This document shows, one piece after another, positions 1 through 64,000 of a stretch of 64,000 nucleotides of DNA. The translations under genes and the position numbers were made by a program. Within the stretch, counting starts at the first letter, position 1. Every line of letters starts with the position of its first letter. Where the stretch lies: IMG/VR virus record IMGVR_UViG_3300014059_000004; one strand, 5' to 3'. The notes under the pieces are model-generated. The model worked only from the letters and a program-made list of their open reading frames with translations, was not told where the DNA came from and ran no database searches. The stretch is from a virus.

Positions 1-1067
1 GCAACGAATTTTTTGTATGTCAGACCATCGAAGCTAAAATCAAATCCAATATCAACATGATCTGTGACGTCATCATCTGAGCCACCAAGTCCACCAAGAC
101 CAGGCGCTAGTTTCATCTGGGGTGTGCCAATGGGAAACAGTCCAGCTGTTTTTGACACATCCCTTGAAAGAACGTAATTTTCAAATCTGCGCGGTGGCGC
201 AGCGCGAGTAGATTTTGGAGTAGCCATTAAGTACGTCATTCCTCCGAACGCAATTGAGTCAGCACCGATCGTTGTGCTGTTATCATACACCCAACCACAC
301 GTTGATGATCTCTGCTTGTGAGAAATATAGTTGTCTGTCGATCCAGTCATGTTGGCCATGTAACCTTCTATGTCTGACCCTCTAGCTATCGATGACGACA
401 TGTTTCTGTTAAATCTTTCATCAATGAAAGGTTTGATCTTGACGTGATTAACGTTGAAAGCGCCGTTGATAGGAGGATGGTTGCTAGATTGTTCAACGTG
501 GTCTCTGAATGCGACTGGAGTTGTGGTTGAAACGTAGTAGTCGAGGCTGAGCACCCTGTCAGAAGACAACGTTTGATCTTCGTTTCCACCGCTTAGTGAG
601 CCTCTTACATCATGAGGAAAATAATTCTTGTCAAATTCAAATAGAAATGCTTTAGCGCGAACAGTTAGCGGTTCGATGACGCCGTCCCACGTCCTACTTT
701 CTGTTTGATCATTGTCACCAGTGACAATCGCTTTGTTTGTCGTGTAACGAATTGATGATGAGATGTATGCAACCGGGTTAAAGTAATCAATGTCCGTGTA
801 CGCTGGATCACTGCGAAATTGATGGAACATTCCATAACCGGTTCTCTTCAGAACATGACCCGGTTCACCAGCATGGATCTTCACAATTCCAGCATCATGA
901 TGCTTAAGCTGCGTTAGTTCTGTGCCTTGCCTGTATACGTCGACGCTTGTAGTGTCGATGCTCGAAGTGTTGTGAGCAACGACAGATTTGACGATGACGA
1001 CCGGTCCTTCATCAAAGTAATCAGAAGGATCTTGAGGCTCGTTCCTGAAGAAATTTGGATTTGACAT
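1..1067 (-). CDS. Edge-truncated hypothetical structural protein (tail-fibre/baseplate neighbourhood). Start uncertain: ATG at 1067 or internal ATG near 830.
   Basis: Hand translation of the minus strand gives an uninterrupted protein-like frame from the stop at 1143-1145 to position 1, >355 aa (..HVDIGFDFSFDGLTYKKFVA runs off the window). It overlaps the 3' end of the 914..4549 gene by 154 nt in another frame. Confidence 0.45.
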   Translation of the reverse strand, partial: MSNPNFFRNEPQDPSDYFDEGPVVIVKSVVAHNTSSIDTTSVDVYRQGTELTQLKHHDAGIVKIHAGEPGHVLKRTGYGMFHQFRSDPAYTDIDYFNPVAYISSSIRYTTNKAIVTGDNDQTESRTWDGVIEPLTVRAKAFLFEFDKNYFPHDVRGSLSGGNEDQTLSSDRVLSLDYYVSTTTPVAFRDHVEQSSNHPPINGAFNVNHVKIKPFIDERFNRNMSSSIARGSDIEGYMANMTGSTDNYISHKQRSSTCGWVYDNSTTIGADSIAFGGMTYLMATPKSTRAAPPRRFENYVLSRDVSKTAGLFPIGTPQMKLAPGLGGLGGSDDDVTDHVDIGFDFSFDGLTYKKFV

Positions 1068-4000
1068 AACATCTGTAAGTACTTCTTGAGCGTTCCAACG
1101 ATCTGCTGCACTAGCAGAACGTCTCTTAGACGACTTCTGTCTTCAGCAGCAAGGTACATGTCAGCCGATTTGTGCTCTAGCTTTGCCCTCTCCAACATGT
1201 GCGATTCAACGACAAAATTTGTTCCCTTGAACCTTGTCTTACGCGGAACAAGCTGCTCTATGAACGTTCCAAGCGATCTGTCAAACCACCTGAAAAACTC
1301 GAAGAAATCTTGGAAGTTTAGTTTGGTTGAGATCCTATTGAAGTATACTTCACGCATGCGATCTAGGTCTGGGTAGTCTGGTGAATATACTAGCTCCGGT
1401 GAACCAAGAGCATTGTCTAGAGCATCAAACGTTGAGAACAACGTGACGATGTCACGATTCAATGCATCGATCAATGAGAATTCAATTGACAACCTTGTAT
1501 CATCGGTTGGTTTTTCGGAACGAATTATCTCGTGAACTGGTGCAACTGATGCCCATGGAGTTGAATCGACAAGATCTTGAGTTTGGTAACCTCTGATTCG
1601 AATCTTCTCAGTCGTAGATGCTTCATCAAAGTATGGTGACAGATAGCTGTGATCGAAGATCTCTCCAACGACAGCTCTTTTCTCGATCTGAAAGTTGCTT
1701 CCAGTGAAGTGAAAACCGTTCTGGCTGAAGTCTATGAACTGGATGCTGCCGATCGGGCCGAGCGACGCTGTTGCGTTTGGATATCGATCTTGCTGCTTCT
1801 TCATAGAATCTAGTCGTAGCTTTTCCCACGAACCTGAACGTGTTGTGACGTAGTTGTAGTTCACCAGCGGGTCTTGCACGCCGACGGACTTGTAATTTCT
1901 TACGTGCTCTTTCCACTCTACTTCGCTCAATGCCCTTGACCAGAACCTGACGTTTGCTACGCGACCCGTAAAAGCTGTGGTTCGTGCTTCCTCAGGGGCC
2001 TCTAGAGTATTATTCAAAAATAGGTAAGTGGTGACAGTACCCGAATTAATGAGTTGATTCTGGCCGATCGAGATGAAGCTGCCAGAAGCGCTCGTAGTCG
2101 AGCCAGTCGTGAATGAATTTAGCTCACCTTGCGGAGTTTCATAGAAGAAAGAACTTGATGCATAGTACCAGGTGATCTCTCCTTCGTTCTGAGAACCAAC
2201 TCTCAAGAAGTACGAAGAAGAAACTCTTGAGCCAAAGCTGTCAGCACGTTCTCGACCAAAGCACACGTTCCAGCGAGATGAATCAAAGAACCCATTCTCT
2301 GGCAGGCCAATCTCCATTCGAAGCGTCGGCGAAGACGATGACATTCCTGGACGTACGTACAGCAAAACCTTTGGATCTGTAGATGATGAGATTGCCAACA
2401 AGTTAGCTACGTAGCTCAACCCACCAGATCCAGTGACGCACAACCTAGCGAGGCTCTGCGTCGCGGCTGTCATCTGCGAGATGTTTGTTGGCGTGAATTT
2501 GTAGATTGCTTCGTACGTCCATGAGCCGCTGGTGAGCAAACCATCAGACGCAAGATTTGAGATGCCGGTTGGTGGGTGGTTTGTCGTGTCAACGAACGTT
2601 CCAGCGATGTTTGGATAGCCGGGTTCAATCCTAGAAGCTGACAAGAATGGCGTGACAGCAAGCGAACTGGTTGTGAATTCAACCATGGCTCCTGCATCGT
2701 GCTTCTTCTCTCTTGCAAATGTTAGAGGCCTAGTAGTCGGACCACCGAACTCTCTGATTCTCATAGAGTTATCAGGATCGATGCCAATGGCACGTAGGAA
2801 TGATCTGATAGAGTGCTGCGTTCCCTTTGATCTAAGAACGTCGGGCATGTTGATGAGCACTCGACGTAGCAGCTCGTTCTGAACGTACTTCAAAGGATAC
2901 GCTGAAGTTGCGATCTCTAGGCCCACGTTCTCTGCGTTGACATACTGGTCTATCGTTGAACCATTGAAGAGCGGCGGGAGGTGAAAACCGTAGATTCTTA
3001 CCAGATCGTACAAAAAGTTGTTTGGCGTGTTTTCAGTAACGCCGTAATCCAAGTACTGCAACGTGCTGAATGAATCAACGTACAGTTTAATTTCATCAAA
3101 GAATCGTGCCCAGATGTACAAGAATGAAACGATGATCTGCGAAGGTGACATCTTACCTTCACCTGGCATTCCATCACCGCCGTACGTTCCTAGGCCGTCA
3201 TCAACGTCGGCGGTACCGTCTTGAGAACCACCTTCTAGCAAGTAATGCTGTGGAATCAATCTGGTGATGAGGTTTGGATTTGCTGCATCGTAAGCAGATG
3301 CTGAAGCAATCAACGTCTCGTTAAGCGTCACAGTATCTGGGTACGCTGGAAACAAGACTGGCAACGTCTCGCTCTTTTCATAGATCATCTTGCTCTTCGC
3401 ATCGCTAGCCGCAGATTGTCGCAATGATCCAGTGAAATTAGCGACAGTTGCATGCAGCGAGTTGCCAGAGCTGTCAAGAACTATAGAATTGACAGGATCT
3501 GAGGTTAGCGTTGTCAACGGCGGCGGTGGCTCGTTAAAACGGTAATATAGTTTCAAGTCAGAAGTTGAGTATATCGACTTCTTTGCAAACAATTCTTGCT
3601 GAGTCTGCGTTCTGATTGAATGAAACACTCGCAGCTCATCCATGCTTCCGCTCAACGTTTGCGTCGGCGTGACAGTTGAGCCGGCATAAGTGAACGCAGA
3701 TCCTGTGCCTATCAAGATGTCAGATGCATCGATGTCAAGATCACCGATAGAAACTCCTGCACGTGATCTTTGCTGCAGCACTTCATTTACGTAAAAATCA
3801 ACGTAATGAACGCTGCTCTCTCTGTTCAAGGTAGCGCATATATGATTAAATTCACCCTTATTGAGAGTTGCATTTCCAATCACATAAGAAGAACCACTCA
3901 ACACAACGAACTTGCTTGTCACAGACGTAGTGCCAACGTCTGGTTCAAGGTAGAGGCACAGACCCACAGTACTACCAGACATCTTTTGGAAGATAACTTG

Positions 4001-4549
4001 GTAGTTGTTTGTCTTGGCTGGCACAAAAAGCTGCGCTTCGATCGTGAATGATACCCCATCTCGTGGGTTTAGAATCGAATCACCCGTTTTGTTCTTTGAA
4101 ATTTCTGGGTATAGTGAGCCTGCGTGGTCTTTAACTTTGATCCACGTTCCCAAAGTTCCGTCAGTATCTTCACCTACAGCAGTACCAGAAAAATGCAATT
4201 GACCCTGGTACCTTGGAAAGCTATCAAAGACCCATTTGTCAAACCCGGTCATCCTTTCAAAGAAAGCTTCAATCTCGGCTTTTGAACCATCAAAAGGATA
4301 TCCGTTGATGATCTGCTCGAACGCAAGGTTAACTTTCGCTTCTGCTGAAGAAAAGAACGTATGATTCTCAAATTTCGACCAATCGATATTGAGTTGCTGC
4401 GTGTTCTTCAATGGTGCATTTGAAGAATCGTACAAGAAAGATGATGTGCTCTGGATATTCGTGAGCTTCACCTCATCGAACGTAAGCTGTATTGGTTTGC
4501 TATCTTCGAGCGCTGCTTTTAGGAACGATGGAATGTATGGGTTGGGCAT
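914..4549 (-). CDS. Very large (1211 aa) tail-fibre or distal baseplate structural protein
   Basis: Long ORF with ATG start and TAA stop. Sits in the minus-strand structural block downstream of the gp25/gp6-like genes. No enzymatic motif; the last ~50 aa are low complexity. Confidence 0.5.
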   Translation of the reverse strand: MPNPYIPSFLKAALEDSKPIQLTFDEVKLTNIQSTSSFLYDSSNAPLKNTQQLNIDWSKFENHTFFSSAEAKVNLAFEQIINGYPFDGSKAEIEAFFERMTGFDKWVFDSFPRYQGQLHFSGTAVGEDTDGTLGTWIKVKDHAGSLYPEISKNKTGDSILNPRDGVSFTIEAQLFVPAKTNNYQVIFQKMSGSTVGLCLYLEPDVGTTSVTSKFVVLSGSSYVIGNATLNKGEFNHICATLNRESSVHYVDFYVNEVLQQRSRAGVSIGDLDIDASDILIGTGSAFTYAGSTVTPTQTLSGSMDELRVFHSIRTQTQQELFAKKSIYSTSDLKLYYRFNEPPPPLTTLTSDPVNSIVLDSSGNSLHATVANFTGSLRQSAASDAKSKMIYEKSETLPVLFPAYPDTVTLNETLIASASAYDAANPNLITRLIPQHYLLEGGSQDGTADVDDGLGTYGGDGMPGEGKMSPSQIIVSFLYIWARFFDEIKLYVDSFSTLQYLDYGVTENTPNNFLYDLVRIYGFHLPPLFNGSTIDQYVNAENVGLEIATSAYPLKYVQNELLRRVLINMPDVLRSKGTQHSIRSFLRAIGIDPDNSMRIREFGGPTTRPLTFAREKKHDAGAMVEFTTSSLAVTPFLSASRIEPGYPNIAGTFVDTTNHPPTGISNLASDGLLTSGSWTYEAIYKFTPTNISQMTAATQSLARLCVTGSGGLSYVANLLAISSSTDPKVLLYVRPGMSSSSPTLRMEIGLPENGFFDSSRWNVCFGRERADSFGSRVSSSYFLRVGSQNEGEITWYYASSSFFYETPQGELNSFTTGSTTSASGSFISIGQNQLINSGTVTTYLFLNNTLEAPEEARTTAFTGRVANVRFWSRALSEVEWKEHVRNYKSVGVQDPLVNYNYVTTRSGSWEKLRLDSMKKQQDRYPNATASLGPIGSIQFIDFSQNGFHFTGSNFQIEKRAVVGEIFDHSYLSPYFDEASTTEKIRIRGYQTQDLVDSTPWASVAPVHEIIRSEKPTDDTRLSIEFSLIDALNRDIVTLFSTFDALDNALGSPELVYSPDYPDLDRMREVYFNRISTKLNFQDFFEFFRWFDRSLGTFIEQLVPRKTRFKGTNFVVESHMLERAKLEHKSADMYLAAEDRSRLRDVLLVQQIVGTLKKYLQMLCQIQISSGTSLKILLITLMKDRSSSSNLSLLTTLRASTLQASTYTGKAQN

Positions 4550-6057
4550 GTCGATCCTAACTGTGCTTCAACAATCTTGAACTGTGATGAAGCATTGCTG
4601 TGCACCTGTCGATTTCCTCCCACAAGCAGCAAAACGTCTATGACGTAAGTTTGCTCTGTGGGAAAGTCAGACGTGAACAGTTTGAAAAACAATCCCTTAG
4701 AGTCTGATGACAAACGCGTTGAACCGTACGTTGTGTCGAATGGAACAACAACTTCACCCGTCGAGACGTTTCTAACGCTCCAGTGTGCCTCTGATGCGAT
4801 TCCTAGCAAGCCATTTGGAGACTCAAGTGGAACACGAGCCGTAGTAATTAGAGGTGAATTTCGATCAAAAACATTTACTCTTACGACTGGTGTTTCTGTG
4901 TTGTCGTACGTATCCTTCAAGTTTGAAACTGTAACAACTGGTGTGTTGGTTGGAAGGAAAGTTTCTGTTCTGTTTGCTTTAGTCACAGAGATCTTTGAAC
5001 CGCTATGAAAAAGTACCGTTCCATCTAGAGATGCCCAAACAGGCGTCAACTTGATGACGCTTCCTGTTGCTGCAAGAGCAGCTGCGATGTATTGATTTGT
5101 TGACGATAGGGTGAATGATGCAGAATACACACCAGTAGATGCAATTCCTCCAACGTAGTGCTGACTTCCAGTTGCGATATATTGAGCAAATCCGCCTGAG
5201 ATTGGAAGTAGAAGTCGGCAAGCAAGGCTGTTACTGCCAGTCACGTAGCTTGATCCTGAGATCAAGTTTGCTGGTGAGCCATGATCGTAATTGAACAGAA
5301 ACAGCGTCTCTGTTGTGTCTAGTCTCATGCCAGAAGATGAATCATTGTATGAATCGTTATACCCAATGATCAATCGTGGTCTCTTGGAAACATCGTACGC
5401 GTGCCTCGAGGCGAACCGCTTCACGAAGTAAGTGTACGTATTAGTTTCTTCCGTTGCAGTGTAAGCGATTCGGAAGCCTTCATCTGGTATAGTTCCAGAC
5501 AACACGGCTCTTATTGCAGCAGTGACGTCAACGTTCAAGTGTTCTTCACTGACGAACGTTTGCGATGCAGCGTAAGAACCAGTGAAGAAATCACACACAT
5601 CACCTGGTGATCCTGACGCTCCACAACCGCTAAACACCCATGAACCCGTTGCTAGCGACGCAGTTAGAAAGTTAGCTGCGTCGTAATCTCCATAGAAGAC
5701 AACATCTTTCCCTCTTCCTTCATCGAACGATCTAGACAAAGGATTGACATTAAGCACGAAGTTTGATGGCGTAGGTTGGCCTCCGTACACATCAAACAGC
5801 TTGATCTTTGCAAAGAAGCTAGTGTGAGAAGGATTAACAGTTCCGGCTGTCACCATAGAACGAAGCTCAGAGATATCAAAGTGAATCAATCCACGCGTTA
5901 GTTCAATGTTTGAAACCGATCCAGACGTTGTTGCACCGTACAACTTGAACAAGTCTATCGTTCCTGCAAGTCCTACGTTAGTGTTGTAAGACCGTACACC
6001 ATTGATCACTCTGTTAGTGATGTAAGTGTCTTTGTCTGCTTTGAATATTCTGTACAT
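4519..6057 (-). CDS. Baseplate/tail-fibre-associated structural protein (512 aa)
   Basis: ORF in the baseplate operon between the gp6-like and 1211-aa genes, with the short gene overlaps typical of phage structural operons. Confidence 0.45.
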   Translation of the reverse strand: MYRIFKADKDTYITNRVINGVRSYNTNVGLAGTIDLFKLYGATTSGSVSNIELTRGLIHFDISELRSMVTAGTVNPSHTSFFAKIKLFDVYGGQPTPSNFVLNVNPLSRSFDEGRGKDVVFYGDYDAANFLTASLATGSWVFSGCGASGSPGDVCDFFTGSYAASQTFVSEEHLNVDVTAAIRAVLSGTIPDEGFRIAYTATEETNTYTYFVKRFASRHAYDVSKRPRLIIGYNDSYNDSSSGMRLDTTETLFLFNYDHGSPANLISGSSYVTGSNSLACRLLLPISGGFAQYIATGSQHYVGGIASTGVYSASFTLSSTNQYIAAALAATGSVIKLTPVWASLDGTVLFHSGSKISVTKANRTETFLPTNTPVVTVSNLKDTYDNTETPVVRVNVFDRNSPLITTARVPLESPNGLLGIASEAHWSVRNVSTGEVVVPFDTTYGSTRLSSDSKGLFFKLFTSDFPTEQTYVIDVLLLVGGNRQVHSNASSQFKIVEAQLGSTCPTHTFHRS

Positions 6058-7981
6058 CTAACGAGATCCTCCCGACGATGTCAACTTCTGGGTAACGAAT
6101 CTCGAATATTGCTCCTTCTGGCGGGAGGATTATTCCTTGCTTCGTGTTGCTGGAAACGTTGAACGTTGCGCTGCTGTACGATCGATTGTTGACAGTTCCG
6201 GTGATGTTGTTGAACTGCACCCTGTCAATAGCAATGACTCCCGGAACTGAAAATATTGCGTTTACAACATCGCTAGTGATCAACGGTTGATCGATGTGAA
6301 AGTTCTTTATGTTGAAAGTCGATTGCAGTTTGGTGAGAATGTTCTGAAGAACGATGCTCTTGTTCAGTGCCGGGTCTGCGACTATTTCGAACGCTAGCGT
6401 AAGATTTATGATCTTTGCATCAAGAACATCGATTGCGTCAGATATCATCCTGTATGGGTTCAAGTACTTGACGATGTTCTGCTTCAACGTATCTGGTGAA
6501 GTGATTAGTTTCTGCTCTGGTGATCTAGACACTATGAACAGTTGCGTTGCTAGCGGGTTGTTGGGATTTGATCTGATAGCTGCCCTAAAAACTCTGCCGA
6601 AATTAGATGGAATTGTGTAGACCCTTGCTAGCAAGTCTTCTCTTGTCACAATTCTCTCTTGAGAATTTTTGATGGATGGGATCAATGCTTTGAGTTCATC
6701 AGAATCAGGTGCGTCCTCGCCGCCTGCGGCTTGAATTGCGTTTGAAACCTCGATAGTGTTCTTGACACCAGCTGCAAGCGCGCCTGGTGGGTTGCTTGGA
6801 AAGTACATCTTCAACGTCTTGATTGTCTTGATGCTGCCAGCTGGAACATTGTGGCTAAGACCGCCGCCGTAGCGATACGTCACCGTGACAGTAGTGTTAG
6901 CTGCCGCAACACCGAGCGTCTTCGTTTGAAGAAGTTGCTGCGGATTAACAGAGATCCTTGAGAAAGTTCTGCTGTATGGAAATGATATGGCAAATTCTGA
7001 CGGATCTGGAATGATGTCATCTTCTAGGGTGTCAGCAGAACCGCCACCAAACGTCAACGTAGTCTTTCTAGTTCCAAGATCAGTGTCTGCGATGAATCGA
7101 TACGGTGCTGGAATCACCTTGATTGCCTCTGGGACGAGATCATTGTCTTTTGCAGTGTTGATGACATTTCTGTACACGACATCGTGCGAGAGAGCGTTGA
7201 CTTTGTAGTATATGTTACCCAATGAGTCAATAACGTTAATGATGTCAGTGACGTTAGCATTACCAAGTGTCAGCTGACGGAACGGAATAAATTCTGAATC
7301 AATGCTGAAGCTGTCAGTTGTTTCTTTGCCAGACACTGACAGACCAGCCATTGCCATGATGTACGTCTTTGGCGTACCGTCTGAAGCCTTTGTACCAACC
7401 TTCACTGAAGCATAGAGAGAGCCGTCAGATCGTTGCTTTGAAAAATCAATGTCTTCAAGAAGTATGAAATCGACGCCAGAATCAGATGTAAACACAGTAC
7501 CAGATTGCACGACGGGGATGCAATCGGGTCGCGGCATGATCTTGTTGCCAACGGTTGCAGCTGGAATTTGGATGTATATGGTTGCAGGTACGACTGCAGG
7601 GCTAGCGCCGACGATAGGTACTCCAGCAGTTCGAAGATGGCGCTGTATGTTAACAGTTTCGACGGCAGATTCGGGATTTAGCTCAGAGTACTGATGATCC
7701 AAGTAGAACGAAAGATTATCGCCTACGTACGCTGCCATGTCGAGGAGCAATCCTCCCAACGATGCTTCAGAAAAGTCTCTAAGACGATCTGGGTAATATA
7801 GCTTAGCGTACTCTAGAATCTGAGATCTCAGACCGTCAAAATCACGAGCTAGGTACTTTCGTTGCCTAACCGGTATGATATCATCTTTTTTGAGCGCCAT
7901 GTTTGGACCTTGCAAGTGCTGGGTTCGACCCAACAGTTCGTAACCTAAGTATCGTAATTCACACGACGAGGTCCAACTCAC
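6014..7981 (-). CDS. Baseplate wedge protein, gp6/J-like (call by position)
   Basis: 655-aa ORF immediately downstream of the gp25-like gene with an ATGA start/stop overlap at 7978-7981. The order W(gp25)-J(gp6) is conserved in contractile-tail phages. Confidence 0.45.
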   Translation of the reverse strand: MSWTSSCELRYLGYELLGRTQHLQGPNMALKKDDIIPVRQRKYLARDFDGLRSQILEYAKLYYPDRLRDFSEASLGGLLLDMAAYVGDNLSFYLDHQYSELNPESAVETVNIQRHLRTAGVPIVGASPAVVPATIYIQIPAATVGNKIMPRPDCIPVVQSGTVFTSDSGVDFILLEDIDFSKQRSDGSLYASVKVGTKASDGTPKTYIMAMAGLSVSGKETTDSFSIDSEFIPFRQLTLGNANVTDIINVIDSLGNIYYKVNALSHDVVYRNVINTAKDNDLVPEAIKVIPAPYRFIADTDLGTRKTTLTFGGGSADTLEDDIIPDPSEFAISFPYSRTFSRISVNPQQLLQTKTLGVAAANTTVTVTYRYGGGLSHNVPAGSIKTIKTLKMYFPSNPPGALAAGVKNTIEVSNAIQAAGGEDAPDSDELKALIPSIKNSQERIVTREDLLARVYTIPSNFGRVFRAAIRSNPNNPLATQLFIVSRSPEQKLITSPDTLKQNIVKYLNPYRMISDAIDVLDAKIINLTLAFEIVADPALNKSIVLQNILTKLQSTFNIKNFHIDQPLITSDVVNAIFSVPGVIAIDRVQFNNITGTVNNRSYSSATFNVSSNTKQGIILPPEGAIFEIRYPEVDIVGRISLDVQNIQSRQRHLHH

Positions 7982-8451
7982 ATTGGATACAGATCTATTT
8001 CTATCATCTTGCTCGTCACGTTCAGCGTTGGAATGCTGTACGTCAACCTGATCGTGATGTGCGCAGTGTTTTTGTTATCAGAGTGATCAGTAGTTGCAAC
8101 GTAATTCTCTAGCGAAACGTAAGGCATCCACCTTGAAACAGCACCATATATCTTTTCAACTGCTTTTCCATCAAAATCTTCAGCTGAGACTAGATCAGAC
8201 ATCAAAGGTCTGAGATTCGCCCCAAAATCATACAATCCCACACGTTCGCCCCAGTTCGTAAGAAGAAGATTACGAAGGTTGTCGTTGACTGTGTCAGCGA
8301 GGTTATCGTAAGTCACAAGAATTTCAGTGTTTTCACCGTCGCTTATCTGAAGCGGCGTCTTGATACCGATCGGCGTCTTGCTGACAGTCAGCGTTTCAAT
8401 CAGCTTTTGCTCTTGTGTCTGACCTGAACTTTTGAAGTTAAAGCTTCCCAT
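7978..8451 (-). CDS. Baseplate wedge protein gp25/GPW family
   Basis: 157 aa. Motif LRNLLLTNWGERVGLYDFGANL matches the gp25/GPW signature (compare T4 gp25 IKNSLLGIITTRKGSRPFDPEFGCDL). Confidence 0.65.
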   Translation of the reverse strand: MGSFNFKSSGQTQEQKLIETLTVSKTPIGIKTPLQISDGENTEILVTYDNLADTVNDNLRNLLLTNWGERVGLYDFGANLRPLMSDLVSAEDFDGKAVEKIYGAVSRWMPYVSLENYVATTDHSDNKNTAHITIRLTYSIPTLNVTSKMIEIDLYPM

Positions 8452-9971
8452 AGCTGTAAATAGTCATCTGACGCTACTGCGCCTGATCCTTTATTTTTCT
8501 CATCAGAAGCTTCGGATGGATCATAAGGAACGTCAGATGTTGCTTCAATGTCAAAATCAGTCTCTTCTTTCAACGCCTTCATGATGATCTTCAGACCAGC
8601 TCTTGCATTTTTCAAGTAAATCTCTGGCGAAGCTTCATAGTACGTCAGGCCGCCAGCAGAAGGCGGGATGATAGCATCATCTCCGGGTGGTGATGTTTTC
8701 TTTTTTCCAAGCACCGCCTGTGAGCTCATCAAAAAGATGGGCTTATACAGTGATTTATCATTATTGATTGCATCGAGAATGTAAGGCCTCTTGACGTACA
8801 GCTGGCGGATCAATGCTCGAGCTCCCGAGACAGGTGATCCGTACATGGCGTATGAAGTAGGATATTTTTTGCCATTTGCATCATAGTCAATGTGCTTGAA
8901 TGAACCAGCGTCACCATTCCCATGAATGTTCCCCCAGTTGTTAGAGCTCTTTGCCTCTGGCGGCGCGCCAGAAGGCCAAGCTGATCCGTAACCATTTTCC
9001 ATCTTGCCAATCAGTTGAGCGAACTGAGCTTCTTTTAGCGTAGGTTCTCTGTTAAACTCTTCTTTGAAAGCTTGAATGACTGTGTTCCTAGCCTTTGAAT
9101 CCATGTCATTTCCAGGAGCGGCTTCAGCTTTTCTGAAACCGTACTGCGTTCCAAGCTGTCCGGTGATTCCGGCCGGACCGCCATCTCCCACTAGCATTGA
9201 TACTGCAGTGATCGTCAAACATTGACCTGTGAATGCAGTCAGCTCACCGATAGCGATCGCTTTCGAAAGATCGCCTGCATTTGCAGTTCCGAACAAACCA
9301 GCATCAGCAACTTTCTTGATAACAGGACATACATTGGGCGGGATGCTGATCATGCCGATGACAAAGTTGAGATCAGGTATCATCAACTTCAAAAGAATCT
9401 CTGGTAGCTTCAGTGGCCACAGCTGAAAGTTGAACAATTGCAGCCAGTCTGGAGGGAGGTTAAAATTGAAGTCAATGGTTGGAAGCTTGAACTCTGGCAG
9501 TTTTGGTATGCTGAGCAACGCTTGAATATCTGGGAGTTCAGGAATCTTAATGTTCAATGCTAGCGCAAGATCTGGGGGTGTCAGCGTTGGAAGATCTGGT
9601 AGATCAAACGATGGAATCGCAAGGTTCAAGCTTAGAGCGATTGCAAACGGATCCCAGAACGGAAACGGCAAAGAGAAGTTTCCTTTAACGTCTAGTGCAA
9701 GCGCAACAGCTTCAAAATTTCCCATGACGTTCTTGTGAAAGTCAGGGTATTTTTCTTTATCGTACAGATCTTCCGGAACTAGACCGACCGCAGTTGGAAT
9801 TCCCAAATCAGCAGCGCATGGCAAATCTGGATGCACGTTGCTGAAACCAAGCTTACCATCATCGATGATGTTCTTTATGATGCGATTGTAAGCAGTTTCA
9901 GTCAACTTCCCTGGGTTGTTGATGTCCAATATGCCAGCAGAATGCTGGCATCCAGGCACTTCTTTTGACAT
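8400..9971 (-). CDS. Baseplate-associated protein with tandem P-x-L-P repeats and a possible C-terminal hydrolase-like domain
   Basis: The track ORF extends to a TTG at 10007. The ATG at 9971 overlaps the upstream stop as TAATG, a classic translational-coupling arrangement. N-terminal half carries repeats PDLPTL/PELPDI/LPEFKLP. Confidence 0.5.
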   Translation of the reverse strand: MSKEVPGCQHSAGILDINNPGKLTETAYNRIIKNIIDDGKLGFSNVHPDLPCAADLGIPTAVGLVPEDLYDKEKYPDFHKNVMGNFEAVALALDVKGNFSLPFPFWDPFAIALSLNLAIPSFDLPDLPTLTPPDLALALNIKIPELPDIQALLSIPKLPEFKLPTIDFNFNLPPDWLQLFNFQLWPLKLPEILLKLMIPDLNFVIGMISIPPNVCPVIKKVADAGLFGTANAGDLSKAIAIGELTAFTGQCLTITAVSMLVGDGGPAGITGQLGTQYGFRKAEAAPGNDMDSKARNTVIQAFKEEFNREPTLKEAQFAQLIGKMENGYGSAWPSGAPPEAKSSNNWGNIHGNGDAGSFKHIDYDANGKKYPTSYAMYGSPVSGARALIRQLYVKRPYILDAINNDKSLYKPIFLMSSQAVLGKKKTSPPGDDAIIPPSAGGLTYYEASPEIYLKNARAGLKIIMKALKEETDFDIEATSDVPYDPSEASDEKNKGSGAVASDDYLQLWEALTSKVQVRHKSKS

Positions 9972-11491
9972 TATTTCGCTCCAGTAACTAGAATCTTCTT
10001 TGCCCAAGTTCCTTGGGTTGGGATCTTCGTGCCACCAAATGCGCCACCCATGGTCGTTGTCAACGCTGGCGTGCTTGGATCTACTTTTCCATCAGCAACA
10101 ACTGCAGGTGCATCAGTGCACAATATCGCCCTATCTGCAGTGTCATCACCCAGCTTGATGTAACCCTTTTCTGCTGGTCTGAAAATGATGTCACCCGAAC
10201 TTTTGATGACGATAGATGCGAACTTTGACGTGTCTTTAAGAGAAGTAACTGTTCCTTTAGTGTCAGTCTCGTAATTTGTGACCAAGATCTCAACGTCCAT
10301 CCTTGCAATCAACCTGATCTTGTCTGATTTAATGACAATAGCACCAGACCCAGCTTCTGGATCTTTCAAACCAGACCCAGGCATGCCAGTCGAATCTGGG
10401 AACTTTGACGTGTTGAACGCAGCGATGTCAAAGTTCTTATCAACTTTGGTTCTTTGCGATATCAAGATGCGGCTACGATCATTCGCAAAATCCACGTCAC
10501 CTTCTTTAGGTGACACTTCAGACGCAGCCTTACCGATCTCTTTCTGAAAGTCGCTTCCGTCAGAAATTTTCTTTGATGTAACTTTCTTTCCGCCAGTTTC
10601 TTCTGTCTGACCACGTCCGACAACCAGATCGATCGAACCGGCATCACCATCTAGGTCTTTTTCAAACTTTGATGGCTTCTTACCACCAACTTCCGGATCG
10701 TTCTTTGTGTTGATGTCAGCCGCTGCTCCCGTTCTATCGGTACCCAAGACGATCAACGTATTGTTGCTACCTTCTAGAGCAACATCACCCGGTCTTTTTC
10801 TGAACCTTGGAACTGGTTCATATTTCATCACTTGGCTAGCGTCAGAGCTCTCAATCAGCTTTTCATATGCTTCCTGATCGCCGCCGGGGATCATTTCAGA
10901 ATCTGGTACGGTGTAACGTTCACCATCAACCTCATCTGCACGACCATTTCTGTACTCGTACTTTGGTTCGCTAGTTCCATCAAAGACGTCTTTGATCTTT
11001 GGAATGAACGACGCATCAAACGCTCGGGGCGCATGAGTGTGATTCACGTCATCAACATGGTTAACTTCAGTGATCTTGCAAAACCAATAACCGATGTCCA
11101 TCTCCTTTGAACCAGGAGCTTCGAACATCACCCAAACATGCTCGCCTGGTTTGCAAGGTAGAGCAAGGTGCGATGGAAAGAACGGAAACAAGAACATTGG
11201 ACGATCAGCTGATGACGTTGAACCATCCAGAACACGTTGACCGATGATGGTATTTCTTGGAAGAACCGCAGCGTACTCCATGTTAGTCACACCCAGCGTA
11301 TGTTCCCAATAGCTGAGCTTCTCAGCACCATCTACTGTTATCTGCGGGTCAAAGATAACATCAAGCACAACGTAACGATAGAAAACTGGCAGCGGTCCTT
11401 GCGTACCGTGCTCATACTGAGCTCTACTGCTTAGAATTCTTCCAGCAGAACCTTCTGCGATGTGCTTGTCAATTTTTTGGTACGGAGACAT
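9971..11491 (-). CDS. Baseplate central hub/spike-like protein (gp27/gp5-like, tentative)
   Basis: 506 aa, ATG start, located two genes upstream of the gp25-like gene. C-terminal beta-rich stretch. No direct motif proof. Confidence 0.4.
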   Translation of the reverse strand: MSPYQKIDKHIAEGSAGRILSSRAQYEHGTQGPLPVFYRYVVLDVIFDPQITVDGAEKLSYWEHTLGVTNMEYAAVLPRNTIIGQRVLDGSTSSADRPMFLFPFFPSHLALPCKPGEHVWVMFEAPGSKEMDIGYWFCKITEVNHVDDVNHTHAPRAFDASFIPKIKDVFDGTSEPKYEYRNGRADEVDGERYTVPDSEMIPGGDQEAYEKLIESSDASQVMKYEPVPRFRKRPGDVALEGSNNTLIVLGTDRTGAAADINTKNDPEVGGKKPSKFEKDLDGDAGSIDLVVGRGQTEETGGKKVTSKKISDGSDFQKEIGKAASEVSPKEGDVDFANDRSRILISQRTKVDKNFDIAAFNTSKFPDSTGMPGSGLKDPEAGSGAIVIKSDKIRLIARMDVEILVTNYETDTKGTVTSLKDTSKFASIVIKSSGDIIFRPAEKGYIKLGDDTADRAILCTDAPAVVADGKVDPSTPALTTTMGGAFGGTKIPTQGTWAKKILVTGAK

Positions 11492-11499
11492 GATGTTAC

Positions 11500-11886
11500 T
11501 TAATGCAGTTCAGAACTTGTTAAGCCGTTAAGTTTGCTGTACATCTCATCAGGATCGATTGATTCTTCCTTCTTTTCTGCTTCAGCGATCAGTTCAGCAA
11601 GCTTGATGAGCTGATCATTTGACCTGCTCATCTTTTCGATGTACGTTGCCATCGTCTTACCATGCACAGCATGCTCAGAGCTCTTGTCTTGCGTGATTTT
11701 CACTAGCCTCATGAACATTGCATGAGCCGACTGGCGATCGCTGATTGCGTTCTCGTAAATTTCTAGCCAAAGCTTCTTCTTCTTGTCATTCAATGTAGTG
11801 ATCTGGTCGAGCAAACCAGTGAAGTTGTTTGTCTTCTGCTTGAGTTCGCTGTTCAGCTCCTCAAATGCATCGTTAGTTTCTTCCAT
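11500..11886 (-). CDS. Hypothetical coiled-coil protein (128 aa)
   Basis: Compact ORF that fills the gap between the gp55-like gene and the spike gene. Confidence 0.45.
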   Translation of the reverse strand: MEETNDAFEELNSELKQKTNNFTGLLDQITTLNDKKKKLWLEIYENAISDRQSAHAMFMRLVKITQDKSSEHAVHGKTMATYIEKMSRSNDQLIKLAELIAEAEKKEESIDPDEMYSKLNGLTSSELH

Positions 11887-11887
11887 G

Positions 11888-12706
11888 TTATCTCCGTAAA
11901 AAAAGCTTCTGCTTTGGGTCTGTCTTCATCTTCTTGTATTGCTTTTTGACCAACTGCATGGTTGTCGTAAGCTGCTTTGGACTAAGACCCGATAGCTCTC
12001 TCATGTAGAGCAATATAGCGCTCTTGTTGAGCAAGTCAATGTCATCTACGTTTTCAAAGATAGTGATGATTGAGTTGATGCATGCCAACTCGTTCTCTGA
12101 CTTCGCCTTAAGACGAATTTCAGACAATATGTTGATGATAGCTTGCGTTGAATTTTCTCCATCCATCGCAGCTTCGGCAGATGAAACAGTACAATGATCT
12201 TCAACGATCTTGTATTCATTAGCGCTAAGAGCATCTGGATCATCGAGAGAAACTGTTCTCTTGACTCGTTGAGCCTTTTGCTTCGTCTTGATGATGAGCC
12301 AGTTTTTTGCAACGACGTTAAAGTATGAGAATGCGTTCGTTCCTCGAGTTCCATCGAACTTGTGTATTGTTTCAAATAGAAAGTTGACGCAATCATTCTT
12401 TAGATCATCGTAAGAATCATGAAGGCTCGTGAACTTGTGAATGTTGATGAGATTTTCTGTCAACTTTTCGAACGCCGGAGCTATCTCTTGAACGTAAAGC
12501 CTATCACGTACCTTCTTCACTGTCTCAGTTTGATATGCTACGATCGCAGCTTGAGTGTTAGCGTTAAAGTACATCCTAGCCAAACGTCGCTTTTCATCTT
12601 CTGCATCACGTTCTCGACGAGCTGCATCAGCGGCAATTTCTTCAGGCGTAGAATTTTCTGTGATTGGTGGATAGTCGATCTTTATTTTTCTTCTTCTTGA
12701 TGCCAT
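11888..12706 (-). CDS. Late-transcription sigma factor, gp55-like (sigma region-2-only type) with a C-terminal extension
   Basis: Segment VNFLFETIHKFDGTRGTNAFSYFNVVAKNWLIIKTKQKAQRV resembles T4 gp55 [41 protein letters not shown]. Confidence 0.5.
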   Translation of the reverse strand: MASRRRKIKIDYPPITENSTPEEIAADAARRERDAEDEKRRLARMYFNANTQAAIVAYQTETVKKVRDRLYVQEIAPAFEKLTENLINIHKFTSLHDSYDDLKNDCVNFLFETIHKFDGTRGTNAFSYFNVVAKNWLIIKTKQKAQRVKRTVSLDDPDALSANEYKIVEDHCTVSSAEAAMDGENSTQAIINILSEIRLKAKSENELACINSIITIFENVDDIDLLNKSAILLYMRELSGLSPKQLTTTMQLVKKQYKKMKTDPKQKLFLRR

Positions 12707-13020
12707 TACTCAGTCTCCTCTTCATCGTCTTCTTCGTCCTCATTGAACGGTGTGACGATCATGTTTGCAACGAGCAGTATGGCATCCTTTGATCTTTTCA
12801 TGTCATAAACCAAATCTCTGACAATTGGCTCGTCAGAAAGCAGCTCTATGTTAGACTTTTCAGCCACTCGTTGATAGCACGTGTTCAACACGTCGAGTGA
12901 TTCTTCAACTTGATCACGAATTTGATCGAGTTGTTCTACGTACCTTAGGTTCGAACGTATGCTGTAAAACAAACCCGCAGAAAGAGCAATGATTATAAGT
13001 GAAAGTAGAACAATAATCAC
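12706..13020 (-). CDS. Small membrane-anchored protein with acidic C-terminus
   Basis: N-terminal hydrophobic helix MIIVLLSLIIIALSAGLFY and a poly-D/E tail. Confidence 0.45.
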   Translation of the reverse strand: MIIVLLSLIIIALSAGLFYSIRSNLRYVEQLDQIRDQVEESLDVLNTCYQRVAEKSNIELLSDEPIVRDLVYDMKRSKDAILLVANMIVTPFNEDEEDDEEETE

Positions 13021-14180
13021 AGCACGTCCTTTAGCACTTCATCGTACATTGTCGCAATTTTTTCGTACGAATACAAGCTTTTTAGCTTCTGCGACAATTC
13101 AGCTGCCCATCTTTGCGGAATTTCGTTTGACGTTCTGAACTTTGTTATCTTCTTCTTGAAATCATCTTCTGATGCATTAGCCCAACGTGCACCCTTCATA
13201 AAGATGTTTTCATCAATCCTGCTTGGGTGAACATTACCCAACTTGTAATCTACAGAAATGTATTTACCATGCTTCAAGAAGTCTGTGTGCCCAGACCATC
13301 CAGTTGCAATGACCGGTAGACCACTAACCGCTGCTTCAAGAATCGGAAGACCGTAACCTTCTCCTCTTGTCAATGAAACTAGCGCCTTAACTTTTGGGTT
13401 CTTATAAAGAGCGGCAACTTCATTGTCGTTCATATCTCCATGTAGAAGGTAAACTTTTGGGTTCAAACCAGCGCGGCACTCCTTCAAAACACCTGAAAGA
13501 ATTCCTCTTACCATCTTGCGATCGATCTTAGTGTTACGTCCAGCATTTGTCTTTACGATGATGCCAACGTCTTGATCATCTTTGAAGGCTTCGCACATCC
13601 ACTTGAGAGTGTAAAACGTGTTCTTCCTGTCGTTGTATGGATTGTTTCCTGTCAACTGACCAAACAGCAAAAAGTTGAAGTTGGTCTTAAGTTCAACGGT
13701 GCTGGCTTCAGTGTTTGAATCGATCGAATCAACGTATGATTCCGGAACTACTTTTATGGGAGTTGTGACGCTGTTACCGGCGCGCAAGGTAGCAGCAACG
13801 TGAGATGATGGCACAATTACCAAGTTCATAGCATTGCATTGAGCAGCCCACTTTGGATTGCAACGATCTGTTTCGACACCAGCAGTCAATCCAACGTTGA
13901 ATGTTGCAGCTGATCGATCCCACTCGTTGGGTAGTTGCAACTGGAATGATAGGTCAGCTTTGTAGCTAGCATCCACAGTTCGGATCATGATCTCTCTTAC
14001 GAGACCATCGCTGTGATTTTCATCCAAGATCCAGGGTGTATCACCCCAAGGAAGAACGTTAAACTTCAGCTCAAATCCTTCTTTCTTCTGCCTGTCTATC
14101 AACCACCTAGCAACTTGTCGACTGTGCACGCCATAACCAGAAGCAGTTAGTGCAGGACCCCTGAACAGTACTTTTTTCAT
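13017..14180 (-). CDS. Glycosyltransferase, GT-B fold (GT4-like)
   Basis: GEGYGLPILEAAVSGLPVIATGWSG matches the E-x7-E motif of GT4 enzymes. Confidence 0.7.
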   Translation of the reverse strand: MKKVLFRGPALTASGYGVHSRQVARWLIDRQKKEGFELKFNVLPWGDTPWILDENHSDGLVREIMIRTVDASYKADLSFQLQLPNEWDRSAATFNVGLTAGVETDRCNPKWAAQCNAMNLVIVPSSHVAATLRAGNSVTTPIKVVPESYVDSIDSNTEASTVELKTNFNFLLFGQLTGNNPYNDRKNTFYTLKWMCEAFKDDQDVGIIVKTNAGRNTKIDRKMVRGILSGVLKECRAGLNPKVYLLHGDMNDNEVAALYKNPKVKALVSLTRGEGYGLPILEAAVSGLPVIATGWSGHTDFLKHGKYISVDYKLGNVHPSRIDENIFMKGARWANASEDDFKKKITKFRTSNEIPQRWAAELSQKLKSLYSYEKIATMYDEVLKDVL

Positions 14181-15451
14181 AGCTCAGTAATCTCCCAACG
14201 CTTGTGCGTTTGCTTCCAAGTGTTGATGCACTTGTCCAACGTTCTATCCCACTCATTGATGAGGTTATTCATGTCGTAATCTCTGTGCGCATGGTGCATA
14301 GCCTTCATCCCAAGCTCTCTTCTCTTCTCAGGACCCATCTCATACATCTTCATGAATGCATTTGTCAACGTTTCATGAGAGACAAAATCTTCATAGATGT
14401 AAGGAACAAGCTGGTTGCCAACAAGCGACTTGACGTCTGGATCGAGAGCAATTCCATACTCCTCTCCAGTTACGTGATCAACAACTTGGCGAGTCAAACC
14501 GCCAGTCTTCAATGCAATGACGGGCTTGCCGCACATCTTTGCTTCAAGAACACCAAGTCCGAAGCCTTCATTGGTGCTACGATTCACAACAGCATCACAC
14601 ATGTTGTATAGGCCAACCATTTCAGGAAATCCAACTCTATCTTTGGAGAAGATGATGCTGTCTTTAAGACCAAGAACGTCTATGACATGATGAAGGTTCG
14701 AACCTTCTGGATCTAGCGGGTCTGCATGCATCACTAGCGTTGCCTTCCTGTGACCGTGCTTTTTCTCTAGATCTTCAAGGAATTGCTTCCAAGATACTAG
14801 GATGTCATTCGGCATCTTCCTTCGTGCGTTCCTAGACACAAAGAGCATCACGAAGTGATCGGCTCGAGACTCTCCTAGAACGCTGCGCTTGAAGCGCATT
14901 GCATCTTCTTCAGGAATTGGCTTTAACAGATCTTTTGGAACCGCATGCGGGATGTAGTTAGTCTTCTCTGGCATCCGCTCGCTGATCATCTCGTACGTCG
15001 GCCAGTTGATGCAGTTGATCAAATCTGTCGATTCGTACAACACCCCGTTAAATTCTGGCCATGGCGGGTTATCCCACAAGTGGTTGTATGTGATTGGGCA
15101 GATCTGATGAATTTCATCTTCCATCTCCCAAACCCAGATAAACTGCCTTGGATCAGTGAACAGAAGGATAGCATCAGGTTTGATCTGAACGAGAACCTTC
15201 CTCATCAAGTTCTTGTCACCGAATCCCGCCGTTGGCTTGATTATGAAGTCCTCGTTGACAACTACTTCATCGTAATTTTCATGCCGCATGGCGCCGCCAA
15301 ACACTCTGAATCGGTACTTTCCAGTACCGATCAGACCATTGATCAACCATCTAGCTTGGACTCCGACGCCAGAGGTAGCCAATGGGTGGTCACTCAGCAT
15401 CAAAATAGTATTCTTTTTAACCACTTGCATAATCCTTTGTAATGCATTCAA
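14177..15451 (-). CDS. Glycosyltransferase, GT-B fold (GT4-like)
   Basis: NEGFGLGVLEAKMCGKPVIALKTGG motif. SD AAGGA lies upstream of the ATG. Confidence 0.7.
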   Translation of the reverse strand: MNALQRIMQVVKKNTILMLSDHPLATSGVGVQARWLINGLIGTGKYRFRVFGGAMRHENYDEVVVNEDFIIKPTAGFGDKNLMRKVLVQIKPDAILLFTDPRQFIWVWEMEDEIHQICPITYNHLWDNPPWPEFNGVLYESTDLINCINWPTYEMISERMPEKTNYIPHAVPKDLLKPIPEEDAMRFKRSVLGESRADHFVMLFVSRNARRKMPNDILVSWKQFLEDLEKKHGHRKATLVMHADPLDPEGSNLHHVIDVLGLKDSIIFSKDRVGFPEMVGLYNMCDAVVNRSTNEGFGLGVLEAKMCGKPVIALKTGGLTRQVVDHVTGEEYGIALDPDVKSLVGNQLVPYIYEDFVSHETLTNAFMKMYEMGPEKRRELGMKAMHHAHRDYDMNNLINEWDRTLDKCINTWKQTHKRWEITEL

Positions 15452-15550
15452 TCAACAATTTTTCAATATCTGATGTGTGCTGGTGTTGGTTGACAAGCAT
15501 CAAGATGTCTTTTTGTCAGCCATGCTCGCCACCGTCATCTTTAGCAGAAA

Positions 15551-15572
15551 ATGTCATGATATTTCATGACAT
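15551..15572 (-). terminator. Possible weak intrinsic terminator hairpin downstream of the Cas4-like gene
   Basis: atgtcatga-tatt-tcatgacat (9-bp stem) followed on the minus strand by only 4 U. Confidence 0.2.
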
Positions 15573-15597
15573 CGTAATATCTGCGAGACTGGTGTAA

Positions 15598-16479
15598 CTA
15601 GAGCATTTTCTGTAACAGACAATGTTCAGTGTTCAAGTAAGGACAGTACGTGCAAGAACTTCTGTTCTTGATAGCAATACCCTTCTTCACTGTCGTAAGC
15701 ATGCTGCGAAGCACCTTCAACGAACGACCAGTTGTGACGTCACCGACTGAAACTTTCACAAGCTCGCAGCGACCACCATCTTTTGCCGTCCTCTTCAAGA
15801 TGATAAATCCACACTTCACGTTCTTTGGATCGACGCCAACTTTCTTCGTCCAGAAATTCTTGTAGAACGTCAGCTGCTGCGTAACGTTCGGATCTGATTT
15901 CTTCTTTGACTGCCAGCCCCAGCTGGCCGTTTTCCAATCAAGCAACCAGATGTTTTCAGTCGTCTTCTTGCCTTTCGTTGTCTTCACCTTGATGATGCAG
16001 TCAATGAATCCTTTGAAAGCATGTGGGTGTGATTCAACTGGCTCGTACAAAGCATGCTCTGCATCAATGCACTCCCAGCCTGGGAAGTTGGCTTCCATGA
16101 AAGCTGGCACTTCTGCCAAGATCTTTTTAGCTTGTTCAATGTATGAATCAAGCTCTGCTATGGGAAATGCGGGATGATCCTCATTCTTCTTCCAGGACTC
16201 TTTAAGAAAGATGACCGCAACTTCTGGGTCCATCGTCTTAGTCGTAAGAAAACGTTCGCATGCGGCGTGAACAGCTGTGCCGAAATCAAGGATGGGTGAA
16301 CGATCGTCTTTGACGATCTTCTTAACGTACTTAAGCTTGTGCCGGTAAGAACAATCTTGCCAATCTCTGAGCTCGCTGAACGAAACGTGAGCTTTCTCGG
16401 TTGGAAGCAGCTCAAACTTTGCATTTTCTTCTGGCATCATCAGATGGTATACTCTGGGCCTCAGAACGTTCAATTGCAA
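15598..16479 (-). CDS. PD-(D/E)XK nuclease of the Cas4/RecB-like family with predicted Fe-S cysteines
   Basis: GFIDCI ... LLDWKT (D...D-x-K) motifs. One N-terminal Cys and a C-terminal C-x2-C-x7-C (SSCTYCPYLNTEHC), as in Cas4-like exonucleases. Confidence 0.6.
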   Translation of the reverse strand: MQLNVLRPRVYHLMMPEENAKFELLPTEKAHVSFSELRDWQDCSYRHKLKYVKKIVKDDRSPILDFGTAVHAACERFLTTKTMDPEVAVIFLKESWKKNEDHPAFPIAELDSYIEQAKKILAEVPAFMEANFPGWECIDAEHALYEPVESHPHAFKGFIDCIIKVKTTKGKKTTENIWLLDWKTASWGWQSKKKSDPNVTQQLTFYKNFWTKKVGVDPKNVKCGFIILKRTAKDGGRCELVKVSVGDVTTGRSLKVLRSMLTTVKKGIAIKNRSSCTYCPYLNTEHCLLQKML

Positions 16480-16852
16480 GATTACGTGCTAGTTCTCTTT
16501 TTGAAGAACGTTCGGCAAAGAGGCGCTTCTGCCGACGCCAATCATCATTCTTCACTCTCACCTCTGCAGGTTGAAATACGTCATCCGGATCTGAGAGAGT
16601 TGGAGGTGTCTTGAACAGCTTGAACAGCCAATCTAGGCAAAATTCACACAATGAAAATGTGTAAGTTTCTAGGTCGTCAAGAGTTCCTTGACCATTGCCA
16701 GGTGTTGATTCATAACCACCAGAAACAGTGCAATCAATCAACCCATAGTTCGAACCAAATTTTTTGTCTTCAGTTGAACGATTTTCTTGTATGAAGAAGC
16801 AACTCTCGCCGCAAAGATTGCACAAACGCTCGGTTTTATTTTTCACGGCCAT
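16412..16852 (-). CDS. Zinc-ribbon protein with basic C-terminus
   Basis: CNLCGESC ... CEFCLDW (two CxxC pairs). Overlaps the Cas4-like gene start by 68 nt. Confidence 0.45.
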   Translation of the reverse strand: MAVKNKTERLCNLCGESCFFIQENRSTEDKKFGSNYGLIDCTVSGGYESTPGNGQGTLDDLETYTFSLCEFCLDWLFKLFKTPPTLSDPDDVFQPAEVRVKNDDWRRQKRLFAERSSKRELARNLAIERSEAQSIPSDDARRKCKV

Positions 16853-16945
16853 AGCTTCATTTTACTCACATATTCAGCCATTGGTTACCTCAACTTATTT
16901 GCTGCGTAATATTCAAGGGCTTCGAGTGATCACTATTCTGCCGTT

Positions 16946-17410
16946 CTAGCGACCGGTTGTCTCCCTGATATAGGCGGCAAACGTCCGGTTGCACAGCGCA
17001 CCGAAGCGCTTCGACTGGATGTGATTGATGATCTTATCACCGGGCCAATTTGTCAACTTTTGCAAGACCATTGCACTGATGATTCCGGAGCGATTTAGAC
17101 CAGCCATGCATGTCACGACAACGTTCTGCTTCTTTCCCAGCCTCACCACAACTTCGTCAGCGGCTGCTTGCCAGACGGGCAAAAACTTCGCGAATCTCCA
17201 TTCGCGTTCGTCATCATCACCCGGAGCGCAGATCACATCAACGCCTGTGTATGCATCCTTGTTTTGGTTCTCTGTAGCAGCCAAGACAAGAGCATGGTAA
17301 CCCTCAGTAGCTAGAGAATCTCCTGGTGGGGGCGCAGCACCTTGCCACAGCGTGCCGTAGATGTGATCTACGTCTAGAACGTTAAACACGTCTTCAAATT
17401 CAGTTTTCAT
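16946..17410 (-). CDS. Dual-specificity/tyrosine protein phosphatase-like (CX5R)
   Basis: VVVTCMAGLNRSGIISA matches the (H)CxAGxxRSG P-loop signature. Confidence 0.6.
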   Translation of the reverse strand: MKTEFEDVFNVLDVDHIYGTLWQGAAPPPGDSLATEGYHALVLAATENQNKDAYTGVDVICAPGDDDEREWRFAKFLPVWQAAADEVVVRLGKKQNVVVTCMAGLNRSGIISAMVLQKLTNWPGDKIINHIQSKRFGALCNRTFAAYIRETTGR

Positions 17411-17801
17411 CGATGATCTTTACTAGGCCAACGTTACCCATGCGAATTTCGCGTGGATGCATGTTACGATCGATTGTTATCTTAAAAGAATGGATTTTTC
17501 CGTAGTACTTGTCAGTCTGCGGTATGATCTTCTTGCTTGATTCATTGATTGGCAGCTTAAAGAGAACGCATGATTCAAACATCATAGCTGTGTCGATACC
17601 GCACGTAATCTGTGCAGTTGAATGTTCTGGCGCTCCGGCCGCGATCGCAGCATTACGTACATCAAACAGAACCTCTGCTAGCGTTTCATACCATTCACGC
17701 ACTGTGCCGTCAAACGCTGGTGATATGCTAAAATCAAATTTCTTTCCAGTTCTAGTATTTACGAACTTTCCTGGGCGACGATTCCAATATCGAGTGATCA
17801 T
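17400..17801 (-). CDS. Hypothetical protein (133 aa)
   Basis: ORF between the phosphatase and dehydrogenase genes. No motif recognised. Confidence 0.4.
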   Translation of the reverse strand: MITRYWNRRPGKFVNTRTGKKFDFSISPAFDGTVREWYETLAEVLFDVRNAAIAAGAPEHSTAQITCGIDTAMMFESCVLFKLPINESSKKIIPQTDKYYGKIHSFKITIDRNMHPREIRMGNVGLVKIIDEN

Positions 17802-18771
17802 GATTTATTTCTTTCTTGCTAACGGCGCGGCCTTGCATGTGTTCCCAATCGCGGTCTTCTTTAGGACGCAATTCAAGGTTTTTGTTCCAAGCAGCTTGCA
17901 TCACTTTTGGATCAACACCCAAATCTTGTGCAATAGAGATCAATGCATTGATGTCTTTCGGGAAGCAATGCCCGCCGAATCCGCGAACGTATCGACCATC
18001 ATGCGTTGGAACTGGGCCCGGGACAGCCCAGTGTGAATTACCTAGTCGTGTATCGAGCTTAGCGTATTCAACGACCTTATCATAGTCGATATTTAGTCCC
18101 TTGTCATCCAAAGCTTCGCAGACCTGCGCTACTTCGTTGGCAAAAGCAACTTTAGTAGCTAGGAAGCAGTTGATGACGTACTTCACCATTTCGGCCGTAG
18201 TTGACGAAGTTTTTACGAGCGGCACCTTTGGAAATGCAGACTGGAACACTAGTTTCACTGTGTTGATGTGAGGTCTCGGACCACCCAAGATGATGCGATT
18301 CTGATTTCGCATATCATCAAGAGCGTTTGCCTCTGTCAAGAATTCAGGGTTAAAGATGACTCGAAGACCAGATCCAACAAACTGAGCATTCCAACGCTCG
18401 GTCGTTCCGGGCGGAACTGTTGATTTGACCACAGCAATCCGACGACCCGGTGTTTCTGCTAGTTCACGTAGCACACCTTCGACTATAGACAAATCAGCTG
18501 ATCCATCTTCATACATCGGCGTTGGCAAGCAAACGAAGTATACGCCAGAGAAGTTCTTCTCTATTTCACATGCACGTGCAAATTCACTTGATGACTTGGG
18601 AAGAAATTGAGGCGTTCGCATTCCATCCGCGTTCGGGATGTATGCATTTTTCCCGCCAGTCGCAACCTTACCAGTCTTGTCGTAAACGTATACATCAAAT
18701 CCACGTTCAGCAAAGACTGTCGTAAGTGAACCGCCCACGAAACCTTGCCCAATACATGCCACTGACTTCAT
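17752..18771 (-). CDS. Nucleotide-sugar dehydrogenase, UDP-glucose 6-dehydrogenase family
   Basis: N-terminal NAD fold CIGQGFVGG. Catalytic-Cys motif GFGGHCFPKD. 339 aa is short for UGDH. Confidence 0.7.
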   Translation of the reverse strand: MKSVACIGQGFVGGSLTTVFAERGFDVYVYDKTGKVATGGKNAYIPNADGMRTPQFLPKSSSEFARACEIEKNFSGVYFVCLPTPMYEDGSADLSIVEGVLRELAETPGRRIAVVKSTVPPGTTERWNAQFVGSGLRVIFNPEFLTEANALDDMRNQNRIILGGPRPHINTVKLVFQSAFPKVPLVKTSSTTAEMVKYVINCFLATKVAFANEVAQVCEALDDKGLNIDYDKVVEYAKLDTRLGNSHWAVPGPVPTHDGRYVRGFGGHCFPKDINALISIAQDLGVDPKVMQAAWNKNLELRPKEDRDWEHMQGRAVSKKEINHDHSILESSPRKVRKY

Positions 18772-19508
18772 TTTTGTTCCTCCACAAATGTTCTGTAACC
18801 TTGTATTTCAAGCATTGTTTGATCGATCCATCTGTGAGACATGTTATTATTCGAACAATACAGCATCAATGCTTCTTGTTTCACTTGAGCGTTCTTGTCT
18901 AGACCTTTTACTTCTTCGAGAAGTTTTTCACCTGAAGTCAAAGTTATCAAAAAGTCTGGTACATAATTCCTTTGACGATCTGTAACGTAAGGAATTTTAA
19001 TACCATGCTTCTTTGTCCATGTAAGAACAGTGGAATCGTTGTCTAGTTGAATCATTCTAAATTTTTCAAGCAATGAATCACAATGCACTCGTTCACCAGT
19101 TTTTGATGAACTGTACCAGGATTTTGTCCCATATCCATTTGTGTTTGAAATTTTGCCCTCAGCAATTCCTTTTGCGCGAGACGTTGACATCTTTTTTCGT
19201 GTTTCAAGCGAATGTCTATGACCGTAAAATGGATTACGGTCACCAGATTGATTACGGTTCAATGTGGCATCACCAATTTTACGTCGCGTCTCTTCATCAT
19301 GTTTTCGACCAAAAAAAGAATTTCCCGAGCCTGTACGAGACTCTGACATCAATTTTCGAGTTTCAAGTGAGTGTTTGTCATATTTTGCACGTCTAGCTTT
19401 TGATCTACAAGACATACATGACGTTTGTTTCTTTGAAGCGATTTCAAAAGTAACTTTGAGCGTATACTCAATATCACGTTCACAAACAGGACATCGTCTT
19501 ACGTACAT
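18768..19508 (-). mobile_element. Homing-endonuclease-like gene: Zn finger + NUMOD3 repeats + C-terminal PD-(D/E)XK domain
   Basis: CPVCE..CMSCRSK. Three H(S/D)xETR+K(M/I)S repeats (NUMOD3). YVPDFLITLTSGEKLLEEVKG (PD...E-V-K). Confidence 0.5.
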
Positions 19509-19598
19509 GATCTAAGTATGTAATCCCTGCCCAATGACGGCAACAGAACGTTTTTTCATTGCTTTACATTATAATACAGACAGCCTGTTGTTTAGTTG

Positions 19599-20384
19599 CT
19601 AAACTGGCGTAAATTTCGCTCGATTAGAAGACAGCAACCAAGACATGAAATCTATCTCTTGTGCTCGATTTCTCTTTGTGTACGTTCTATCTGAAACAGA
19701 AAAGTACGAGACGTTGGGATCCGGATCTTCTGGTAGCTTGATGCATGCTTGAAGCTCTGAACCCTTGATCTTCTTCTCTCTTCTAAACTGTTCGATTAGA
19801 TCTCTTAGGATGGCAACTTTTTCTTCAGATGTAAACGTCTTGTAATATGCTGACAATCGTTTTTCAGTGACGTTGATCGCCGGGTTTCCTTCGTACACTT
19901 GATTCTCTTCCATCAGCTCGTTAGAGATGACTGCTCCATGTCGTGCAGTTGATCTTGCTTTTGCACGTAGCGGTGCAACGATTGTGCAGTTTCCCATGAA
20001 CCATGCATCTTCATCGATCTGCACATTTTCTGACCAGTTATAACCGCCTCCGTTGAGTTGATCGGGTCCACGAAACGATGAAAAGATCTTGCATCCATGA
20101 CCAATCGTAACGTTGTTAGAGATCTCAACACCACCAGATGCATCGATGTAACAGTTGGCACCTATCTTGACGTTGTGACCCAAGGTCAGGTGTCCATTTT
20201 TGCCCAAGTTAACGGCAGTACCGCTAGCGATCGAGCTGTAATCACCAATCCTCACAGATCCATCACCGTAAATTTTTGCGTCAGACCCAAGTATAGTATG
20301 GTCACCAACAACAACGTCTATGTTGTTTCCCATCAGATTAACATTGCTCACAAACGAGCGATAACCAATTACATAATTCTTCAT
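19599..20384 (-). CDS. Left-handed beta-helix (hexapeptide-repeat) acyl/acetyltransferase
   Basis: Repeats NVKIGANCYIDASGGVEISNNVTIGHGCKIF. Confidence 0.65.
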   Translation of the reverse strand: MKNYVIGYRSFVSNVNLMGNNIDVVVGDHTILGSDAKIYGDGSVRIGDYSSIASGTAVNLGKNGHLTLGHNVKIGANCYIDASGGVEISNNVTIGHGCKIFSSFRGPDQLNGGGYNWSENVQIDEDAWFMGNCTIVAPLRAKARSTARHGAVISNELMEENQVYEGNPAINVTEKRLSAYYKTFTSEEKVAILRDLIEQFRREKKIKGSELQACIKLPEDPDPNVSYFSVSDRTYTKRNRAQEIDFMSWLLSSNRAKFTPV

Positions 20385-21306
20385 TATTGATCAATACGTT
20401 AGCAGTATTATACCACCCAGGATAATTTTTAATGTAACTTACGGACGAATCGATCATTTTTTGTCTATCATTGACGTCCATTTTTTCTATATTGCGTATG
20501 ATATCAACTGCGTGTTCGATCGATTCAAAAAACATCGCAGTTGGCACTTGTTGTTTCGAAAAAAAAGAATTTGAGTCTTCGTCTGATTCTCTAATGCAGA
20601 AACATCCTCGAGAACATGCATCGATTTCTTTCGCCCACAAGCCATGTTTCATGTTACACTTTTCATTATCAACAGTGAATTGCATGTTTGCAGAATGAAC
20701 GAATATTCGAATTTGAGACAATCGTTCAAGAAAATTTTGATAATTGTATTGATTTGGTTCAATGTGAACGTTGACACCGTATGATGAAAGTTTATCAAAA
20801 AAGTCTTTGCGGTGTGGATGAATCGATCCAATAAATCCAACTGAAATTTCACGTTGATCAAAACTGGGCTCATTAGAACAATAGTCAGAACGTGTCCAAA
20901 TTTTTACAAACTTAGCTGGGTAGCCCCTTGAACGCATGAATTCTGCCCACCATCTTACAGTGACAGCATAAAACTCAACGTTCAATATTGAAGAAATTCT
21001 AGAGTATGCTCCCTTATGAGGGCTATCATCTTTAAATGATTCCCAAGGATCTTGATCATAGATTCGTATTGGAAGCTTACCAATTTTATTTCCGATTACG
21101 TGTGCGTACTTATCAATCGTTCTTAGTTTCAAGCAGCTTACAATTACGTCAAATGACTCAATTGTTGAGTATGACAATGACTCAAGGTTTTTTAGTGAAA
21201 CAGTGATCAGATCACATGAATGTTGAAGAGCTTCAAACAACATATGTTGATAGCAATTAGCTGTGACATATGTTAGATCATCGATGATATGCAATACTTT
21301 TTTCAT
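20338..21306 (-). CDS. Hypothetical protein in the glycan cluster (322 aa)
   Basis: ORF in an AT-rich segment. No clear motif. Confidence 0.4.
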   Translation of the reverse strand: MKKVLHIIDDLTYVTANCYQHMLFEALQHSCDLITVSLKNLESLSYSTIESFDVIVSCLKLRTIDKYAHVIGNKIGKLPIRIYDQDPWESFKDDSPHKGAYSRISSILNVEFYAVTVRWWAEFMRSRGYPAKFVKIWTRSDYCSNEPSFDQREISVGFIGSIHPHRKDFFDKLSSYGVNVHIEPNQYNYQNFLERLSQIRIFVHSANMQFTVDNEKCNMKHGLWAKEIDACSRGCFCIRESDEDSNSFFSKQQVPTAMFFESIEHAVDIIRNIEKMDVNDRQKMIDSSVSYIKNYPGWYNTANVLINNEELCNWLSLVCEQC

Positions 21307-22007
21307 GAAAGCTTCTCATATGCATCTACAGCAGCAGCATATGCAACCAAAAAGGTGTTGTCATTGTAGTTAAATGACTTTGAGTCATTGCGAAATGATT
21401 CAGCTGCTTTGAAGCCTTCAATTGCAAGCCCGCGAAGACGATCCTTTTTCACTTGCCATGTCTTTATCACTGATTGAATTACATTCGTTTGATTTTTCAA
21501 AGCTCTGTGAAGACCGTAATGAAATGCTTGAACGTCATTTGCATGATAACAATGAAAACCAGCAGGTATCAATGTACTTGGCAATGCATTTCCACGAATG
21601 ACAATATCATGATTTCCATCAGCACGATCACAATAAAGCTTATCATCCAATCTAGCAAAAGTGACTTTTTTAGAGAAGCAATTCAATCCATAAATTAGTT
21701 CATTAGTGAAATAGTCATGTAGATAGCATTGCACACCAGTCAAACGAGGTTCATCATTGAACAATTTGCATATGTCATGCAAAACATTATTGTGCGCAAG
21801 AACAGTATCAGCATCAATTTTTACGAACAGATCATGATCTTTTTTTGCTGATTCCCAAGAATCCCACAAGCAGTTATGGGCCTCGCGCTCCGGCATGTTG
21901 CATATTGTATGATGTGTCACAGTAACATTTTCTTGATCGTTGATTGCTTTTGTGTGTTCATCATAATCATTTTCTTTGCAATACAAAGTTCCAACAAATA
22001 CTTTCAA
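21303..22007 (-). CDS. Putative GT-A-fold glycosyltransferase (234 aa)
   Basis: FVKIDADTVL resembles a DxD motif. Weak. Confidence 0.3.
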   Translation of the reverse strand: MKVFVGTLYCKENDYDEHTKAINDQENVTVTHHTICNMPEREAHNCLWDSWESAKKDHDLFVKIDADTVLAHNNVLHDICKLFNDEPRLTGVQCYLHDYFTNELIYGLNCFSKKVTFARLDDKLYCDRADGNHDIVIRGNALPSTLIPAGFHCYHANDVQAFHYGLHRALKNQTNVIQSVIKTWQVKKDRLRGLAIEGFKAAESFRNDSKSFNYNDNTFLVAYAAAVDAYEKLS

Positions 22008-22009
22008 AG

Positions 22010-23068
22010 TTATCTCCTTCTGAAGCCTTGTATTGGCAGTGACATCATCTCTTTATCGTACATGAAATTCCACTGTTTTTTTGAACCAACTTTTGCGTAC
22101 GTTGCATCTAGTGGAACAGCGCAATTTTCAATATCATAATACGTATGTTTTCGTACCCAATTTGGGTTAGGCTTTTCAAAATCTACGTAATCAAACGTTT
22201 CAAATTGGCACCATAGGCGCTTTATTTCTTCACAACGCTTAAGATATGCATGGCCTCGAGCGTCATGTATACGATCTGTGTCTATTGCATAGTACAGTTC
22301 GTTTATCGAACCAGGATTTGAAACTTCGTAATTGCTGTAGGAAATAATTGGTGGTCCAAGATTGAACACACCTGGACCAGCCTCATTTACAATGAACGAT
22401 TTGTTGCGGTGCCTGTATATCGATGCTATAGAAGTAAATCCTGTGTAAGAACACCAAAATGAATCAGATTTAATCATGACGTATAGTTTCAGCCATGCTG
22501 GAACGTGAGACATGTTAAGCGTCCCAGGGACATGAAATGACGTTGAAACAGTCAATTTATTTTCATCGATAAAACTTGAATTTTTCAAGTATTGTGCTAG
22601 AGGCTTATCATGTCGACCGTCAACGATTGGATCGATGTCATTTAGATGCACGACGTCGTATCTTTCCGGAAGCTTCAAGTCGTTATATTCTTGCTCTAGT
22701 CTATCAGATGGAACGAACGTTGGATAGAAAATTTCAGTAACCATCTTGTACACAATACCGTGGGCATCGAAATACAACAACTTTTCGCCATCCAGATCTG
22801 GATAGAGTGTTCTCTTGAAAGAGTGTCTATGATGTGTAGCTAGAACATAGTCGTATTGTTGTTGAGCTAGCTTAAGCGGTTTTCGAACAATACGATTTGC
22901 CCAGGGAAACTTAATCCATTCTCTTGTTTGTGATTGAACGTGCAAATCATCAAATTCAATTTGTATTTCTTCATTATTTTTCTTCAACAATTCAGCAATC
23001 CACAGAGTGACAATCCAATCACCCCAATGTTTAACAACAGAAGGTGCGTATACGCTGATCATGATCAC
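22010..23068 (-). CDS. Hypothetical protein (352 aa), possibly glycosyltransferase-like
   Basis: ORF; N-terminus WGDWIVTLWIAELL is vaguely GT9-like. Weak. Confidence 0.35.
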   Translation of the reverse strand: MIMISVYAPSVVKHWGDWIVTLWIAELLKKNNEEIQIEFDDLHVQSQTREWIKFPWANRIVRKPLKLAQQQYDYVLATHHRHSFKRTLYPDLDGEKLLYFDAHGIVYKMVTEIFYPTFVPSDRLEQEYNDLKLPERYDVVHLNDIDPIVDGRHDKPLAQYLKNSSFIDENKLTVSTSFHVPGTLNMSHVPAWLKLYVMIKSDSFWCSYTGFTSIASIYRHRNKSFIVNEAGPGVFNLGPPIISYSNYEVSNPGSINELYYAIDTDRIHDARGHAYLKRCEEIKRLWCQFETFDYVDFEKPNPNWVRKHTYYDIENCAVPLDATYAKVGSKKQWNFMYDKEMMSLPIQGFRRR

Positions 23069-23493
23069 CTAAATTCATTGACATAATCAGAACAAATTCC
23101 AGAACATTGTTGGGTTATAACATCGTTCGTTTTCATGACTATGATCATTGGTCCAGTCATAGTTGATTTTTCTGGGAATGTCCAAATATAACGTCTGCTT
23201 GTCAACGTGTAATCATCATTTTGATGCCAAAAACAGTGCGCGCCCAATTTCAGAAGATCACAAAGCGCGAGTAGATTTTTTGCATGACACCATGCTTTAC
23301 GTTCTTTAAGCAAAGAAACGCTATGTAGTTTGTATTGCGGCATATCATGCCCCAACCACCAATCATCATTGATTTTCCAAACGTCTATTTCAACATCGAA
23401 TCCTTTAGCTAGTGCTGCATACACGTAATCAGGCTTATTTTCTTCCGATACATTTTCACCATTGGTATTTCCACGATGAGCAATTAGAATCAA
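23065..23493 (-). CDS. Glycerophosphodiester phosphodiesterase (GDPD)-family protein, short form
   Basis: LIAHRGN...FDVEIDVW...WLGHD matches the GDPD motifs HRG/E-x-D/HD. Only 142 aa. Confidence 0.5.
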   Translation of the reverse strand: MILIAHRGNTNGENVSEENKPDYVYAALAKGFDVEIDVWKINDDWWLGHDMPQYKLHSVSLLKERKAWCHAKNLLALCDLLKLGAHCFWHQNDDYTLTSRRYIWTFPEKSTMTGPMIIVMKTNDVITQQCSGICSDYVNEFR

Positions 23494-24875
23494 TTACGTG
23501 TCCTTTTCATGATGAAATTTTGTAGATCTTCGGGCGTACCAAGTCCCTCCATCTTTTTTACCTGATACGCAATAATTTTCTTTCCATCTGCAATTGCTTC
23601 GTTAAAAACTGGACTTACGTAGTACTCATTGTTGACGCGTTTATTTTTTGATATCATCTGATTTGCGTACTTTACAAAATCAGAACCTGAGCGCCAATAG
23701 TATACGCCAACAGTTGCATCATCACTGATCGGTTGCTTTTCAGCAACTTCAGAGACATACCCGTCTGATTCAATTTTGACAAAACTCCATTTTGTTTCAT
23801 GAGCCTTGAATGTCAAGATGCCAGCGTCTGCATTCATGTTGTTGACTTTTTGAATAAATGAAACATAGTTCCATTCAATGTACTGATCTGAATTAACGAT
23901 CAGCAAAGGTTGATCGTTATCGATGTATTTTTCAGCTAGCAGTACTGTTCTTGCTGCACCGTCTGTAATTTGATCGATCATGATCATCTTATGATCAAGA
24001 TTAAGAGATCCTAGTACGTGTTCAACGTCTTCATTGCTAGATTCTTGATCTTTTTGTTTTCTAGCAATGAAGATGTAATTTGCTTTGATACCAATCGAAT
24101 CTGTGACGACTTGTATCATTGGTCGACCAAGAACATCGATCATGGGCTTTTGCTTTTTATAGCCGGCATCTTTAAATCTAGATCCCATCCCAGCCATAGG
24201 AATAACAATGTTCATGTTCAAAATGTTGATCAGCGACTTGTGTTGCGATGATTCATATTTCTTGATTGCTTTAAGCAAGCATTCATGACTTGAAATCAAA
24301 TCGCTAGCAGAACTAACATGGAAAACGTTAGCGCTAGATGCCAACGCTGATGCGATGCCAACTTCACTATCTTCAACAATCAACGTTTCATGACACGATG
24401 TTGACATCAATGCCATTGCACTAAGATAACATTGCGGATCTGGTTTTGGTTTCTTTACATGCTCGTTTGACAGACAAACATCAACAAACTCAAGAAGAGA
24501 TGTTTGAGTCAATATCCCAGAAACAGTTTCTGAGATTGCATTGCTAACAACGCCAATCTTAATTCCTTCGTTTTTGATGTTCGAAAATAGCGTTGTTAGT
24601 TCTGGCACCGGTTTGACGTTTTTCGAAATCCAGTCAGAAGTTTTACTTTGCTTTGATGAAAATATCAGATCACATAGACTTGAATCGAGACCATCATTTA
24701 CAAGTATCTCAAGTTTTTTTTTCGTAGGCAAGCCATTAAAACGTTGATGGTGATCATCGAGCGTAATCTGGAATTTTGGTGCATATTCTAGCAATGCGGC
24801 GTTCAATGTTTCGAAATGCATCTCGCGTGAATCAAACAAAACTCCGTCGAGGTCAAATAGAACTAGTTTAATCAT
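23490..24875 (-). CDS. Bifunctional HAD-family phosphatase / sugar-phosphate nucleotidyltransferase
   Basis: N-terminal LVLFDLDGVLFDS (HAD DxDG). C-terminal NIVIPMAGMGSRF (NTP-transferase G-x-G-S-R motif). Confidence 0.6.
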   Translation of the reverse strand: MIKLVLFDLDGVLFDSREMHFETLNAALLEYAPKFQITLDDHHQRFNGLPTKKKLEILVNDGLDSSLCDLIFSSKQSKTSDWISKNVKPVPELTTLFSNIKNEGIKIGVVSNAISETVSGILTQTSLLEFVDVCLSNEHVKKPKPDPQCYLSAMALMSTSCHETLIVEDSEVGIASALASSANVFHVSSASDLISSHECLLKAIKKYESSQHKSLINILNMNIVIPMAGMGSRFKDAGYKKQKPMIDVLGRPMIQVVTDSIGIKANYIFIARKQKDQESSNEDVEHVLGSLNLDHKMIMIDQITDGAARTVLLAEKYIDNDQPLLIVNSDQYIEWNYVSFIQKVNNMNADAGILTFKAHETKWSFVKIESDGYVSEVAEKQPISDDATVGVYYWRSGSDFVKYANQMISKNKRVNNEYYVSPVFNEAIADGKKIIAYQVKKMEGLGTPEDLQNFIMKRTRN

Positions 24876-25404
24876 GATTGAATTCGCACCTCAAGATTGA
24901 CATCATTACGTAATCAACATAATGACCATCTCTGTAAATTGCTTGACGTTGACGACCTTCTTCTACGAATCCTAGCTTTTTATACAATGAACTTGCATTC
25001 GAATTAGTTTCTAGAACGTAGAGATACACTCTGTTCATATTTTCATTATGAAAAAAATGATGCAGAAAATGCGTATACGTCTCAAATGCATACCCATTTT
25101 TTCTCTTGTTAGGAATTACGTCCATTCCTACCATAACACTTTTATTGTGATGATCGATTGAATCAACGCGAAATACACCAACAAAAGAACTACTATCTTC
25201 AAATCCGTCTTTTTCGTAAACAACATATCGTTGCGATGTTGAACTGTTACACAGTCTTTCAAACCACTTTTTTTGTTGTTCTTCGTTGATTATTGTCGGA
25301 TCAGACAGATGACTGATGACGCTCGGATCGTTGTGCAATATTCTAGCCAGTTCAACATCGCAACGTTCCATGATTCGAATATCAAGTCTTTTTGTTCTGA
25401 ACAT
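24868..25404 (-). CDS. GNAT-family N-acetyltransferase
   Basis: 178 aa, GNAT-like core (VYLYVLETNSNASSLYKKLGFVEEG). Adjacent to the aminotransferase gene. Confidence 0.55.
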   Translation of the reverse strand: MFRTKRLDIRIMERCDVELARILHNDPSVISHLSDPTIINEEQQKKWFERLCNSSTSQRYVVYEKDGFEDSSSFVGVFRVDSIDHHNKSVMVGMDVIPNKRKNGYAFETYTHFLHHFFHNENMNRVYLYVLETNSNASSLYKKLGFVEEGRQRQAIYRDGHYVDYVMMSILRCEFNHD

Positions 25405-26501
25405 GTTAACCGATATGATTCAATTGCATTGATAACTTTTCCAATGTCTTCTGTCGACAACCACCAACCACATGGAACGTTGATCATCTTTGAACTAAAT
25501 TCATCAAGACCAGGTAGTTCAGCATTTTTGAACTCACTAAAAACAGTGTACTTGTCATTTCGAAAATGAACGATATCAGATGCAATTCCGTTATTTGCAA
25601 GATGCTTCTTAAATGAATCACGATCATCAACTAGCACGGTATAGATCCAATACGCAGACTCTGCGTAACTTACTTGACGCATAGGCACTACTCGTGGATT
25701 GTTAATTGACGCATCATAAATTTTACCGCATCGACGATGTCCATCAATGATCTTGTCTATGTAAGGCAGTTGTGCAAGACCGATCGCAGCATTCACATTA
25801 TTCATGTGAAACTTGTAACCAGAATGTGTAATGTCTTGTGACCACTTTTCACCGATGAATTTTCTATCTAGACCAAACCATCGTAGTTTTTTAATCAGCG
25901 CATCAGATGATTGCAATTTTGAAGTAATTGCTCCGCCGTCAACAGTCGTAAGATGTTTGATGGCTTGAAATGAAAAACAAACATAATCACACTCTGCACC
26001 AATTGGCTTTCCTTTGTACGAAGCACCCATAGCATGTGCAGCATCTGCGATAACAACTACGTCAGTTCTGTTCTTTTTTTTCAAGACATCATAGATGCCA
26101 TCTACGTCAAATGGTGTTCCGGCCCAATGAACGCCAACAATTGCACAAGTTTCAGGCGTTAGTACTTTACTGACGTAATTCGGATCAATATTTCCCGTCG
26201 TTGGATCTATGTCAGACCAAATAATCTTTGCGCCCATCGTATGGATGGGTTCATTTGTTGCCATGCACGTCATGGGTGATGAAATAACGTGCTTACCATT
26301 AGAAACACCAGCCATTCTATACGCTAGTGTCAATGCTGATGTGCCACTGTTAACCAAACTAGTATGTGCTGTGAATCGCTTGCTTAGTTGATGTTCGAAT
26401 TCATCAGCGTACTTACCTTCAGTTATAACTCCAGAATCAAAAACTTCTTGAACAATTGCACCAATATTTGGTGGAACATGCACTTTGAATAGTGGTATCA
26501 T
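25290..26501 (-). CDS. DegT/DnrJ/EryC1/StrS-family PLP-dependent sugar aminotransferase
   Basis: DAAHAMGASYKGKPIG and SFQAIKHLTTVDGGAI (PLP lysine). The 3' end overlaps the GNAT gene by ~115 nt. Confidence 0.75.
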   Translation of the reverse strand: MIPLFKVHVPPNIGAIVQEVFDSGVITEGKYADEFEHQLSKRFTAHTSLVNSGTSALTLAYRMAGVSNGKHVISSPMTCMATNEPIHTMGAKIIWSDIDPTTGNIDPNYVSKVLTPETCAIVGVHWAGTPFDVDGIYDVLKKKNRTDVVVIADAAHAMGASYKGKPIGAECDYVCFSFQAIKHLTTVDGGAITSKLQSSDALIKKLRWFGLDRKFIGEKWSQDITHSGYKFHMNNVNAAIGLAQLPYIDKIIDGHRRCGKIYDASINNPRVVPMRQVSYAESAYWIYTVLVDDRDSFKKHLANNGIASDIVHFRNDKYTVFSEFKNAELPGLDEFSSKMINVPCGWWLSTEDIGKVINAIESYRLTCSEQKDLIFESWNVAMLNWLEYCTTIRASSVICLIRQ

Positions 26502-27466
26502 TTGCAGCTCAATTTTTCTTCATAGTATGCAATTAGTTTGGGTAGTTCATCTGCTAGATGTCGTTGTTGTTTCCACCCTAGTTTAAGCAATTTATCACAG
26601 TTCAAAGCATATCGTTCATCACAACCACTACGATCAGTTGAGGTATCAACACTATCTTCGTATGATTTGTTCAACAAATTAGCGATCATTGTAACAATTT
26701 GTTTTACACTAAATTCTTCATCTGAAGAAACGTGATAAGAAGAGTTAAGATCTCCTTTGTCTATAATGGTGATCAATGCATCAACATTGTCTTCTACGTG
26801 AAGCCAATTCCGAATGTAACGTCCGTCACCATGAACAATAACTTTTTTGTTAGTTAGCATGCTTGTTATTGAAGCAGGAATCAATTTTTCAGCGTGCTGC
26901 CTAGCGCCGTAATTGTTAGTAGTTCTTGTGATCAGATACGGTAGTTCGTACGTCCTGCCCCAAGCATAAACTAGCTGCTCAGCACATGACTTAGTTGCAG
27001 AATAAGGATTGCTTGGATGATGTCTATCGTCTTCTTTGAAAGAACCTTCGATAATATCGCCAAACACTTCGTCAGTACTAATTTGAACAAATGTTGGTGG
27101 ACGATACCCCCAACTACTCATCATGTTCTGAATTTTTCGTTGCTTAATCAACTCCAAAAGATTGTGAACGCCAAGAACATTTGAATTGAGAAAGTTTGAG
27201 GCATTGTTGATCGAATTATCAACGTGTGATTCAGCTGCAAAATTAATGATCATGTCACAAAATGGAAGATCTGTTATTTTTGCAATGTCTTGCTTGAAAT
27301 AATGATAATCACCAGTGAATGTAAGATAAGTGTTTGCAGCATATGTTTCACTATCAATATTGATAACTTTATGACCCATTGTCAAAATTTGTTCAACAAA
27401 ATGAGAACCTATAAAACCTAGGCCTCCTGTGACTATAATCGTCTTGCGACCTGAGAGACGATTCAT
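26498..27466 (-). CDS. rmlB: dTDP-glucose 4,6-dehydratase (RmlB-like SDR)
   Basis: TGGLGFIGSHFV; YSATKSCAEQL (YxxxK); NYGARQHAEKLIPASI...HGDGRYIRNWLHVED matches the RmlB signature region. Confidence 0.75.
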   Translation of the reverse strand: MNRLSGRKTIIVTGGLGFIGSHFVEQILTMGHKVINIDSETYAANTYLTFTGDYHYFKQDIAKITDLPFCDMIINFAAESHVDNSINNASNFLNSNVLGVHNLLELIKQRKIQNMMSSWGYRPPTFVQISTDEVFGDIIEGSFKEDDRHHPSNPYSATKSCAEQLVYAWGRTYELPYLITRTTNNYGARQHAEKLIPASITSMLTNKKVIVHGDGRYIRNWLHVEDNVDALITIIDKGDLNSSYHVSSDEEFSVKQIVTMIANLLNKSYEDSVDTSTDRSGCDERYALNCDKLLKLGWKQQRHLADELPKLIAYYEEKLSCK

Positions 27467-27900
27467 TACTTTGACTCACTTTCAAAGTATGAAGTCCAGT
27501 CATTGAATTTGTACGTATCTTGATCATCTGGGTGCCATGATGGAGTTGGCAAGTTCAGAACGATCGCTGCGTTTGCTGAGTTATTTGCTAGCAGAATTGG
27601 AATTCCTGGCGGAATTTTCATGATCCAGTGTTGATTGTTACCTTCGTCAGACAGCTGCTGAACTTTAAGTTCTTTGTCAAAGTATTCAAGATGCACGTGA
27701 CCAGACACAGCAGTTATGTAAGCTGTTCTTTTTCTATGCAAAATGACACCTTTTTTCGTGTTTGCACGCATAGTTGTGATATATGCCATTTTAGGCACAT
27801 GTCCATCATGCCATTCATCCCAATCTCTATACACTGGGAATAGTTCACCATCAGGTGTTTTTATGACCTCGAGCTGCTTGATTGATACTTTTGTGCTCAT
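27466..27900 (-). CDS. Cupin-type dTDP-keto-sugar isomerase/epimerase (FdtA/WxcM- or RmlC-like)
   Basis: 144-aa cupin-sized protein with a G-x-H-x-H-like core (KGVILHRKRTAYITAVSGHVHLEY). Translationally coupled to rmlB. Confidence 0.4.
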   Translation of the reverse strand: MSTKVSIKQLEVIKTPDGELFPVYRDWDEWHDGHVPKMAYITTMRANTKKGVILHRKRTAYITAVSGHVHLEYFDKELKVQQLSDEGNNQHWIMKIPPGIPILLANNSANAAIVLNLPTPSWHPDDQDTYKFNDWTSYFESESK

Positions 27901-28703
27901 TTTATTCGCTCTACAGAATATGAACCATCTAGATCAATCTTATCATGTTGTGTTGATCTGTAACCATGAACGTGTGTATTCGGCCGAGAGCCTGCAACGA
28001 TGTTCATATTTGCAAATGACAACTTAGAATGAAAAAGGCCGCCATTATAAAGACCCGTAAATGCAAACTGCTTGTCGATTATGCTTTGAAAATCAGCTTC
28101 TGAAATTTGTGACATCTTTGCCATTTCGTCTAGCGCTGATTTAAATGAAGAAAGTCTATTTAGACCGCAAACCACAGGCGTAAAATTTGTTTTGAATATG
28201 TTGCCAGTAGCATGCTCAAAGAAAACCGGTTCAGAATTTCTGAACCGGTTTGTTTGCCTTTGCCAAGCGTAAATTCTTGAATTGGGTTTTGGTTTGTCTT
28301 TGTTGTAAAGATCTGCTTCTTCAACAAAGAATTCTTGTGTTCGAATCATACCAACATCATGATTGGTATCAAGAAAATCTTCACACTCTTGAAGACGTTC
28401 TATTTTATCATGCATGCAATCAGACTCGATCGAATACACATATTTGTATGATGTTGCCATTGGCATATGAGCAACGTATCTCAGGGCGGTCCAATAACCA
28501 ATGTTTCGATCACTACGAAGCACACAGTTAAATTTTGACAATAGATCAGTAATATCAACTGTCGAACAATTGTCAAAAACTACCAAATTTTTTGATATCT
28601 GATCAAAATTTGATTGTGAAACTAGGTTTTCAACAACATTTTCAAAGATGTCTTTTCTACCTTGTTCAAGGCAACATGCAATCATCACGTACAAAGTTTT
28701 CAT
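27897..28703 (-). CDS. Putative GT-A-fold glycosyltransferase
   Basis: N-terminal LVVFDNCSTVD (DxD-like). Confidence 0.35.
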   Translation of the reverse strand: MKTLYVMIACCLEQGRKDIFENVVENLVSQSNFDQISKNLVVFDNCSTVDITDLLSKFNCVLRSDRNIGYWTALRYVAHMPMATSYKYVYSIESDCMHDKIERLQECEDFLDTNHDVGMIRTQEFFVEEADLYNKDKPKPNSRIYAWQRQTNRFRNSEPVFFEHATGNIFKTNFTPVVCGLNRLSSFKSALDEMAKMSQISEADFQSIIDKQFAFTGLYNGGLFHSKLSFANMNIVAGSRPNTHVHGYRSTQHDKIDLDGSYSVERIK

Positions 28704-29608
28704 AGTGATACAAGCAACTTTCTGTAAAATTCGTAACCCATGGGTAGCTTCAGATTATGAACGTTAGGAATCGCAGGTGTAGCTATTGAAACATCATCAC
28801 TGATGGCAGATGCCGGCAACACTGCTGATGCCATACCCACTCGTCGTGATACAACTGGCATTCCCAACAATCCACATTCAATCAACGATTGTGGACCACC
28901 TTCACATCGAGACGTAACAGGGTATAGATCAAGCGTTTGGTACAATTCATTGATGATATCGTGAGCTGGTTTTTCGAAGTAAGTGAACGGTACGCCCGCA
29001 GCTGTCAAACGATTGATGACGTACTGACGTCTCCAACCTCCTAGCACAACATGTGGCTCATGAGGTCCATTGTGTTGCTTCCACTCAACGTGCTTCTTGA
29101 TTGCAAAATCAGCTAGCAGATCCGGACCTTTTTCTAGCTTTGGTGACTTCAAGTCATGACCTTCAGTATCACGTTGAAATGATCCGATCAAGAACGAATC
29201 AAGCGGAAGGTTGTGCTTTGCTCTAAGATCTTGCTTCGATTGACTGTCAATCTTAAAGATGCGCTGGTTAGCCCAGTATGGAATCACATGAACTGGTTTC
29301 TTTGTGTGAAACGAAACTTGTCTAGCAGTTATCTCGTTTGGAACATGGTACGCATCTGTGAACGAGTCTTTCATGTTGAACTCGTTGATGTTGAACTTTT
29401 CTGGTACGATGTGATGAACTGTCGTCAGCACTTTCTTCTTCTGAAGCAATGCTAGCGGCACTTGGTTGAAGCACCAATCTGCCATCAACCAGATGACGTC
29501 TGCTTCTTGGATGTTCTTTGTTGAGATGTCAGAATTGTCTACGTACCACTCTTTGACGAATCTGTCAACAATCCAGTCTTCGTTTGGTGCTAGAACGAAC
29601 GCTTTCAT
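28700..29608 (-). CDS. Putative GT-B-fold glycosyltransferase
   Basis: C-terminal SRCEGGPQSLIECGLLGMPVV (E-x7-E-like). Confidence 0.45.
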   Translation of the reverse strand: MKAFVLAPNEDWIVDRFVKEWYVDNSDISTKNIQEADVIWLMADWCFNQVPLALLQKKKVLTTVHHIVPEKFNINEFNMKDSFTDAYHVPNEITARQVSFHTKKPVHVIPYWANQRIFKIDSQSKQDLRAKHNLPLDSFLIGSFQRDTEGHDLKSPKLEKGPDLLADFAIKKHVEWKQHNGPHEPHVVLGGWRRQYVINRLTAAGVPFTYFEKPAHDIINELYQTLDLYPVTSRCEGGPQSLIECGLLGMPVVSRRVGMASAVLPASAISDDVSIATPAIPNVHNLKLPMGYEFYRKLLVSL

Positions 29609-30582
29609 GGTTCTCTCCTTGCTAGAGCAACATCATGATCAACCATGATCTTTATCAGATCATGCACTCTGACTCTTGGACTCCAGTCGAGCTCAGCTTT
29701 TGCTTTGCTGGGATCAGCACGCAACGTGTAGACCTCAGACGGTCTGACGTTCGATTCATCGAACTTAACGTAATCCTTCCAGTCAAGATTTACGCAATCA
29801 AATGCTAGCTTGCAGAATTCTCCAACGCTTAGCTCATCACCCGTTCCTATCACGTAATCTTGTGGAGCGTTTTGCTGCATCATGCGCCACATAGCATCAA
29901 CGTACTCAGGTGCATAACCCCAATCTCTCTTTGCTGTAATGTCACCCAACTTGAGATTGTCTTGCTTCCCTGCGACGATGCGGCCCACAGCTCTTGTGAT
30001 CTTACGCGTGACGAAGTTCTCACCACGGCGTTCAGATTCATGGTTAAACAGTATGCCGCTAACAGCGTATATGCCGTAAGCTTCTCTGTAATTCTTTGTT
30101 ATCTGATGACCGAAAACTTTTGCGCAGCCGTACGGTGATCGAGGGTTGAATGCAGTAGTTTCTCTCTGCGGTGTTTCAAGGACAGCACCAAACACCTCAC
30201 TGCTAGATGCCTGGTAGAAACGAGCATCTATGCCAGTAGACCTGATTGCTTCAAGAATGTTCAACGGACCGAGCGCAGTCGTCTGGATTGTGTTGATTGG
30301 TTGAGAAAACGATGAACCTACGTGTGATTGAGCCGCTAGGTTGTAGATTTCGTTTGGTTTGATCTTTTCAACTAGCAGTCTCATGCAGTTGGCGTCTGTT
30401 ATGTCTCCAAAGTGATAATGGAAATTTTTAGACTTCATAGCAGTTGCCAAGTTACCCCAACGATCGCTAGAAAATTGCGTAGTCTGACGGATCAACCCGT
30501 GAACTTCATAACCTTTGCCAAGCAGAAGTTCAGCTAGAAAACTTCCATCTTGTCCTGTGGGACCCGTGATAAATGCTTTCAT
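29605..30582 (-). CDS. GDP-mannose 4,6-dehydratase-family SDR (Gmd/Rmd-like)
   Basis: ITGPTGQDGSFLAELLL; YGCAKVFGHQITKNYREAYGIYAVSGILFNHESERRGENFVTRKI matches the GMD consensus. Confidence 0.7.
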   Translation of the reverse strand: MKAFITGPTGQDGSFLAELLLGKGYEVHGLIRQTTQFSSDRWGNLATAMKSKNFHYHFGDITDANCMRLLVEKIKPNEIYNLAAQSHVGSSFSQPINTIQTTALGPLNILEAIRSTGIDARFYQASSSEVFGAVLETPQRETTAFNPRSPYGCAKVFGHQITKNYREAYGIYAVSGILFNHESERRGENFVTRKITRAVGRIVAGKQDNLKLGDITAKRDWGYAPEYVDAMWRMMQQNAPQDYVIGTGDELSVGEFCKLAFDCVNLDWKDYVKFDESNVRPSEVYTLRADPSKAKAELDWSPRVRVHDLIKIMVDHDVALARREP

Positions 30583-30585
30583 CGC

Positions 30586-31521
30586 TTACCTGATTGAGTT
30601 GAAGAATCCAACGTATCGTTGAGCGACGCTGACAATGTCAAAGTTTGGAACTGTTGTGTAATCCAGTTCCAGTCGATCTTTCAAGACCGGTACGTCAATG
30701 CCTTCAAGCGAGGGAGGGTTATCGTAATCTGCTAGCTCAAAGTTGTATGGTGTTGGCTCTTTGATGACATAACCATACTCACCGATTAGCTCTTGCGTTC
30801 CACCTACATCAGTGCACAGAACAGGAGTTCCCTGTGACAATGCTTCAATCACAACGTTTGGACAGTGATCTGCCCAAGCAAGATGCATCATCCATGATGC
30901 AGCTGAATAGATTTGCATGTAAGTTTCACGTGGTACGGAACCAGCGTAAAAAACATGAGGGTTCGCAACTACGTAATCTGGGTTCGCCCCCAAGACTATG
31001 AGACAGCAGTTGTTATCACGCTGTCGAAATTTCTTGAACAGCTCAACTGTATCGCGAAGTCTCTTTTGAGGGTGCCAATTTGCGCTGCACACGTACCGTA
31101 CTGGGTACGTTGAGCATAGCTGTTGCAACGCTGGTATGTTCAACTCTTTGACGATGTCAATATCAATGCCATTCTGTATCACAGAACCAGCTCGAGGCTC
31201 TTTCCACCATTTAGTGATCATCTTACGATCAAACTCTGATTGGAAGATGACACCGTCTGCGGTGTCATAGAGCCTCTTGATTCCGACGTTTTTGGTCATG
31301 AACTCTTGCGGCTTAAACCATATGCCATCGAGTCGTTGTATGACTTTCGGCGCTAGTTTTTGACCGGTTGGTTCTATAAAGACCAAAGACACGTCACAGT
31401 TCTGACCGTCAACGAAGTGCACTTCGTGCCCAAGTTCAAAGAACTGCTTTGCGAGCCGATGTGCAGCAGTATTTGGGCCCGACGTGCTGTTCAAGTTGAC
31501 ATTGTCAAAATGTATCTTCAT
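30586..31521 (-). CDS. GT-B-fold glycosyltransferase (GT4-like)
   Basis: CPNVVIEALSQGTPVLCTDVGGTQELIG. Confidence 0.5.
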   Translation of the reverse strand: MKIHFDNVNLNSTSGPNTAAHRLAKQFFELGHEVHFVDGQNCDVSLVFIEPTGQKLAPKVIQRLDGIWFKPQEFMTKNVGIKRLYDTADGVIFQSEFDRKMITKWWKEPRAGSVIQNGIDIDIVKELNIPALQQLCSTYPVRYVCSANWHPQKRLRDTVELFKKFRQRDNNCCLIVLGANPDYVVANPHVFYAGSVPRETYMQIYSAASWMMHLAWADHCPNVVIEALSQGTPVLCTDVGGTQELIGEYGYVIKEPTPYNFELADYDNPPSLEGIDVPVLKDRLELDYTTVPNFDIVSVAQRYVGFFNSIR

Positions 31522-31904
31522 GAACGATGCTTGATCTCCTTCACGAGCGGCGCTGCAAAGTCTGTCCCATTCAGCATCACAGCCATCAATGCTAGTTCTT
31601 TTGTCTCAATCTCTGAGAGACGAGCCGGGGGATCGAAGATCGTCGGATCTAGCGTGTGTTGGTTGTTTATGAGAACCGACTCGTAGTACTGCTGTGCAAG
31701 CCAGTTCATCGATTCGTTTGTGATCTTGACGTTTGATTCTCTCATGACATCAACAAACGTCTCAAAGATGATCTGATAGATCTCAATGCACGTTGTGCGA
31801 TTCAACGACTTTCCATCAGAAGCGAACGTCTTTAGCTTAGACTCCAGCAATGTTGCGACAGTCTCATGAAGCCTTGGCTTTTTCATCTTTCTCTCTCCTA
31901 GCAA
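31518..31904 (-). CDS. Hypothetical protein (128 aa)
   Basis: ORF in operon context. Confidence 0.4.
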   Translation of the reverse strand: MLGERKMKKPRLHETVATLLESKLKTFASDGKSLNRTTCIEIYQIIFETFVDVMRESNVKITNESMNWLAQQYYESVLINNQHTLDPTIFDPPARLSEIETKELALMAVMLNGTDFAAPLVKEIKHRS

Positions 31905-32256
31905 GTTCGTTCTTTAGATCCACACCTATCTGCGTATCATTGAACAGCTTGCTGAAAAGTACTACATCTTTCTTTGGGAGAGATGAAATATCGTAATCAT
32001 TCATCACGATGACCTCACCAATCTTCTCACCATTGATGATGATTGACTTGAATAGCTGGTTGATCAACCAATCTGTTGCCAAACCCGAGACTGTTGTTGT
32101 CTTCATCTTTGAGAAGACGTCTTTGACCTCTGTGCTTATGACGTTGTGAACCAACGCTAGCGATTCTTTGTTAAAGTTAAATTCACCAGCTGCCGCAGCT
32201 GATGTCAATTGCTTCAGAATTTTCTCTTGTAGCAGGGCATGGAACCTAACTTGCAC
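31864..32256 (-). CDS. Hypothetical protein (130 aa)
   Basis: ORF in operon context. Confidence 0.4.
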   Translation of the reverse strand: MQVRFHALLQEKILKQLTSAAAAGEFNFNKESLALVHNVISTEVKDVFSKMKTTTVSGLATDWLINQLFKSIIINGEKIGEVIVMNDYDISSLPKKDVVLFSKLFNDTQIGVDLKNELARREKDEKAKAS

Positions 32257-33173
32257 AGCTTCTCCATGAAATCAGCGCATTGCTTGATGCATGCATTCCA
32301 ATCAGTGAATGATGTGGAGTTGGGCGTGAACTTTCCAGAAAGTAGCAGCGCCTTCAGCTCATCCCAGTCTTTGAAAGAATGATCTGCGCCAGCGAATTCG
32401 ACGCAGCCGCCGCCGTCGACATGAACGTAAGTAGGCAACTCACAAGCGATGCTTTCCGCGACGTGATTGGGGCCCGGATCGAATCGGGAAGCAGAGATGT
32501 AAACATCGTACTTGCCCAGCTCTTCACCGAGCTCAGCACCCCATAGAGGCTTCACAACGTTGGTGTTCTTGAACTTGCCTCGCGAGCGGCCGATGTAGTT
32601 GAAAGTGAACTTAGAACCTTCAGGAGTTCCAACCCACTCATCGAGAAGATTGTACACGTCAAATCCTTTCTTCTCGTTGTCGGACCAGTGATGGGTGACA
32701 AGGTTGATCTTCCCGTTGTTGAGCTTGTTGGGATTCGGCTTGTAGATGCTCTTGTCTACGCCGTTTATTGCAACAATTGAGGGGTTAGATCCCCAACCCA
32801 ATTTCTGAAAATATTCTTGGAGCCATCGTGAGACAAAGATTGTACCGTCCACGTGCTTCGAGATCTCTAGAAGGCGCTTGTCGACGCCTCGGGTACCCTT
32901 ACGTGCATCATTTTCGTTAACGCGAAGGACGATCTTTGGAGAACGCCCCTGAGCTTCCATCATCATCTTGTACATGATGGCTTGATCGGCGCTGATGCCA
33001 GTACCATCATTCTCAGTAGCAACGAGCAAGATAACATCTGGGGCTGTGTTACCATCGTTGGCCGGGATATATTGGTGCCCGAGCTTTGGCAATTCCGAAG
33101 CAATAGCGTTGAAGAAGTTGTTACCGCCGCCCCAAGCAGCAGAAAGTGGCATACGATTCATGTAAACGCGCAT
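32214..33173 (-). CDS. Putative GT-B-fold glycosyltransferase
   Basis: NHVAESIACELPTYVHVDGGG (E-x5-E-x-P). Confidence 0.45.
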   Translation of the reverse strand: MRVYMNRMPLSAAWGGGNNFFNAIASELPKLGHQYIPANDGNTAPDVILLVATENDGTGISADQAIMYKMMMEAQGRSPKIVLRVNENDARKGTRGVDKRLLEISKHVDGTIFVSRWLQEYFQKLGWGSNPSIVAINGVDKSIYKPNPNKLNNGKINLVTHHWSDNEKKGFDVYNLLDEWVGTPEGSKFTFNYIGRSRGKFKNTNVVKPLWGAELGEELGKYDVYISASRFDPGPNHVAESIACELPTYVHVDGGGCVEFAGADHSFKDWDELKALLLSGKFTPNSTSFTDWNACIKQCADFMEKLCKLGSMPCYKRKF

Positions 33174-33214
33174 GGTTAAATGCTAATCCATGCGGTTACA
33201 AATGAATCACCAGA

Positions 33215-33454
33215 TCAATGCTTAGCGATTGTTACGTTCGATGATTCATCATCGACCCAAATCAACTTCGTCATGCCACCGTGGCCGTGGATGTTCTCAA
33301 GCGTCTGGATGTCTGGATAGTAGCACATAGATGATTTCTCAGTCAACCAAACCAATGCGCACCACCCAGTATCGAACTGGCATCCTTCAGCTACGTTACC
33401 GAGACCAGAAACACCAGATGCATCTTGCAATCTCTTCAAGTAGAACCGTTTCAT
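33215..33454 (-). CDS. Small hypothetical protein (79 aa)
   Basis: Fills the intergenic gap. Confidence 0.3.
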   Translation of the reverse strand: MKRFYLKRLQDASGVSGLGNVAEGCQFDTGWCALVWLTEKSSMCYYPDIQTLENIHGHGGMTKLIWVDDESSNVTIAKH

Positions 33455-34140
33455 TTGATGAAACCTCTTTTCCTCAAGAATTGTTTGTCTGTAACACGCT
33501 TAAACTTCAATCTATGTTCTGCGAACCATGCATCCTGTTTACGATCGATCAACCATTTCTTATGGATCTGTGCATCACGAAGTGTCCTATGTTCTGCAAT
33601 GATTTCTATCGGACGATCCAACCCGTGCCAGTAAACGCCATCAAATTGAATGTAGGTGTCGATGCTCTTAATGTAGAAGTCAATTGGCCAACAATCATTC
33701 ATCAAAACTTGCCGTTCAACATTATCAATGCCATATACAAAACAGAGATGTTCAAAGTATGTATCCTCAATTTTGCTTTTGCCGTATGTACCTCTAATTT
33801 TCATTGTTTCATGGCCACGCTTGTTTCGCAAGTCCCAATCAGTTTTATTCCGAATTTCATTGACTTGCCAATGGTGTTTAACGCCATAACGAATCATGGT
33901 TGTTCGTTCTCGTTTAGCTTGTACTTCTACTGATTTACCAGGGTTGTCAACCCCATAACGTTCGATGCATGTCTGACGTGTTTGTTCACGTATCAATCCA
34001 CCTTTTTGACGAGCAATTGTTGTACACTTACGACTACAGAACACACGTCCGTCCCGTCGATCGATTTCTTTTGCTTCACAAGGACGTTTGAGAAGCTTCT
34101 TGTGACATGTCAAGCATTCATATGAAATCTTTGTTCCCAT
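33451..34140 (-). mobile_element. Homing-endonuclease-like gene: N-terminal Zn finger + Vsr/DUF559-type PD-(D/E)XK nuclease
   Basis: CLTCHKK..CSRKC is similar to the N-terminus of the 18768..19508 gene. C-terminal PIDFYIKSIDTYIQFDGVYWHG. Confidence 0.45.
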
Positions 34141-34922
34141 GGTTCCCCTGTTGAAATATACCCACGTGAACGAAGGAAGTCAGCTTCCGCTTTCTGAAAG
34201 CGCGCGTCGTCTGTTTGATAGACTTTGCCTCCTTGCTCGTCAATAGAATAATGATAAAAAACACGGGGAATGAAAGCTCGACGACGTGTGCGGTATAGAC
34301 ATGGCAAATATACAGCCTGATCTCCTGCACGCTTCACAAGTTCTCCATTCATATTTGTGAAATTCTCGTAAGGAACTCCATTTATCAATGACTTTCGAAA
34401 AGTCTTGAGGTGCGATGACACCCATGGATGAACGTAAGGATCAGCATCAGGTGGGAGCGGCCCCGAGATGTTCTTGTCGCTGTATGCCCAACGATGAGCA
34501 GTCCACAAGGCTTCTGCGCCTGTTTGTTCGTACACGGCGTTCAAGTACACCAATGCATCATTGTCAGTCAACCAGTCATCAGCATCAATGCGACAGACGA
34601 TGTCATCATCATCACACATTGAAATGCCATGCAGGACATTAGCGACTTCCCACTTCTTTTCAGCATTCCAGACAACATGAATCTTATCATGAGGAATCAA
34701 ACGTGACCATGCGTCGATTATGTCTGCTTCTTTGCGTCGTTCATCATTGTCACTAACGTCATCGATCAAGATGATCTTCCAGTTGTCGTACGACTGGCTT
34801 ACGATGCTAGCGAGCATCTGCCCCACGTACTGTGATGCATTGTACATGGGTGCAACAAAACAAAATCGATTCTTACCACTCGTTGTCATCAACGTCTTTC
34901 TTCGTAAGAAGAACTTGACCAT
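34110..34922 (-). CDS. Family-2 glycosyltransferase (GT-A)
   Basis: FCFVAPMYNASQYVGQMLASIVSQSYDNWKIILIDDVSDN. Confidence 0.6.
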   Translation of the reverse strand: MVKFFLRRKTLMTTSGKNRFCFVAPMYNASQYVGQMLASIVSQSYDNWKIILIDDVSDNDERRKEADIIDAWSRLIPHDKIHVVWNAEKKWEVANVLHGISMCDDDDIVCRIDADDWLTDNDALVYLNAVYEQTGAEALWTAHRWAYSDKNISGPLPPDADPYVHPWVSSHLKTFRKSLINGVPYENFTNMNGELVKRAGDQAVYLPCLYRTRRRAFIPRVFYHYSIDEQGGKVYQTDDARFQKAEADFLRSRGYISTGEPWEQRFHMNA

Positions 34923-35878
34923 GACTTATTAGTAATTACACGACGAATTGTCGAATATGACAATGTTGGATATAGTGTCATTAGTTCGTTCATTGTTGAA
35001 CCTTTTTCAAATCGAATTCTTATTTCATGAACAATAGCCCATGTCAATTTTGAACGTGGGTTACCTTCATTTGACATTCGTTTTTTACGAGCAGCAATAA
35101 CCTCTGGTTTATGCATTCCCTTAATTATATTTGATCGTTTATTCGAATCTTGCCAGGCCGACGTCTGTCTTTCGGATTGATATCTGATATTTTCATCACT
35201 TTGCGTACGTTCTAGAACTTTTTTCCTGTATTCTTCATTTTCTGCCCAATATTGTTTGCATGCATTACTTTTTTTCATGCGAACAGTTTCTTTAAGTTGT
35301 GCTTCTGAATTATTCTTACGTGCTTCTGGTGTTCTTGACCATTCTTTTTGAATTTCAGAATGTCGTATACGAACTGTATTATCTGACCAAATTTCTTTAA
35401 GTTTTTCACTTTGTTTTTGACGACGTTGTTGATCAGACCACAAAACTTGTTGTGTAACGCTCATCTTAAGACGTGTTTCATCAGAAGTAGATGTACCTCC
35501 AATTCCTCCTCCGCTAATGTTCAACATTTGAACGCCTTGAGATCGTAGTTCTTCTATCAGATAAATTTCTCTTTGAAAAGCTATAGATTCGTTCTGATGT
35601 TGTTGATCGATCTTGAACTCGAACGAATCTATTCCGTATTTTCTCATTGAGTTATACAAGCGTGGAAGACTTTGAGAACCAGAATTTGCTGCGTATACGT
35701 GTTGCTTCCAGCGCTTATTAAGATTATTAGTTTTTCCAACGTAACAGTCACCGTTTACGGTACATGTAATGGTATATGTGTAACTAAATTGCTCACCATT
35801 CTGATTGATCAATACCTTTTTTTGTGAGCAAAACTTGTCCATAGTTGATTTCTTCATCTGCATAATGCCTATCATCAA
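34889..35878 (-). mobile_element. GIY-YIG homing endonuclease with NUMOD repeats
   Basis: YTYTITCTVNGDCYVGKTNNLNKRWKQH ... EIYLIEELRSQGVQMLNISGGG. Repeated basic NUMOD-like segments. Confidence 0.65.
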
Positions 35879-36599
35879 TAAATAGGCGTCTATCTAGAAT
35901 ACACAACTCTTTCTCTTCAGAGTTGACTTCGCTCTCATTGACTGAATCAATCAGCTCACGGCATTGAATTCCAGGGTCAGTCTTGCTAGGAAGATGGTAA
36001 TCATCAAACAGCAAGCACTTCAACCACTTGTCCTTTGTCATCTCCCAATCGAGTTTTGTCGCAGCGTACGAATGATCGCCATCGATGTATACCAAATCGA
36101 ACTTTTGATCTCCAAGCTGCGGCACCATCTTTTCAGACGGTCCACGAGCGAATTCGATCATGTCAAACCATTCTGGTGGGAAGACTTGCTGCAGCATCTT
36201 CAAGTAATTTTCATCTAGCTTTGGATCAACAGTGATGATCTTGCCAGACACGCCCATATCATAGAAAGCTCTAGCGGCGCAGAACGTTGAGTATCCACGA
36301 CCAAAACCAATCTCAAGCATCGACGTCATCTTGTAGCGCTTGATGAGGTTGTATATGAGAATACCACGTTCATAATTTGCACGGTAGAACATGCCGTACT
36401 TCTTGTAGTTTGGATCATCAGGCGTCCTTGTGCGTTCTGCTGTGAACCTACCAATGTAATCAAAATCACCCATGACAACTTCGTCAGGTGATGTTCCAAG
36501 CTGCTCTAGTTTCTGCTTGATGCTGATAGTCTTCATTTCTTCATCACCTTTGGTTCTGGTCTGTTCACTGTCATGTGCGGCGTAGAAAATCCTGTCCAC
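35793..36599 (-). CDS. Class I SAM-dependent methyltransferase (TylF/MycF-like O-methyltransferase family)
   Basis: MLEIGFGRGYSTFCAARAF ... YIDGDHSYAA. Confidence 0.55.
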   Translation of the reverse strand: MDRIFYAAHDSEQTRTKGDEEMKTISIKQKLEQLGTSPDEVVMGDFDYIGRFTAERTRTPDDPNYKKYGMFYRANYERGILIYNLIKRYKMTSMLEIGFGRGYSTFCAARAFYDMGVSGKIITVDPKLDENYLKMLQQVFPPEWFDMIEFARGPSEKMVPQLGDQKFDLVYIDGDHSYAATKLDWEMTKDKWLKCLLFDDYHLPSKTDPGIQCRELIDSVNESEVNSEEKELCILDRRLFIDDRHYADEEINYGQVLLTKKGIDQSEW

Positions 36600-38554
36600 T
36601 TCTTATGCCAGATGTGGCCGCCAGTCTTCTCTGCCAACTCTTTAGCTCTATCTTTGATCATGTCATCTGTGACTTCTGACCATGGAACGTCGAACATCAT
36701 GTTGTTCTCTGCTGTGTCATCAGCATTCCGACCATGCAACGAATTCCAATGACGAGTCCAGTAGTTTTTGTACAGCTTGATCTTTCGTTCTAGATCATAC
36801 CAACTGTAATGATGAACGCCTGGAAGTTGATCAACTGCTGCATTGAACCATTGCTCATACTTGATCAAGGCTTCAGCATTTCCCATCAAAGCTTGCAAAC
36901 GAACGTTCTCAACTTCGTGTGTATAGAACGACATATGAGGCAAACGTTCACCAGTTTCAGCATGTATCATGTCGCAACCATCCGTGCCTTCATGAGCGTA
37001 CATGTTACCATCTGCATCAGTTGCGCGAAGTTCTACTGGAATTCCGTGCGTAATGTATGGCTTGTTGCGGCTGAGACGCCATTTCCACGGTTGAATGTCG
37101 ACTCGGATCTTGTTAGGTCCGCCCCAATACTCGATGACTGGAAGTGACAATATGTCGACTTGCTTCGGAAGCTTCTGTGCCAGGCTGATGATCTTCTTTG
37201 CATCATCTTCATGGACTATCTCATCTGAGTCCATCTGCCAGCAGAAATCACCAGTGCACATAGCTCGAGCTTCTGCTTTCTGCATGCCGTCATAGACAGC
37301 GTGACGGGGGTGTGACCAATCACGGGGAATCACTTTGATGTGAATCTTGCTGTCAAATGGTCCCAAACCTCCGCTTATAACGCGAGTAGTACCATGTGTT
37401 ATAAGCGATTGAAGACAATTGTTGAAGTAATCGCCTGTCGTTGGAACGTCCTTTAGATGTTCTGAATGGGCAAAAGAAAGCTTCAACAATGACTCTAGCG
37501 TACCATCTGTGCTACCACCGTCAACAACACAAACTTCATCGCAGAATTCCAACATGCTCTCGATGCATTGCACGAATGGATAATCCTGCTGCATGCAGTT
37601 GTACGTCGTTGTGTAACCTGAGATGCGTGGTTTGTAGTTTGCGATCTTCTTGACAGTAGTCCAGAATAGTTCTGGTGATACATGAAGGTAATCTTCGATG
37701 TCTTCTATCACGTCAGTAGCAAACCACTCTTCATCCTTGTGCTGGACGTTCTCGTTAAGTTCAAGCTTGCAGCCAAGAAGCTTCGCTTCAATGACCATTC
37801 TTGGACAAGTGTCAGCACCGGCTGGCAGATACACAAAGCCTTCAGCAGTTGACAACTTCAGAAGAAGCTCATTGTACGGAAGGTTCCATACGACTTCGTA
37901 CGCCTTAGCATTGTCTTTGCACCACTTTTCAGCAGCTTCGAAACCTTTTACCCAAGAGTTCGAACCAAGAACGATCCAACCTTTTCGACTGGATGGGTCA
38001 GTGGTTTCTCTTAGCTTTTTGATGTACCCTAGAGAAACTTTGTCGAAGACGCTGGATAGGGTGTAGTTGTCTTTCTCTGCCAAGAACGGGAAGATGGTGT
38101 GATACTTCTCTTTCTGAGCATCTGACATCCAAAAGAGACACTGCGAACCGTAGTAGAAAGCTGAAACTAGCTTCCCGTTCATCTGCTCAGCACAATCACA
38201 TGCTGTGCCTGTTGCAGCTGCATGCTTCTCTGGGGATCTGAACTTGCAGAACTTATAGTCGTACTCTAGATTGCAGTAACGTAGGTTGCCTATGATGCTG
38301 GGGATCAACTGTGGATTTAGTTCAGCATAGTTTCCAAAGATCCAGAACTTTTCAGATCCTTCTCTCAAGAGGTCCATAGTCACCTCTTTTGACTTGATCT
38401 TCTGAACCTTCAGTGGACTGGATGATATCAGTGCTTCAGAAGTTAGCTCAGCTCCACCGACGTAGTCTTCTACGAAGAGATCAGCTACAAAGATGACGTC
38501 AGCAGTCTTATCGATGCTGACTCTCTTCAACGTAAAGAAATGTTCTCCAAACAA
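36533..38554 (-). CDS. Large multidomain glycosyltransferase with a central GT2 (GT-A) domain
   Basis: TTTYNCMQQDYPFVQCIESMLEFCDEVCVVDGGSTDGT ... WQMDSDE. TTG start at 38554 preceded by SD AAGGGAG at a 9-nt spacing. Confidence 0.55.
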   Translation of the reverse strand: MFGEHFFTLKRVSIDKTADVIFVADLFVEDYVGGAELTSEALISSSPLKVQKIKSKEVTMDLLREGSEKFWIFGNYAELNPQLIPSIIGNLRYCNLEYDYKFCKFRSPEKHAAATGTACDCAEQMNGKLVSAFYYGSQCLFWMSDAQKEKYHTIFPFLAEKDNYTLSSVFDKVSLGYIKKLRETTDPSSRKGWIVLGSNSWVKGFEAAEKWCKDNAKAYEVVWNLPYNELLLKLSTAEGFVYLPAGADTCPRMVIEAKLLGCKLELNENVQHKDEEWFATDVIEDIEDYLHVSPELFWTTVKKIANYKPRISGYTTTYNCMQQDYPFVQCIESMLEFCDEVCVVDGGSTDGTLESLLKLSFAHSEHLKDVPTTGDYFNNCLQSLITHGTTRVISGGLGPFDSKIHIKVIPRDWSHPRHAVYDGMQKAEARAMCTGDFCWQMDSDEIVHEDDAKKIISLAQKLPKQVDILSLPVIEYWGGPNKIRVDIQPWKWRLSRNKPYITHGIPVELRATDADGNMYAHEGTDGCDMIHAETGERLPHMSFYTHEVENVRLQALMGNAEALIKYEQWFNAAVDQLPGVHHYSWYDLERKIKLYKNYWTRHWNSLHGRNADDTAENNMMFDVPWSEVTDDMIKDRAKELAEKTGGHIWHKKWTGFSTPHMTVNRPEPKVMKK

Positions 38555-38634
38555 GGCGTCTTGCTCCCTTGACGCTAAGGGTATTCAATTTTCATCATCT
38601 GTATAAAACTTCTGTTCCTACGTCGTGCTCGCAG

Positions 38635-38785
38635 TTTCTCTAGAGAAATTTCCTCTGCCCGAGGTTACTTAAGAGGAGTGCTTCTTCTATCTAGAGAAAT
38701 ACAGTGGAAATATTTCCACTGCTCTATCTAGAGAAATACTAGAAATTACCTGCTGGCCCGACGAGCTCGCTAAATTTCTCTGGGA
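38635..38785. promoter_or_regulatory. Divergent regulatory region between the minus-strand glycan operon and the plus-strand block, built from palindromes and direct repeats
   Basis: 16-bp direct repeats tctatctagagaaata at 38686-38701 and 38723-38738 flank a perfect 20-bp palindrome. A third degenerate copy tttctctagagaaatt sits at 38635-38650 and is itself a 14-bp palindrome. An inverted partial copy atttctct lies at 38774-38781. Confidence 0.5.
38702..38721. repeat. Perfect 20-bp palindrome cagtggaaatatttccactg (candidate operator)
   Basis: Read directly; its reverse complement is identical. Confidence 0.9.
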
Positions 38786-38832
38786 TCTAATCAGGCGACA
38801 CCCGCGGGTCGCATCCTGCTCGAGTCAGACAC

Positions 38833-39423
38833 ATGGCAAAGAACACAGTAAAAACTTCGAAGTCGATGGAGCCCAAGATTCTAGTGTCTAGATCGACTGG
38901 TGTTCCATCAATCTCCAGTCCAAGAGCGTATGACAGGGAAATTCTTGATCATGTTCTGCAAGTTCACAAGAAGATTCTAGAATCACCAGCTCTTAACGGC
39001 GGATTCGAACGCGTTGAATCTCAGCTAGAAGATGTTAAAAGCACCCACGAAAAGAGCGCTAAGCTGCTGTCAGAAGTTCACGAGGCGATCTATCATCCAG
39101 AGAAGGGTGTGTATGCAAAGATCAACGAGATCAACGTTAAGTCGTTGACTGAGGCTCATGCTCAAGACAAGAACATCGATGAGCTCATAAAGTGGAAGAA
39201 AGATGCTGAAGTCTCGCTCAAAGAGAGCGCTGAAAAGAAAGCAATCGATGACAAGAAGATCGAAGATCAGCAGAGAATCATCGAGGGTCTAGAGCGTTGG
39301 AAGGGTTCTGTCAGCGGGTTTCTGAAGTGGACCGCGGGCGTTTTTGGTGGTGCTGCGGTAGCGTTGATCTCAAAGCTTACGTACGATTACATCACGAACC
39401 ACTGGAAATTAGCTGTAGTATAG
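38833..39423 (+). CDS. Coiled-coil protein with C-terminal transmembrane segment (196 aa)
   Basis: ATG start. C-terminal WTAGVFGGAAVALISKLTY. Ends with TAGTAG immediately before the chaperonin-like gene. Confidence 0.5.
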   Translation: MAKNTVKTSKSMEPKILVSRSTGVPSISSPRAYDREILDHVLQVHKKILESPALNGGFERVESQLEDVKSTHEKSAKLLSEVHEAIYHPEKGVYAKINEINVKSLTEAHAQDKNIDELIKWKKDAEVSLKESAEKKAIDDKKIEDQQRIIEGLERWKGSVSGFLKWTAGVFGGAAVALISKLTYDYITNHWKLAVV

Positions 39424-39427
39424 TAGT

Positions 39428-40636
39428 TTGGTGAGAGAACTGCGGGAAGATGTAAAGCGAGAGATTGCTGATGCTCGTGCTGTGCTACGTGCTGTAATGT
39501 GTTTGCCAGATGCTTCGCTAGTTCGCAGCAAAGACAGCATCAGCATCTTGACAGAAGAGCAGGCAACTTTCAAGCTCATAGAAGCTTCAGGATTCAAGAA
39601 GAACTACGTTCTTCAGCTAGCACTTACTCATGCAGCCGCAGCCGAGGTGCTAGCCCCTGGGAGCTTCAACGAGACACTCTCGTTGATCACGATTAAACTA
39701 GAGAAATTCAGTAAAGGGAATCACAAGTTTAATTTTGAAGATTATTCTCGTGTCAATTCGAGACTAGCGACTGCTGACGATCTGCACCGTGTAGTGCATA
39801 GCATCGATGAGACGTACTTGCGAGACGTGCTGAACACAGCGCTGGAGCTCGCTGGTTACGGTGGTAAAATCTCAGTTGAGAAGTCTTCGTCAGCGTCTTC
39901 ATCTGTGGAAGTGACTCGAGGTTACAACTTCCAGATCGCTCCATGTTGGGATCTTACGATGATCGCAACAACACCTAAAGTCGCAATCATAGATGGGTAC
40001 GTTGAGAAAGTTTCTGAACTACATCACTTGCTTGAAGCTGCATCTGCCTCAAAAGAACCACTGGTCATCTTCGGTCGTGGTTATCATGATGACGTCATCA
40101 ACACGTTGAGAGTTAATTTCACTCGTGGAACGCTGATCGCTGTGCCAATATTGGTCAATTTTGATCTTGATGGTATCAACACGTTGAATGACATAGCAGT
40201 CGTCTGTGGTTCTGACGTTGTGTCTAGCAACAAGGGCGATCTGATATCTTCGATTGATTATGTTGGATTGAAGAGAGTGGATCGCGTGACAATCCGTCGT
40301 GATGTTGTAAGCATTGATAACGCTTCGACGAGACGTGAAGTCAACATCCATCGATCAAATTTGCTGAAGAAACGTGCTGAGAGCCCTGCATTTGACGTAA
40401 GCAAGCTCATAGACAAGCGCATCCGTTCCCTGAATGGGCGTCAGGTCATCGTTCGCCTGCCTGATGACAAGCATTACTTGTACCGGTCTAGGAAGATTGA
40501 TGTTGCTTTGAGAACTATGAAGATCATAGTTGATCATGGCATAATCGATGGTGAACCAGCGCTAGGTAAGGTAGCATCAGAGCATCACTCTGATCAGTTT
40601 GTCATGACGCTAGCTAACGTCGGTAACTTTATCTGA
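39428..40636 (+). CDS. Truncated, divergent GroEL/Cpn60-like chaperonin (apical and intermediate domains recognisable; no GDGTTT motif; ends near the GroEL ~430 equivalent)
   Basis: Alignment to GroEL: TRGYNF / [41 protein letters not shown] / [51 protein letters not shown] / [59 protein letters not shown] / [46 protein letters not shown]/GTG start. Confidence 0.6.
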   Translation: [402 protein letters not shown]

Positions 40637-41586
40637 CCGTCATCAGACAGTTGCTTGATGATTCTTGCTATGTCTCTGGGCTTGATGCCCTTCAGAGATG
40701 GAGCTTTGCTGTACTTTTGAACTAGATCCTTCAACTTCCCAGTTTCAACTGGGGCTGCTCCCGGAGCTTCGGCTCCGGACTTAGTCGTTGAACCGCTAGT
40801 TGCTGGTTCTGAAGACGTTGGTTGATCGCCACCTTGCGATGGAGCTGTTGTGTTTGTTGATTGTTGTGCAGCACCAGCTGCAGCATCGCTTACAGCATCC
40901 ACGTTTTGGAGTGCTTTGATCACGCTGTTCGTGATGACTTCGACGTCTTTGACAGACATCTTGATGATGCTGCTCGCCAAAGATTTCAAGCCTTGGCTGC
41001 CGTGCATGTACTTGTCGACCCAATTTTTACCGATCATTGCGATAGCACCGGTTGGTTTGAAACCTTTGATGATAACCTTCTGCAGATCATCAAGTTTTTT
41101 CTTTTCATCATTGCTCAACGAGTTAACGTCAGAAGCTTGTGAGTTTCCAGTGATGACTGCTAGCAGCGTAGCATTGTTATCGTTTCCAGTATTTAGAGCA
41201 TCGACGTACTTGTTGAACAAGTCGAAGAAATTTTTAAGAGCATCAGCAAATGCTAGCGCATCTACGAGTGGATTTTCTTTCTGCGTCTTAAACAAGTTGA
41301 TGATCGTACGAATTACGCCTGTATTCTTACCACCAGAAAGAACTTTGGTGACGTCAGCAACGGCAGCATCTCTAGCCTTAGAGAGTATGTCCATTGAGGC
41401 GAAGTTGATCGATTTCAAGCGCTTAACAACGTCGATCGCCGCTGTCATCTGCTGCTTGTCAAAAGCTTCGAGGATGAGCAAGTCAGCGCTGTCCCAACGT
41501 GATTCAATGAGAGCAGCTTTCTTCTTGACGATCAACTTCTGTTTCTCTGCGTAATTGTCTTTCAGCGTTCTTTGGATTTGGCTCAT
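40594..41586 (-). CDS. Hypothetical protein with Ala/Ser/Thr-rich linker, antisense inside the plus-strand block
   Basis: The track ORF starts at 41745. Its first ~53 aa look non-coding, so the likely start is MSQIQRTLKD at 41586. Confidence 0.4.
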   Translation of the reverse strand: MSQIQRTLKDNYAEKQKLIVKKKAALIESRWDSADLLILEAFDKQQMTAAIDVVKRLKSINFASMDILSKARDAAVADVTKVLSGGKNTGVIRTIINLFKTQKENPLVDALAFADALKNFFDLFNKYVDALNTGNDNNATLLAVITGNSQASDVNSLSNDEKKKLDDLQKVIIKGFKPTGAIAMIGKNWVDKYMHGSQGLKSLASSIIKMSVKDVEVITNSVIKALQNVDAVSDAAAGAAQQSTNTTAPSQGGDQPTSSEPATSGSTTKSGAEAPGAAPVETGKLKDLVQKYSKAPSLKGIKPRDIARIIKQLSDDGQIKLPTLASVMTN

Positions 41587-41637
41587 GTTGTTTACTCTGC
41601 GTAAATAGGTGATTACATTCTCAATATAGGATAGGAT

Positions 41638-41910
41638 TTGAACATGACACCAAAAGACAAGATTAACAAGGCGGCCTGGAATTCCTTTCAAGCAGCAAAA
41701 GACGAAGCCGTTCGAACGTTGACAGAGGCAATTGTTAGCAAGCAACTTAAAGTTGAGAGTTCTTCAGTTGATTCTCTATTTTCATTGATGACTGCCGCGT
41801 TCGATGCCGGCTACCAAAAGAGCTCAAGGTCATTTGAGAGAGAAATCAACTCTGTTCTGTCTGAGAGTTCGGTTACGCATGCGCAAGAACCGAAGACGAA
41901 AAAAAAGTGA
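41638..41910 (+). CDS. Small protein (90 aa) with faint resemblance to the GroEL C-terminal equatorial segment
   Basis: DAGYQKSSRSFEREINSV loosely recalls the GroEL segment [21 protein letters not shown]. Very weak. Confidence 0.35.
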   Translation: MNMTPKDKINKAAWNSFQAAKDEAVRTLTEAIVSKQLKVESSSVDSLFSLMTAAFDAGYQKSSRSFEREINSVLSESSVTHAQEPKTKKK

Positions 41911-41959
41911 TTCATAGCATCATTGATTGGTTTTCTAGCGTTACCGTCCGGATCATCTG

Positions 41960-42427
41960 ATGCCAACAGGTACAAAACATCTTGTTAAGTGCAGGTGCAT
42001 TCTACCGCAGTTTAAGCACCTGCAGAATCCACCACAACACCAATTTACAGTGTTTTCTGTCATCGAAGATGATGACAGCGTTAAACCTAGCTTTGCGCAA
42101 TGCAATAACTGCGGAATAGTTCACAAGATTGTTGACATCGGTCGATCAGAGATAATCTCAGGAAAAGAATCAATGTCATCATTGATCACGATTGATGACT
42201 TGAAACACTCACTACCAGAGAACCTGGTGGCATTGCTAGAAAAGAATTCAGCAGATTTGCCAACCTGGCAATATGCTTCATTCATAATCGAGAATAAGAT
42301 GTGGGGGAACTTTGTTGTCGTGTCTTCTGAACTAGAATCTGATGTGATGATCATCAAGTACGTTCAGATTCTTGGTGAAAACCTTTTTAAGGTTCAGACT
42401 GCTTCTAGAGAAGAGTACATTAAGTGA
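41960..42427 (+). CDS. Cys4 zinc-binding hypothetical protein (155 aa)
   Basis: CRC...(35 aa)...CNNC. Confidence 0.45.
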   Translation: MPTGTKHLVKCRCILPQFKHLQNPPQHQFTVFSVIEDDDSVKPSFAQCNNCGIVHKIVDIGRSEIISGKESMSSLITIDDLKHSLPENLVALLEKNSADLPTWQYASFIIENKMWGNFVVVSSELESDVMIIKYVQILGENLFKVQTASREEYIK

Positions 42428-42433
42428 GGTCCT

Positions 42434-42721
42434 ATGCATTACGGTAAGTTGGCATCTGATGTGCTTGCAGAAGAGAACAAAGTAGCAAGAGACATCGTTA
42501 GAGAAATTGCTCAATTTGGTATCAACGAAAGGCAGAAGATTCTAGTCATGTACTTGCTGTCTCTTGAACTAGAGAACGTAAATGACATGAAGAAATTCTC
42601 TTCGTTCATCAAGAGTGAGAAGTCTGACATCTTTATTGCACCAGAAGAGGCTGAATTATGGGTCGACCTACTAACATTGCTAGCTCAAAGAATGATTCGT
42701 CCGATGATTCGCAGCAAGTGA
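42434..42721 (+). CDS. Small hypothetical protein (95 aa)
   Basis: ORF overlapping the ClpP-like start by 64 nt. Confidence 0.35.
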   Translation: MHYGKLASDVLAEENKVARDIVREIAQFGINERQKILVMYLLSLELENVNDMKKFSSFIKSEKSDIFIAPEEAELWVDLLTLLAQRMIRPMIRSK

Positions 42722-43320
42722 TCATACAGCAACCTTCAGATGGTGCTAGGATCGTGATTCTTCATGGCGACGTGAATGAGCACACTATTTCAACTGTCAT
42801 CTATCAACTGCTGCAATTGGCAAATCAGAATCATAAGCCAATTCATCTTGTGATATCAACGTACGGTGGTTCAGTTGATGAGATGTTTAGTCTGTACGAT
42901 ACTATCAAATTCTTGCCATGTCCAGTTCACACCGTAGCGCTCGGCAAGGTGATGAGCGCGGGAGTTCTTCTGCTAGCTGCTGGAACAAAGGGTAAGAGAA
43001 TGGTCGGGCGCTCGGCTAGGATCATGATACACTCTGTATCTGGCGGTGTATTTGGAAATGTTTTTGAGGCAATGAATGAGAACAAAGAGTTGCAGAGATT
43101 GCAACACTTGATGACAACTACGCTTCAAAAAGAAACCAAGATGTCAGCAAAAGACATCGAGAAGATGATGAAAGCTGGTCATGATTACTACATGACGCCA
43201 GAAGATGCAGTGAAGGCTGGTATTGTTGACAAGATAATCGGCGACAAGACATTACGTTGTACCACGCCTCAAAATGTCCTTAGTATTGTGTCAAAGACTG
43301 TGTCTTTGAGAACAAGATGA
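42658..43320 (+). CDS. ClpP-family serine protease
   Basis: Catalytic-triad context: GKVMSAGVLLLAAG (Ser), RIMIHSVSGG (His), HDYYMTPEDAVKAGIVDKII (Asp region). Confidence 0.7.
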   Translation: MGRPTNIASSKNDSSDDSQQVIIQQPSDGARIVILHGDVNEHTISTVIYQLLQLANQNHKPIHLVISTYGGSVDEMFSLYDTIKFLPCPVHTVALGKVMSAGVLLLAAGTKGKRMVGRSARIMIHSVSGGVFGNVFEAMNENKELQRLQHLMTTTLQKETKMSAKDIEKMMKAGHDYYMTPEDAVKAGIVDKIIGDKTLRCTTPQNVLSIVSKTVSLRTR

Positions 43321-44990
43321 AAAACATTACTATCGATGACTGGAAATCGTACTTTCCATACGATCGGATCAGACCAGAGCAAGAGAAAGCTATCAATTTT
43401 GTTCTGAACGCTTTTCTTGTGGATAAAAAAAGATATTGCCTATGCGAGATGGGAACAGGAACTGGTAAGTCAGCTACTGCTGTTACGATCGCTAGGTACT
43501 TGGAGAAGAACGGACCTAAGGTTCTTGACGATGACAACGTTCCATTGTCATCAGCCTATGTTTTGACGACTCAGAAGATCCTTCAACAGCAGTACGTTGA
43601 TGATTTTGGTGCTGGTGTCGGGAAGCACCGGAACTTGTTGCTAAGCATAAAGTCTGCAAACAATTACACTTGTGGGCATTACAAGGATCAGAGTTGCGCA
43701 GAGTCAAGAAGAATCTTGACCCAGCTTGGAAGCAACGTCCATGGCACTGAATTTCACAAGCATTGTCGCGGTGGTTCTTGTCCGTACGCTATCGAGAAGC
43801 AAGCGTTCCTTGAATCACCCATCAGCGTCACTAATTTTTCATACTTCCTTGCTGAGACGATGTACGGCAAGAAGCTTACACCAAGATCACTGCTCATCAT
43901 TGATGAGTGTCATAACACTGAGCAACAATTGTGCAAATTCGTTGAAATAACATTCTCTGAAAAATTTGCAAGAGAGATCTTGAAGTGCAAAGTCCCAGCG
44001 TTGGGAACTCAACAGCAGATCTTTGAATGGATAGTGAAGAGTTATGAGCCAGCGCTTTCAAAACACGTCAAGAAAGTAGAGAAGACGTTGAAAGAAAAGT
44101 TTGATGAAAATTCTGCTGGGTTTGGTGATCTTAGCAAGCAGTACGAAATGCTTGATAAGCATATCTGCAAAGTTCATCGTTTTGTTTCTACATACAGCGA
44201 AAGCAACTGGATCATCAACACAATTAAACCTCCTCCGGGATCGAAGAGGGGTGCCAGAAAGTTTGAATTCAAGGCAGTCGATGTATCCGAGTACAGCTAT
44301 GACTCGCTGTTCAAGTACGGTGGTCGTACGTTGATGTTGTCTGCGACTGTCATCGACAAGAACGTATTCTGCGATTCGATAGGTTTGAATCCAAACGATG
44401 TGGCGTTCATATCAATCCAGTCGCCATTTCCAATCGAGAATAGACCAGTTCACTACATTCCAGCTGGATCGATGTCGAAGAGTTCGATCGATGTTTCGTT
44501 GCCACATGCAGTTGAGGCAGTCAAGATGCTTCTACAGCAGCATCCCAACGATAAAGGCATGATCCATGCCGTGTCGTTCAAGATTGCGCAGTTCATTAAA
44601 GAGAACGTAAAATCTGATAGGATTCTCATTCACGATTCATCGAACAGAGAAGCTGTCTTGGCCCAGCATATTGCGTCTCCATTGCCAACTGTTCTTATAT
44701 CGCCCTCTATGATGGAAGGCGTCGACTTGGCTGACGATGCTAGCAGGTTTCAGATTCTTTGCAAAGTTCCATTTCCTTACTTGGGAGATGAAGTTGTCAA
44801 GAAGAGGATGGCAAGGAACAAGAGCTGGTACGCATATCAAACAGTGAAGTCTATCATTCAGTCTCTTGGTAGATCTGTGAGGAATGAAACTGATCATGCA
44901 GTTTCATACATAATCGATTCTGATTGGGAGAGGTTTTACAAGAACAACAAGCACATGTTCCCACCAGAGTTTGAAAAAACACTTTCTTAG
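43317..44990 (+). CDS. Rad3/XPD/DinG-family Fe-S cluster SF2 DNA helicase
   Basis: Walker A CEMGTGTGKSATAV. Four Cys between motifs I and II (CGHYKDQSC...HKHCRGGSC). DEAH-type IIDECHN. Confidence 0.7.
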   Translation: MKNITIDDWKSYFPYDRIRPEQEKAINFVLNAFLVDKKRYCLCEMGTGTGKSATAVTIARYLEKNGPKVLDDDNVPLSSAYVLTTQKILQQQYVDDFGAGVGKHRNLLLSIKSANNYTCGHYKDQSCAESRRILTQLGSNVHGTEFHKHCRGGSCPYAIEKQAFLESPISVTNFSYFLAETMYGKKLTPRSLLIIDECHNTEQQLCKFVEITFSEKFAREILKCKVPALGTQQQIFEWIVKSYEPALSKHVKKVEKTLKEKFDENSAGFGDLSKQYEMLDKHICKVHRFVSTYSESNWIINTIKPPPGSKRGARKFEFKAVDVSEYSYDSLFKYGGRTLMLSATVIDKNVFCDSIGLNPNDVAFISIQSPFPIENRPVHYIPAGSMSKSSIDVSLPHAVEAVKMLLQQHPNDKGMIHAVSFKIAQFIKENVKSDRILIHDSSNREAVLAQHIASPLPTVLISPSMMEGVDLADDASRFQILCKVPFPYLGDEVVKKRMARNKSWYAYQTVKSIIQSLGRSVRNETDHAVSYIIDSDWERFYKNNKHMFPPEFEKTLS

Positions 44991-45050
44991 CAGCTATTTC
45001 CTTTACTACTGCTAGCGGAAAGGTATATTTCACACAAGGAGATATCGATT

Positions 45051-45332
45051 ATGGAAGATATGTTGAAGAAGTTTGATGAACTACGTGTTGCTCTTAGTGA
45101 AGTTGAGCCAGACCTTGTGAAGAGCACCCGTGGCGTTGCTGCCGCCGGTCCTCGTGTTCGCAAGGGGCTGAAGGTTGTTAAAGCTCTTGCGCACGAACTT
45201 CGGGTTCTTAGCATCACCCTTGACAAGGCTCGTCGTGAAGAGAAGCTGAAGCATGCTGCGGCAAATCCTAAGCCAAAGAGGCCATCTCCCTTCAAGAAGA
45301 AGGCTTCCTTAGAAAACATCGCAGTCAAGTAA
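45051..45332 (+). CDS. Lysine-rich basic protein, possibly histone-H1-like DNA-binding
   Basis: 93 aa, SD AAGGAG 8 nt upstream. Tail KPKRPSPFKKKAS. Confidence 0.5.
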   Translation: MEDMLKKFDELRVALSEVEPDLVKSTRGVAAAGPRVRKGLKVVKALAHELRVLSITLDKARREEKLKHAAANPKPKRPSPFKKKASLENIAVK

Positions 45333-45338
45333 ATCAGA

Positions 45339-45366
45339 ATGCCCCGCCAACGCGGGGCATTCTTTT
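45339..45366 (+). terminator. Rho-independent terminator
   Basis: atgccccgc-caac-gcggggcat followed by tcttttttct. Confidence 0.8.
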
Positions 45367-45401
45367 TTCTGCAGTTGCTATTTACCTACGTCGGAGAACA
45401 C

Positions 45402-45929
45402 ATGCCATCACATAGATCAATACTTGCAGACATCAACAAGTTCAACCTAGATCCATCAAAAGCGTACAGAGTAACTCACGCTGACGGACGTCTAGCTAAG
45501 TCTGCAACTGAAGGTTCAGTTTCAACATCAACAGAACCAGCTAAGCCAGTTTTTGAACCTGTCATAACAACTGAAACCTCGCCAGTTGAAGAAGCATCAC
45601 CTGTCGCAACGGCGGTTGAAGAGCAAGTTGTTGAAGTTGCTCAGCAAGCTGAAGTAGAAATGCCAGCAGAAGAATTTAAGCTGGAAGAACTACAAGCAGA
45701 TGTTCAGCCTGCTGATGTTCAAGCATCTGAGCCAGTTGAAATTAAAGATCCTGAGCCCAAGAAGGAAACTGCAACAGTTGAAACGTCAAAGAAGAAATTT
45801 GGAAAGAAGTCGCTAAACGGCTTATGTTACGAATCTTCTCGTAGATGCTTTTTTCGATCTGACAGATTCTCATCCTTGTTAGGTTGTAGATCTTTCCGAT
45901 CTCTTGCAATGTATGCGGTCCATTACTAG
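45402..45929 (+). CDS. Acidic E/P/A/V-rich low-complexity protein
   Basis: ATG with SD GGAGA upstream. The track ORF starting at 45339 would overlap the terminator. The 3' ~100 nt conflicts with the antisense gene 45742..46071. Confidence 0.45.
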   Translation: MPSHRSILADINKFNLDPSKAYRVTHADGRLAKSATEGSVSTSTEPAKPVFEPVITTETSPVEEASPVATAVEEQVVEVAQQAEVEMPAEEFKLEELQADVQPADVQASEPVEIKDPEPKKETATVETSKKKFGKKSLNGLCYESSRRCFFRSDRFSSLLGCRSFRSLAMYAVHY

Positions 45930-46071
45930 CAGCTATCATAACGCAATTATTCCCATCAGTGTAAGGAATCCAATTTGGACATGTCCTTCGTTGGCAGTTG
46001 ACATTGTGTTTTTCATGAACGCTGTAGCATGTCGTCTGCACTACGTTAAGGCGTCTTTTTCTTTCTTGCAT
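45742..46071 (-). CDS. Small Cys-rich protein carrying a sigma-70 region-4.2-like helix-turn-helix
   Basis: PHTLQEIGKIYNLTRMRICQIEKSIYEKIRN versus E. coli sigma70 [31 protein letters not shown] (~19/30 identical). N-terminal C-x10-C-x4-C-x11-C. Confidence 0.5.
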   Translation of the reverse strand: MQERKRRLNVVQTTCYSVHEKHNVNCQRRTCPNWIPYTDGNNCVMIAASNGPHTLQEIGKIYNLTRMRICQIEKSIYEKIRNISRLATSFQISSLTFQLLQFPSWAQDL

Positions 46072-46185
46072 CTGTATTACAATAGCTCCTGTGGTATACA
46101 GTAACGCTAGAAGGCATTCTTGTACAAAAGCGTTTCAGAAGCCAAATGCTGCTGAACAGATCACGTATATGGAGAATAAAAACTA

Positions 46186-47616
46186 GTGAAAAAAACGTAC
46201 GTTCTTGACACAAATGTGTTGCTAAGTGATCCCAACTCATTTATGTCATTTGAAGATAATGATGTGATCATTCCGATGATCGTTCTGGAAGAGCTAGACA
46301 GGCACAAGAGCCGACAAGATGAAGTGGGTCAGAATGCAAGATCAGTAAGCAGAGCGCTAGATGATCTTAGAAAGAATGACAGCAACCTGTATGCTGGCGT
46401 GCAGCTCAAGAGCGGTGGGTTGCTAAAGGTTGCAACAATTCCAACCACAGATTCAATCGTTCTACCTCTAGAGCTTCAAGCTGAGAGCAAAGTTGACAAT
46501 CTCATCATTGCCTTCATGCTAAAAACACCAGGTGCTATCTTGGTGTCAAAGGATATCAATGTACGTTTGAAGTGCGACGCACTGCAAGTAAAGTGTGAAG
46601 ATTACTTGAAGATGAGGGTTGCAAGTGATCCAAAGAAATTCTATCGTGGCGTAGAGGTTGTTCAGGTAACTGAAGAGTTGATCGATCAGTTCTACGTTGA
46701 TGGATCGCTTAGTCTAGATGCAGTGAAGACAATTGACAACAAGTCGATTTCTGCACAGCCAAATCAGATCATCATCTTGAAGAACGAAGAGAATGGTACG
46801 ACTGTCAAGTCTGCTATCACGAAGTGTGTCACTTCTTCTGGCTCTTCATCATTGCTTCCGACGCTAAAGATCGATCATGCTTTCAATTTGAAGCCGCGCA
46901 ACAAAGAACAAGCATTTTCACTTGACCTATTGTTTGATGAGAACATCAAACTTCTGACGCTATCAGGACCTGCTGGTTGTGGAAAAACGCTTCTTGCAAT
47001 TGCAGCAGCTTTGGAACAATTGAAAGGCCTAGGCAACAAACCTCGATATGATAAGCTAATCGTGTCACGACCGGTTCAGCCTATGGGTCGAGATATTGGT
47101 TTTCTACCTGGTACTCTTGAAGAGAAGATGGAACCATGGATTGCTCCGATTCGAGATAACATCAATTACCTCGTAGGAATCCAGAAATCGCAATCTGGCA
47201 GAAGAAGTGCTTCTGGCGAATCGAAGAAGGGGTTCAACGAGTATTATCTGCAGCTGATGCAAGAAAAGGGTCTGATAGAAATTGAAGCCCTGACGTACAT
47301 CAGAGGTCGTTCGATTCCAAATTCATTCATCATTCTAGATGAAGCTCAGAATTTGTCTATGCACGAGTTGAAGACAATCATCACAAGAGTCGGTGACAAC
47401 ACTAAGATTGTTCTAACGGGTGACATTGATCAGATTGACAACACGCACGTGGATGTGTACACGAATGGTCTGACTTACGCTATTGAAAAGTTCAAAAGTC
47501 ATCCAATTGCAGGTCACATAACTCTCCAGAAAGGTGAGCGTTCACCTCTCGCGACCATCGCCAGCCAGATCCTCTTAGAGTATTCTGGCGGTCGGACGCT
47601 GCTGATGTATAATTGA
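46186..47616 (+). CDS. phoH: PIN-domain + PhoH-like ATPase (PhoH2/YlaK architecture)
   Basis: N-terminal VLDTNVLLSDP...IPMIVLEELD (PIN). LSGPAGCGKTLLAIAAAL (Walker A). FIILDEAQNL (Walker B). GTG start with GGAG SD. Confidence 0.75.
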   Translation: MKKTYVLDTNVLLSDPNSFMSFEDNDVIIPMIVLEELDRHKSRQDEVGQNARSVSRALDDLRKNDSNLYAGVQLKSGGLLKVATIPTTDSIVLPLELQAESKVDNLIIAFMLKTPGAILVSKDINVRLKCDALQVKCEDYLKMRVASDPKKFYRGVEVVQVTEELIDQFYVDGSLSLDAVKTIDNKSISAQPNQIIILKNEENGTTVKSAITKCVTSSGSSSLLPTLKIDHAFNLKPRNKEQAFSLDLLFDENIKLLTLSGPAGCGKTLLAIAAALEQLKGLGNKPRYDKLIVSRPVQPMGRDIGFLPGTLEEKMEPWIAPIRDNINYLVGIQKSQSGRRSASGESKKGFNEYYLQLMQEKGLIEIEALTYIRGRSIPNSFIILDEAQNLSMHELKTIITRVGDNTKIVLTGDIDQIDNTHVDVYTNGLTYAIEKFKSHPIAGHITLQKGERSPLATIASQILLEYSGGRTLLMYN

Positions 47617-47622
47617 AGATAC

Positions 47623-48657
47623 ATGAGCGGCATCCTCGACTCAAAAACAAGAGTACTTGATACTATCATCACGCTTGAAGGTAGAAAGCAACTATCTCAA
47701 GGTGGGATCAATATCAAGTACGTCACATTCTCAGACGGTGCTACGTACTATTCGGCTGATCTTGTTAGCGGTTCTTCTGATGCAACTGCTAGAGTGTACC
47801 TAGAGTCTTGTCATCTACCGCAAGATCAAGTAACATTTAAGTCAGATGAAGATGGTAGACTTTTGCCATTTGACATCGGGCCTGGTTATTCGATCAGATC
47901 TGGGCAAGTCGTTAGCTATTCGTTCACGGCGGTTACGTCATCGTTGTTCACTGGATCTATCCAGCAGTACGACACTTTCAAAGGCGATGGATTCCACGCT
48001 CTTGTTGATGGCGTGCTTACTAGTTCAATAGACAACTTTCAGAAGCAGCGTGCAATTGCAACGAAAGACAACATCTTTGATGATGATGGATTTGCTTTGG
48101 GCAACAAAGACATAGAGTTTACTATCACGAATCAAAAGCCTTTGAAAGATCAAAACACGTTCTCAATGAACGTTTCTCACCTTGAAGAGATATTCGCAGA
48201 TCCTAGATTTAGTCATCTTCCAAACTTCAAGTATCTACCTCCAGTCAATAAGGTTACAGACGAAAAGGTTAACAAAAAGGATCATAGGCAGCTTAGCAAA
48301 TTTGCTTTGGGAGATTACAAACCTTGGGGTAGATCGCACGTGATACCGCTGAATCATGGTAACGTTCTAGCTGAACATCTTCATTACGCGAAGCAGGGCT
48401 TCTGCAAGACTGTCAATTTTGAACCAACGTCAAGAGAAAACAGGCTGTTCATGCAGATGTTTGAAGTGACTAATGACACCATGACAAAGATGGACGTAAT
48501 AGACTTTGGAACGTGGAACATCTCTCCAGTGGGAAAGTTTGGTTTGCAGAAGTCAATGACTAGCACGAATCACGTATTCTTCGTAGGTCGTCTGATCACT
48601 AAACCAGAGACTAATTCACATGCTTTTGTGCATCTATTTACGTTGATTTTTGGGTGA
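47623..48657 (+). CDS. Hypothetical protein (344 aa)
   Basis: ORF first in the run of large unknown genes. Confidence 0.5.
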   Translation: MSGILDSKTRVLDTIITLEGRKQLSQGGINIKYVTFSDGATYYSADLVSGSSDATARVYLESCHLPQDQVTFKSDEDGRLLPFDIGPGYSIRSGQVVSYSFTAVTSSLFTGSIQQYDTFKGDGFHALVDGVLTSSIDNFQKQRAIATKDNIFDDDGFALGNKDIEFTITNQKPLKDQNTFSMNVSHLEEIFADPRFSHLPNFKYLPPVNKVTDEKVNKKDHRQLSKFALGDYKPWGRSHVIPLNHGNVLAEHLHYAKQGFCKTVNFEPTSRENRLFMQMFEVTNDTMTKMDVIDFGTWNISPVGKFGLQKSMTSTNHVFFVGRLITKPETNSHAFVHLFTLIFG

Positions 48658-51115
48658 TCTGATGTATTACAAGCTTGAGAGAAAATACAATCTTCTGAGC
48701 GTCGAAGATAATTTTGCGCTATTGAAGAATATCCGTCGCGACGGAATGTATGAATTCGAATTTCGTTACAAGGTGCCGCAAGCAGATGTTATCAAGCAGA
48801 AAGCTACCACTGTCGAAGTTAGCGTTATAACGAAGACTATCAAGAAAAAGCCAATCGTTGGAGTTTCGACAATTGGAAAGATCAATGCCAAAGAAGTCAT
48901 TCAAAACGTTCTATCTGACATGGCGTCAGCAAAGTCAGCGTTGAAGCATCAAGAAAATTACGTAATTCACTCCAAGAACAGTGACATCACTGCACATATC
49001 AACAATGAAATTGTTAGCATGATGGCAGCTGGCAAGACTGCAGAAAACATACCTCAAACGTACACGCATAAACTTAAGACAGTTTCTGCAGGATCGTTGA
49101 AAGAATCAAACGACGTAAAGCCTGTTCTAGATTTTATGAACATGCAAGTCGACAACATCCACAACCAAGTTTCTTCATCGTACGATCAAGAAACAAAAAA
49201 GCTTAGTCACTCGATGATTTTGAAGCACGGCCTAGATCCTTCCGAAGTAGCTGATCTGGATGCTAAAGTCGGTGAGTCGTTCGATTCATTCCAGGGTACA
49301 TTTAAGCCTTCAAAGAGAAAGAGCAAGAAGAACAGTGCAATGGATAAGTTGCACGATCACGTCATGTTGAACAAGGGCGTGCAAGGAATTCAGTTGACCG
49401 CTAAAGACATGAGCGAAAATCAGCTCATAAACGTTGTTGTCAATGAATCTGTCCGCGACGTCGAAGTTCCTGTTACTGTGATGTTCATTCCACCCAAAAA
49501 GGCGCTCGGCACCAAAGATTCGATCGATGTTTTTGTTAAGTTCGTTCTTAAAGATTCCAGCACGGGCTCAGCGATAGATTCTGTTGTCGTTCCTCTTGAC
49601 ATACCAAAGCACACTCGTTTTTATTGGACACCAACTTCCGCACCAGTTGTGAAAGTCACGAAGGCCGAGATATCTTCTAAGGTCAATCTTGAGATCAAGC
49701 AAACGTCTATCAATGCAAATGAAGTTCATGTGTTCAAGAAGGTCATTCACACAACTAGCATTCAGAATGATGACTACGTTCTAGTCGGCGTTCATCCTGT
49801 AACAGGTAAGCAACGCATAATCGTTTCAGTTGACATGCCTCTTAAGAATGCTTACATATACCGTGTGATACCAGCATACTCTGGTATTTTGGGCTATTCA
49901 TACAACAATATCGTAGTTCAACCAAGGAGGTATACACCAGTCACTGCAATTTCGTTGACATCACACGTTGTTGATGAAGGCTTGCAACTAGAAGCTAGAC
50001 ACATACCGCCAGAGACTGTGTCTATTCAATTTTTGCAGCGAGACCTGACTATCTTTGAGAAAGATTTCACGTCAATCAGTGAACCAATATTGGTTGAAGA
50101 CAGCATAAGAAGAGCTGATCACGTTTCTTACATCGCAGCAAACGTGCAAGCAAATCATGTGTATGAGTTTGCGTGTAGGATCTATCAATCAACTGGTGTT
50201 CAGACCATCACAGGGAATGAGATTATTGAACATAATTTGCCAGAACCAGGAAAGATCGATGTTACCGTTAGAGACATCATCGTTAGTCATGATGATGAGC
50301 CCAATGTTTCGTTCACTGTTGATGTTAACATTCTTGATAGCAATGTTGATCAGATCAAATCATTGCTTGAAAAGCAAGGAATTAAAGCATACTTCGAAGG
50401 AGATATTGCAAAGCAACGAGACCAGTTGAAGTCTTTGCTAGCATACTCAATTCATAGAATCGATCTTAATACTGGCATTAGAGAAGATCTTGGCGTTATA
50501 ACACAACCATCATTTAATGATAAGAACGTACGTCGTATCTATTCAGCCTCTTCATTGAAGTATGGACACAAGTATCGATATCAAATCACACCGCTAGCCC
50601 GGTCGGCAGAAACGTTGTTCGATGCGTTCAAAAAGACGTCGCTAGATCCAGTAACGAAGAAAGCTTACACGTTCGAACCGTCAAAATTTCTACACCCTGT
50701 CACGAAAAAGACTGGCATGGTCGTGACTGCTGCTGGGCTAGCTACGAAATTTTCGAAGAACGCATTTGAGCACGGAGCAATTGGTGCAACGCACAACGTT
50801 GAAATAACGTTGGATCAATCGCCTTCAGTTGTTGCCGACCCAGTTGCTGAAAAAGTTAACCGCTTCTATAACTCAATTTCTTGGAAGTTGCAAGGTGAGC
50901 TATCCAACGTTGATCACTTCATAATCATGAAAGAATTTCATGGTCTAAGAATTCTTCTTGGAACAGCACATTCATCATTTCAACACGGCCATTGCCAATG
51001 GTTGCACAAGTTGGGCTCTAGCGATAGAGGCGAAATTAAGTATGTGATAGTTCCTGTGCTGAATGATTACAAGCATGGTACGCAAGTAGTATCAAATTCG
51101 TTGGTGATAGAATAA
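48650..51115 (+). CDS. Large hypothetical protein (821 aa), candidate virion component
   Basis: Long ORF, no motif recognised. Confidence 0.55.
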   Translation: MGDLMYYKLERKYNLLSVEDNFALLKNIRRDGMYEFEFRYKVPQADVIKQKATTVEVSVITKTIKKKPIVGVSTIGKINAKEVIQNVLSDMASAKSALKHQENYVIHSKNSDITAHINNEIVSMMAAGKTAENIPQTYTHKLKTVSAGSLKESNDVKPVLDFMNMQVDNIHNQVSSSYDQETKKLSHSMILKHGLDPSEVADLDAKVGESFDSFQGTFKPSKRKSKKNSAMDKLHDHVMLNKGVQGIQLTAKDMSENQLINVVVNESVRDVEVPVTVMFIPPKKALGTKDSIDVFVKFVLKDSSTGSAIDSVVVPLDIPKHTRFYWTPTSAPVVKVTKAEISSKVNLEIKQTSINANEVHVFKKVIHTTSIQNDDYVLVGVHPVTGKQRIIVSVDMPLKNAYIYRVIPAYSGILGYSYNNIVVQPRRYTPVTAISLTSHVVDEGLQLEARHIPPETVSIQFLQRDLTIFEKDFTSISEPILVEDSIRRADHVSYIAANVQANHVYEFACRIYQSTGVQTITGNEIIEHNLPEPGKIDVTVRDIIVSHDDEPNVSFTVDVNILDSNVDQIKSLLEKQGIKAYFEGDIAKQRDQLKSLLAYSIHRIDLNTGIREDLGVITQPSFNDKNVRRIYSASSLKYGHKYRYQITPLARSAETLFDAFKKTSLDPVTKKAYTFEPSKFLHPVTKKTGMVVTAAGLATKFSKNAFEHGAIGATHNVEITLDQSPSVVADPVAEKVNRFYNSISWKLQGELSNVDHFIIMKEFHGLRILLGTAHSSFQHGHCQWLHKLGSSDRGEIKYVIVPVLNDYKHGTQVVSNSLVIE

Positions 51116-51116
51116 C

Positions 51117-54100
51117 ATGATCAAAACATTCAAAGCGGGCAATGAAAAAGCTGCAAACACCGGCTTGATCGAAGTTCAGCCAACTGTAGTTGATGACATT
51201 CCTGGAAAGAGTGGAAAGACCGCGAAAGGAAAGTCTAAGATTCCTCACGATACTCCGATCGGTGTGCCAACTGGAGCACAGAACGTTCAGGACAAGGGCT
51301 TGGTTGACATGGTGGGAAGCCCAAGTTTGGGAGGAATGTCAAACAAGCTCGGCAAGCCAGGTTACCTCGTTGATACTGGATCTGGTAAGGGAAAAAACGC
51401 GATCATCCCCATCTTCAACTTTCCAGATCCAGGTGTTAGTCTTCCAAGTTCATCAGACGAACTGTCAGTTTCAACTAAAAAATTCGATGCATATGAGCAT
51501 TTGACTGGAATCTCTAAAGAGAGACCAGAGATCATCATGCTTACGAACTTTCAACCGCTATTCAACGAGCAATCGTTTTCAGATCACCCGGGCGCAAAGC
51601 TAGCAGTAAATTCTGTTCAACACTTGCAAACTGACGCCGGAGCGTTCTTTGATCATCAAGCATCAGTTCGAAAGTTGAAGCAGCACAATGCCAACCAGTT
51701 GATGTCTTCGCTTAAGCAAAACTCTCACATCATCAAGCAAGAATTTTCGCTTAGAAAAGAAAATTTTAGCAATCGAATTGGCGAGCTGACTGCCACATCT
51801 CATTATCTGTGGGGCTTGATAAAGACGCTTGAGAAGCTAAAGCATCAACTTGATCTTCGAGATGATGTTCATGAAGTTGATCCACAAGAATCGCTTAGAA
51901 ATCATGTTGGAAATTTCGGACCAGTCAGATCTGATGGTTTGCTTCGCGGTCTGACCACGTCAGTTAACTCGAACTTTCCTCCAAAGTTCAACGTTGTTGA
52001 TGTCATGGGTCTCTTTGGTTACACCAAGGTTAACACAAGAACAGTTTACACGTCATCTAAGTTGTGGCTACAGATGATGTTTGAATTCAAGAATTTGCTT
52101 CGTACTCATTCTTTGAACTTGTTGGACATTGAACCTACGTACCAAAAAAGAGATGACAGCCCAGCAAAGATAACTCAAACGCCGGGTGTGAAGCGTTTTG
52201 ATTTTGCTGCGTTTCTGCCGAATATTCCTGCGATGTCTGACATCAAAGACATTCAACCAAATGACATTCCAGGCATGCTAAGCCTGATAACAGATGCTTA
52301 CAACGTGATCTACGAGAACGTTCAATTTAAGAACGACGAAACTCGCATCGCAGCTCTTTTGAACGCTGTTTCTAGAGAGTTTAGGTACTCACGTGGAATA
52401 AGCAATCCAGACGTTCAGAATACGCTAGAGTCGTACTATGGTTACAACATCACGAACAACAATAACTTGAAGTTGATGGACGTTGTCATAGGACAATTTG
52501 GAAACAACATCACAGACATACCAGCAGTTAAGTCAAGCGCTTTGACAAGCATCGCTCAGTTTCAACCAGCAGAAAATGTAGCTGTCATGACGCTCGAATC
52601 AAAGTATATCGAGGGTGATAATGGCATCATAACGCCGGGATCGAGTTACTTCATTGATTACGTGCTTGAAGTTGACGGAGACAAGTTTGCAACAAACAGG
52701 ATGATTCAGCTGCAAGAATACTTTGACAAAGCATACAAGCAATTCAACGTGTTTGTCAATGGCATGAATCTGCTAGCTGCAGAGTACACTGATGATCAAG
52801 ATGCTAACGCTGGAACGTTCGAAATTTCTTTGAATAATCCAAGGTCTTTGTTCAACGAACTTCGAAAGAATATCGTCACCGATAGCGGATTTGAACATGT
52901 TGATGTCAAGAAAGACATACTAGTTCCAGTTTTTGCCGCAGCAAAAAACAACCAGAAGATCAAGTCTTTGATGGTCATGTATTTCATTGCAAAGATGTCA
53001 AAGAGCTATGGTTCGAACGTTGTAAAGTTTTTCAAGTCATCGAAGCAGCAAGATAATACTGCTGCAACTGATGCCATCATTGATCAGATCATTGCAGAAT
53101 TGTTGAAGGAGGCAACTGCAATATCAAACGTCGATTCACTCAACAAATTTAAGAATGGTCAGACTGGTGAGAAGCATGGTAAAGTGCTTGTTAACGTTGC
53201 TGCAATTAAGAATGCATTCAAGACCAACACTAGGTTGTTGACTGTGATCGAGGGACATTTTAACCAAATTGCAGCTGCGTTCAGATCAGGCAATCTTGCG
53301 TTGAATGGAAACGTAACTCGCTATGGCGGCCACCCTGACACTGTCATCATGATGGCTTTGATGGATGTCATTGCAACGATGATGGACTTGTACGGTAACA
53401 GAAAGATAAGCGGAAAAGTTATCGATAAGACAGGAACATCTTTTTCGATTAATGAAAAGACGCAGAATCATGCCGCTTCTATCAATGAAGTTGATCATCG
53501 GTTGAGCAAAGAGATAGTGCTTACTCAGCACGTAATATTCACTGTTCTTAACACGTTGAAGAGGCTTAGCAATTCAATCGGTAACGTTGTGAACTATTTG
53601 AACAGTCCACAATCGTTGAAAGAGTTGAAGAAGATAGTTGAGCTAATAGACGATCCAAAGTTGCTTCATATGTTGTTTAGCGAGCAGCAGATCAGATTGT
53701 TTGCATCATCTGTCGCTGATTTGTCGCATGCATTGCGCGAAGCTTCAACTGCATCATCTGTTCTCGATGACGTTAATGGAGACGGCAAGTTTGATGCTGA
53801 TGATGAGATACGTGCTCTAGATGATTCTTCCGTGAGCACACGAGTCAAAGAAGCTATCGATGCTCTGTTTTCATTGAGCGAATATTCAAGTGCCATGGCC
53901 AACAACAAGAAGATTCTTACCGTTGGCATACCTCTTGGATTTGGACAACATTTGCAAAGAAAGGTTGATGTCAGAAGGCTAAAGAAAAGCTCGTTTGATG
54001 ACAAGCAAAATGACATCATCAAGATCAACGTCTACAAAGTAGATCTGCAGAATCCTGACATCGTTTACCTACCAAGAAGTTACTTCTTTGAACTGTCTAG

Positions 54101-55172
54101 ATTCCCAGTGAGAAGTGAATCATTGGTGAAGAACATCGTTGCGAAAGACAAGATGAACATCATCAATAGATTTCCAACGAGAGATTATAGCGGAATATTC
54201 GCTGAAGGTGGAAGCTTGGTGCAATACTACAACGCAGCGCCAGACGAATCAGAAGCTCTATCTTCTGATGAGTACTCATTCCTTCCTCAAAATTCAAAGA
54301 TGCAGCTCTACATGAACCACGTGATGAGTTACCTCCTCGAGGTATACATTCGAGTCATGACTGGCATCTCTACGTCTGATTATCACTTTGATCTGATTGA
54401 CCCGCCACCAAACACTGAAGAAGATTTTGTGAACCTCGTTCTCAACTATCATCTTGGTGAAGTGACATCAAAGCGTGGTCCAAGAGAGACACATGATGAG
54501 AACGTTCATCAAGGTGGATCATTGTTCACTTCAACGCACAAAGGGTCAAACAGTCGTGGCGGCCGCGGAATGAACCACTCAGATGGCACTGAAGCCACCC
54601 AGGGTGCCCACGGTAATTCTTCAGGAACTCCAGGCATGTCTATTATGTCTGCAATGTCCAATTTTACTGGTGACACTGTCGATGATATCTCGCCATTGGC
54701 ACGTCAGAAGCCACGCACCACAGATGATCTTCTGAGTTCTGTTTCAACCAAAGATGTTCCATTGCTTCAGCATACGTTTGGTGTTATCAATGAATTTGCT
54801 AGAACACCCACGCCGCTCTCTGATCCACTTAGCGTCTCGAAGAGGTTGATCAATCCAAAGCAGTTCGATCGCATCTTTAATCTGCTAGTTGATCCAAATG
54901 ATTTTGAGATTGACGTCAATGCTACGATGGCGACGCCTCATGGCAAGCAAGCATTTGAGCTTCTTGTTCGCCATGGTGAGATTTTGCCGCAGATGACGCA
55001 ATCGTCGCTTTTCATGGGATCGAACAAAACGAGCAATGCATATTCAGCTCGAAAGAAATCTCCTGCTGCTGGTGATCTTTCGTTTGAAAAGTTTTTGGTA
55101 TCGATCGAAACCATCGGAGAAGACACTGTGTTATGTCGACATCACTACCTTCAAAAGAGATCTTTGCTGTAG
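51117..55172 (+). CDS. Very large hypothetical protein (1351 aa) with a Gly/Ser-rich low-complexity segment
   Basis: Long ORF. GGSLFTSTHKGSNSRGGRGMNHSDGTEATQGAHGNSSGTPG. Confidence 0.55.
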   Translation: MIKTFKAGNEKAANTGLIEVQPTVVDDIPGKSGKTAKGKSKIPHDTPIGVPTGAQNVQDKGLVDMVGSPSLGGMSNKLGKPGYLVDTGSGKGKNAIIPIFNFPDPGVSLPSSSDELSVSTKKFDAYEHLTGISKERPEIIMLTNFQPLFNEQSFSDHPGAKLAVNSVQHLQTDAGAFFDHQASVRKLKQHNANQLMSSLKQNSHIIKQEFSLRKENFSNRIGELTATSHYLWGLIKTLEKLKHQLDLRDDVHEVDPQESLRNHVGNFGPVRSDGLLRGLTTSVNSNFPPKFNVVDVMGLFGYTKVNTRTVYTSSKLWLQMMFEFKNLLRTHSLNLLDIEPTYQKRDDSPAKITQTPGVKRFDFAAFLPNIPAMSDIKDIQPNDIPGMLSLITDAYNVIYENVQFKNDETRIAALLNAVSREFRYSRGISNPDVQNTLESYYGYNITNNNNLKLMDVVIGQFGNNITDIPAVKSSALTSIAQFQPAENVAVMTLESKYIEGDNGIITPGSSYFIDYVLEVDGDKFATNRMIQLQEYFDKAYKQFNVFVNGMNLLAAEYTDDQDANAGTFEISLNNPRSLFNELRKNIVTDSGFEHVDVKKDILVPVFAAAKNNQKIKSLMVMYFIAKMSKSYGSNVVKFFKSSKQQDNTAATDAIIDQIIAELLKEATAISNVDSLNKFKNGQTGEKHGKVLVNVAAIKNAFKTNTRLLTVIEGHFNQIAAAFRSGNLALNGNVTRYGGHPDTVIMMALMDVIATMMDLYGNRKISGKVIDKTGTSFSINEKTQNHAASINEVDHRLSKEIVLTQHVIFTVLNTLKRLSNSIGNVVNYLNSPQSLKELKKIVELIDDPKLLHMLFSEQQIRLFASSVADLSHALREASTASSVLDDVNGDGKFDADDEIRALDDSSVSTRVKEAIDALFSLSEYSSAMANNKKILTVGIPLGFGQHLQRKVDVRRLKKSSFDDKQNDIIKINVYKVDLQNPDIVYLPRSYFFELSRFPVRSESLVKNIVAKDKMNIINRFPTRDYSGIFAEGGSLVQYYNAAPDESEALSSDEYSFLPQNSKMQLYMNHVMSYLLEVYIRVMTGISTSDYHFDLIDPPPNTEEDFVNLVLNYHLGEVTSKRGPRETHDENVHQGGSLFTSTHKGSNSRGGRGMNHSDGTEATQGAHGNSSGTPGMSIMSAMSNFTGDTVDDISPLARQKPRTTDDLLSSVSTKDVPLLQHTFGVINEFARTPTPLSDPLSVSKRLINPKQFDRIFNLLVDPNDFEIDVNATMATPHGKQAFELLVRHGEILPQMTQSSLFMGSNKTSNAYSARKKSPAAGDLSFEKFLVSIETIGEDTVLCRHHYLQKRSLL

Positions 55173-57034
55173 ATGTACCAGAAGTAAAGAACTTTCAGCT
55201 GCAATTTAAGTACAATTTTTTCGTTCCTGATGAAAAGGTTCGAGAAGTTAGTGGTATACCAGCAAATTTGCTGAGAAAATCAACTGGAGAGATTGAAGCT
55301 GATCAGATCAAGCATCTTGAGGCACGTGTTCCAAGACATGTGATCTTCAACTGGAACAAGGTTCACATCAACGAACCGGGTAATAGGACGCTTGACATAG
55401 ACACACGAGCCCGCGCTTTCAGAAGCAGCGGTTTGAAAAATTACATTTCGCAGAACTACAGCAAGATAGTCACCGAAGATCACTTCTCGTCGCATAACTT
55501 CATAGGTGTCACATTCCATGATGGTGAGATCGACCAGAAGGCGTACAATCTGGTGTCTGGAAGCTACTTGCAGCTTACATTGTCAGAAGAAACTGATACG
55601 AACGTTAGTCCTACTATGGCGGCTTCGAAGCTAAATTCGATCACGCCTCAAACGATCAAGCCTCACTTTTTCTACAGATCAATGACAGAACCCAAGTTGG
55701 CGTACGGAGGTCAACAATTCGTTGTCAACAAATCTGGAAATAGATCGCAAGCAGATGGTCCTCGTGTTGCTCACAACAACTACATGAATCGTTTGAAGTC
55801 TGCATATCTTAATGCTCAGATCAACTCCAGATTCTTGCAAGGCATCACTGGTAGAAACATAAAAGATCCTTCATCGCCATTTAGCGTTGATCTTCATTCG
55901 TTGAACAAGCTTGGCAAAAAGTTGTCGACATCAATGAAGCACAAGATTGGACACACAATCAGCGAGACTGAGTTTAAGACGATTGTGCCGTTTATAAATC
56001 TCAAAGTTGACAAGACAGCGCATCATCAGCAGCGAAAACCAGCAGAGATAGTTGGTTACGTGATTGACAAGTGGGAAGTTTCTGCGAACGGTTCGGTGAA
56101 GCAGCTTGAACCCATCATCATTGACAATGTTGATGCTCAGGTTGCAATAGATTCAAGGGTGAAGTACGATCAGCAGTATTGCTACAGCATCCGATCAGTG
56201 GCACTGTTTCACATACCTGCTATTGATCATGATACGTCAGAAGTTGCAACGATCCAAGTTCTCATAAGCTCTAGATCGTCTAACAAGTTGTATGTCACAG
56301 TTCATGATGACGTCGCGCCGCCTCCACCAGCAGACTTGAAATTCAACTGGAATTACGAGGATGATAAGTTGCTAGTTCACTGGGCGTTTCCACCAAACTC
56401 TCAACGAGACATCAAGAAGTTCCAGGTTTTCAGAAGATCTTCGATCGAAGAACCTTACGAACTGCTGAAAGAATACAATTTTGATGATTCTGTCGTTAAA
56501 GCTCAACAAAGAGAGATCGTCGCACCACATCTCATTGAAAATTTGTCATCACCAGCAACGTACTATGTTGATGATGATTTTACGAAGGATTCTAAATACA
56601 TGTACGCCGTGTGCTCTATCGATGCTCATGGTCTGACATCTTGCTACAGCGCCCAATTTGAACTTAGCTTTGATAGGTTCAAGAACGCTCTTCAGAAGAA
56701 GCTAGTGAGTCATAGTGGAGCACCAAAGTCTTATCCAAACATGTACCTCGAAGGTGAAGGGTTTGTTGACGTTGCAAGAGTTGAGGGTGCATACACTAAG
56801 AAGCTAAGCGTTTACTTTGTACCGCAATATTATCAGTTGACTGACGAACATGGTCGAGTTCATAAGATGCTATCGACAAAGCAAGCTGGTGGTTCGTACA
56901 AGATCAATTTCTTGAACGTGGACAACCAAAAGAGCGAGACGATGACGATACTCATCGATGACAAGATAGTCAAGGCTGAATCCAAACTCACATTTGCCTC
57001 TTCTAAGTTTAACGTTCAAAGCAAGTTCAAGTGA
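55133..57034 (+). CDS. Large hypothetical protein (633 aa)
   Basis: ORF overlapping the previous gene by 40 nt. Confidence 0.55.
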   Translation: MSTSLPSKEIFAVDVPEVKNFQLQFKYNFFVPDEKVREVSGIPANLLRKSTGEIEADQIKHLEARVPRHVIFNWNKVHINEPGNRTLDIDTRARAFRSSGLKNYISQNYSKIVTEDHFSSHNFIGVTFHDGEIDQKAYNLVSGSYLQLTLSEETDTNVSPTMAASKLNSITPQTIKPHFFYRSMTEPKLAYGGQQFVVNKSGNRSQADGPRVAHNNYMNRLKSAYLNAQINSRFLQGITGRNIKDPSSPFSVDLHSLNKLGKKLSTSMKHKIGHTISETEFKTIVPFINLKVDKTAHHQQRKPAEIVGYVIDKWEVSANGSVKQLEPIIIDNVDAQVAIDSRVKYDQQYCYSIRSVALFHIPAIDHDTSEVATIQVLISSRSSNKLYVTVHDDVAPPPPADLKFNWNYEDDKLLVHWAFPPNSQRDIKKFQVFRRSSIEEPYELLKEYNFDDSVVKAQQREIVAPHLIENLSSPATYYVDDDFTKDSKYMYAVCSIDAHGLTSCYSAQFELSFDRFKNALQKKLVSHSGAPKSYPNMYLEGEGFVDVARVEGAYTKKLSVYFVPQYYQLTDEHGRVHKMLSTKQAGGSYKINFLNVDNQKSETMTILIDDKIVKAESKLTFASSKFNVQSKFK

Positions 57035-57037
57035 TCA

Positions 57038-57895
57038 TTGTGTTTACTGATGCATGTACAAGAGGTAGGATTAAATGTGAACGTGTATCTTGTTAAGAAT
57101 AAGTTTAATGGCAAAGGATATGTTGGCATTACTACTGTTAACATTGACTGGAGAATTGCTGGACATCTTAAGGATGTTGAAAAAGGTTCAACTTTGCCAT
57201 TTCATCTTGCACTTAGAAAGTATGGTATTGAATCATTTGATATATCGTCATTGCAAGATTGTGAGTCGACAGACGAGCTTAAACTTGCGGAAGTTTATTG
57301 GATTGACAAGTTGTCAACGTTCATTGATAATCATGGTTACAATGCAACTCGAGGTGGAGATGGCATATTTGGACATAAACATACTCTAGAAACTAGAAAA
57401 AAGCAAAGTATGTCAGCTAGAAATAAGATCGTTTCTAGCATTGCTCGAAGCAATATGTCAATTGCACAAAAGAAGAGATTTACTTCTGAAGAAAATCTGA
57501 AAAAACATCGTGATATCTTGTCAAAGATAGATCGATCTTACGTTAACACCAACGCATACAAAGCAAAGATATCCGCAGCGAATACTGGGAAAAAACGGTC
57601 TAAGATAACTTGTGAAAACATTAGCAAAGCATTGCTTGCTAGAAAATACAAGATGTCAGAAGACAAGAAGTTGAAGATAAGCACAAAACTAATTGGAAAT
57701 CAATGTGCAAAAAGATGTCCAATATTGCAATATGATCTTGATGGTAAATTTATTGCGTATCACGCTACGACATATGCAGCAGCTTCATCGATTGGGAAAA
57801 AATCTCCATCTGCAATTATTGCTTGTTGCAAAGGTAGGATATCTTTTGCACAAGGATATATTTGGAAGTATGCTACTGTTGATGAAGTAGTCTGA
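57038..57895 (+). mobile_element. Free-standing GIY-YIG homing endonuclease with NUMOD3 repeats
   Basis: VYLVKNKFNGKGYVGITT..RIAGH..YNATRGG. HKHTLETRKKQS repeats. Confidence 0.65.
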
Positions 57896-57926
57896 CTCAG
57901 TTGGTACTTATATTGAAAGAAAACAC

Positions 57927-59978
57927 ATGGGCTTCCTCGATCATTCAAGCAACAATATAATTCTGGACGCTGTGCTAACAGATTTGGGCAGACAGTTCCT
58001 AGCACGGAATGATGGGTCATTTTCAGTCCATAAGTTTGCGCTTGGAGATGATGAAGTTAACTACGGCATCATCTCGAAGTACGGCCGCACGGTCGGAAAA
58101 GAGAAGATCGAGAAGAACACACCAGTCTTTGAAGCACTGACAAACCAGGGGCACTCTCAAAAGTACCGCTTGATAAGCATCTCTAACCCCAACTTGCTGA
58201 GACTGCCATCGCTTAGCCTATCAGGTGACGCAAACGTCGACGGTACGACAGGTATCGTTACGCTGGGTAGAAATCAGCAGAAGACGTCGGCAATCACCAT
58301 CGAGCAGACGATCAAGAACGAGACGTCTATCGATGTTGAGCTAAGAGATCAAACGTTCATTGTTGAAGTTCCGAACTTGTTCTGCCAGATCCTGCGCAAC
58401 ACACCAGAAAATGTCGATGGACAGCAGAGAGCAACGTACATCATCACTCGCTCACCAACCGAGAACGCTTTCGGAGGATCGTCAGTACAGTTCACATTGT
58501 CAGTGAAGTCATTGACAGACGCCCTGTTCACGGTATACGGAACTACAGCAAATAAGGCGAAGATCAAGACGTACATAAAAGTCACAGGCGTTCAGTCGGG
58601 CGCAGTGAAAGATATCACAGTCATCATCGACAAGAACCTGTTAGAGACGAACGAGAAATTAAGAAACATGTCAACATTTAAGGAAATTCTTCCGTCAGAC
58701 GTAAAGACAGCTAGGTCGTTCTTGAACCAGCTTGTTGATGTTTTGCAAGAAGACGTCTCAGGTTCTACATCTAGAAGAAAGTACCAAGTGTTCGTCACCG
58801 GTGGAGTCGGCCCTGGTGTGACTAGTTCTTTGTTTCAAACGGTGTACGATCAAGATTTCACTCTGCAGACTGCAAATCCAGTCTTTGATATGACTGTTGG
58901 ATTGAAGCCTGCTGGCACCACAGTGACAACTAGCCAGACCGGAACAGATGCTGCGTCTAAGGAACTGTTTCCTAGCTCATCATTGATGATGCGCGAGAAG
59001 ATGGACATTTACAGGCAGTTTGCTGCATCGATGTTGGGTGATTCTACGCAAACATTCAAAGCAGCGTACGATTCTACAACTGCATCTGATGAGATTGACG
59101 TTGCTCTGTTTATTGCATTCAAGAGATTGTTTGCAAGAGACCAGATCAAGCGTGAGACTTTTGCGATGAGATTCTACCAATCTGCATCGTTTGTCTCAAA
59201 GTCTGGAACTTCAGTCGACTGCCCACCTACAGCTATCTCAGCTAACGCTGGCGTCACAAACTTGAACGTGACAACGTTGTCAGGTTCTTCAATCTACACA
59301 GACATTGGAACTTCAACGAACAAGCTCACGGCTTTCGGTGGTCAAGTTGGTAACGTCGTCGACGCTGCTAACACTTCACGAACTGTCGGTTTGATGTTCT
59401 ACGATCGTGGTGTTCTTGTTCTCGATCTTGCAAAGGTCACTTCTGGAAGTCAGTACATGTCTGGAACGATCGATGCTATGAGCTCGCTCGGAACTACGTT
59501 GCTGGGCGGTGTCAACACTGAAACTGCGTTGAAGTCTAAGTTCATCCCGGACTTTGTCGTGTCTGCTTCTATTGACAACATCGTTGATCACATCGCTGCA
59601 TGTAGGTTCGGTTCCGGATCGCAATCTGCTATCACGTTCCAGAACATCACAAACATCAATTCTACGTTGATCTTCTGCAGAGCCGCTGCTGACGAGTTTA
59701 ACTACTCTTCCAACCCAACGTTCATCGATTCTGACAACAGGATCGTTGTGATTGATGCCGGACAAGAAGATACTCAAACAGCTTTCACGTTCGTAAGCTC
59801 TGTTGGTCTGTACGATTCTAACGACAACTTGCTAGCAGTTGCAAAGCTATCTAGACCGGTAGAGAAGAATCCTGAGAAGGATCTCACGCTGCGTGTTAGG
59901 TTGGATTATTTATGTAATAATTGCGGCATTTTGTGTACCATGTCATCATGGCTACAAATTATGCCGATAGAATGCTAG
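57927..59978 (+). CDS. Large hypothetical protein (683 aa), candidate structural
   Basis: Long ORF with RBS-like gaaagaaaacac upstream. Confidence 0.55.
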   Translation: MGFLDHSSNNIILDAVLTDLGRQFLARNDGSFSVHKFALGDDEVNYGIISKYGRTVGKEKIEKNTPVFEALTNQGHSQKYRLISISNPNLLRLPSLSLSGDANVDGTTGIVTLGRNQQKTSAITIEQTIKNETSIDVELRDQTFIVEVPNLFCQILRNTPENVDGQQRATYIITRSPTENAFGGSSVQFTLSVKSLTDALFTVYGTTANKAKIKTYIKVTGVQSGAVKDITVIIDKNLLETNEKLRNMSTFKEILPSDVKTARSFLNQLVDVLQEDVSGSTSRRKYQVFVTGGVGPGVTSSLFQTVYDQDFTLQTANPVFDMTVGLKPAGTTVTTSQTGTDAASKELFPSSSLMMREKMDIYRQFAASMLGDSTQTFKAAYDSTTASDEIDVALFIAFKRLFARDQIKRETFAMRFYQSASFVSKSGTSVDCPPTAISANAGVTNLNVTTLSGSSIYTDIGTSTNKLTAFGGQVGNVVDAANTSRTVGLMFYDRGVLVLDLAKVTSGSQYMSGTIDAMSSLGTTLLGGVNTETALKSKFIPDFVVSASIDNIVDHIAACRFGSGSQSAITFQNITNINSTLIFCRAAADEFNYSSNPTFIDSDNRIVVIDAGQEDTQTAFTFVSSVGLYDSNDNLLAVAKLSRPVEKNPEKDLTLRVRLDYLCNNCGILCTMSSWLQIMPIEC

Positions 59979-60358
59979 TACCTCTGCATGGTGATGCTAC
60001 TATGAAACTGTGCTCAGTTTCGAAAGAGCTTCTATGCACTGGCTACAAGAGGATCGTCATAGGTCAACGTGGTCCGTACGTTGAAATTGAATTTGATCAG
60101 TTGAATTCTGAAGCTTTTCATGAAGTGCCAGAGCAACATTACTATTACGTTGAACTTAGATCACGTGCTGACAACGTAAAAGCTTACCTGCAGCTCAAGG
60201 AGGTTGATTACGCTGACTACAAGGTTGGTCTAGCGTACATATCGCCGTTTGATCTTGTGCTAGAAGATAACAGTCGACTCATCATACCTATCAGAGCTAT
60301 TTCTTCCAACCGGCTTCCCACCTTACTGCGTTGCACACCAGTTCACCAAATCCGATGA
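59948..60358 (+). CDS. Hypothetical protein (~136 aa)
   Basis: The track ORF starts at a TTG at 59921; the first ATG is at 59948. Confidence 0.35.
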   Translation: MATNYADRMLVPLHGDATMKLCSVSKELLCTGYKRIVIGQRGPYVEIEFDQLNSEAFHEVPEQHYYYVELRSRADNVKAYLQLKEVDYADYKVGLAYISPFDLVLEDNSRLIIPIRAISSNRLPTLLRCTPVHQIR

Positions 60359-61202
60359 TCTCGTGCTCGTAAGAGTACCTTCTGAACATTGGGATCTTTG
60401 CGTAAAGCGGTTCAATGTCTAGCAGCTTGCCTTTATTTTCACCCGGGTCTAGCTCTAGAATCACGCAAAACTTTGATTGCTCAAGCGATCCACCGTATCG
60501 CGTCGCTATTCTTTCATCGTACGTCCATGAACTTGAGTACTTGTACGCCGGCTGGTACTTGAATACTCCTTCTATTCGACCATAGTTTCCACCGTCGTAT
60601 TTATGAAGATTATTCTCGAGCCATTCTCGATTAACTCGTATACCTCTATACAGCTGTCGACCAACCTTGGGCTGCTTCAAGATGCCAGGGTACTGCTTGG
60701 CTCTCAATGCATCTTCTATGATTGCAGCAGAATCAGCGCTTACTTCCCCATTCATCATGATGTGCTGTTCTAGAGCCGCATAGACTTTGTCCTCTGCATC
60801 TGTGTTTGGTTCTTTTGGAAGCTTCTCAGCTCTTGCGCTTGGAAATAGGAAAGATCCAAACGGCGCACTTTCATCTTTCTCGTCGGGCTTTACACCAAGC
60901 TCTTTCATCTCTTCTCGCCAGAGAGCAGCGCGCTGAAATTCTTTTGCTCTCTCGTCAGAGAGCCCTTTACGTCTCTCTTCATTTTTTTGCAAGCTGACTT
61001 GAAGCTTTGGCAGGTATGCGTTTAGTCGATTTTCAAGTTTCAGAAGATTTGTATCATCTGCTTTGCTGATGTATGCATCGATAGCATAGAACAGCTCATC
61101 ATCTAGGTTACCTTTTTCGTAATCGTTAAAAGCGCAGTTGTACAGTTCTTCAACACCGAACATAGTCGCAAGGTTGTAAAGCTTTCGTGTTGATGCATGC
61201 AT
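60297..61202 (-). CDS. Antisense hypothetical protein with a candidate R-S-ExE mono-ADP-ribosyltransferase motif set
   Basis: QLYRGIRV (R194), YKYSSSWTY (231-233), YSYEHEIIG (287-289) in the order and spacing seen in Alt/ModA/C3-type ARTs. ATG at 61202. Confidence 0.35.
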   Translation of the reverse strand: MHASTRKLYNLATMFGVEELYNCAFNDYEKGNLDDELFYAIDAYISKADDTNLLKLENRLNAYLPKLQVSLQKNEERRKGLSDERAKEFQRAALWREEMKELGVKPDEKDESAPFGSFLFPSARAEKLPKEPNTDAEDKVYAALEQHIMMNGEVSADSAAIIEDALRAKQYPGILKQPKVGRQLYRGIRVNREWLENNLHKYDGGNYGRIEGVFKYQPAYKYSSSWTYDERIATRYGGSLEQSKFCVILELDPGENKGKLLDIEPLYAKIPMFRRYSYEHEIIGFGELVCNAVRWEAGWKK

Positions 61203-61256
61203 GCTGTAAGTATGTAATGGGTTCAACCGTTGAATTGTTGTATAGTTACGGTTGAC

Positions 61257-63764
61257 ATGTCAATCATCAAAGTGACACCAAGCGACATTGAGACGTTTAG
61301 CGTGGTCACAAACCCTAGCAGAACGTACTCTTCGTCTTCAACAGGTGGTGTGACAGGTTCTGTGTACGTCTTTGCTAGAAGAAGCAACTACGAAAAAGAG
61401 ATGGCGCCTCTACCAGCGTTCATCGATGCAACGCACAACGATTCAGATCTAAACGTCTCTATCAGAAGTCTTCAGCAAGTAGGTCGCCTAGCTCGAGTTG
61501 GTGGTTACTCTGCGTTGAACAGCAGGTTCAAGGCAATGATTGAAGATTACATGAACAAAGTTGATCAACAAGGAATTTCTGCTAGGAAGCAGAAGTACTT
61601 GGACGTCATCAGGTTCGTGCCACCAGTGCAGTTTAATTCTAACACCGTAAGAAAGCTGATCGTAAAGGATCAGCTGATGCGTTACTACAGAACGTCTTAC
61701 CCGTCGGCACATTGGGCTTACACAAACTACAATTGCTTGAATTTCTTCACGTCATCGACAGTTCCAACCAGCTCTGTCTTGATGTATCCAAACATCGACG
61801 GACCAGCGAGCCAGGCTCATGCTGGGTACGTGTCCGGAACTTACTCACTGTCTGGCGCTTTTTCTTTCGACTTCTACATCAACCCAAAGTACAGACCTGA
61901 CTCAGTTGATGGTGACTTTAAAGCAGGAACGATCTTTCATCTCTCTTCCAGCTATGTGCTGTCTCTGGTTTCTGGATCAGCGAAAGATGAGAACGGTCGA
62001 ACGATAGGTTACAGGCTTAAGCTTCAGCTAAGCCATTCCGCTGACGTTGCTCCTTCAACTGCTGCTGCAGGAACGTATCCAAACGATCTGATATTTCTTT
62101 CTGATGATAACTCGTTGATGTGGAATCGTTGGCATCACGTGGTCGTAAGATGGGGTACAAACCTCGTTAACAACGGAACTGGTTCTTTTAACATCGATTC
62201 AGTTGATCGAGGTTACTTTGTCGTTCCATCTGGTACTATCACTCCTCGATTGTTCGGTGCTGGTTCACCATCGTCTCCTGATGTTTTGTTCGTTGGAAAT
62301 TACTACCAAGGAAACAACACGGGTGCTGGTTCAACATCGTACTTCTTTTCTGCAGACGTTGCAACGCGTGATGGTCTTCAAGAATTGAATGGCACAACTT
62401 CAGTTGATGAACCAACGAGCTACGCGTTCAACCATCCATTGAATGCTGAAGTGCACGACCTAGCTATCAAGCGCTTCTACATGACAGATGGTGACATTGA
62501 AGTGTCTGCATCGAAGGGGCCACTTGCGCTAGACGGTTGGACAGCATTCTATTTGCCTCCGTTCTTTGTTGAAGATGCACCGTTTAGAAAGTTCGTTGGA
62601 ACTATCGGTGGAATCCTTCAAACGCCGTTCTTTGAGGTTGATGGTACTACGAACTCACCGTTCAACGTAGCGATGGCATTTGGCGTCAACGGTCATTACA
62701 TGAACATTGAGAACTACTTGCGAGACTTTGCTAGCAACGTATTCCCAAGAGTTCATCACATGTCTGGCACGGCTATTTCGTACTCTACGTCGGCAAGGCC
62801 AGCAAATGAATTCTTGTACGATGACCCTAGAGTCCGTCGTAGAAACCTGCTCATCATGCCTTGCGACGACGGCCTATTCGTTCCAAGCTTTGAGCTGCTA
62901 GCGTCTGAGAGCTTGAGAACGCGTGCGGTGGGAGATGATAACGTAGAAGATCTTAGCTTGGTGCACCTTGATGACATGCTCACGACAGCATCGTTCATCT
63001 TTGGCACTTCGTTTGATTCTGTCGAAGGTGTATCTGCAGCATCTGCTAATGATTTCGTTGATTCATCTATTGGATTTACGCCAGAAACGCCCGGACAAGT
63101 TCCAGGTCCAGCATACGTTGGCTTCATGAGAAGGGTGACCCAGGCTATAGCATCTGGTACGACTGTTCCGGGTGTCGAAGACGGCGCACCTCTGACGATC
63201 TACCAGAGAACGAGAGACGCATCGTCAAATCAAGTAACATTCTTTGATATCAGCAACTTGTTCTACGGAAAGAGAATCCAACCTGGGTCATTTTCTATCA
63301 CTGATAGCAACGTAACTGGGTCTGGCGGTGCAGTTTCGATCACGTTGAAAGATGACGGCTGGGGCAACATCTACAGAGCAGATTCTCTTACGTCCGCGTC
63401 GACATGGAACTCTGTTGGAAACATATTCTATGACGAAGGTATCGTTCTTCTGAAGAATCCAAGCATCTACTTCTACGGAAAAGAACAGTATGAGATGTCG
63501 TTCAAAGGTGAGCAAAGCATCCACGTTCTGAAGCTGGAAGTTATAGCACCAGCTAACCAGCTAAACTCAAGCTCAAATCCAAACTTCCAAACGTTGCCAG
63601 CATCAGGATTCAAGACGGACACTGATCCTAATTACGTGTATATAACCGGTCTAAACTTTCATGATGAAAATCTGAATGTCGTGCTGAAGACGTCGCTGGC
63701 TCAACCGATCGTAAAACGCACGGGCGATCGCATCATGTTCAAGGTTGGCATTGATATTTTATGA
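61257..63764 (+). CDS. Large hypothetical protein (~836 aa)
   Basis: The track ORF begins at a TTG at 61230; the first ATG is at 61257. Confidence 0.55.
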   Translation: MSIIKVTPSDIETFSVVTNPSRTYSSSSTGGVTGSVYVFARRSNYEKEMAPLPAFIDATHNDSDLNVSIRSLQQVGRLARVGGYSALNSRFKAMIEDYMNKVDQQGISARKQKYLDVIRFVPPVQFNSNTVRKLIVKDQLMRYYRTSYPSAHWAYTNYNCLNFFTSSTVPTSSVLMYPNIDGPASQAHAGYVSGTYSLSGAFSFDFYINPKYRPDSVDGDFKAGTIFHLSSSYVLSLVSGSAKDENGRTIGYRLKLQLSHSADVAPSTAAAGTYPNDLIFLSDDNSLMWNRWHHVVVRWGTNLVNNGTGSFNIDSVDRGYFVVPSGTITPRLFGAGSPSSPDVLFVGNYYQGNNTGAGSTSYFFSADVATRDGLQELNGTTSVDEPTSYAFNHPLNAEVHDLAIKRFYMTDGDIEVSASKGPLALDGWTAFYLPPFFVEDAPFRKFVGTIGGILQTPFFEVDGTTNSPFNVAMAFGVNGHYMNIENYLRDFASNVFPRVHHMSGTAISYSTSARPANEFLYDDPRVRRRNLLIMPCDDGLFVPSFELLASESLRTRAVGDDNVEDLSLVHLDDMLTTASFIFGTSFDSVEGVSAASANDFVDSSIGFTPETPGQVPGPAYVGFMRRVTQAIASGTTVPGVEDGAPLTIYQRTRDASSNQVTFFDISNLFYGKRIQPGSFSITDSNVTGSGGAVSITLKDDGWGNIYRADSLTSASTWNSVGNIFYDEGIVLLKNPSIYFYGKEQYEMSFKGEQSIHVLKLEVIAPANQLNSSSNPNFQTLPASGFKTDTDPNYVYITGLNFHDENLNVVLKTSLAQPIVKRTGDRIMFKVGIDIL

Positions 63765-63805
63765 TGCTAATTGGGTGCCAATTTCTTGGTGTAGTACTTT
63801 AAGTT

Positions 63806-64000
63806 ATGACCGCAAAGAAGAGAAGGCGTCGCAAGAAAGGTCACTACAACAAAGGTACGTACGTTTCGTTGAAGACTGGCATGTCTTGCAACCATCGCAG
63901 CGGTTGGGAACTGAAGTACATGCAATTTCTAGATGAATCTGCTGAAGTTGCAACGTGGGAGTATGAATCATTTAAGATTGAGTACGTGAGTAATAAGAAA
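63806..64000 (+). CDS. Edge-truncated ORF with poly-basic N-terminus (MTAKKRRRRKKGHY...)
   Basis: Open frame from the ATG at 63806 to the window end (65 codons). Confidence 0.35.
   Translation, partial: MTAKKRRRRKKGHYNKGTYVSLKTGMSCNHRSGWELKYMQFLDESAEVATWEYESFKIEYVSNKK

Follow-up and report, generated by a model that had tools for sequence, protein, structure and literature searches.

The window analyzed here, 64,000 nucleotides of the viral record IMGVR_UViG_3300014059_000004, carries between positions 13017 and 38554 a tightly packed run of 31 open reading frames (ORFs) of at least 79 amino acids, all on the minus strand. Only four intergenic gaps in this island exceed 40 bp (15451-15598, 16852-16946, 19508-19599, and 33173-33215). 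Its limits are genuine gene ends, with the stop of a GT4 gene at 13017 and the start of a 673-residue glycosyltransferase gene (GT673) at 38554; beyond lie a divergent switch and plus-strand genes from 38833. Domain assignments were made with Pfam and NCBIfam profiles on the window proteins, with some additional calls from PHROG, hhalign, or solved-structure matches, and place 16 ORFs in glycan synthesis with profile support and two tentatively, leaving six that are non-glycan and seven unknown (Table 1). Five glycosyltransferases score above the Pfam gathering threshold (GT673, the GT2, the GT4 of the near-core block, and the right-anchor GT4 pair), two are GT4-like and below it, and two further GT-A candidates, u268 and u234, are tentative.

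An earlier note on this DNA described a phage-borne glycan-biosynthesis island of more than 20 co-oriented genes, with some ten glycosyltransferases and embedded non-glycan genes. That description holds, the glycosyltransferase count being roughly right, and most of its sugar-nucleotide enzyme calls are supported by domain profiles. Both motifs that it quoted are present: the DegT protein has SFQAIKHLTTVDGGAI and the UGDH-like protein has GFGGHCFPKD. It overlooked the main point, namely that the locus is anchored across a whole lineage, exchanges cassettes at the strain level, and carries no export machinery.

Table 1. Features of the glycan locus and its downstream neighbors, in order of position
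Feature	Position	Strand	Evidence
Co-oriented downstream block: u104 (N-terminal TM), u272, u128b, u506, u535, gp25 baseplate wedge (7978-8451), u655, u512, 1211-aa Laminin_G_3 protein	914..13020	-	GPW_gp25 29 bits, Laminin_G_3 43.2 bits
Right-anchor GT4 pair (14177-15451 and 13017-14180)	13017..15451	-	PF00534 56.6 and 37 bits
PD-(D/E)XK (Cas4/AddB-like) nuclease, right anchor, non-glycan	15598..16479	-	PF12705 70.1 bits
Small passengers: u133 (17400-17801), DSPc phosphatase with CX5R motif (16946-17410), Cys-rich u146 (16412-16852)	16412..17801	-	DSPc 34.6 bits
Short UGDH-family dehydrogenase, part of right anchor in most relatives	17752..18771	-	TIGR03026 203.7 bits
NUMOD3 + TnsA-like-N homing endonuclease, right cassette boundary, GC 0.374, variably present	18768..19508	-	PF07460 73.1 bits, PF08722 28.9 bits
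Exchangeable 9.2-kb cassette with amino-sugar pathway	19522..28734	-	Breakpoints versus L082 (28734) and L204 (~19522)
LbH O-acetyltransferase-like	19599-20384	-	Pfam/NCBIfam profiles
u322	20338-21306	-	
u234, GT-A-like (tentative)	21303-22007	-	PHROG match, hhalign E 2e-4
u352	22010-23068	-	
142-aa "GDPD-like" protein	23065-23493	-	IAHRG..EID..HD motif alone
HAD (beta-phosphoglucomutase family) + nucleotidyltransferase fusion	23490-24875	-	Pfam/NCBIfam profiles
GNAT acetyltransferase	24868-25404	-	Pfam/NCBIfam profiles
DegT aminotransferase	25290-26501	-	249.5 bits
RmlB-like SDR 4,6-dehydratase	26498-27466	-	TIGR01181 299 bits, below cut-off 365; STDEVFG dehydratase-type motif
Cupin, FdtA family	27466-27900	-	23.4 bits versus cut-off 23 (barely above)
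u268, GT-A-like (tentative)	27897-28703	-	PF00535 on 61-68% identical homologues
Near-core block: GT4-like (32214-33173), unknowns (31864-32256, 31518-31904), GT4 (30586-31521), GDP-mannose 4,6-dehydratase (GMD; 29605-30582), GT4-like (28700-29608)	28700..33173	-	Pfam/NCBIfam
79-aa Acb5-family protein (anti-CBASS cGAMP nuclease family), non-glycan passenger	33215..33454	-	Precomputed PF26761 on near-identical genes of L082, L090, L202
DUF7487 protein, probably mobile endonuclease-like, GC 0.40, variably present	33451..34140	-	PF24308 35.9 bits
GT2 glycosyltransferase, near-core set	34110..34922	-	PF00535 62.1 bits
GIY-YIG homing endonuclease, GC 0.356, variably present	34889..35878	-	PF01541 46.5 bits
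SAM-dependent (O-)methyltransferase	35793..36599	-	Methyltransf_24 56.8 bits, Methyltransf_3 31.5 bits
GT673, left anchor, two-domain glycosyltransferase, 673 aa	36533..38554	-	PF00535 36.2 bits

The carrier is an uncultured aquatic jumbo phage of about 300 kb that resembles the moraphages described in 2025. Phage-type genes in the window encode gp25, a ClpP-type prohead protease, a helicase, PIN-PhoH, and an Hc1 histone-like protein. No DNA match to deposited phages was found for the window, and its helicase is ~31% identical to those of jumbo phages such as Tunturi_5, Xoo-sp13, and XacN1; the proposed likeness to cyanomyophage LPS clusters therefore does not extend to the backbone. Moraphages are aquatic jumbo phages of up to 307 kb (Perez-Hernandez et al. 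2025, PMC12619734), with a core that includes four glycosyltransferase orthogroups, gp25, PhoH, a UvsW-type helicase, and a prohead protease, with Hc1 in their four complete genomes, and with variable genomic islands and numerous homing endonucleases. Every one of these traits recurs in the window, a likeness drawn from described gene content and not from sequence. Sugar-nucleotide genes and locus organization are not described in that paper.

Comparison with ~170 related contigs, including 80 GT673-side loci (L002-L081) and 80 right-anchor-side loci (L122-L201) from IMG/VR, identifies the island as a lineage-wide glycan locus with fixed anchors and a variable middle, carried by a large, moraphage-like lineage of uncultured jumbo phages from aquatic settings. 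The spacing between anchors, measured in 20 contigs, ranges from 965 bp to 24.8 kb and is 21.1 kb in this window; the stretch holds genes for sugar-nucleotide enzymes and for glycosyl-, methyl-, and acetyltransferases. GT673, the left anchor, is present in all 80 loci on its side and has more than 2642 homologues, on contigs of up to 351 kb, with no match in deposited phages. It consists of an N-terminal Rossmann-type domain (residues ~20-300) with an invariant Cys cluster and a C-terminal GT-A/GT2 domain (~310-650); the best Protein Data Bank folds for its AF2 model (pLDDT 87) are the SunS/ThuS peptide S-glycosyltransferases, K4CP, and TarS/TarP. Even in 13 loci with little similarity to the window, glycan genes again crowd the 10 kb that follow GT673, the 147 ORFs there including GT2 (23), GMD-type SDR (10), RmlD (9), GT11 (7), FkbM methyltransferase (7), GT10 (4), GT6 (4), and DegT (3) genes.

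The right anchor comprises the short UGDH, the PD-(D/E)XK nuclease, and the two GT4 enzymes, after which come the baseplate genes. On this side, every one of the 80 loci has the GT4 pair, with u104, u272, u128b, u506, and gp25 invariably after it, and the gene order of the downstream block is kept in 61-80 of them. The nuclease gene is directly upstream of the pair in 73 loci and the UGDH gene upstream of the nuclease in 48; the DSPc phosphatase occurs in 12, and u133 and u146 in two to three. As regards the UGDH-family dehydrogenase called earlier, the family is correct but the enzyme is truncated. Its match, above the TIGR03026 cut-off of 189.8, covers only profile positions 2-294 of 413, comprising the NAD-binding and central domains, and the whole C-terminal nucleotide-sugar-binding domain is absent. 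This short form, which may be inactive, is kept across the lineage, in relatives of 284-331 residues that all end ..RDWE..GRAVS.

Beside GT673, the methyltransferase, rightly recognized before, occurs in 27 of the 80 loci and the near-core GT2 in 56, whereas the genes of the near-core block are each present in 31-41. The Acb5-family gene, whose family is described in bioRxiv 10.1101/2025.07.12.664507, is the best conserved of the locus (75-80% amino acid identity across loci). GMD is genuine (TIGR01472, 423 bits; cut-off 415), which upholds the dehydratase of a previously proposed GDP-6-deoxyhexose branch, but no reductase or epimerase partner for it was found in the window.

The middle of the locus is exchanged between near-identical phage strains, much as bacterial O-antigen genes are. 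The cassette is swapped as a unit between closely related phages: its GC content is low (0.376 over 20338-28703 versus 0.44-0.47 in the flanks), and it is 99-100% identical between strains whose flanks share only 71-96%. Contig L082 is 97-99% identical to the window from 47541 to 28734 (97.8% in the near-core block) and then carries a different cassette, of PseB/FnlA-like type, with a u268 paralogue (38% amino acid identity), an RmlD-like gene, and a PseB/FnlA-like dehydratase. Conversely, L204 is 99.3% identical over 28784-19522, and the UGDH beyond drops to 71%. A third contig, L202, matches the window at 99.9% over 31521-17897; further left, on the GT673 side, identity is only 91.5-96.4%, and the switch falls at an I-HmuI-like endonuclease gene.

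Several of these breakpoints and indels coincide with homing-endonuclease genes that are present or absent by strain. The NUMOD3 endonuclease is missing in L204, where the LbH gene abuts that for UGDH; the GIY-YIG region (34921-35807) is missing from the 97-99% identical L082 and L083, and also from L202; and L082 has ~200 bp in place of 33481-34378, the DUF7487 region. From this coincidence with three or four boundaries we propose that homing endonucleases may assist exchange, which, presumably during co-infection, would diversify the glycan.

Within the cassette, the HAD-nucleotidyltransferase fusion, GNAT, DegT, and LbH acetyltransferase calls are all borne out by profiles. The enzyme called RmlB is better termed an RmlB-like SDR, having the dehydratase-type motif but a score under the family cut-off. 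The cupin isomerase call is likewise partly sustained: the protein has an NDP-ketosugar cupin fold, with QdtA as top match and RmlC and heptose epimerases at nearly equal score, but its FdtA-family match barely exceeds the threshold. Its family has an invariant KG.ILH.KR, in which one of the two catalytic histidines of FdtA is presumably retained. The supposed GDPD-like enzyme has no Pfam match even at E < 5, and its sole match is phrog_34507, of unknown function.

A dTDP-3-acetamido-3,6-dideoxyhexose, the product previously predicted, is not established by this gene set. In addition to the ambiguity of the cupin, the nearest solved relatives of the DegT protein are 4zwv/4xau, CalS13, and ArnB (240-140 bits), which we take to be C4 aminotransferases, with QdtB at 130 bits; the LbH protein looks like an O-acetyltransferase rather than like QdtC/FdtC; and the bacterial DegT and GNAT pair recurs without a cupin. 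Judged by these sequence relationships, 4-amino chemistry appears at least as likely as a 3-acetamido product. In the proposed pathway, the HAD-nucleotidyltransferase would activate a hexose phosphate, which the RmlB-like enzyme would dehydrate to an NDP-4-keto-6-deoxyhexose. This might be isomerized or epimerized by the cupin before DegT transaminates and GNAT N-acetylates it, to give an NDP-acetamido-dideoxyhexose aminated at C4 or C3. GMD would provide a GDP-6-deoxyhexose precursor, and the glycosyltransferases would assemble a strain-specific, methylated, O-acetylated heteroglycan in the cytoplasm.

The whole glycan machinery is predicted to be soluble: no transmembrane (TM) segment is predicted in any of the 31 island proteins, and none of 379 ORFs in 35 related islands has two or more. 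Because membrane export genes are absent, the target of the glycan probably lies within the infected cell, the virus particle being the most plausible candidate. Our leading reading, held tentatively, is that the non-exported acceptor is a virion protein, most likely of the tail, baseplate, or capsid. Two features of the locus hint at a protein as acceptor. In every relative it directly adjoins the baseplate block and runs in the same orientation, and the best solved folds for the GT-A domain of GT673 are peptide-glycosylating enzymes, although the lead of SunS/ThuS over polysaccharide glycosyltransferases is small (E 2e-8 versus 5e-7). Mycobacteriophage virion proteins and giant-virus fibrils, both discussed below, provide precedents for such glycosylation. 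Counting against a virion acceptor, the GT4 pair is separated from the baseplate genes by those for a small TM-anchored protein and a regulator-like protein. Peripheral glycosyltransferases acting on undecaprenyl-linked intermediates likewise have no TM helices, and the phage could borrow host priming, flipping, and ligation enzymes. GMD without a partner reductase in the window and the possibly inactive short UGDH also weigh against this explanation.

The phage enzymes might instead use host lipid carriers during infection to make or alter a surface polysaccharide such as LPS O-antigen or capsule, the host priming transferase, flippase, and ligase performing the membrane steps, and so block superinfection or the adsorption of progeny to infected cells and debris. 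Polysaccharide clusters of jumbo phages and cyanophages have been interpreted in this way in the literature (PMC7824862). GT4, GT2, WcaF-like LbH, GMD, and DegT are all families of bacterial O-antigen/CPS loci, which the conserved flanks and low-GC variable center also mimic. We nevertheless consider it less likely than a virion acceptor, as no polytopic membrane protein is predicted in 36 islands even though whole sugar pathways are encoded, the locus always adjoins virion genes, and no lysogeny genes were seen in the window. Since bacterial polysaccharide clusters as a rule include their own cognate Wzx/Wzy or ABC transporters, highly diverse phage glycans would require very permissive host exporters.

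Soluble enzymes would also suit DNA hypermodification, in which unusual NDP-sugars from the island are placed on hydroxymethylated phage bases as a defense against restriction. Known phage glycosyltransferases add diverse glycans to DNA, according to the citing account (Pyle et al. 2024, cited in PMC12619734), and a PD-(D/E)XK nuclease is a fixed anchor gene. What makes this improbable is that ~9 glycosyltransferases with methyl- and acetyltransferases imply a large heteroglycan, hard to fit with DNA packaging, and that the profiled window proteins, many of which have no family match, yielded no base hydroxymethylase or other enzyme that modifies bases. Furthermore, GT10 and GT11 fucosyltransferase families are common in sister islands, and we know of none that acts on DNA. 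Misassembly of bacterial DNA into a phage contig, or very recent acquisition from a host chromosome, would fit the low GC of the cassette and a homologue labeled "Caulobacteraceae bacterium" in a MAG, but is for practical purposes refuted. At least five independent samples and assemblies contain this cassette with identical junctions, and the anchors occur in more than 160 IMG/VR phage contigs of up to 369 kb, contrary to the prophage-flank artefact considered earlier. Among bacteria, the closest DegT relatives reach only 37-53% identity, whereas cassette genes have 40-58% identical relatives in sister phage islands such as L174.

Bacterial O-antigen and capsule clusters share with the island conserved flanks, a low-GC variable center, modular NDP-sugar genes paired with matching glycosyltransferases, and replacement of alleles among close strains; the island differs in being virus-carried and in lacking an initiating phosphoglycosyl transferase, Wzx/Wzy, Wzz, an ABC transporter, and a ligase. 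Glycosylated mycobacteriophages have, to our knowledge, only a few glycosyltransferases and no sugar-nucleotide pathways. Their capsid and tail-tube proteins are glycosylated (Freeman et al. 2023, cited in PMC12619734) and, as far as that account goes, phage glycosyltransferase genes lie beside structural genes, as here, with glycans on capsid and tail proteins. Large polysaccharide ("LPS") clusters are reported mainly in cyanophages, and those of jumbo phages and cyanomyophages, such as the 15 genes of P-SSM2, are polymorphic between related phages (Iyer et al. 2021, PMC7824862). They too contain paralogous SDR epimerase/dehydratases, cupin sugar isomerases, nucleotidyltransferases, and several glycosyltransferase families, but the island has no sequence relationship to those phages, is larger (31 genes), has fixed anchors lineage-wide beside baseplate genes, and exhibits demonstrated cassette exchange.

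Virus-encoded pathways for rare bacterial-type amino and deoxy sugars, soluble, cytoplasmic, and clustered with glycosyltransferases, are also found in the Megavirinae fibril and chlorovirus capsid glycan clusters, and GT673 has fold matches to multi-domain giant-virus glycosyltransferases. PBCV-1 encodes GMD and UGDH too. Giant-virus fibril glycosylation clusters comprise 6-33 genes, with content that varies by clade (PMC10117803). Giant viruses differ in having eukaryotic hosts and demonstrated virion glycans, whereas the present locus belongs to a tailed phage and its glycan is predicted from the genes. Here, moreover, variation extends even to strains that are 97-99% identical, with defined anchors and breakpoints.

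The island at 13017-38554 holds 31 ORFs (79 aa or longer), every one on the minus strand and most abutting or overlapping their neighbours. The minus-strand run extends left to position 386 via baseplate-type genes, and its right end is marked by a 279-bp divergent gap (38554/38833). We infer operon structure from spacing alone; scans for sigma-70 promoters and intrinsic terminators returned counts equal to the shuffled expectation, and a search for tRNAs found none. The phage glycan island that an earlier note had described here is confirmed, and the reading given to it there is supported in part. Both of the motifs quoted there are found in the window's proteins and most of the enzyme calls are borne out by profile searches. 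The family membership of the DegT aminotransferase is certain (249.5 bits). For the RmlB-like SDR the best model by far is TIGR01181 (dTDP-glucose 4,6-dehydratase) at 299 bits, under the equivalog cut-off of 365, and the protein carries a YxxxK motif and an STDEVFG motif, the latter of the dehydratase type. The GDP-mannose 4,6-dehydratase (GMD) is bona fide, scoring 423.3 bits against TIGR01472 (cut-off 415), while the best model for the GNAT is PseH at 60.8 bits (cut-off 93.1) and the cupin barely reaches the FdtA gathering score (PF05523, 23.4 bits against 23). An LbH acetyltransferase, a UGDH-family dehydrogenase and a SAM methyltransferase are also supported by profiles, as is a HAD domain of the β-phosphoglucomutase family fused to a sugar-phosphate nucleotidyltransferase. 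Five glycosyltransferases exceed Pfam thresholds, two more are GT4-like below threshold, and two (u268 and u234, ORFs named by their length in amino acids) are tentatively GT-A. The "GDPD-like" enzyme of the earlier note drew no profile support, permissive Pfam included. Permissive Pfam searches of ten unknown proteins gave no match, a search of PDB sequences with profiles for u268, u234 and u322 was equally empty, and hhalign comparisons of u268 with a GT2 profile and of u322 with a GT4 profile were negative. Six genes of the island are not glycan genes: those for a PD-(D/E)XK nuclease, a DSPc phosphatase, a 79-aa Acb5-family protein and three endonuclease-type mobile genes (NUMOD3/TnsA-like, DUF7487 and GIY-YIG).

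Features of the glycan island and its surroundings, with positions in the window
Feature	Coordinates	Strand	Remarks
Conserved gene	11888-12706	minus	Straight after the GT4 pair; with the next gene, kept in 68-80 of 80 relatives and parting glycan from baseplate genes
Conserved gene	12706-13020	minus	As above
DSPc-fold phosphatase	16946-17410	minus	CX5R intact (VTCMAGLNRSG); GC 0.516, the island maximum; kept in 12/80 relatives
u133	17400-17801	minus	Not conserved; no family match
UGDH-like protein	17752-18771	minus	339 aa; NAD-binding and central domains only, C-terminal domain missing
NUMOD3/TnsA-like endonuclease	18768-19508	minus	Low GC
u322	20338-21306	minus
u234	21303-22007	minus	Tentative GT-A
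HAD-nucleotidyltransferase fusion	23490-24875	minus
GNAT	24868-25404	minus
DegT aminotransferase	25290-26501	minus
RmlB-like SDR	26498-27466	minus
Cupin	27466-27900	minus
u268	27897-28703	minus	Tentative GT-A
Perfect 13-bp inverted repeat	28223-28251	plus	AAACCGGTTCAGA/TCTGAACCGGTTT; within u268 on the non-coding strand, near the left cassette boundary; terminator-like match
GMD	29605-30582	minus
79-aa Acb5-family gene	33215-33454	minus
DUF7487 endonuclease-type gene	33451-34140	minus	Low GC
GIY-YIG endonuclease-type gene	34889-35878	minus	Low GC
GT673	36533-38554	minus	673 aa, two domains
Hc1 histone H1-like protein	45051-45332	plus	93 aa; PF07432, 37.9 bits; flanked by the helicase gene and a 196-aa gene
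PhoH-like ATPase	46186-47616	plus	N-terminal PIN domain (PF13638, 96 bits); kept in 57/80 related loci
GIY-YIG endonuclease-type gene	57038-57895	plus	Low GC

The island is one instance of a locus with fixed ends. Homologues of GT673, the two-domain glycosyltransferase at one end, number more than 2,642 (E ≤ 1e-5) and occur on contigs of up to 351 kb; 162 relatives are in IMG/VR. In all 80 loci fetched, the divergent neighbour of GT673 is one and the same set of genes (R1, R2, R4, protease, helicase and PhoH), and GT673 is followed by co-oriented glycan genes. The other end was compared in 80 loci found with the 424-aa GT4 as the query: upstream of the GT4 pair lie the short UGDH (48/80) and the PD-(D/E)XK nuclease (73/80), and after it the order u104, u272, u128b, u506, gp25, u655, u512 recurs. 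The 104-aa protein of this series has a hydrophobic helix at its N terminus and a tail that is acidic, and the 272-aa protein looks sigma-factor-like by eye and has no Pfam match. The three anchor glycosyltransferases are conserved across the lineage, and among the 20 contigs with both anchors the gap from GT673 to the GT4 pair is 965 bp at the shortest and 24.8 kb at the longest, measuring 21.1 kb in the window; in the two related contigs L078 and L080 the nuclease gene alone fills it. Glycan functions dominate again in 13 loci whose islands have few homologues of the window's: the 147 ORFs scanned there, from the 10 kb after GT673, include 23 GT2, seven GT11, four GT10 and four GT6 enzymes, together with 10 GMD-type SDRs, nine RmlD-like proteins, seven FkbM methyltransferases and three DegT proteins. 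The N-terminal domain of GT673 has no Pfam match; within residues 103-121, C103...C119-D-C121 and H111 are invariant across 26 homologues, and this Cys/His cluster may be a metal site.

Between these anchors, part of the island is exchanged between phages that are otherwise nearly identical. GC content is 0.376 over 20338-28703 and 0.356-0.406 in the three endonuclease genes of the island, compared with 0.44-0.47 in the remainder. Between 47541 and 28734 the window and one related contig, L082, share 97-99% identity; L082 lacks two genes there, GIY-YIG (34921-35807) and DUF7487 (33481-34378), and at 28734, the edge of the low-GC block, all similarity stops. Past that point L082 carries a u268 paralogue (38% protein identity), an RmlD-like reductase and a PseB/FnlA-like UDP-GlcNAc dehydratase, which amount to a different sugar pathway. 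The contig covers this alternative cassette for 2.7 kb only, to its end, and an exact 27-mer from it had no match in IMG/VR. A second contig, L202 (JGI contig Ga0212216_10000460), is 99.9% identical to the window over 31521-17897, and further left three segments match it at 96.4%, 94.9% and 91.5%; the step to 99.9% coincides with an extra I-HmuI-like endonuclease gene (L202 6491-7186). A third, L204, is 99.3% identical over 28784-19522, lacks the NUMOD3 endonuclease and has as its next gene a UGDH allele that is 71% identical. The breakpoints of these three contigs define an exchangeable unit of 9.2 kb (~19522-28734, u268 through LbH). At least three flanking backgrounds carry this cassette, and the window's background is also seen with another cassette. 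Look-ups of UGDH, DegT, LbH and DSP gave matches only on contigs with the window's cassette.

Each of the three in-island endonuclease genes is missing in at least one strain of 96-99% identity, and shifts in identity between strains coincide with the sites of variably present homing-endonuclease genes, a coincidence that suggests recombination triggered by the endonucleases, with the flanking DNA co-converted. The cassette pool seems to circulate inside the phage lineage. Recent capture of the cassette from a host was considered and rejected: a search for bacterial donors in 185,579 species genomes found no syntenic cassette, the best bacterial DegT relatives, at 37-53% identity, lack the cassette gene order, and the cassette genes recur at 40-58% identity in sister phage islands (e.g. 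L174). With Wzx/Wzy- or ABC-dependent O-antigen and CPS clusters the locus shares conserved flanks and a compositionally deviant variable centre that is replaced between close strains.

The cassette holds the predicted genes needed for activation, dehydration, transamination and N-acetylation, by which a hexose phosphate would be activated and converted to an NDP-4-keto-6-deoxyhexose, which would then be transaminated and N-acetylated. The earlier note had predicted a dTDP-3-acetamido-3,6-dideoxyhexose, the product of the Qdt/Fdt pathway. The solved relatives nearest to the DegT protein are 4zwv/4xau (240 bits), CalS13 (202) and ArnB (142-150), all of which we take to be C4 aminotransferases, with QdtB lower at 130, although regiochemistry is not readable from such scores. 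The LbH protein is nearest to galactoside, maltose and polysialic acid O-acetyltransferases, and QdtC, FdtC and PglD types are absent among its nearest solved relatives, so that any N-acetylation would fall to the GNAT. The predicted fold of the cupin (AF2, pLDDT 72) resembles NDP-ketosugar cupins, QdtA ranking first (E 4.5e-6) with RmlC, GDP-heptose epimerases and FdtA/FdtD within tenfold of it; searches of PDB sequences with the single sequence or a five-sequence profile gave no relevant match. Its family is small (four homologues found), and the invariant KG.ILH.KR presumably has one His where FdtA has H49/H51, keeping only the second catalytic His. The DegT+GNAT pair also recurs in bacteria without a cupin. 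Taken together, the presumed loss of one His, the DegT relatives, the cupin-less bacterial pair and the O-acetyltransferase-like LbH make the 3-acetamido sugar no more likely than a 4-acetamido-4,6-dideoxyhexose. The C-terminal, nucleotidyltransferase half of the HAD fusion scores 54.6 bits against rmlA_long (cut-off 320), and its nearest PDB entry is the generic NDP-sugar pyrophosphorylase 4evw.

Outside the cassette, no partner for the GMD (an Rmd/Fcl 4-reductase, a 3,5-epimerase/4-reductase or an adjacent dedicated aminotransferase) was found in the window, the sole other SDR being the RmlB-like cassette enzyme; RmlD/Fcl-like SDRs and GT10/GT11 fucosyltransferases are often present in sister islands. 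The UGDH-like protein is a conserved short form with its catalytic Cys motif present and of uncertain activity. In all relatives checked (L028, L069, L079, L052 and L043; 284-331 aa) the protein ends alike, at ..RDWE..GRAVS; a frameshifted gene with its C-terminal domain in u133 was rejected for this reason and because u133 is not conserved and matches no family.

Among 50,697 deposited phages, neither the island nor the plus-strand block had a nucleotide match by megablast, and tblastn of GT673 against the same set (INPHARED) gave none either, which left no cultured relative for comparison. The cyanomyophages to which the earlier note likened the island are an analogy only. The window encodes gp25, a ClpP-type prohead protease, a helicase with ~31% identity to its counterparts in phages of 300-640 kb, a PIN-PhoH protein and an Hc1 histone-like protein, and a protein 100% identical to u268 lies on a 313,755-bp contig. 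Moraphages are aquatic jumbo phages (the largest 307 kb, the hosts predicted to be Bacteroidota) for which gp25, PhoH, a UvsW-type helicase, a prohead protease, core glycosyltransferases (four orthogroups) and Hc1 (PF07432, in four complete genomes) are reported; sugar-nucleotide genes go unmentioned, and "variable genomic islands" are left for future work (PMC12619734). The window matches this gene set, a likeness of gene content.

A Kyte-Doolittle scan (19-residue window, threshold 1.6) predicted no TM segment in the 31 island proteins, and none of the 379 ORFs of 35 related islands has two or more, so that phosphoglycosyl transferase, flippase, polymerase and ABC permease are consistently missing. 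Bacterial O-antigen/CPS clusters carry those export genes, whereas the phage islands are without them despite having up to ~25 genes. Remodelling of the host surface, the published view of cyanophage clusters (PMC7824862), would thus have to borrow host exporters, and these would need to be unusually permissive given how diverse the phage glycans evidently are; we regard it as possible but less likely than glycosylation of the virion. The missing export genes argue instead for an intracellular acceptor. That this acceptor is DNA seems very improbable. The locus is contiguous and co-oriented with the baseplate block in all relatives (80 loci), and the closest folds to the GT-A domain of GT673 are the peptide-glycosylating SunS/ThuS enzymes; virion glycosylation has precedents in mycobacteriophages, as cited in PMC12619734, and in giant viruses (PMC10117803). 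Together these are weak pointers to a protein acceptor in the cytoplasm, for instance a component of the virion, and glycosylation of the virion is, in our estimate, quite possible, if somewhat short of probable.

A more tentative proposal, which we consider possible but doubtful, is that tailed phages of this abundant aquatic lineage own a "serotype locus", in which a cytoplasmic pathway would build a complex and strain-specific virion glycan coat diversified by endonuclease-promoted cassette swaps among co-infecting phages. Such a coat would be built self-contained in the cytoplasm, as those of giant viruses are, and cassette exchange would, if true, be the viral counterpart of bacterial O-antigen switching. 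Phage glycan clusters (PMC7824862) and glycosyltransferases as moraphage core genes (PMC12619734) were already known. Apparently new are the architecture with its fixed anchors, the extent to which its middle varies in size, the mapped 9.2-kb cassette that is replaced between strains, the link between breakpoints and homing endonucleases and the lineage-wide absence of export genes. Glycan clusters encoded by viruses have been described in giant viruses and, in less detail, in cyanophages, and their targets and diversification in phages are largely untested; the present locus offers a clean system, with fixed anchors, a defined cassette and natural near-isogenic variants with different sugar pathways. 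The GT673 family is very abundant in aquatic metagenomes, with thousands of homologues, and the phenomenon is therefore widespread in ecological terms. Were the virion to carry the glycan, autonomous viral glycosylation would extend from giant viruses to tailed phages, and selection on phage surface glycans would be suggested, with host receptors, defence lectins, grazers and rival phages among its possible sources. Enzymes for rare NDP-sugars can also be drawn from the cassettes.

The 79-aa Acb5-family gene is the best conserved of the locus, at 75-80% amino acid identity against ~50% for its neighbours. Near-identical copies in L082, L090 and L202 carry a precomputed Pfam assignment to PF26761, and the Acb5 family comprises anti-CBASS cGAMP-cleaving enzymes (bioRxiv 10.1101/2025.07.12.664507).

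Follow-up and report, generated by a model that had tools for sequence, protein, structure and literature searches.

The 278-bp gap at positions 38555–38832 of the window, the 64,000-nucleotide stretch of viral DNA analysed here, carries a compact family of direct and inverted repeats that is non-random and specific to this locus. The gap lies between two divergently oriented genes, on the minus strand to its left and on the plus strand to its right. Among relatives from the same uncultured clade of jumbo phages, of the roughly 300-kb type, the 500 nt upstream of the leftward gene are a hotspot for lineage-specific repeat arrays, and the array in the window is most likely one lineage's version of this clade-wide hotspot. 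The reading that we find most likely, at about even odds, is that the gap is a cis-regulatory protein-binding array around divergent promoters.

The gap and its flanking genes

The minus-strand gene at 36533–38554 encodes a 673-aa glycosyltransferase-like protein, labelled GT673 here, which matches the Pfam family Glycos_transf_2 with an E value of 7e-9 and serves as the conserved anchor of the repeat-array locus. It is the first gene of a leftward block that also contains sugar-modification genes and baseplate genes. The TTG start of GT673 is supported by its 2641 homologs in metagenomes, because their N-termini align from residue 1–2. The plus-strand ORF at 38833–39423, labelled p196 for its 196 aa, has near-identical homologs only and opens the rightward block, in which this membrane protein is followed by a GroEL-like ORF and accompanied by a ClpP-type protease. 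The preliminary description had placed the region at the exact point where a TTG-start leftward block and a rightward chaperonin block diverge, and the gene order agrees with this, the gap lying between GT673 and p196 with the GroEL-like ORF next. The possibility that p196 is an autoregulated repressor was dropped, because its product combines a coiled coil with a transmembrane helix at the C-terminus and is no DNA binder.

On a larger scale, the left arm of the window contains many sugar-modification genes together with gp25/gp6-like baseplate genes, and the right arm contains the ClpP-type protease, which matches head-maturation-protease PHROGs, a DinG-like helicase, PhoH and an Hc1-like histone-like protein; morphogenesis genes are thus present in both arms. 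DNA and protein searches of cultured phages returned no match to the region or to GT673, and the closest cultured phages are roughly 300-kb jumbo phages that share ~30% identity in the helicase. A search with GT673 of 185,579 species genomes gave a single match, on a 306-kb contig that is labelled as a Methylococcaceae MAG and is probably a phage.

The only DNA-binding candidates found in the window are a free-standing sigma-70 region-4 ORF (45742–46071), the Hc1-like protein (45051–45332), and the 272-aa product of the ORF at 11888–12706, which has a weak match (E 2e-6), without Pfam or PDB support, to the PHROG annotated as late sigma transcription factor. Scanning and inspection of the small window ORFs for ribbon-helix-helix or HTH regulators gave no convincing case except the sigma region-4 ORF, and PDB sequence searches with the neighbouring 383-aa and 155-aa ORFs returned nothing useful. 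Among the flanking genes and the window candidates, there was no DNA-binding protein that could be linked to the sites described below.

Repeat elements in the gap

The repeats, the 20-bp palindrome, the third copy and the hairpin listed in the preliminary description were all recovered at the positions given there. The centre of the array is formed by two direct repeats on the plus strand, each a 17-nt TCTATCTAGAGAAATAC, that is TCTATCTAGAGAAATA(C), which combines a TCTAGA core with a AGAGAAAT half-site. Repeat 1 spans 38686–38702, and the identical repeat 2 spans 38723–38739, 37 nt downstream. Between them, at 38702–38721, lies the 20-bp perfect palindrome CAGTGGAAATATTTCCACTG, whose two arms, CAGTGGAAAT and ATTTCCACTG, present two inverted GTGGAAAT half-sites. 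Repeat 2 leads into a degenerate half-site, CTAGAAATTA (38739–38748, plus strand), which the alignment of the units and the count of GAAAT identify as what is left, in unit 2, of the palindrome after decay.

On the GT673 side of this core, just downstream of the CTTAAGTA box that is discussed below, lies site O1 (38635–38657). It consists of the 14-bp perfect palindrome TTTCTCTAGAGAAA at 38635–38648, which had been described earlier as a third, self-palindromic copy of the repeat, and an abutting third half-site, ATTTCCTCTG, and it represents unit 0 of a three-unit family. O1 is preceded by a GC-rich block, CGTCGTGCTCGCAG (38621–38634), of which CGAGCACG is common to the relative L011 by inspection. 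On the p196 side, an inverted copy, AAATTTCTCT, is found on the minus strand at 38772–38781 and is the exact complement of AGAGAAATTT at 38642–38651; the inverted partial ATTTCTCT reported previously at 38774–38781 is present and is part of this 10-nt inverted repeat. The inverted copy overlaps the sequence CTAAATT 56 nt before the p196 ATG, where TAAATT is a weak −10 candidate.

Two hairpins lie close to the start codons. The GC-rich hairpin GCGAC-ACCCGCGG-GTCGC (38795–38812, plus strand) is situated 20 nt before the p196 ATG and contains the 10-bp palindrome ACCCGCGGGT at 38800–38809. In relatives, CGCGCG-rich blocks adjoin the start of the same gene, and CGCGCG is enriched at −250..0 only. 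The small hairpin CCCTT-GACGCT-AAGGG (38566–38581, minus strand) lies in the presumed GT673 5' leader, where its 3' arm overlaps a Shine-Dalgarno-like AAGGGAG, and relatives have, by inspection, a hairpin of different sequence at the same position.

The three segments that bear TCTAGAGAAAT can be aligned with one another and represent diverged versions of a single composite unit, TCTAGAGAAAT[ACAGTGGAAATA]TTTCCACTGC, in which unit 0 is without the bracketed ACAGTGGAAATA and unit 2 has the decayed palindrome. The array as a whole, from 38635 to 38781, is readable as ~9 half-sites, direct and inverted, with the 8-nt consensus RKRGAAAT that covers AGAGAAAT, GTGGAAAT and close variants. The half-sites occur in both orientations within three homologous units and are therefore as expected for DNA sites read by dimers. 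Tandem Repeats Finder called no array from the repeats of the window.

The repeats are non-random and confined to the gap

No other palindrome in the window reaches 20 bp; when 64-kb sequences were simulated, 9% of them had a palindrome that long, and 4.5% had a local exact direct repeat of 15 nt or more. Here both fall within 54 bp of each other and are joined by a third copy, and the combination is therefore no chance event. The search for further copies that the preliminary description had proposed showed the motif to be confined to the gap and not to occur at random frequency. No further match to the 17-mer was found in the 64-kb window with up to three mismatches allowed, and the three exact copies of TCTAGAGAAAT in the window are all inside the gap. 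GAAAT occurs eight times in 135 nt of the gap, whereas 160-nt stretches elsewhere have 0.49 copies on average and never more than 3, and RKRGAAAT occurs six times in 150 nt of the gap, against a maximum of 2 elsewhere.

Beyond the window, the 16-mer was not found in a 104-kb contig of a 97% relative, and an exact scan of IMG/VR with a 32-mer gave no match. The 16-mer itself had 31 matches in IMG/VR, all of them single and in unrelated contigs, which is about the chance level by our estimate. The idea that ATTTCTCTRG or TCTAGAGAAAT could be a general promoter motif was abandoned, because exact copies keep to the gap, with one further copy inside a gene, and because the 16-mer is absent from the 104-kb relative contig.

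Comparison of strains within the lineage

The lineage was sampled by eight independent assemblies, namely the window (part of a 71-kb Logan contig, run SRR1145916) and seven assemblies from other runs; SRR13287416 and SRR10132685 are among the source runs. These seven have protein identities of 97–98% and a gap of 277–278 nt, and since all of them carry the same gap its structure is no assembly artefact. The strains differ by 4–5 changes within the gap, all of which fall outside both 17-mers and the 14-bp palindrome. The 20-bp palindrome is unchanged in seven of the eight assemblies, the exception being strain L170, in which it has two non-compensatory changes, T38705A and T38713C. The first of these creates CAGAGGAAAT, a version already found at 38648–38657, and a further polymorphism in the third half-site of O1, C38652T, converts ATTTCCTCTG into ATTTTCTCTG (TTTCTCT), so that T38705A and C38652T each turn one half-site into another version present in the array. 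The A38572G polymorphism falls in the loop of the GT673 leader hairpin.

Divergence between the two strain types amounts to 1.4–1.8% in the gap, ~7.7% in the adjacent 5' part of GT673 and ~1.7% in p196. These values suggest selection on the sites in the gap without proving it, because the pattern of divergence is mosaic; the low value for the gap could instead reflect a recombination block that it has in common with p196.

A clade-wide repeat hotspot upstream of GT673

For comparison over larger distances we collected 160 loci with GT673 homologs at 47–64% identity, of which 125 have distinct upstream sequences. About half of the loci retain the divergent layout that includes p196, the GroEL-like gene, the 155-aa ORF and ClpP. 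Scans of metagenomes and genomes for a relative of intermediate distance found nothing closer than 64%; the GT673 homolog P0003 has 88% identity. The gaps of the relatives are too diverged for automatic multiple alignment, and the motif of the window is not conserved in sequence in relatives at ~60% identity, for which reason comparison cannot prove a function for the window's particular sequence. In the gap of L013, from a lineage that is 61% identical, there is also a AGAGAAAT half-site together with an inverted pair GGAAAT...ATTTCC.

What recurs is the position of the repeats. In the 125 relatives, the 500-nt segment before GT673 has a tandem-repeat density of 30 per 10 kb, compared with ~4 elsewhere, a ~7-fold enrichment, and TCTAGA/AGATCT is found at 4.6/kb in the interval −250..0 versus ~1/kb (~5-fold), with no other peak within 6–8 kb. 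The repeat units are specific to each lineage and include GATCGGATCTAG (6.8 copies), a 26-mer (4.8 copies), AGATCTAG (5.5 copies), TAGATTAG (5 copies) and GAACAGTA (at least 8 copies); the units of many relatives combine an 8-nt period with a TAGA core. No change in copy number was seen between close pairs of relatives. At 278 nt the gap of the window is long, compared with 20–235 nt in 29 syntenic gaps and a median of 120 nt in 47 gaps. Contigs of many relatives end 130–540 nt upstream of GT673, several of them inside long tandem arrays, and a repeat hotspot of fixed position with lineage-specific units explains many of the assembly breaks there.

Promoter-like elements

A scan of both strands of the gap for sigma-70-type promoters gave nothing above background, and the promoter positions proposed here are therefore deduced from conservation only. 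One candidate is the CTTAAGTA box (38666–38673, minus strand), a conserved, strand-specific, promoter-like element that lies between O1 and repeat 1 and points to GT673. In the relatives, TTAA(A/G)TA directed toward GT673 is found at 2.8/kb in the interval −100..0 versus 0.23/kb overall, and in the 47 syntenic gaps it is present in the GT673 direction in 27 and in the opposite direction in 3. The box lies 23–106 nt upstream of GT673 in most carriers and is without a fixed −35 partner; exact CTTAAGTA is found in five relatives, in the same orientation. Within the window, TTAAGTA occurs at six sites only, few of them upstream of genes.

Closer to GT673, a TTGAATA box (38582–38588, minus strand) corresponds by position to the −35-like box TTGAAC(A) in relatives, with no usable −10 after it. 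GC-richer relatives have a sigma-70-like TTGAAC-N17-TAnAAT 6–21 nt before the start codon, of which the window keeps only TTGAATA. In the relatives inspected, the arrays sit upstream of the promoter-like boxes, and the window has its repeat 1, palindrome and repeat 2 at a distance of 13–73 nt upstream of CTTAAGTA. The T4 late motif TATAAATA has no exact copy in the window, and a T4-like late promoter is only a lead, both because of this absence and because the late-sigma match is weak and without Pfam or PDB hits.

A model for the function of the array

The earlier interpretation of this region as an operator array for a dimeric regulator is partly supported. It fits the sites, which are short and partly symmetric, share half-sites in direct and inverted orientation, are restricted to one divergent gap, flank the conserved strand-specific box on both sides, are stable among strains and are mirrored across the clade; no regulator emerged from the flanking genes or could be linked to the motif among the window candidates. 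In the model that we favour, the gap would act as a shared control region of the leftward and rightward blocks, and the half-sites would be bound by one or two sequence-specific, probably dimeric, proteins encoded by phage or host. Repeat 1, the palindrome and repeat 2 would occupy the position of an activator or a repressor upstream of CTTAAGTA; if transcription starts ~6 nt past this box, the site centres would fall at about −33, −52 and −70. The 14-bp palindrome just downstream of the box would be in a roadblock position, and the inverted copy at 38772–38781 would cover the region in which the rightward block presumably starts. The timing or the level of expression of both blocks would then depend on how the sites are occupied. 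The sites, their distribution and the strand-specific box are observed features; protein binding, the role of the box as a promoter, the transcription starts and the sign of regulation are what we infer.

If the sites are operators, they would show where the principal switch between two large gene blocks lies, one with sugar-modification and baseplate genes and the other with chaperonin-like and prohead-protease genes, in a widespread clade of jumbo phages that has no cultured member, and a 150-bp bait fragment would provide a handle for finding the regulators of the clade.

A broader possibility, which we regard as unlikely, is that the arrays upstream of GT673 form a clade-wide, fast-evolving "address" for a phage protein that evolves along with it. 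Late transcription might be loaded there as at an enhancer, or replication or segregation might begin there, and the repeat-palindrome-repeat layout of the window would be one allele of the system.

Alternative explanations

The preliminary description also mentioned an origin-like element. If the gap were a replication origin of the iteron type, the direct repeats would be iterons for initiator monomers and the palindrome a dimer-bound autoregulatory site, as in iteron plasmids, and it is true that direct and inverted repeats share a half-site, that no second such locus is present in at least 64 kb and a further ~80 kb from a close relative, and that iteron-like arrays occupy the same place in relatives (a 26-mer with 4.8 copies in L080, a 17-mer with 5.5 copies in L060 and a 12-mer with 6.8 copies in L105). 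The cumulative GC skew also has its minimum at ~38 kb. This minimum, however, coincides with the switch in gene orientation and hence gives no independent support: the skew tracks the coding strand gene by gene, and within each arm the genes of opposite orientation interrupt its pattern. In the right arm, the AT skew is reversed in genes on the minus strand, and their GC skew drops to about zero or below. The repeats themselves fit iterons poorly, since there are two exact copies at a spacing of 37 nt, with a degenerate third one at 51 nt, and no regular helical phasing, and most of the arrays in relatives have units of 6–12 nt, shorter than typical iterons. No Rep- or initiator-like gene adjoins the gap, and inspection revealed no clear AT-rich unwinding element. 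Canonical DnaA boxes (TTWTNCACA) are not enriched in the relatives, with 0.03/kb and an occurrence in 1 of the 125 loci. A reading of the palindrome itself as a DnaA box was rejected, being unsupported across the clade, and the window has only look-alikes with 7 of 9 positions matching, inside the palindrome by inspection. With the skew explained by gene orientation, DnaA boxes unenriched in 125 relatives and no Rep-like flanking gene, the origin proposal gains no independent support, and we consider it quite improbable.

The arrays could also be a by-product of local duplication or slippage in a recombination-prone, fast-evolving spacer and serve hardly any sequence-specific function, or none. 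Duplication, together with a deletion between GAAAT repeats, connects the three units, the gap of the window exceeds those of the relatives in length, the repeat units are wholly different between lineages, and many of the relatives' contigs break in long tandem arrays here. Such an origin of the repeats is difficult to reconcile with the identity of the 17-mers and the perfection of the palindromes in seven of the eight assemblies, despite ~8% divergence in GT673 coding sequence, or with the constant copy number in close pairs of relatives. The hotspot moreover keeps one conserved position, beside strand-specific boxes, in more than 100 lineages, with TCTAGA/AGATCT recurring. We rate a functionless by-product as quite improbable, too.

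At the RNA level, the palindromes could act as hairpins in long 5' leaders, or could terminate a small RNA transcribed within the gap. On the minus strand, the 20-bp palindrome and the TATTTCTCT that follows it resemble an intrinsic terminator, and a scan flagged the palindrome as terminator-like, small hairpins stand directly before both start codons in the window and also in relatives, and a weak rightward promoter candidate, TTGACG-18-CATCAT at 38569–38598, would put the array into the p196 leader. That candidate, however, scores no better than the background mean, and no terminator is needed by an upstream gene because both flanks diverge. Searches of Rfam gave no match near the gathering score of any family, the fold z-scores of −1.9 and −2.2 are alike on the two strands, and both changes in L170 are non-compensatory. 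Palindromes without a loop are a signature of DNA sites, and the arrays of the relatives are tandem direct repeats that do not fold. An RNA-level function thus has only a slim chance of being correct.

Least likely is a packaging (pac/cos) site, genome terminus or centromere-like partition site, even though short-repeat arrays are typical of pac sites and of parC/parS sites and contigs end 130–540 nt upstream of GT673 in 8 of 22 incomplete IMG/VR contigs and 11 of ~30 metagenome contigs, against estimated random expectations of ~7% and ~14%, respectively. These ends are better explained by breaks in assembly than by genome termini, because several lie inside long tandem arrays ((ACTAGATCAG)n, (GAACAGTA)n, (CTGTATTT)n and a 17-mer array), as expected of short-read assemblers. 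Other contigs of the same phages read through (L038 and L039 versus L040), and in the window's own lineage the region is spanned by all eight assemblies. The ORFs scanned, which include the neighbours of the gap, contained no terminase or partition gene.

Comparison with known systems

Plasmid and phage origins that combine iterons with inverted repeats include those of pPS10, F and P1 RepA. The window resembles these in that its direct repeats and palindrome share a half-site, in the single-copy nature of the locus and in the lineage specificity of the repeats. It differs from them in having only 2–3 repeats, irregularly spaced, and in being without an initiator gene, DnaA boxes, an AT-rich unwinding element or a skew switch that is independent of gene orientation.

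The T4-type late promoter is defined by TATAAATA, which is read by gp55. The TTAA(A/G)TA box of the present clade differs from it in sequence, and TTAAGTA is rarely found upstream of genes in the window. Like the T4 late promoter, the box is a short, strand-specific, A/T-rich element without a fixed −35 partner, and the window parallels the T4 late system in having an ORF with a weak PHROG late-sigma match and morphogenesis genes in both arms.

Divergent phage control regions with multiple operators include OR of lambda and P22, with PR and PRM, and the A2b/A2c/A3 region of phi29, with its p4 sites and the histone-like p6. As in these regions, the gap of the window clusters several partly symmetric sites of ~14–20 bp between divergent gene blocks, and the sites lie upstream of and over the presumed promoters; the histone-like p6 of phi29 also has a parallel in the Hc1-like histone-like gene encoded nearby. 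In contrast to lambda, P22 and phi29, there is no regulator gene adjacent to the gap, since neither flanking gene codes for a DNA-binding protein, the two best sites are repeated in direct and not in inverted orientation, recognisable sigma-70 promoters are absent, and the phage is a jumbo phage of roughly 300 kb.

Operator arrays of short subsites are known for several ribbon-helix-helix proteins, among them the TAGA boxes of Arc, the tandem 8-bp metboxes of MetJ, the 7-bp heptads of omega and the ParR/parC system. Unlike the subsites in these arrays, the sites in the window are 37 and 51 nt apart and do not abut, and no gene for a protein of this type was found among the window ORFs scanned or inspected. 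The window shares with them the use of short subsites in direct and inverted orientation, and its repeat contains TAGATAGA on the minus strand. The resemblance extends to the relatives, in which the tandem arrays often combine an 8-bp period with a TAGA core, as in TAGATTAG, AGATCTAG and TAGAACAG.

Putative insertions and composition of the glycan operon

The glycan operon, the leftward block containing the 673-aa glycosyltransferase-like gene GT673 and the sugar-modification genes, includes two segments, spanning approximately 33481-34378 and 34921-35891, that are missing from the relatives L165 (96-99% identical) and L084. Both segments carry endonuclease genes, one of them a 229-aa ORF with matches to homing-endonuclease PHROGs and the other a GIY-YIG ORF of 329 aa (34889-35878), and the segments look like mobile homing-endonuclease insertions within the operon. 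A third endonuclease ORF, of the GIY-YIG/NUMOD3 type, is found at 57038-57895. The operon also contains a 79-aa gene on the minus strand (33215-33454, equivalent to 4383-4622 of locus L001) with a precomputed Pfam match to PF26761 (Acb5). Between 20000 and 28000, inside the sugar-modification gene block, the GC content falls to 0.38-0.39 compared with approximately 0.45 in the rest of the window, and on this compositional basis part of the block may have been acquired separately.

Tandem arrays upstream of GT673 homologs

In many related phages the contigs stop within long tandem arrays immediately upstream of the GT673 homolog, as exemplified by the first 30-90 nt of each of the loci L047, L051, L060 and L145. 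Examples of the arrays at these contig ends are (ACTAGATCAG)n, (CTGTATTT)n, (GAACAGTA)n and one array of a 17-mer. The arrays are a systematic assembly break point across the clade.

Other predicted proteins and sigma-factor-like ORFs

The GroEL-like ORF on the plus strand (39428-40636) encodes only 402 aa, and its match to the GroEL PHROG (E 4e-15) is limited to residues 143-373; it follows that the predicted product is GroEL-like but truncated or diverged, and not a full chaperonin subunit. A 154-aa ORF on the minus strand (16946-17410) has a Pfam hit at E 2e-8, barely exceeding the family cut-off, to DSPc, the catalytic domain of dual-specificity protein phosphatases. The 93-aa plus-strand ORF at 45051-45332 has a Pfam hit (E 1.6e-9) to Hc1, the histone H1-like protein of chlamydiae, and is thus a candidate phage-encoded DNA-binding protein of the nucleoid type.

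Two minus-strand ORFs have matches to sigma factors. The first, of 272 aa (11888-12706), weakly matches the PHROG "late sigma transcription factor" (gp55-like; E 2e-6), a match without backing from Pfam or PDB. The second, of 109 aa (45742-46071), is oriented opposite to the adjoining genes and, following a Cys-rich N-terminus, consists almost entirely of sigma-70 region 4, the -35-binding helix-turn-helix (Pfam Sigma70_r4, E 1.7e-8, together with PDB matches). This ORF is predicted to be a free-standing sigma domain 4, and its top PDB matches are region 4 from primary sigma factors.

Follow-up and report, generated by a model that had tools for sequence, protein, structure and literature searches.

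A conserved family of truncated GroEL-like proteins lacking the canonical ATP site in uncultured giant phages

Chaperonins are regarded as obligate ATP-driven ring machines, and the viral GroELs that we know to have been described so far (EL, OBP, AR9 and virioplankton) are machines of this kind. The window analysed here, a stretch of 64,000 nucleotides (64 kb) from a phage genome of at least 313 kb (IMG/VR record IMGVR_UViG_3300014059_000004), contains an open reading frame of 402 aa (39428..40636, plus strand), which was originally predicted to encode a truncated, probably ATPase-dead GroEL-like chaperonin. This raises the question of whether the product is a chaperonin at all, which parts of GroEL it has given up, and what the remaining parts could do.

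The gene product is a real, very divergent homologue of the group I chaperonins. As a single sequence (phmmer), it matches the GroELs of the PDB with E values of 3.5e-17 to 1e-9, residues 127-385 aligning with GroEL 154-424, and it matches PHROG 5725 (E 4e-15) over positions 172-422 of the 540 in the profile only. A family profile of 53 sequences reaches E 2e-26 against the PDB GroELs; positions 16-385 of this profile are colinear with GroEL 19-413, so that the alignment takes in the N-terminal equatorial segment. The AlphaFold2 model has a mean pLDDT of 90.7 and a pTM of 0.79, and GroEL chains are its top Foldseek matches in the PDB (E 1e-23). It shows the three-domain fold (equatorial, intermediate and apical, with the chain running out and back), of which the equatorial domain is only about half there. 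Structural residues of GroEL are also shared at the equivalent positions, namely F195, D224, E232, T261, N265, D291, G306, R368 and G410. The original prediction had named the lack of a Cpn60 profile hit as evidence against homology, and the Pfam profile PF00118 (Cpn60_TCP1) indeed gives no match to the protein even at E<=10; likewise, none of 117 homologues carries a precomputed Pfam domain. The homology nevertheless stands, because the PHROG, PDB-profile and structural evidence outweighs the Pfam result.

The reading frame itself fits the predicted non-ATG start behind an upstream stop: TAG at 39421-23 ends the upstream ORF and is directly followed by a second TAG. The start can be refined to GTG 39431, which is the most likely one and gives a CDS of 401 aa, since the alternative TTG at 39428 (402 aa) is changed to TCG in a 97%-identical relative (locus L009) that keeps the GTG, and the JGI product P0001 is likewise 401 aa long. 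Residue numbers of the protein are counted from 39428, and the features of the locus are collected in Table 1.

Table 1 Features of the GroEL-like gene and its surroundings (window coordinates)
Feature	Coordinates	Strand	Basis
Three exact copies of TCTAGAGAAAT with an inverted repeat between them	38639..38737	+	Divergent intergenic region upstream of the two-gene unit
Upstream gene, 196 aa, coiled-coil	38833..39423	+	ORF list; homologues upstream
Truncated GroEL-like CDS (most likely start)	39431..40636	+	ORF, JGI call, L009 comparison, GroEL homology
N-terminal equatorial remnant, residues 1-106 (GroEL ~6-133)	39428..39745	+	Profile alignment to GroEL 19-133, AlphaFold2
Degenerate phosphate-loop counterpart, residues 72-82 (GroEL 82-91, NDAAGDGTTT)	39641..39673	+	Profile alignment, residue comparison
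First intermediate-domain segment, residues 107-163 (GroEL ~134-190)	39746..39916	+	Alignments
Apical domain, residues 164-339 (GroEL ~191-376)	39917..40444	+	Alignments, conservation
Second intermediate-domain segment, residues 340-369 (GroEL ~377-408)	40445..40534	+	Alignments
Short hairpin and terminal helix (378-398), residues 370-402	40535..40633	+	Family alignment, AlphaFold2
Convergent coiled-coil low-complexity gene with C-terminal HTH-like end	40594..41586	-	ORF list
Zn155, 155-aa CxC...CxxC protein, constant companion of the GroEL-like gene	41960..42427	+	
p95, ~85-95-aa helical protein, second constant companion	42434..42721	+	86/86 loci
ClpP-family serine peptidase	42658..43320	+	PHROG 94 and 1827; PF00574 in L001-L003

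The protein shares the equatorial-intermediate-apical topology of GroEL/Cpn60 (E. coli, PDB 1AON; Thermus, 4V4O) and is colinear with it over residues ~19-425, where it stops. Its end lies ~17-30 residues past the equivalent of G410, near GroEL 425-440, which agrees with the predicted truncation at about residue 430. The missing part is the C-terminal half of the equatorial domain: GroEL 440-548 has no counterpart, and residues 370-402 are all that remains of the C-terminal equatorial segment (GroEL 409-523). Compared with GroEL, the family is ~140 aa shorter and lacks the inter-ring contacts, the 519-522 strand and the GGM tail. An internal deletion, in which the last helix would correspond to the final helix of GroEL (~497-516), was considered and dropped, as the segment PALGKVAS after G371 is colinear with GroEL 416-424 (GVALIRVAS); the choice of truncation over deletion draws on sequence alignments and reading by eye. 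At the other end, the equatorial remnant (residues 1-106) comprises helices A-E and the stem-loop hairpin, is poorly conserved, and is modelled by AlphaFold2 with helices at 8-24, 43-52, 56-75 and 79-95 and strands at 29-33 and 38-42.

The loss of the GDGTTT motif noted in the original prediction is not a peculiarity of this one protein. The query reads A-P-G-S-F-N-E at the phosphate loop, and across the family GDGTTT has become GPGxFD (P in 47/53, G in 50/53, then G, S or A, followed by F in 42/53 and D in 30/53), so that D87 and T89-T91 are lost. In addition, D52 is replaced by R/K in the family, and the catalytic D398 corresponds to V359 in the query (nt 40502-40504) and to a column of Y (24), L (9), V (5), N (4) and R (4) in the 53-member alignment. 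The columns of the GGG at 414-416 are gapped or variable, and GroEL 479-495, the region of N479, A480 and D495, is absent. Thus the main alignable ATP-contact residues are replaced in the query and the 53 members, except for the glycine beside D87, although such losses are no strict proof that the protein cannot bind nucleotide.

The protein could still be an energy-driven chaperonin if its nucleotide site were non-canonical or if another subunit, supplied in trans, completed its equatorial domain. This reading could draw on the loop AE..GPG.F, which replaces GDGTTT, contains the invariant E73 and is conserved better than any other element of the equatorial remnant, and on the fact that the window covers 64 kb of the at least 313-kb genome. 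It has to contend with the replaced ATP contacts, with the missing second half of the pocket (414-416 and 479-495), and with a remnant that AlphaFold2 models as a compact and confident domain on its own (pLDDT 80-94). Moreover, no ORF in the 64-kb window resembles GroEL 409-548 at the single-sequence sensitivity of phmmer. We consider an energy-driven chaperonin highly improbable.

The original prediction treated the protein as a one-off, a view that does not survive the comparison with its relatives. These form a large, virus-only and apparently undescribed family in uncultured giant phages, in which the gene belongs to the core of the lineage. Matches (E<=1e-30) extend to 750 or more clusters at 50% identity, and the best 150 of these encode proteins of 275-462 aa. 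Almost all of the 117 matches in a protein set clustered at 90% identity are 360-430 aa long and have a conserved C-terminal end. The query fits this ~400-aa viral family in its length (~360-460 aa), its motifs, its LxxLGAxI end, its location on a phage contig and its position upstream of the Zn155-p95 pair. We located 122 copies on viral contigs of IMG/VR, the longest of 369 kb, and none in 50,697 GenBank phage records. A megablast of the locus against the GenBank phages gave no match, and tblastn of the query and two divergent members (P0112 and P0117) against them returned weak matches to full-length phage GroELs or nothing. Scanning 185,579 GTDB species genomes with one peptide pattern revealed no relative. 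At the corresponding locus of Tunturi_5, the nearest cultured relative by helicase, the GroEL-like, Zn155 and p95 genes are all missing, and a truncated viral GroEL is not described in the literature that we searched.

These data also bear on a more trivial explanation, a decaying fragment, a frameshifted GroEL or an assembly artefact, which might be suspected of a protein that Pfam does not recognise and that is ~140 aa shorter than GroEL. Against it, diverged homologues by the hundreds (27-45% identity) have a common length, common ends and invariant residues, the DNA downstream is a convergent gene and not GroEL sequence, and the AlphaFold2 confidence is high. The family-wide length and ends, together with the downstream gene, effectively refute this explanation, to which we assign a negligible probability.

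The family is distinct from the chaperonins known from phages, which are also virus-encoded GroEL homologues and often come from jumbo phages. The GroELs of Pseudomonas phage EL (gp146), Bacillus phage AR9 and the virioplankton are full-length, ATP-dependent ring chaperonins (PMC7185714, PMC9598537, PMC5649160). In line with this, and with the original prediction, the best structural matches of the model in BFVD are phage-encoded chaperonins that all measure 511-609 aa, in contrast to the short family (~400 aa) without the ATP site. The virioplankton GroEL survey required coverage of GroEL residues 8-514 and would thus have excluded the ~400-aa family.

Conservation within the family points to the parts that matter. 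The mean frequency of the top residue is 0.61 in the apical domain, the best-conserved part, and 0.61-0.64 over the apical and second intermediate segments, against 0.38 in the equatorial remnant. Purifying selection is thus concentrated on the apical and second intermediate segments. The apical motifs of the family include IDGxxExVSEIHHLLE and FxRGxSDDVxHTLx; AE..GPG.F, RIRSL..N and the conserved end LxxLGAxI are further family motifs. Within this conserved domain, the residues of the groove have largely changed: Y199 is replaced by P, 201-204 are deleted, and with them Y203 and F204, L234 is H in 44/53 and V263 is R/K in 48/53. Only L237 and V264 are kept from the classical set (Y199, Y203, F204, L234, L237, L259, V263 and V264), and helices H and I now bear conserved His and Lys/Arg. 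The alignment therefore indicates that the classical hydrophobic groove of helices H/I, which in GroEL receives substrates and GroES, is remodelled in the family.

This remodelling speaks against a substrate-binding 'mini-chaperone', as the protein was originally proposed to be, since the residues of the promiscuous groove (Y199, 201-204, L234 and V263) are largely changed. For the same reason, a specific partner seems more likely than general holdase activity. The engineered GroEL apical 'minichaperones' (residues ~191-345/376) and monomeric Thermus cpn60 fragments do not depend on ATP and show that parts of this kind can be stable and bind proteins. Like the family, they are parts of GroEL without a complete equatorial domain; however, these fragments are laboratory constructs with the native hydrophobic groove, whereas the family is natural, has a changed groove and retains, in addition, the intermediate domain and one half of the equatorial domain.

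The original prediction alternatively suggested a subunit that co-assembles with host GroEL. More broadly, the protein would bind host GroEL/GroES as a decoy, a poison or an accessory subunit and so direct folding capacity to phage proteins. Its descent from GroEL and its retained apical domain suit such a role, and reprogramming of GroEL by GroES-like proteins of phages is known, T4 gp31 being the example. Moreover, neither a phage GroES nor a full GroEL is encoded in the window: phmmer, at single-sequence sensitivity, found no GroES, T4 gp31-like or second GroEL ORF in the 64 kb, and no GroES is annotated in the flanks of loci L001-L008. A GroES-like gene, or one that complements the truncated protein, could lie in another part of the genome of at least 313 kb. 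An HSP10 has been noted in groups 2 and 3 of the jumbo phages (PMC7824862). Co-assembly is nevertheless not supported as originally put, because the segment with most intra-ring and all inter-ring contacts is absent. In GroEL, these contacts involve the 519-522 strand, R452/E461/S463/V464 and E434. The contacts of the GroES mobile loop are changed as well (L234 to H, V263 to R/K, the Y199/Y203/F204 region lost), and the equatorial remnant is the least conserved part, which one would not expect of a surface that contacts a highly conserved protein of the host. We therefore regard a modulator of the host chaperonin as rather unlikely.

The GroEL-like gene occupies a fixed position within a conserved block, which is specific to the lineage and also contains genes for a DinG-type helicase, an Hc1 histone-like protein, PhoH and a sigma-70 region 4 protein. 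The upstream 196-aa protein carries the conserved motif LNGGF...HxAIYxPxxG and, at its C-terminus, a hydrophobic segment rich in Gly and Ala that probably anchors it in a membrane; it has no Pfam, PHROG or PDB match. Its maximum in a 19-residue Kyte-Doolittle window is 1.34, and a Kyte-Doolittle tally of upstream membrane proteins was set aside in favour of a count by homology, because the threshold misses this very segment. By that count, homologues lie directly upstream on the same strand in 60/86 loci (median gap -18 nt) and are absent in 26/86. The stop of the upstream gene is only 7 nt before GTG 39431, so that the two genes are likely partners in an operon and in translational coupling. 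Ahead of this unit, TCTAGAGAAAT occurs in three exact copies within 100 bp, with no further exact copy in the 64 kb, and may be a phage promoter or operator element.

On the other side, the 3' end of the convergent gene overlaps the GroEL-like stop by 43 nt. The ATG of this gene is probably at 41586, judging from the ORF translation and the N-termini of homologues. The convergent overlapping layout recurs in L001-L003, and homologues of the gene are present in ~30-60 of the 86 loci. Further downstream, p95 overlaps the start of the ClpP-like gene. A ClpP-like gene lies 2 kb downstream of the GroEL-like gene in 70/86 loci, and a PrkA/SpoVR module is found in 9 others; the two never occur together, and 7 loci have neither. 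The constancy of Zn155 and p95 may be mere lineage synteny, because the whole block is lineage-specific.

Such surroundings could suggest a GroEL-derived structural or scaffolding protein that does not fold clients, acting either in a membrane infection complex with the upstream tail-anchored protein or as a nucleoid or replication factor. The coupling to a probable membrane protein in 60/86 loci and the block with the helicase, the histone-like protein, PhoH and the sigma-70 region 4 protein are consistent with it, and so are the basic apical and second intermediate segments (pI 9.0 and 9.8). There is a precedent in the DNA-associated (nucleoid) GroEL1 of Mycobacterium tuberculosis (PMC5904260). 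However, the neighbourhood may be plain synteny, and taken as a whole the protein is close to neutral (the median pI of the family is 6.8); this overall charge gives no support to nucleic-acid binding, for which no motif was found in the GroEL-like protein. A scaffolding role is thus possible but doubtful.

We slightly favour a 'pseudo-chaperonin', a GroEL-derived, ATP-independent binding module with a specific partner. The protein would be a descendant of the group I chaperonins that keeps the apical domain, both intermediate segments and the N-terminal equatorial half, and from which the nucleotide pocket and the C-terminal segment of the equatorial domain have disappeared, the latter being the part of GroEL that makes the ring-ring interface, much of the contact within a ring and the floor of the cavity; with both of these gone, an ATP-driven GroEL/GroES folding cycle would be impossible. 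Through its remodelled and strongly conserved apical face (helices H and I), the protein would recognise a single specific partner, made by the phage or a defined one of the host, and would hold, escort or assemble it during infection. In most members, this action might involve the small upstream protein with its probable membrane anchor. The data show the homology, the fold, the truncation, the loss of ATP-site and groove residues, the conservation across the family, the restriction to viral contigs and the fixed genomic position, and from them we infer the ATP independence, the binding of a specific partner, the oligomeric state and the membrane association.

The pseudo-chaperonin has parallels among cellular chaperonins. 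Isolated GroEL apical domains suppress aggregation without the full ATP cycle. The CCT-like domain of PIKfyve/Fab1 and BBS6/10/12 follow the same concept, with apical and intermediate parts of chaperonins put to use as non-ATPase binding modules and no folding cycle; these proteins, however, are eukaryotic, go back to group II chaperonins and share no common origin with the family. Mycobacterial GroELs that form lower oligomers also suppress aggregation without the full ATP cycle, and those of M. tuberculosis (GroEL1/GroEL2) lie outside the canonical tetradecamer/ATPase regime and have specialised roles (PMC5904260). Chlamydial GroEL2/GroEL3 are likewise atypical or divergent GroEL paralogues outside this regime, with specialised roles (PMC1892554). 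Unlike the family, these mycobacterial and chlamydial paralogues are cellular and full length, with a complete equatorial domain.

A ring could still form, as the stem-loop hairpin (residues 29-42) is intact, and so are the apical and intermediate domains. Since the ring-ring interface of GroEL is lost, such a ring might stack on another seven-fold machine. Conceivably, though with very little probability in our judgement, a seven-fold ring held by the intermediate and apical domains and the stem-loop would sit on the phage ClpP-family peptidase and form an ATP-independent, symmetry-matched, chaperonin-capped protease chamber; in sublineages without ClpP, the ring might pair with the PrkA AAA+ module. 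If true, a chaperonin relic would have given rise to a novel type of machine for proteolysis or processing.

The family departs from the picture of the ATP-driven ring: it has remained under purifying selection after the loss of both the ATP site and the ring-forming equatorial half. It therefore offers a natural test of what the apical and intermediate module of GroEL does without its engine. Surveys of viral chaperonins that demand a full-length GroEL or a Pfam match miss the family entirely. For the phages themselves, the GroEL-like gene is a marker and a core gene of an uncultured jumbo-phage lineage that has no representative in GenBank.

The GroEL-like gene and its 402-aa product, described in the original prediction, are present in the window (table). 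The Pfam search of this protein returned no family match at E ≤ 10, and the absence of a Cpn60 profile hit had been named beforehand as refuting a chaperonin origin. Despite this, the kinship with GroEL is upheld by three sequence comparisons that are independent and more sensitive. PHROG 5725 ('chaperonin groEL') matches residues 143–373 with an E-value of 3.8e-15, and phmmer against the PDB retrieves ~60 GroEL/Hsp60 sequences (best 3.5e-17), aligning residues 127–385 with GroEL 154–424. In addition, the profile of the 53-member family aligns colinearly with GroEL (profile 16–385 with GroEL 19–413, E 2e-26), an alignment that also covers the equatorial helices of the N-terminus and the stem-loop. 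The hhalign probability to E. coli GroEL is 98.4%. The AlphaFold2 model, built with the family alignment as input (pLDDT 90.7, pTM 0.79), follows the secondary-structure order of GroEL helices A–G, the apical domain and the return via the intermediate domain. Foldseek against the PDB finds solely GroEL/Hsp60 chains as top matches (E 1e-23), with a TM-score of ~0.5 that is expected because the three-domain protein is hinged.

GroEL is composed of the equatorial (6–133 and 409–523), intermediate (134–190 and 377–408) and apical (191–376) domains. The viral protein keeps both intermediate segments and the full apical domain, preceded by what is left of the first equatorial segment. Past G371 (equivalent to GroEL G410), it contains just a short hairpin and one helix (378–398) before the stop, and the counterpart of GroEL ~440–548 is absent. 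In the family, the inter-ring residues E434, R452, E461, S463 and V464 are absent, as is the 519–522 strand, which pairs with the neighbouring subunit in GroEL. The nucleotide site was compared through an alignment of E. coli GroEL with the family HMM (table). D87, D52, D398, the phosphate loop and the second half of the pocket all have roles in the ATP cycle of GroEL; because they are missing, this cycle, judged from sequence, is not open to the viral protein. Likewise, the canonical double ring cannot form, since the C-terminal equatorial segment is lacking. The prediction of a truncated, ATPase-dead protein thus holds, and a cryptic chaperonin that is still energy-driven appears highly improbable. 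No ORF resembling GroEL 409–548, GroES, T4 gp31 or a second GroEL was found in the 64-kb window.

Features of the GroEL-like gene, its product (residues counted from TTG 39428) and its surroundings, with occurrence among the 86 loci compared
Feature	Position	Strand	Loci	Remarks
GroEL-like ORF	39428..40636	+		402 aa
Equatorial remnant (first segment)	residues 1-106
GroEL GDGTTT	GroEL 86-91			family P/G/[GSA]/F/D/x; D87 and T89-91 lost
GroEL D52	GroEL 52			R/K in family
GroEL D398	GroEL 398			Y/L/V in family; V359 in query
GroEL GGG	GroEL 414-416			variable or gapped in family
GroEL N479, A480, I493, D495				absent in family
Upstream coiled-coil gene	38833..39423	+	60/86	immediately upstream, median gap -18 nt
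Zn155 (155-aa CxC...CxxC protein)	41960..42427	+	86/86	downstream, same strand
p95 (helical, ~85-95 aa)	42434..42721	+	86/86	downstream, same strand; motif YLLSLELEN; ORF extends into start of ClpP-like gene
ClpP-like peptidase (ClpP family)	42658..43320	+	70/86	downstream
PhoH			81/86	downstream
DinG-like helicase			77/86	downstream
PrkA (with SpoVR, RNaseH-like; DUF444 in L007)			9/86	upstream
Glycan-modification cluster (by sequence)	~12,000-38,554	-	70/86	adjoins GroEL-like gene; scored by 673-aa GT-like protein
TCTAGAGAAAT copies	38639, 38690, 38727			exact; span 38639-38737
Inverted repeat CAGTGGAAATATTTCCACTG	38701-38722			9-bp stem, between two TCTAGAGAAAT copies
Convergent 3' overlap	40594-40636			43 nt; no terminator-like hairpin
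Five large ORFs	48650-63764	+		821, 1351, 633, 683, 844 aa

The protein belongs to a large viral family. The first search found 117 homologues, nearly all of 360–430 aa and on contigs up to 370 kb, none (0/117) with a Pfam domain on record. When 1.84 billion cluster representatives were scanned in full with the HMM, at least 750 proteins matched at E ≤ 1e-30; the best 150, of 275–462 aa, include no full-length version. In IMG/VR there are 122 relatives, carried by viral contigs up to 369 kb. No member was found in 50,697 GenBank phage records, nor, with one peptide pattern, in 185,579 bacterial and archaeal species (one genome each), and structural matches in BFVD are full-length viral GroELs only (511–609 aa). 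Conservation extends to the protein ends (C-terminal consensus LxxLGAxI), and 15 columns are invariant at pairwise identities of 27–45%. With a mean top-residue frequency of 0.61–0.64, the apical and second intermediate segments are the best conserved, and the equatorial remnant, at 0.38, is the least. We infer that the gene is under selection, neither a relic nor an accident of one genome; an artefact is barely conceivable.

The phage chaperonins described to date are ATPases of full length (PMC7185714, PMC9598537), in contrast to the truncated protein without an ATP site reported here. A virioplankton survey demanded coverage of GroEL residues 8–514 (PMC5649160), a jumbo-phage overview gives only ATP-dependent HSP60 and HSP10 (PMC7824862), and full-text literature searching turned up no account of a truncated GroEL from a virus. 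Although homologous to group I chaperonins, the protein departs from them in four defining features that were tested: it has no Pfam profile match, no ATP site, an incomplete equatorial domain and no hydrophobic groove. On these grounds we do not class it as a chaperonin by function. In function, the nearest analogies are minichaperones engineered from the apical domain and divergent paralogues of cellular origin.

The window looks like a jumbo myovirus. It encodes a baseplate wedge homologue, PhoH, a DinG-type helicase, a ClpP-like peptidase and a large glycosyltransferase/methyltransferase cluster. This long minus-strand run, containing several glycosyltransferases, a SAM methyltransferase-like gene and a HAD-hydrolase fusion, is read as a large glycan-modification cluster. 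The genome is mostly unannotated: the five large ORFs have no significant Pfam/PHROG match, the sole match being a sub-threshold DUF3479 on the 844-aa ORF. By the helicase, the nearest cultured relatives are Tunturi_5, Xoo-sp13, XacN1 and phage G (~30% identical, best 31%), and the matching locus of Tunturi_5 lacks the GroEL-like gene.

The upstream stop (TAG 39421–23) is followed by a second TAG, T, TTG (39428) and GTG (39431). GTG 39431, 7 nt past that stop, is most likely the start, because an IMG/VR relative of 97% identity (L009) retains GTG and has TCG for TTG, and the JGI call for an identical protein (P0001) is 401 aa. By eye, the bases read ahead of the start show no Shine-Dalgarno sequence, which suggests translational coupling. 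The upstream coiled-coil protein has a hydrophobic C-terminal segment and is probably membrane-anchored. The three TCTAGAGAAAT copies, within 100 bp and with no further exact copy in the 64 kb, sit where the minus-strand glycosyltransferase cluster and the plus-strand unit of the upstream and GroEL-like genes diverge, in the intergenic region that separates them, and may represent a phage-specific promoter or operator. The DNA immediately 3' of the GroEL-like gene codes for a convergent gene; 3' ends also overlap in loci L001–L003, by 4–15 nt. The ClpP and PrkA/SpoVR arrangements are mutually exclusive per locus, and seven of the 86 loci have neither ClpP nor PrkA. The PrkA loci belong to a divergent sublineage without ClpP in the locus, in which the stress-module genes PrkA and SpoVR lie directly upstream and a PF04308 RNaseH-like gene usually directly downstream (L005, L007, L008, L069, L076, L083, L085, L087).

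On the apical face, L234 is replaced by a conserved His and V263 by Arg/Lys, the Y199–F204 loop is shorter and carries Pro in place of Y199, and only L237 and V264 remain of the GroEL groove residues. Selection, as read from this conservation, preserves the apical face, though not in GroEL's manner of use. With the groove so remodelled, the predicted 'mini-chaperone' is unsupported and somewhat disfavoured. The same applies to co-assembly with host GroEL, and the ring-interface and GroES-contact residues that argue against it also make it improbable that the protein modulates host GroEL or GroES. M. tuberculosis GroEL1 offers a precedent (PMC5904260) for a non-folding role, structural or in the membrane or nucleoid, but such a role is rather unlikely for a protein near neutral in charge. 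Since the ATP cycle and canonical double ring are lost and the apical face is preserved but remodelled, we lean towards a GroEL-derived binding or assembly module that would act independently of ATP on one specific partner, and would often be produced together with the small upstream protein, which itself probably carries a membrane anchor.
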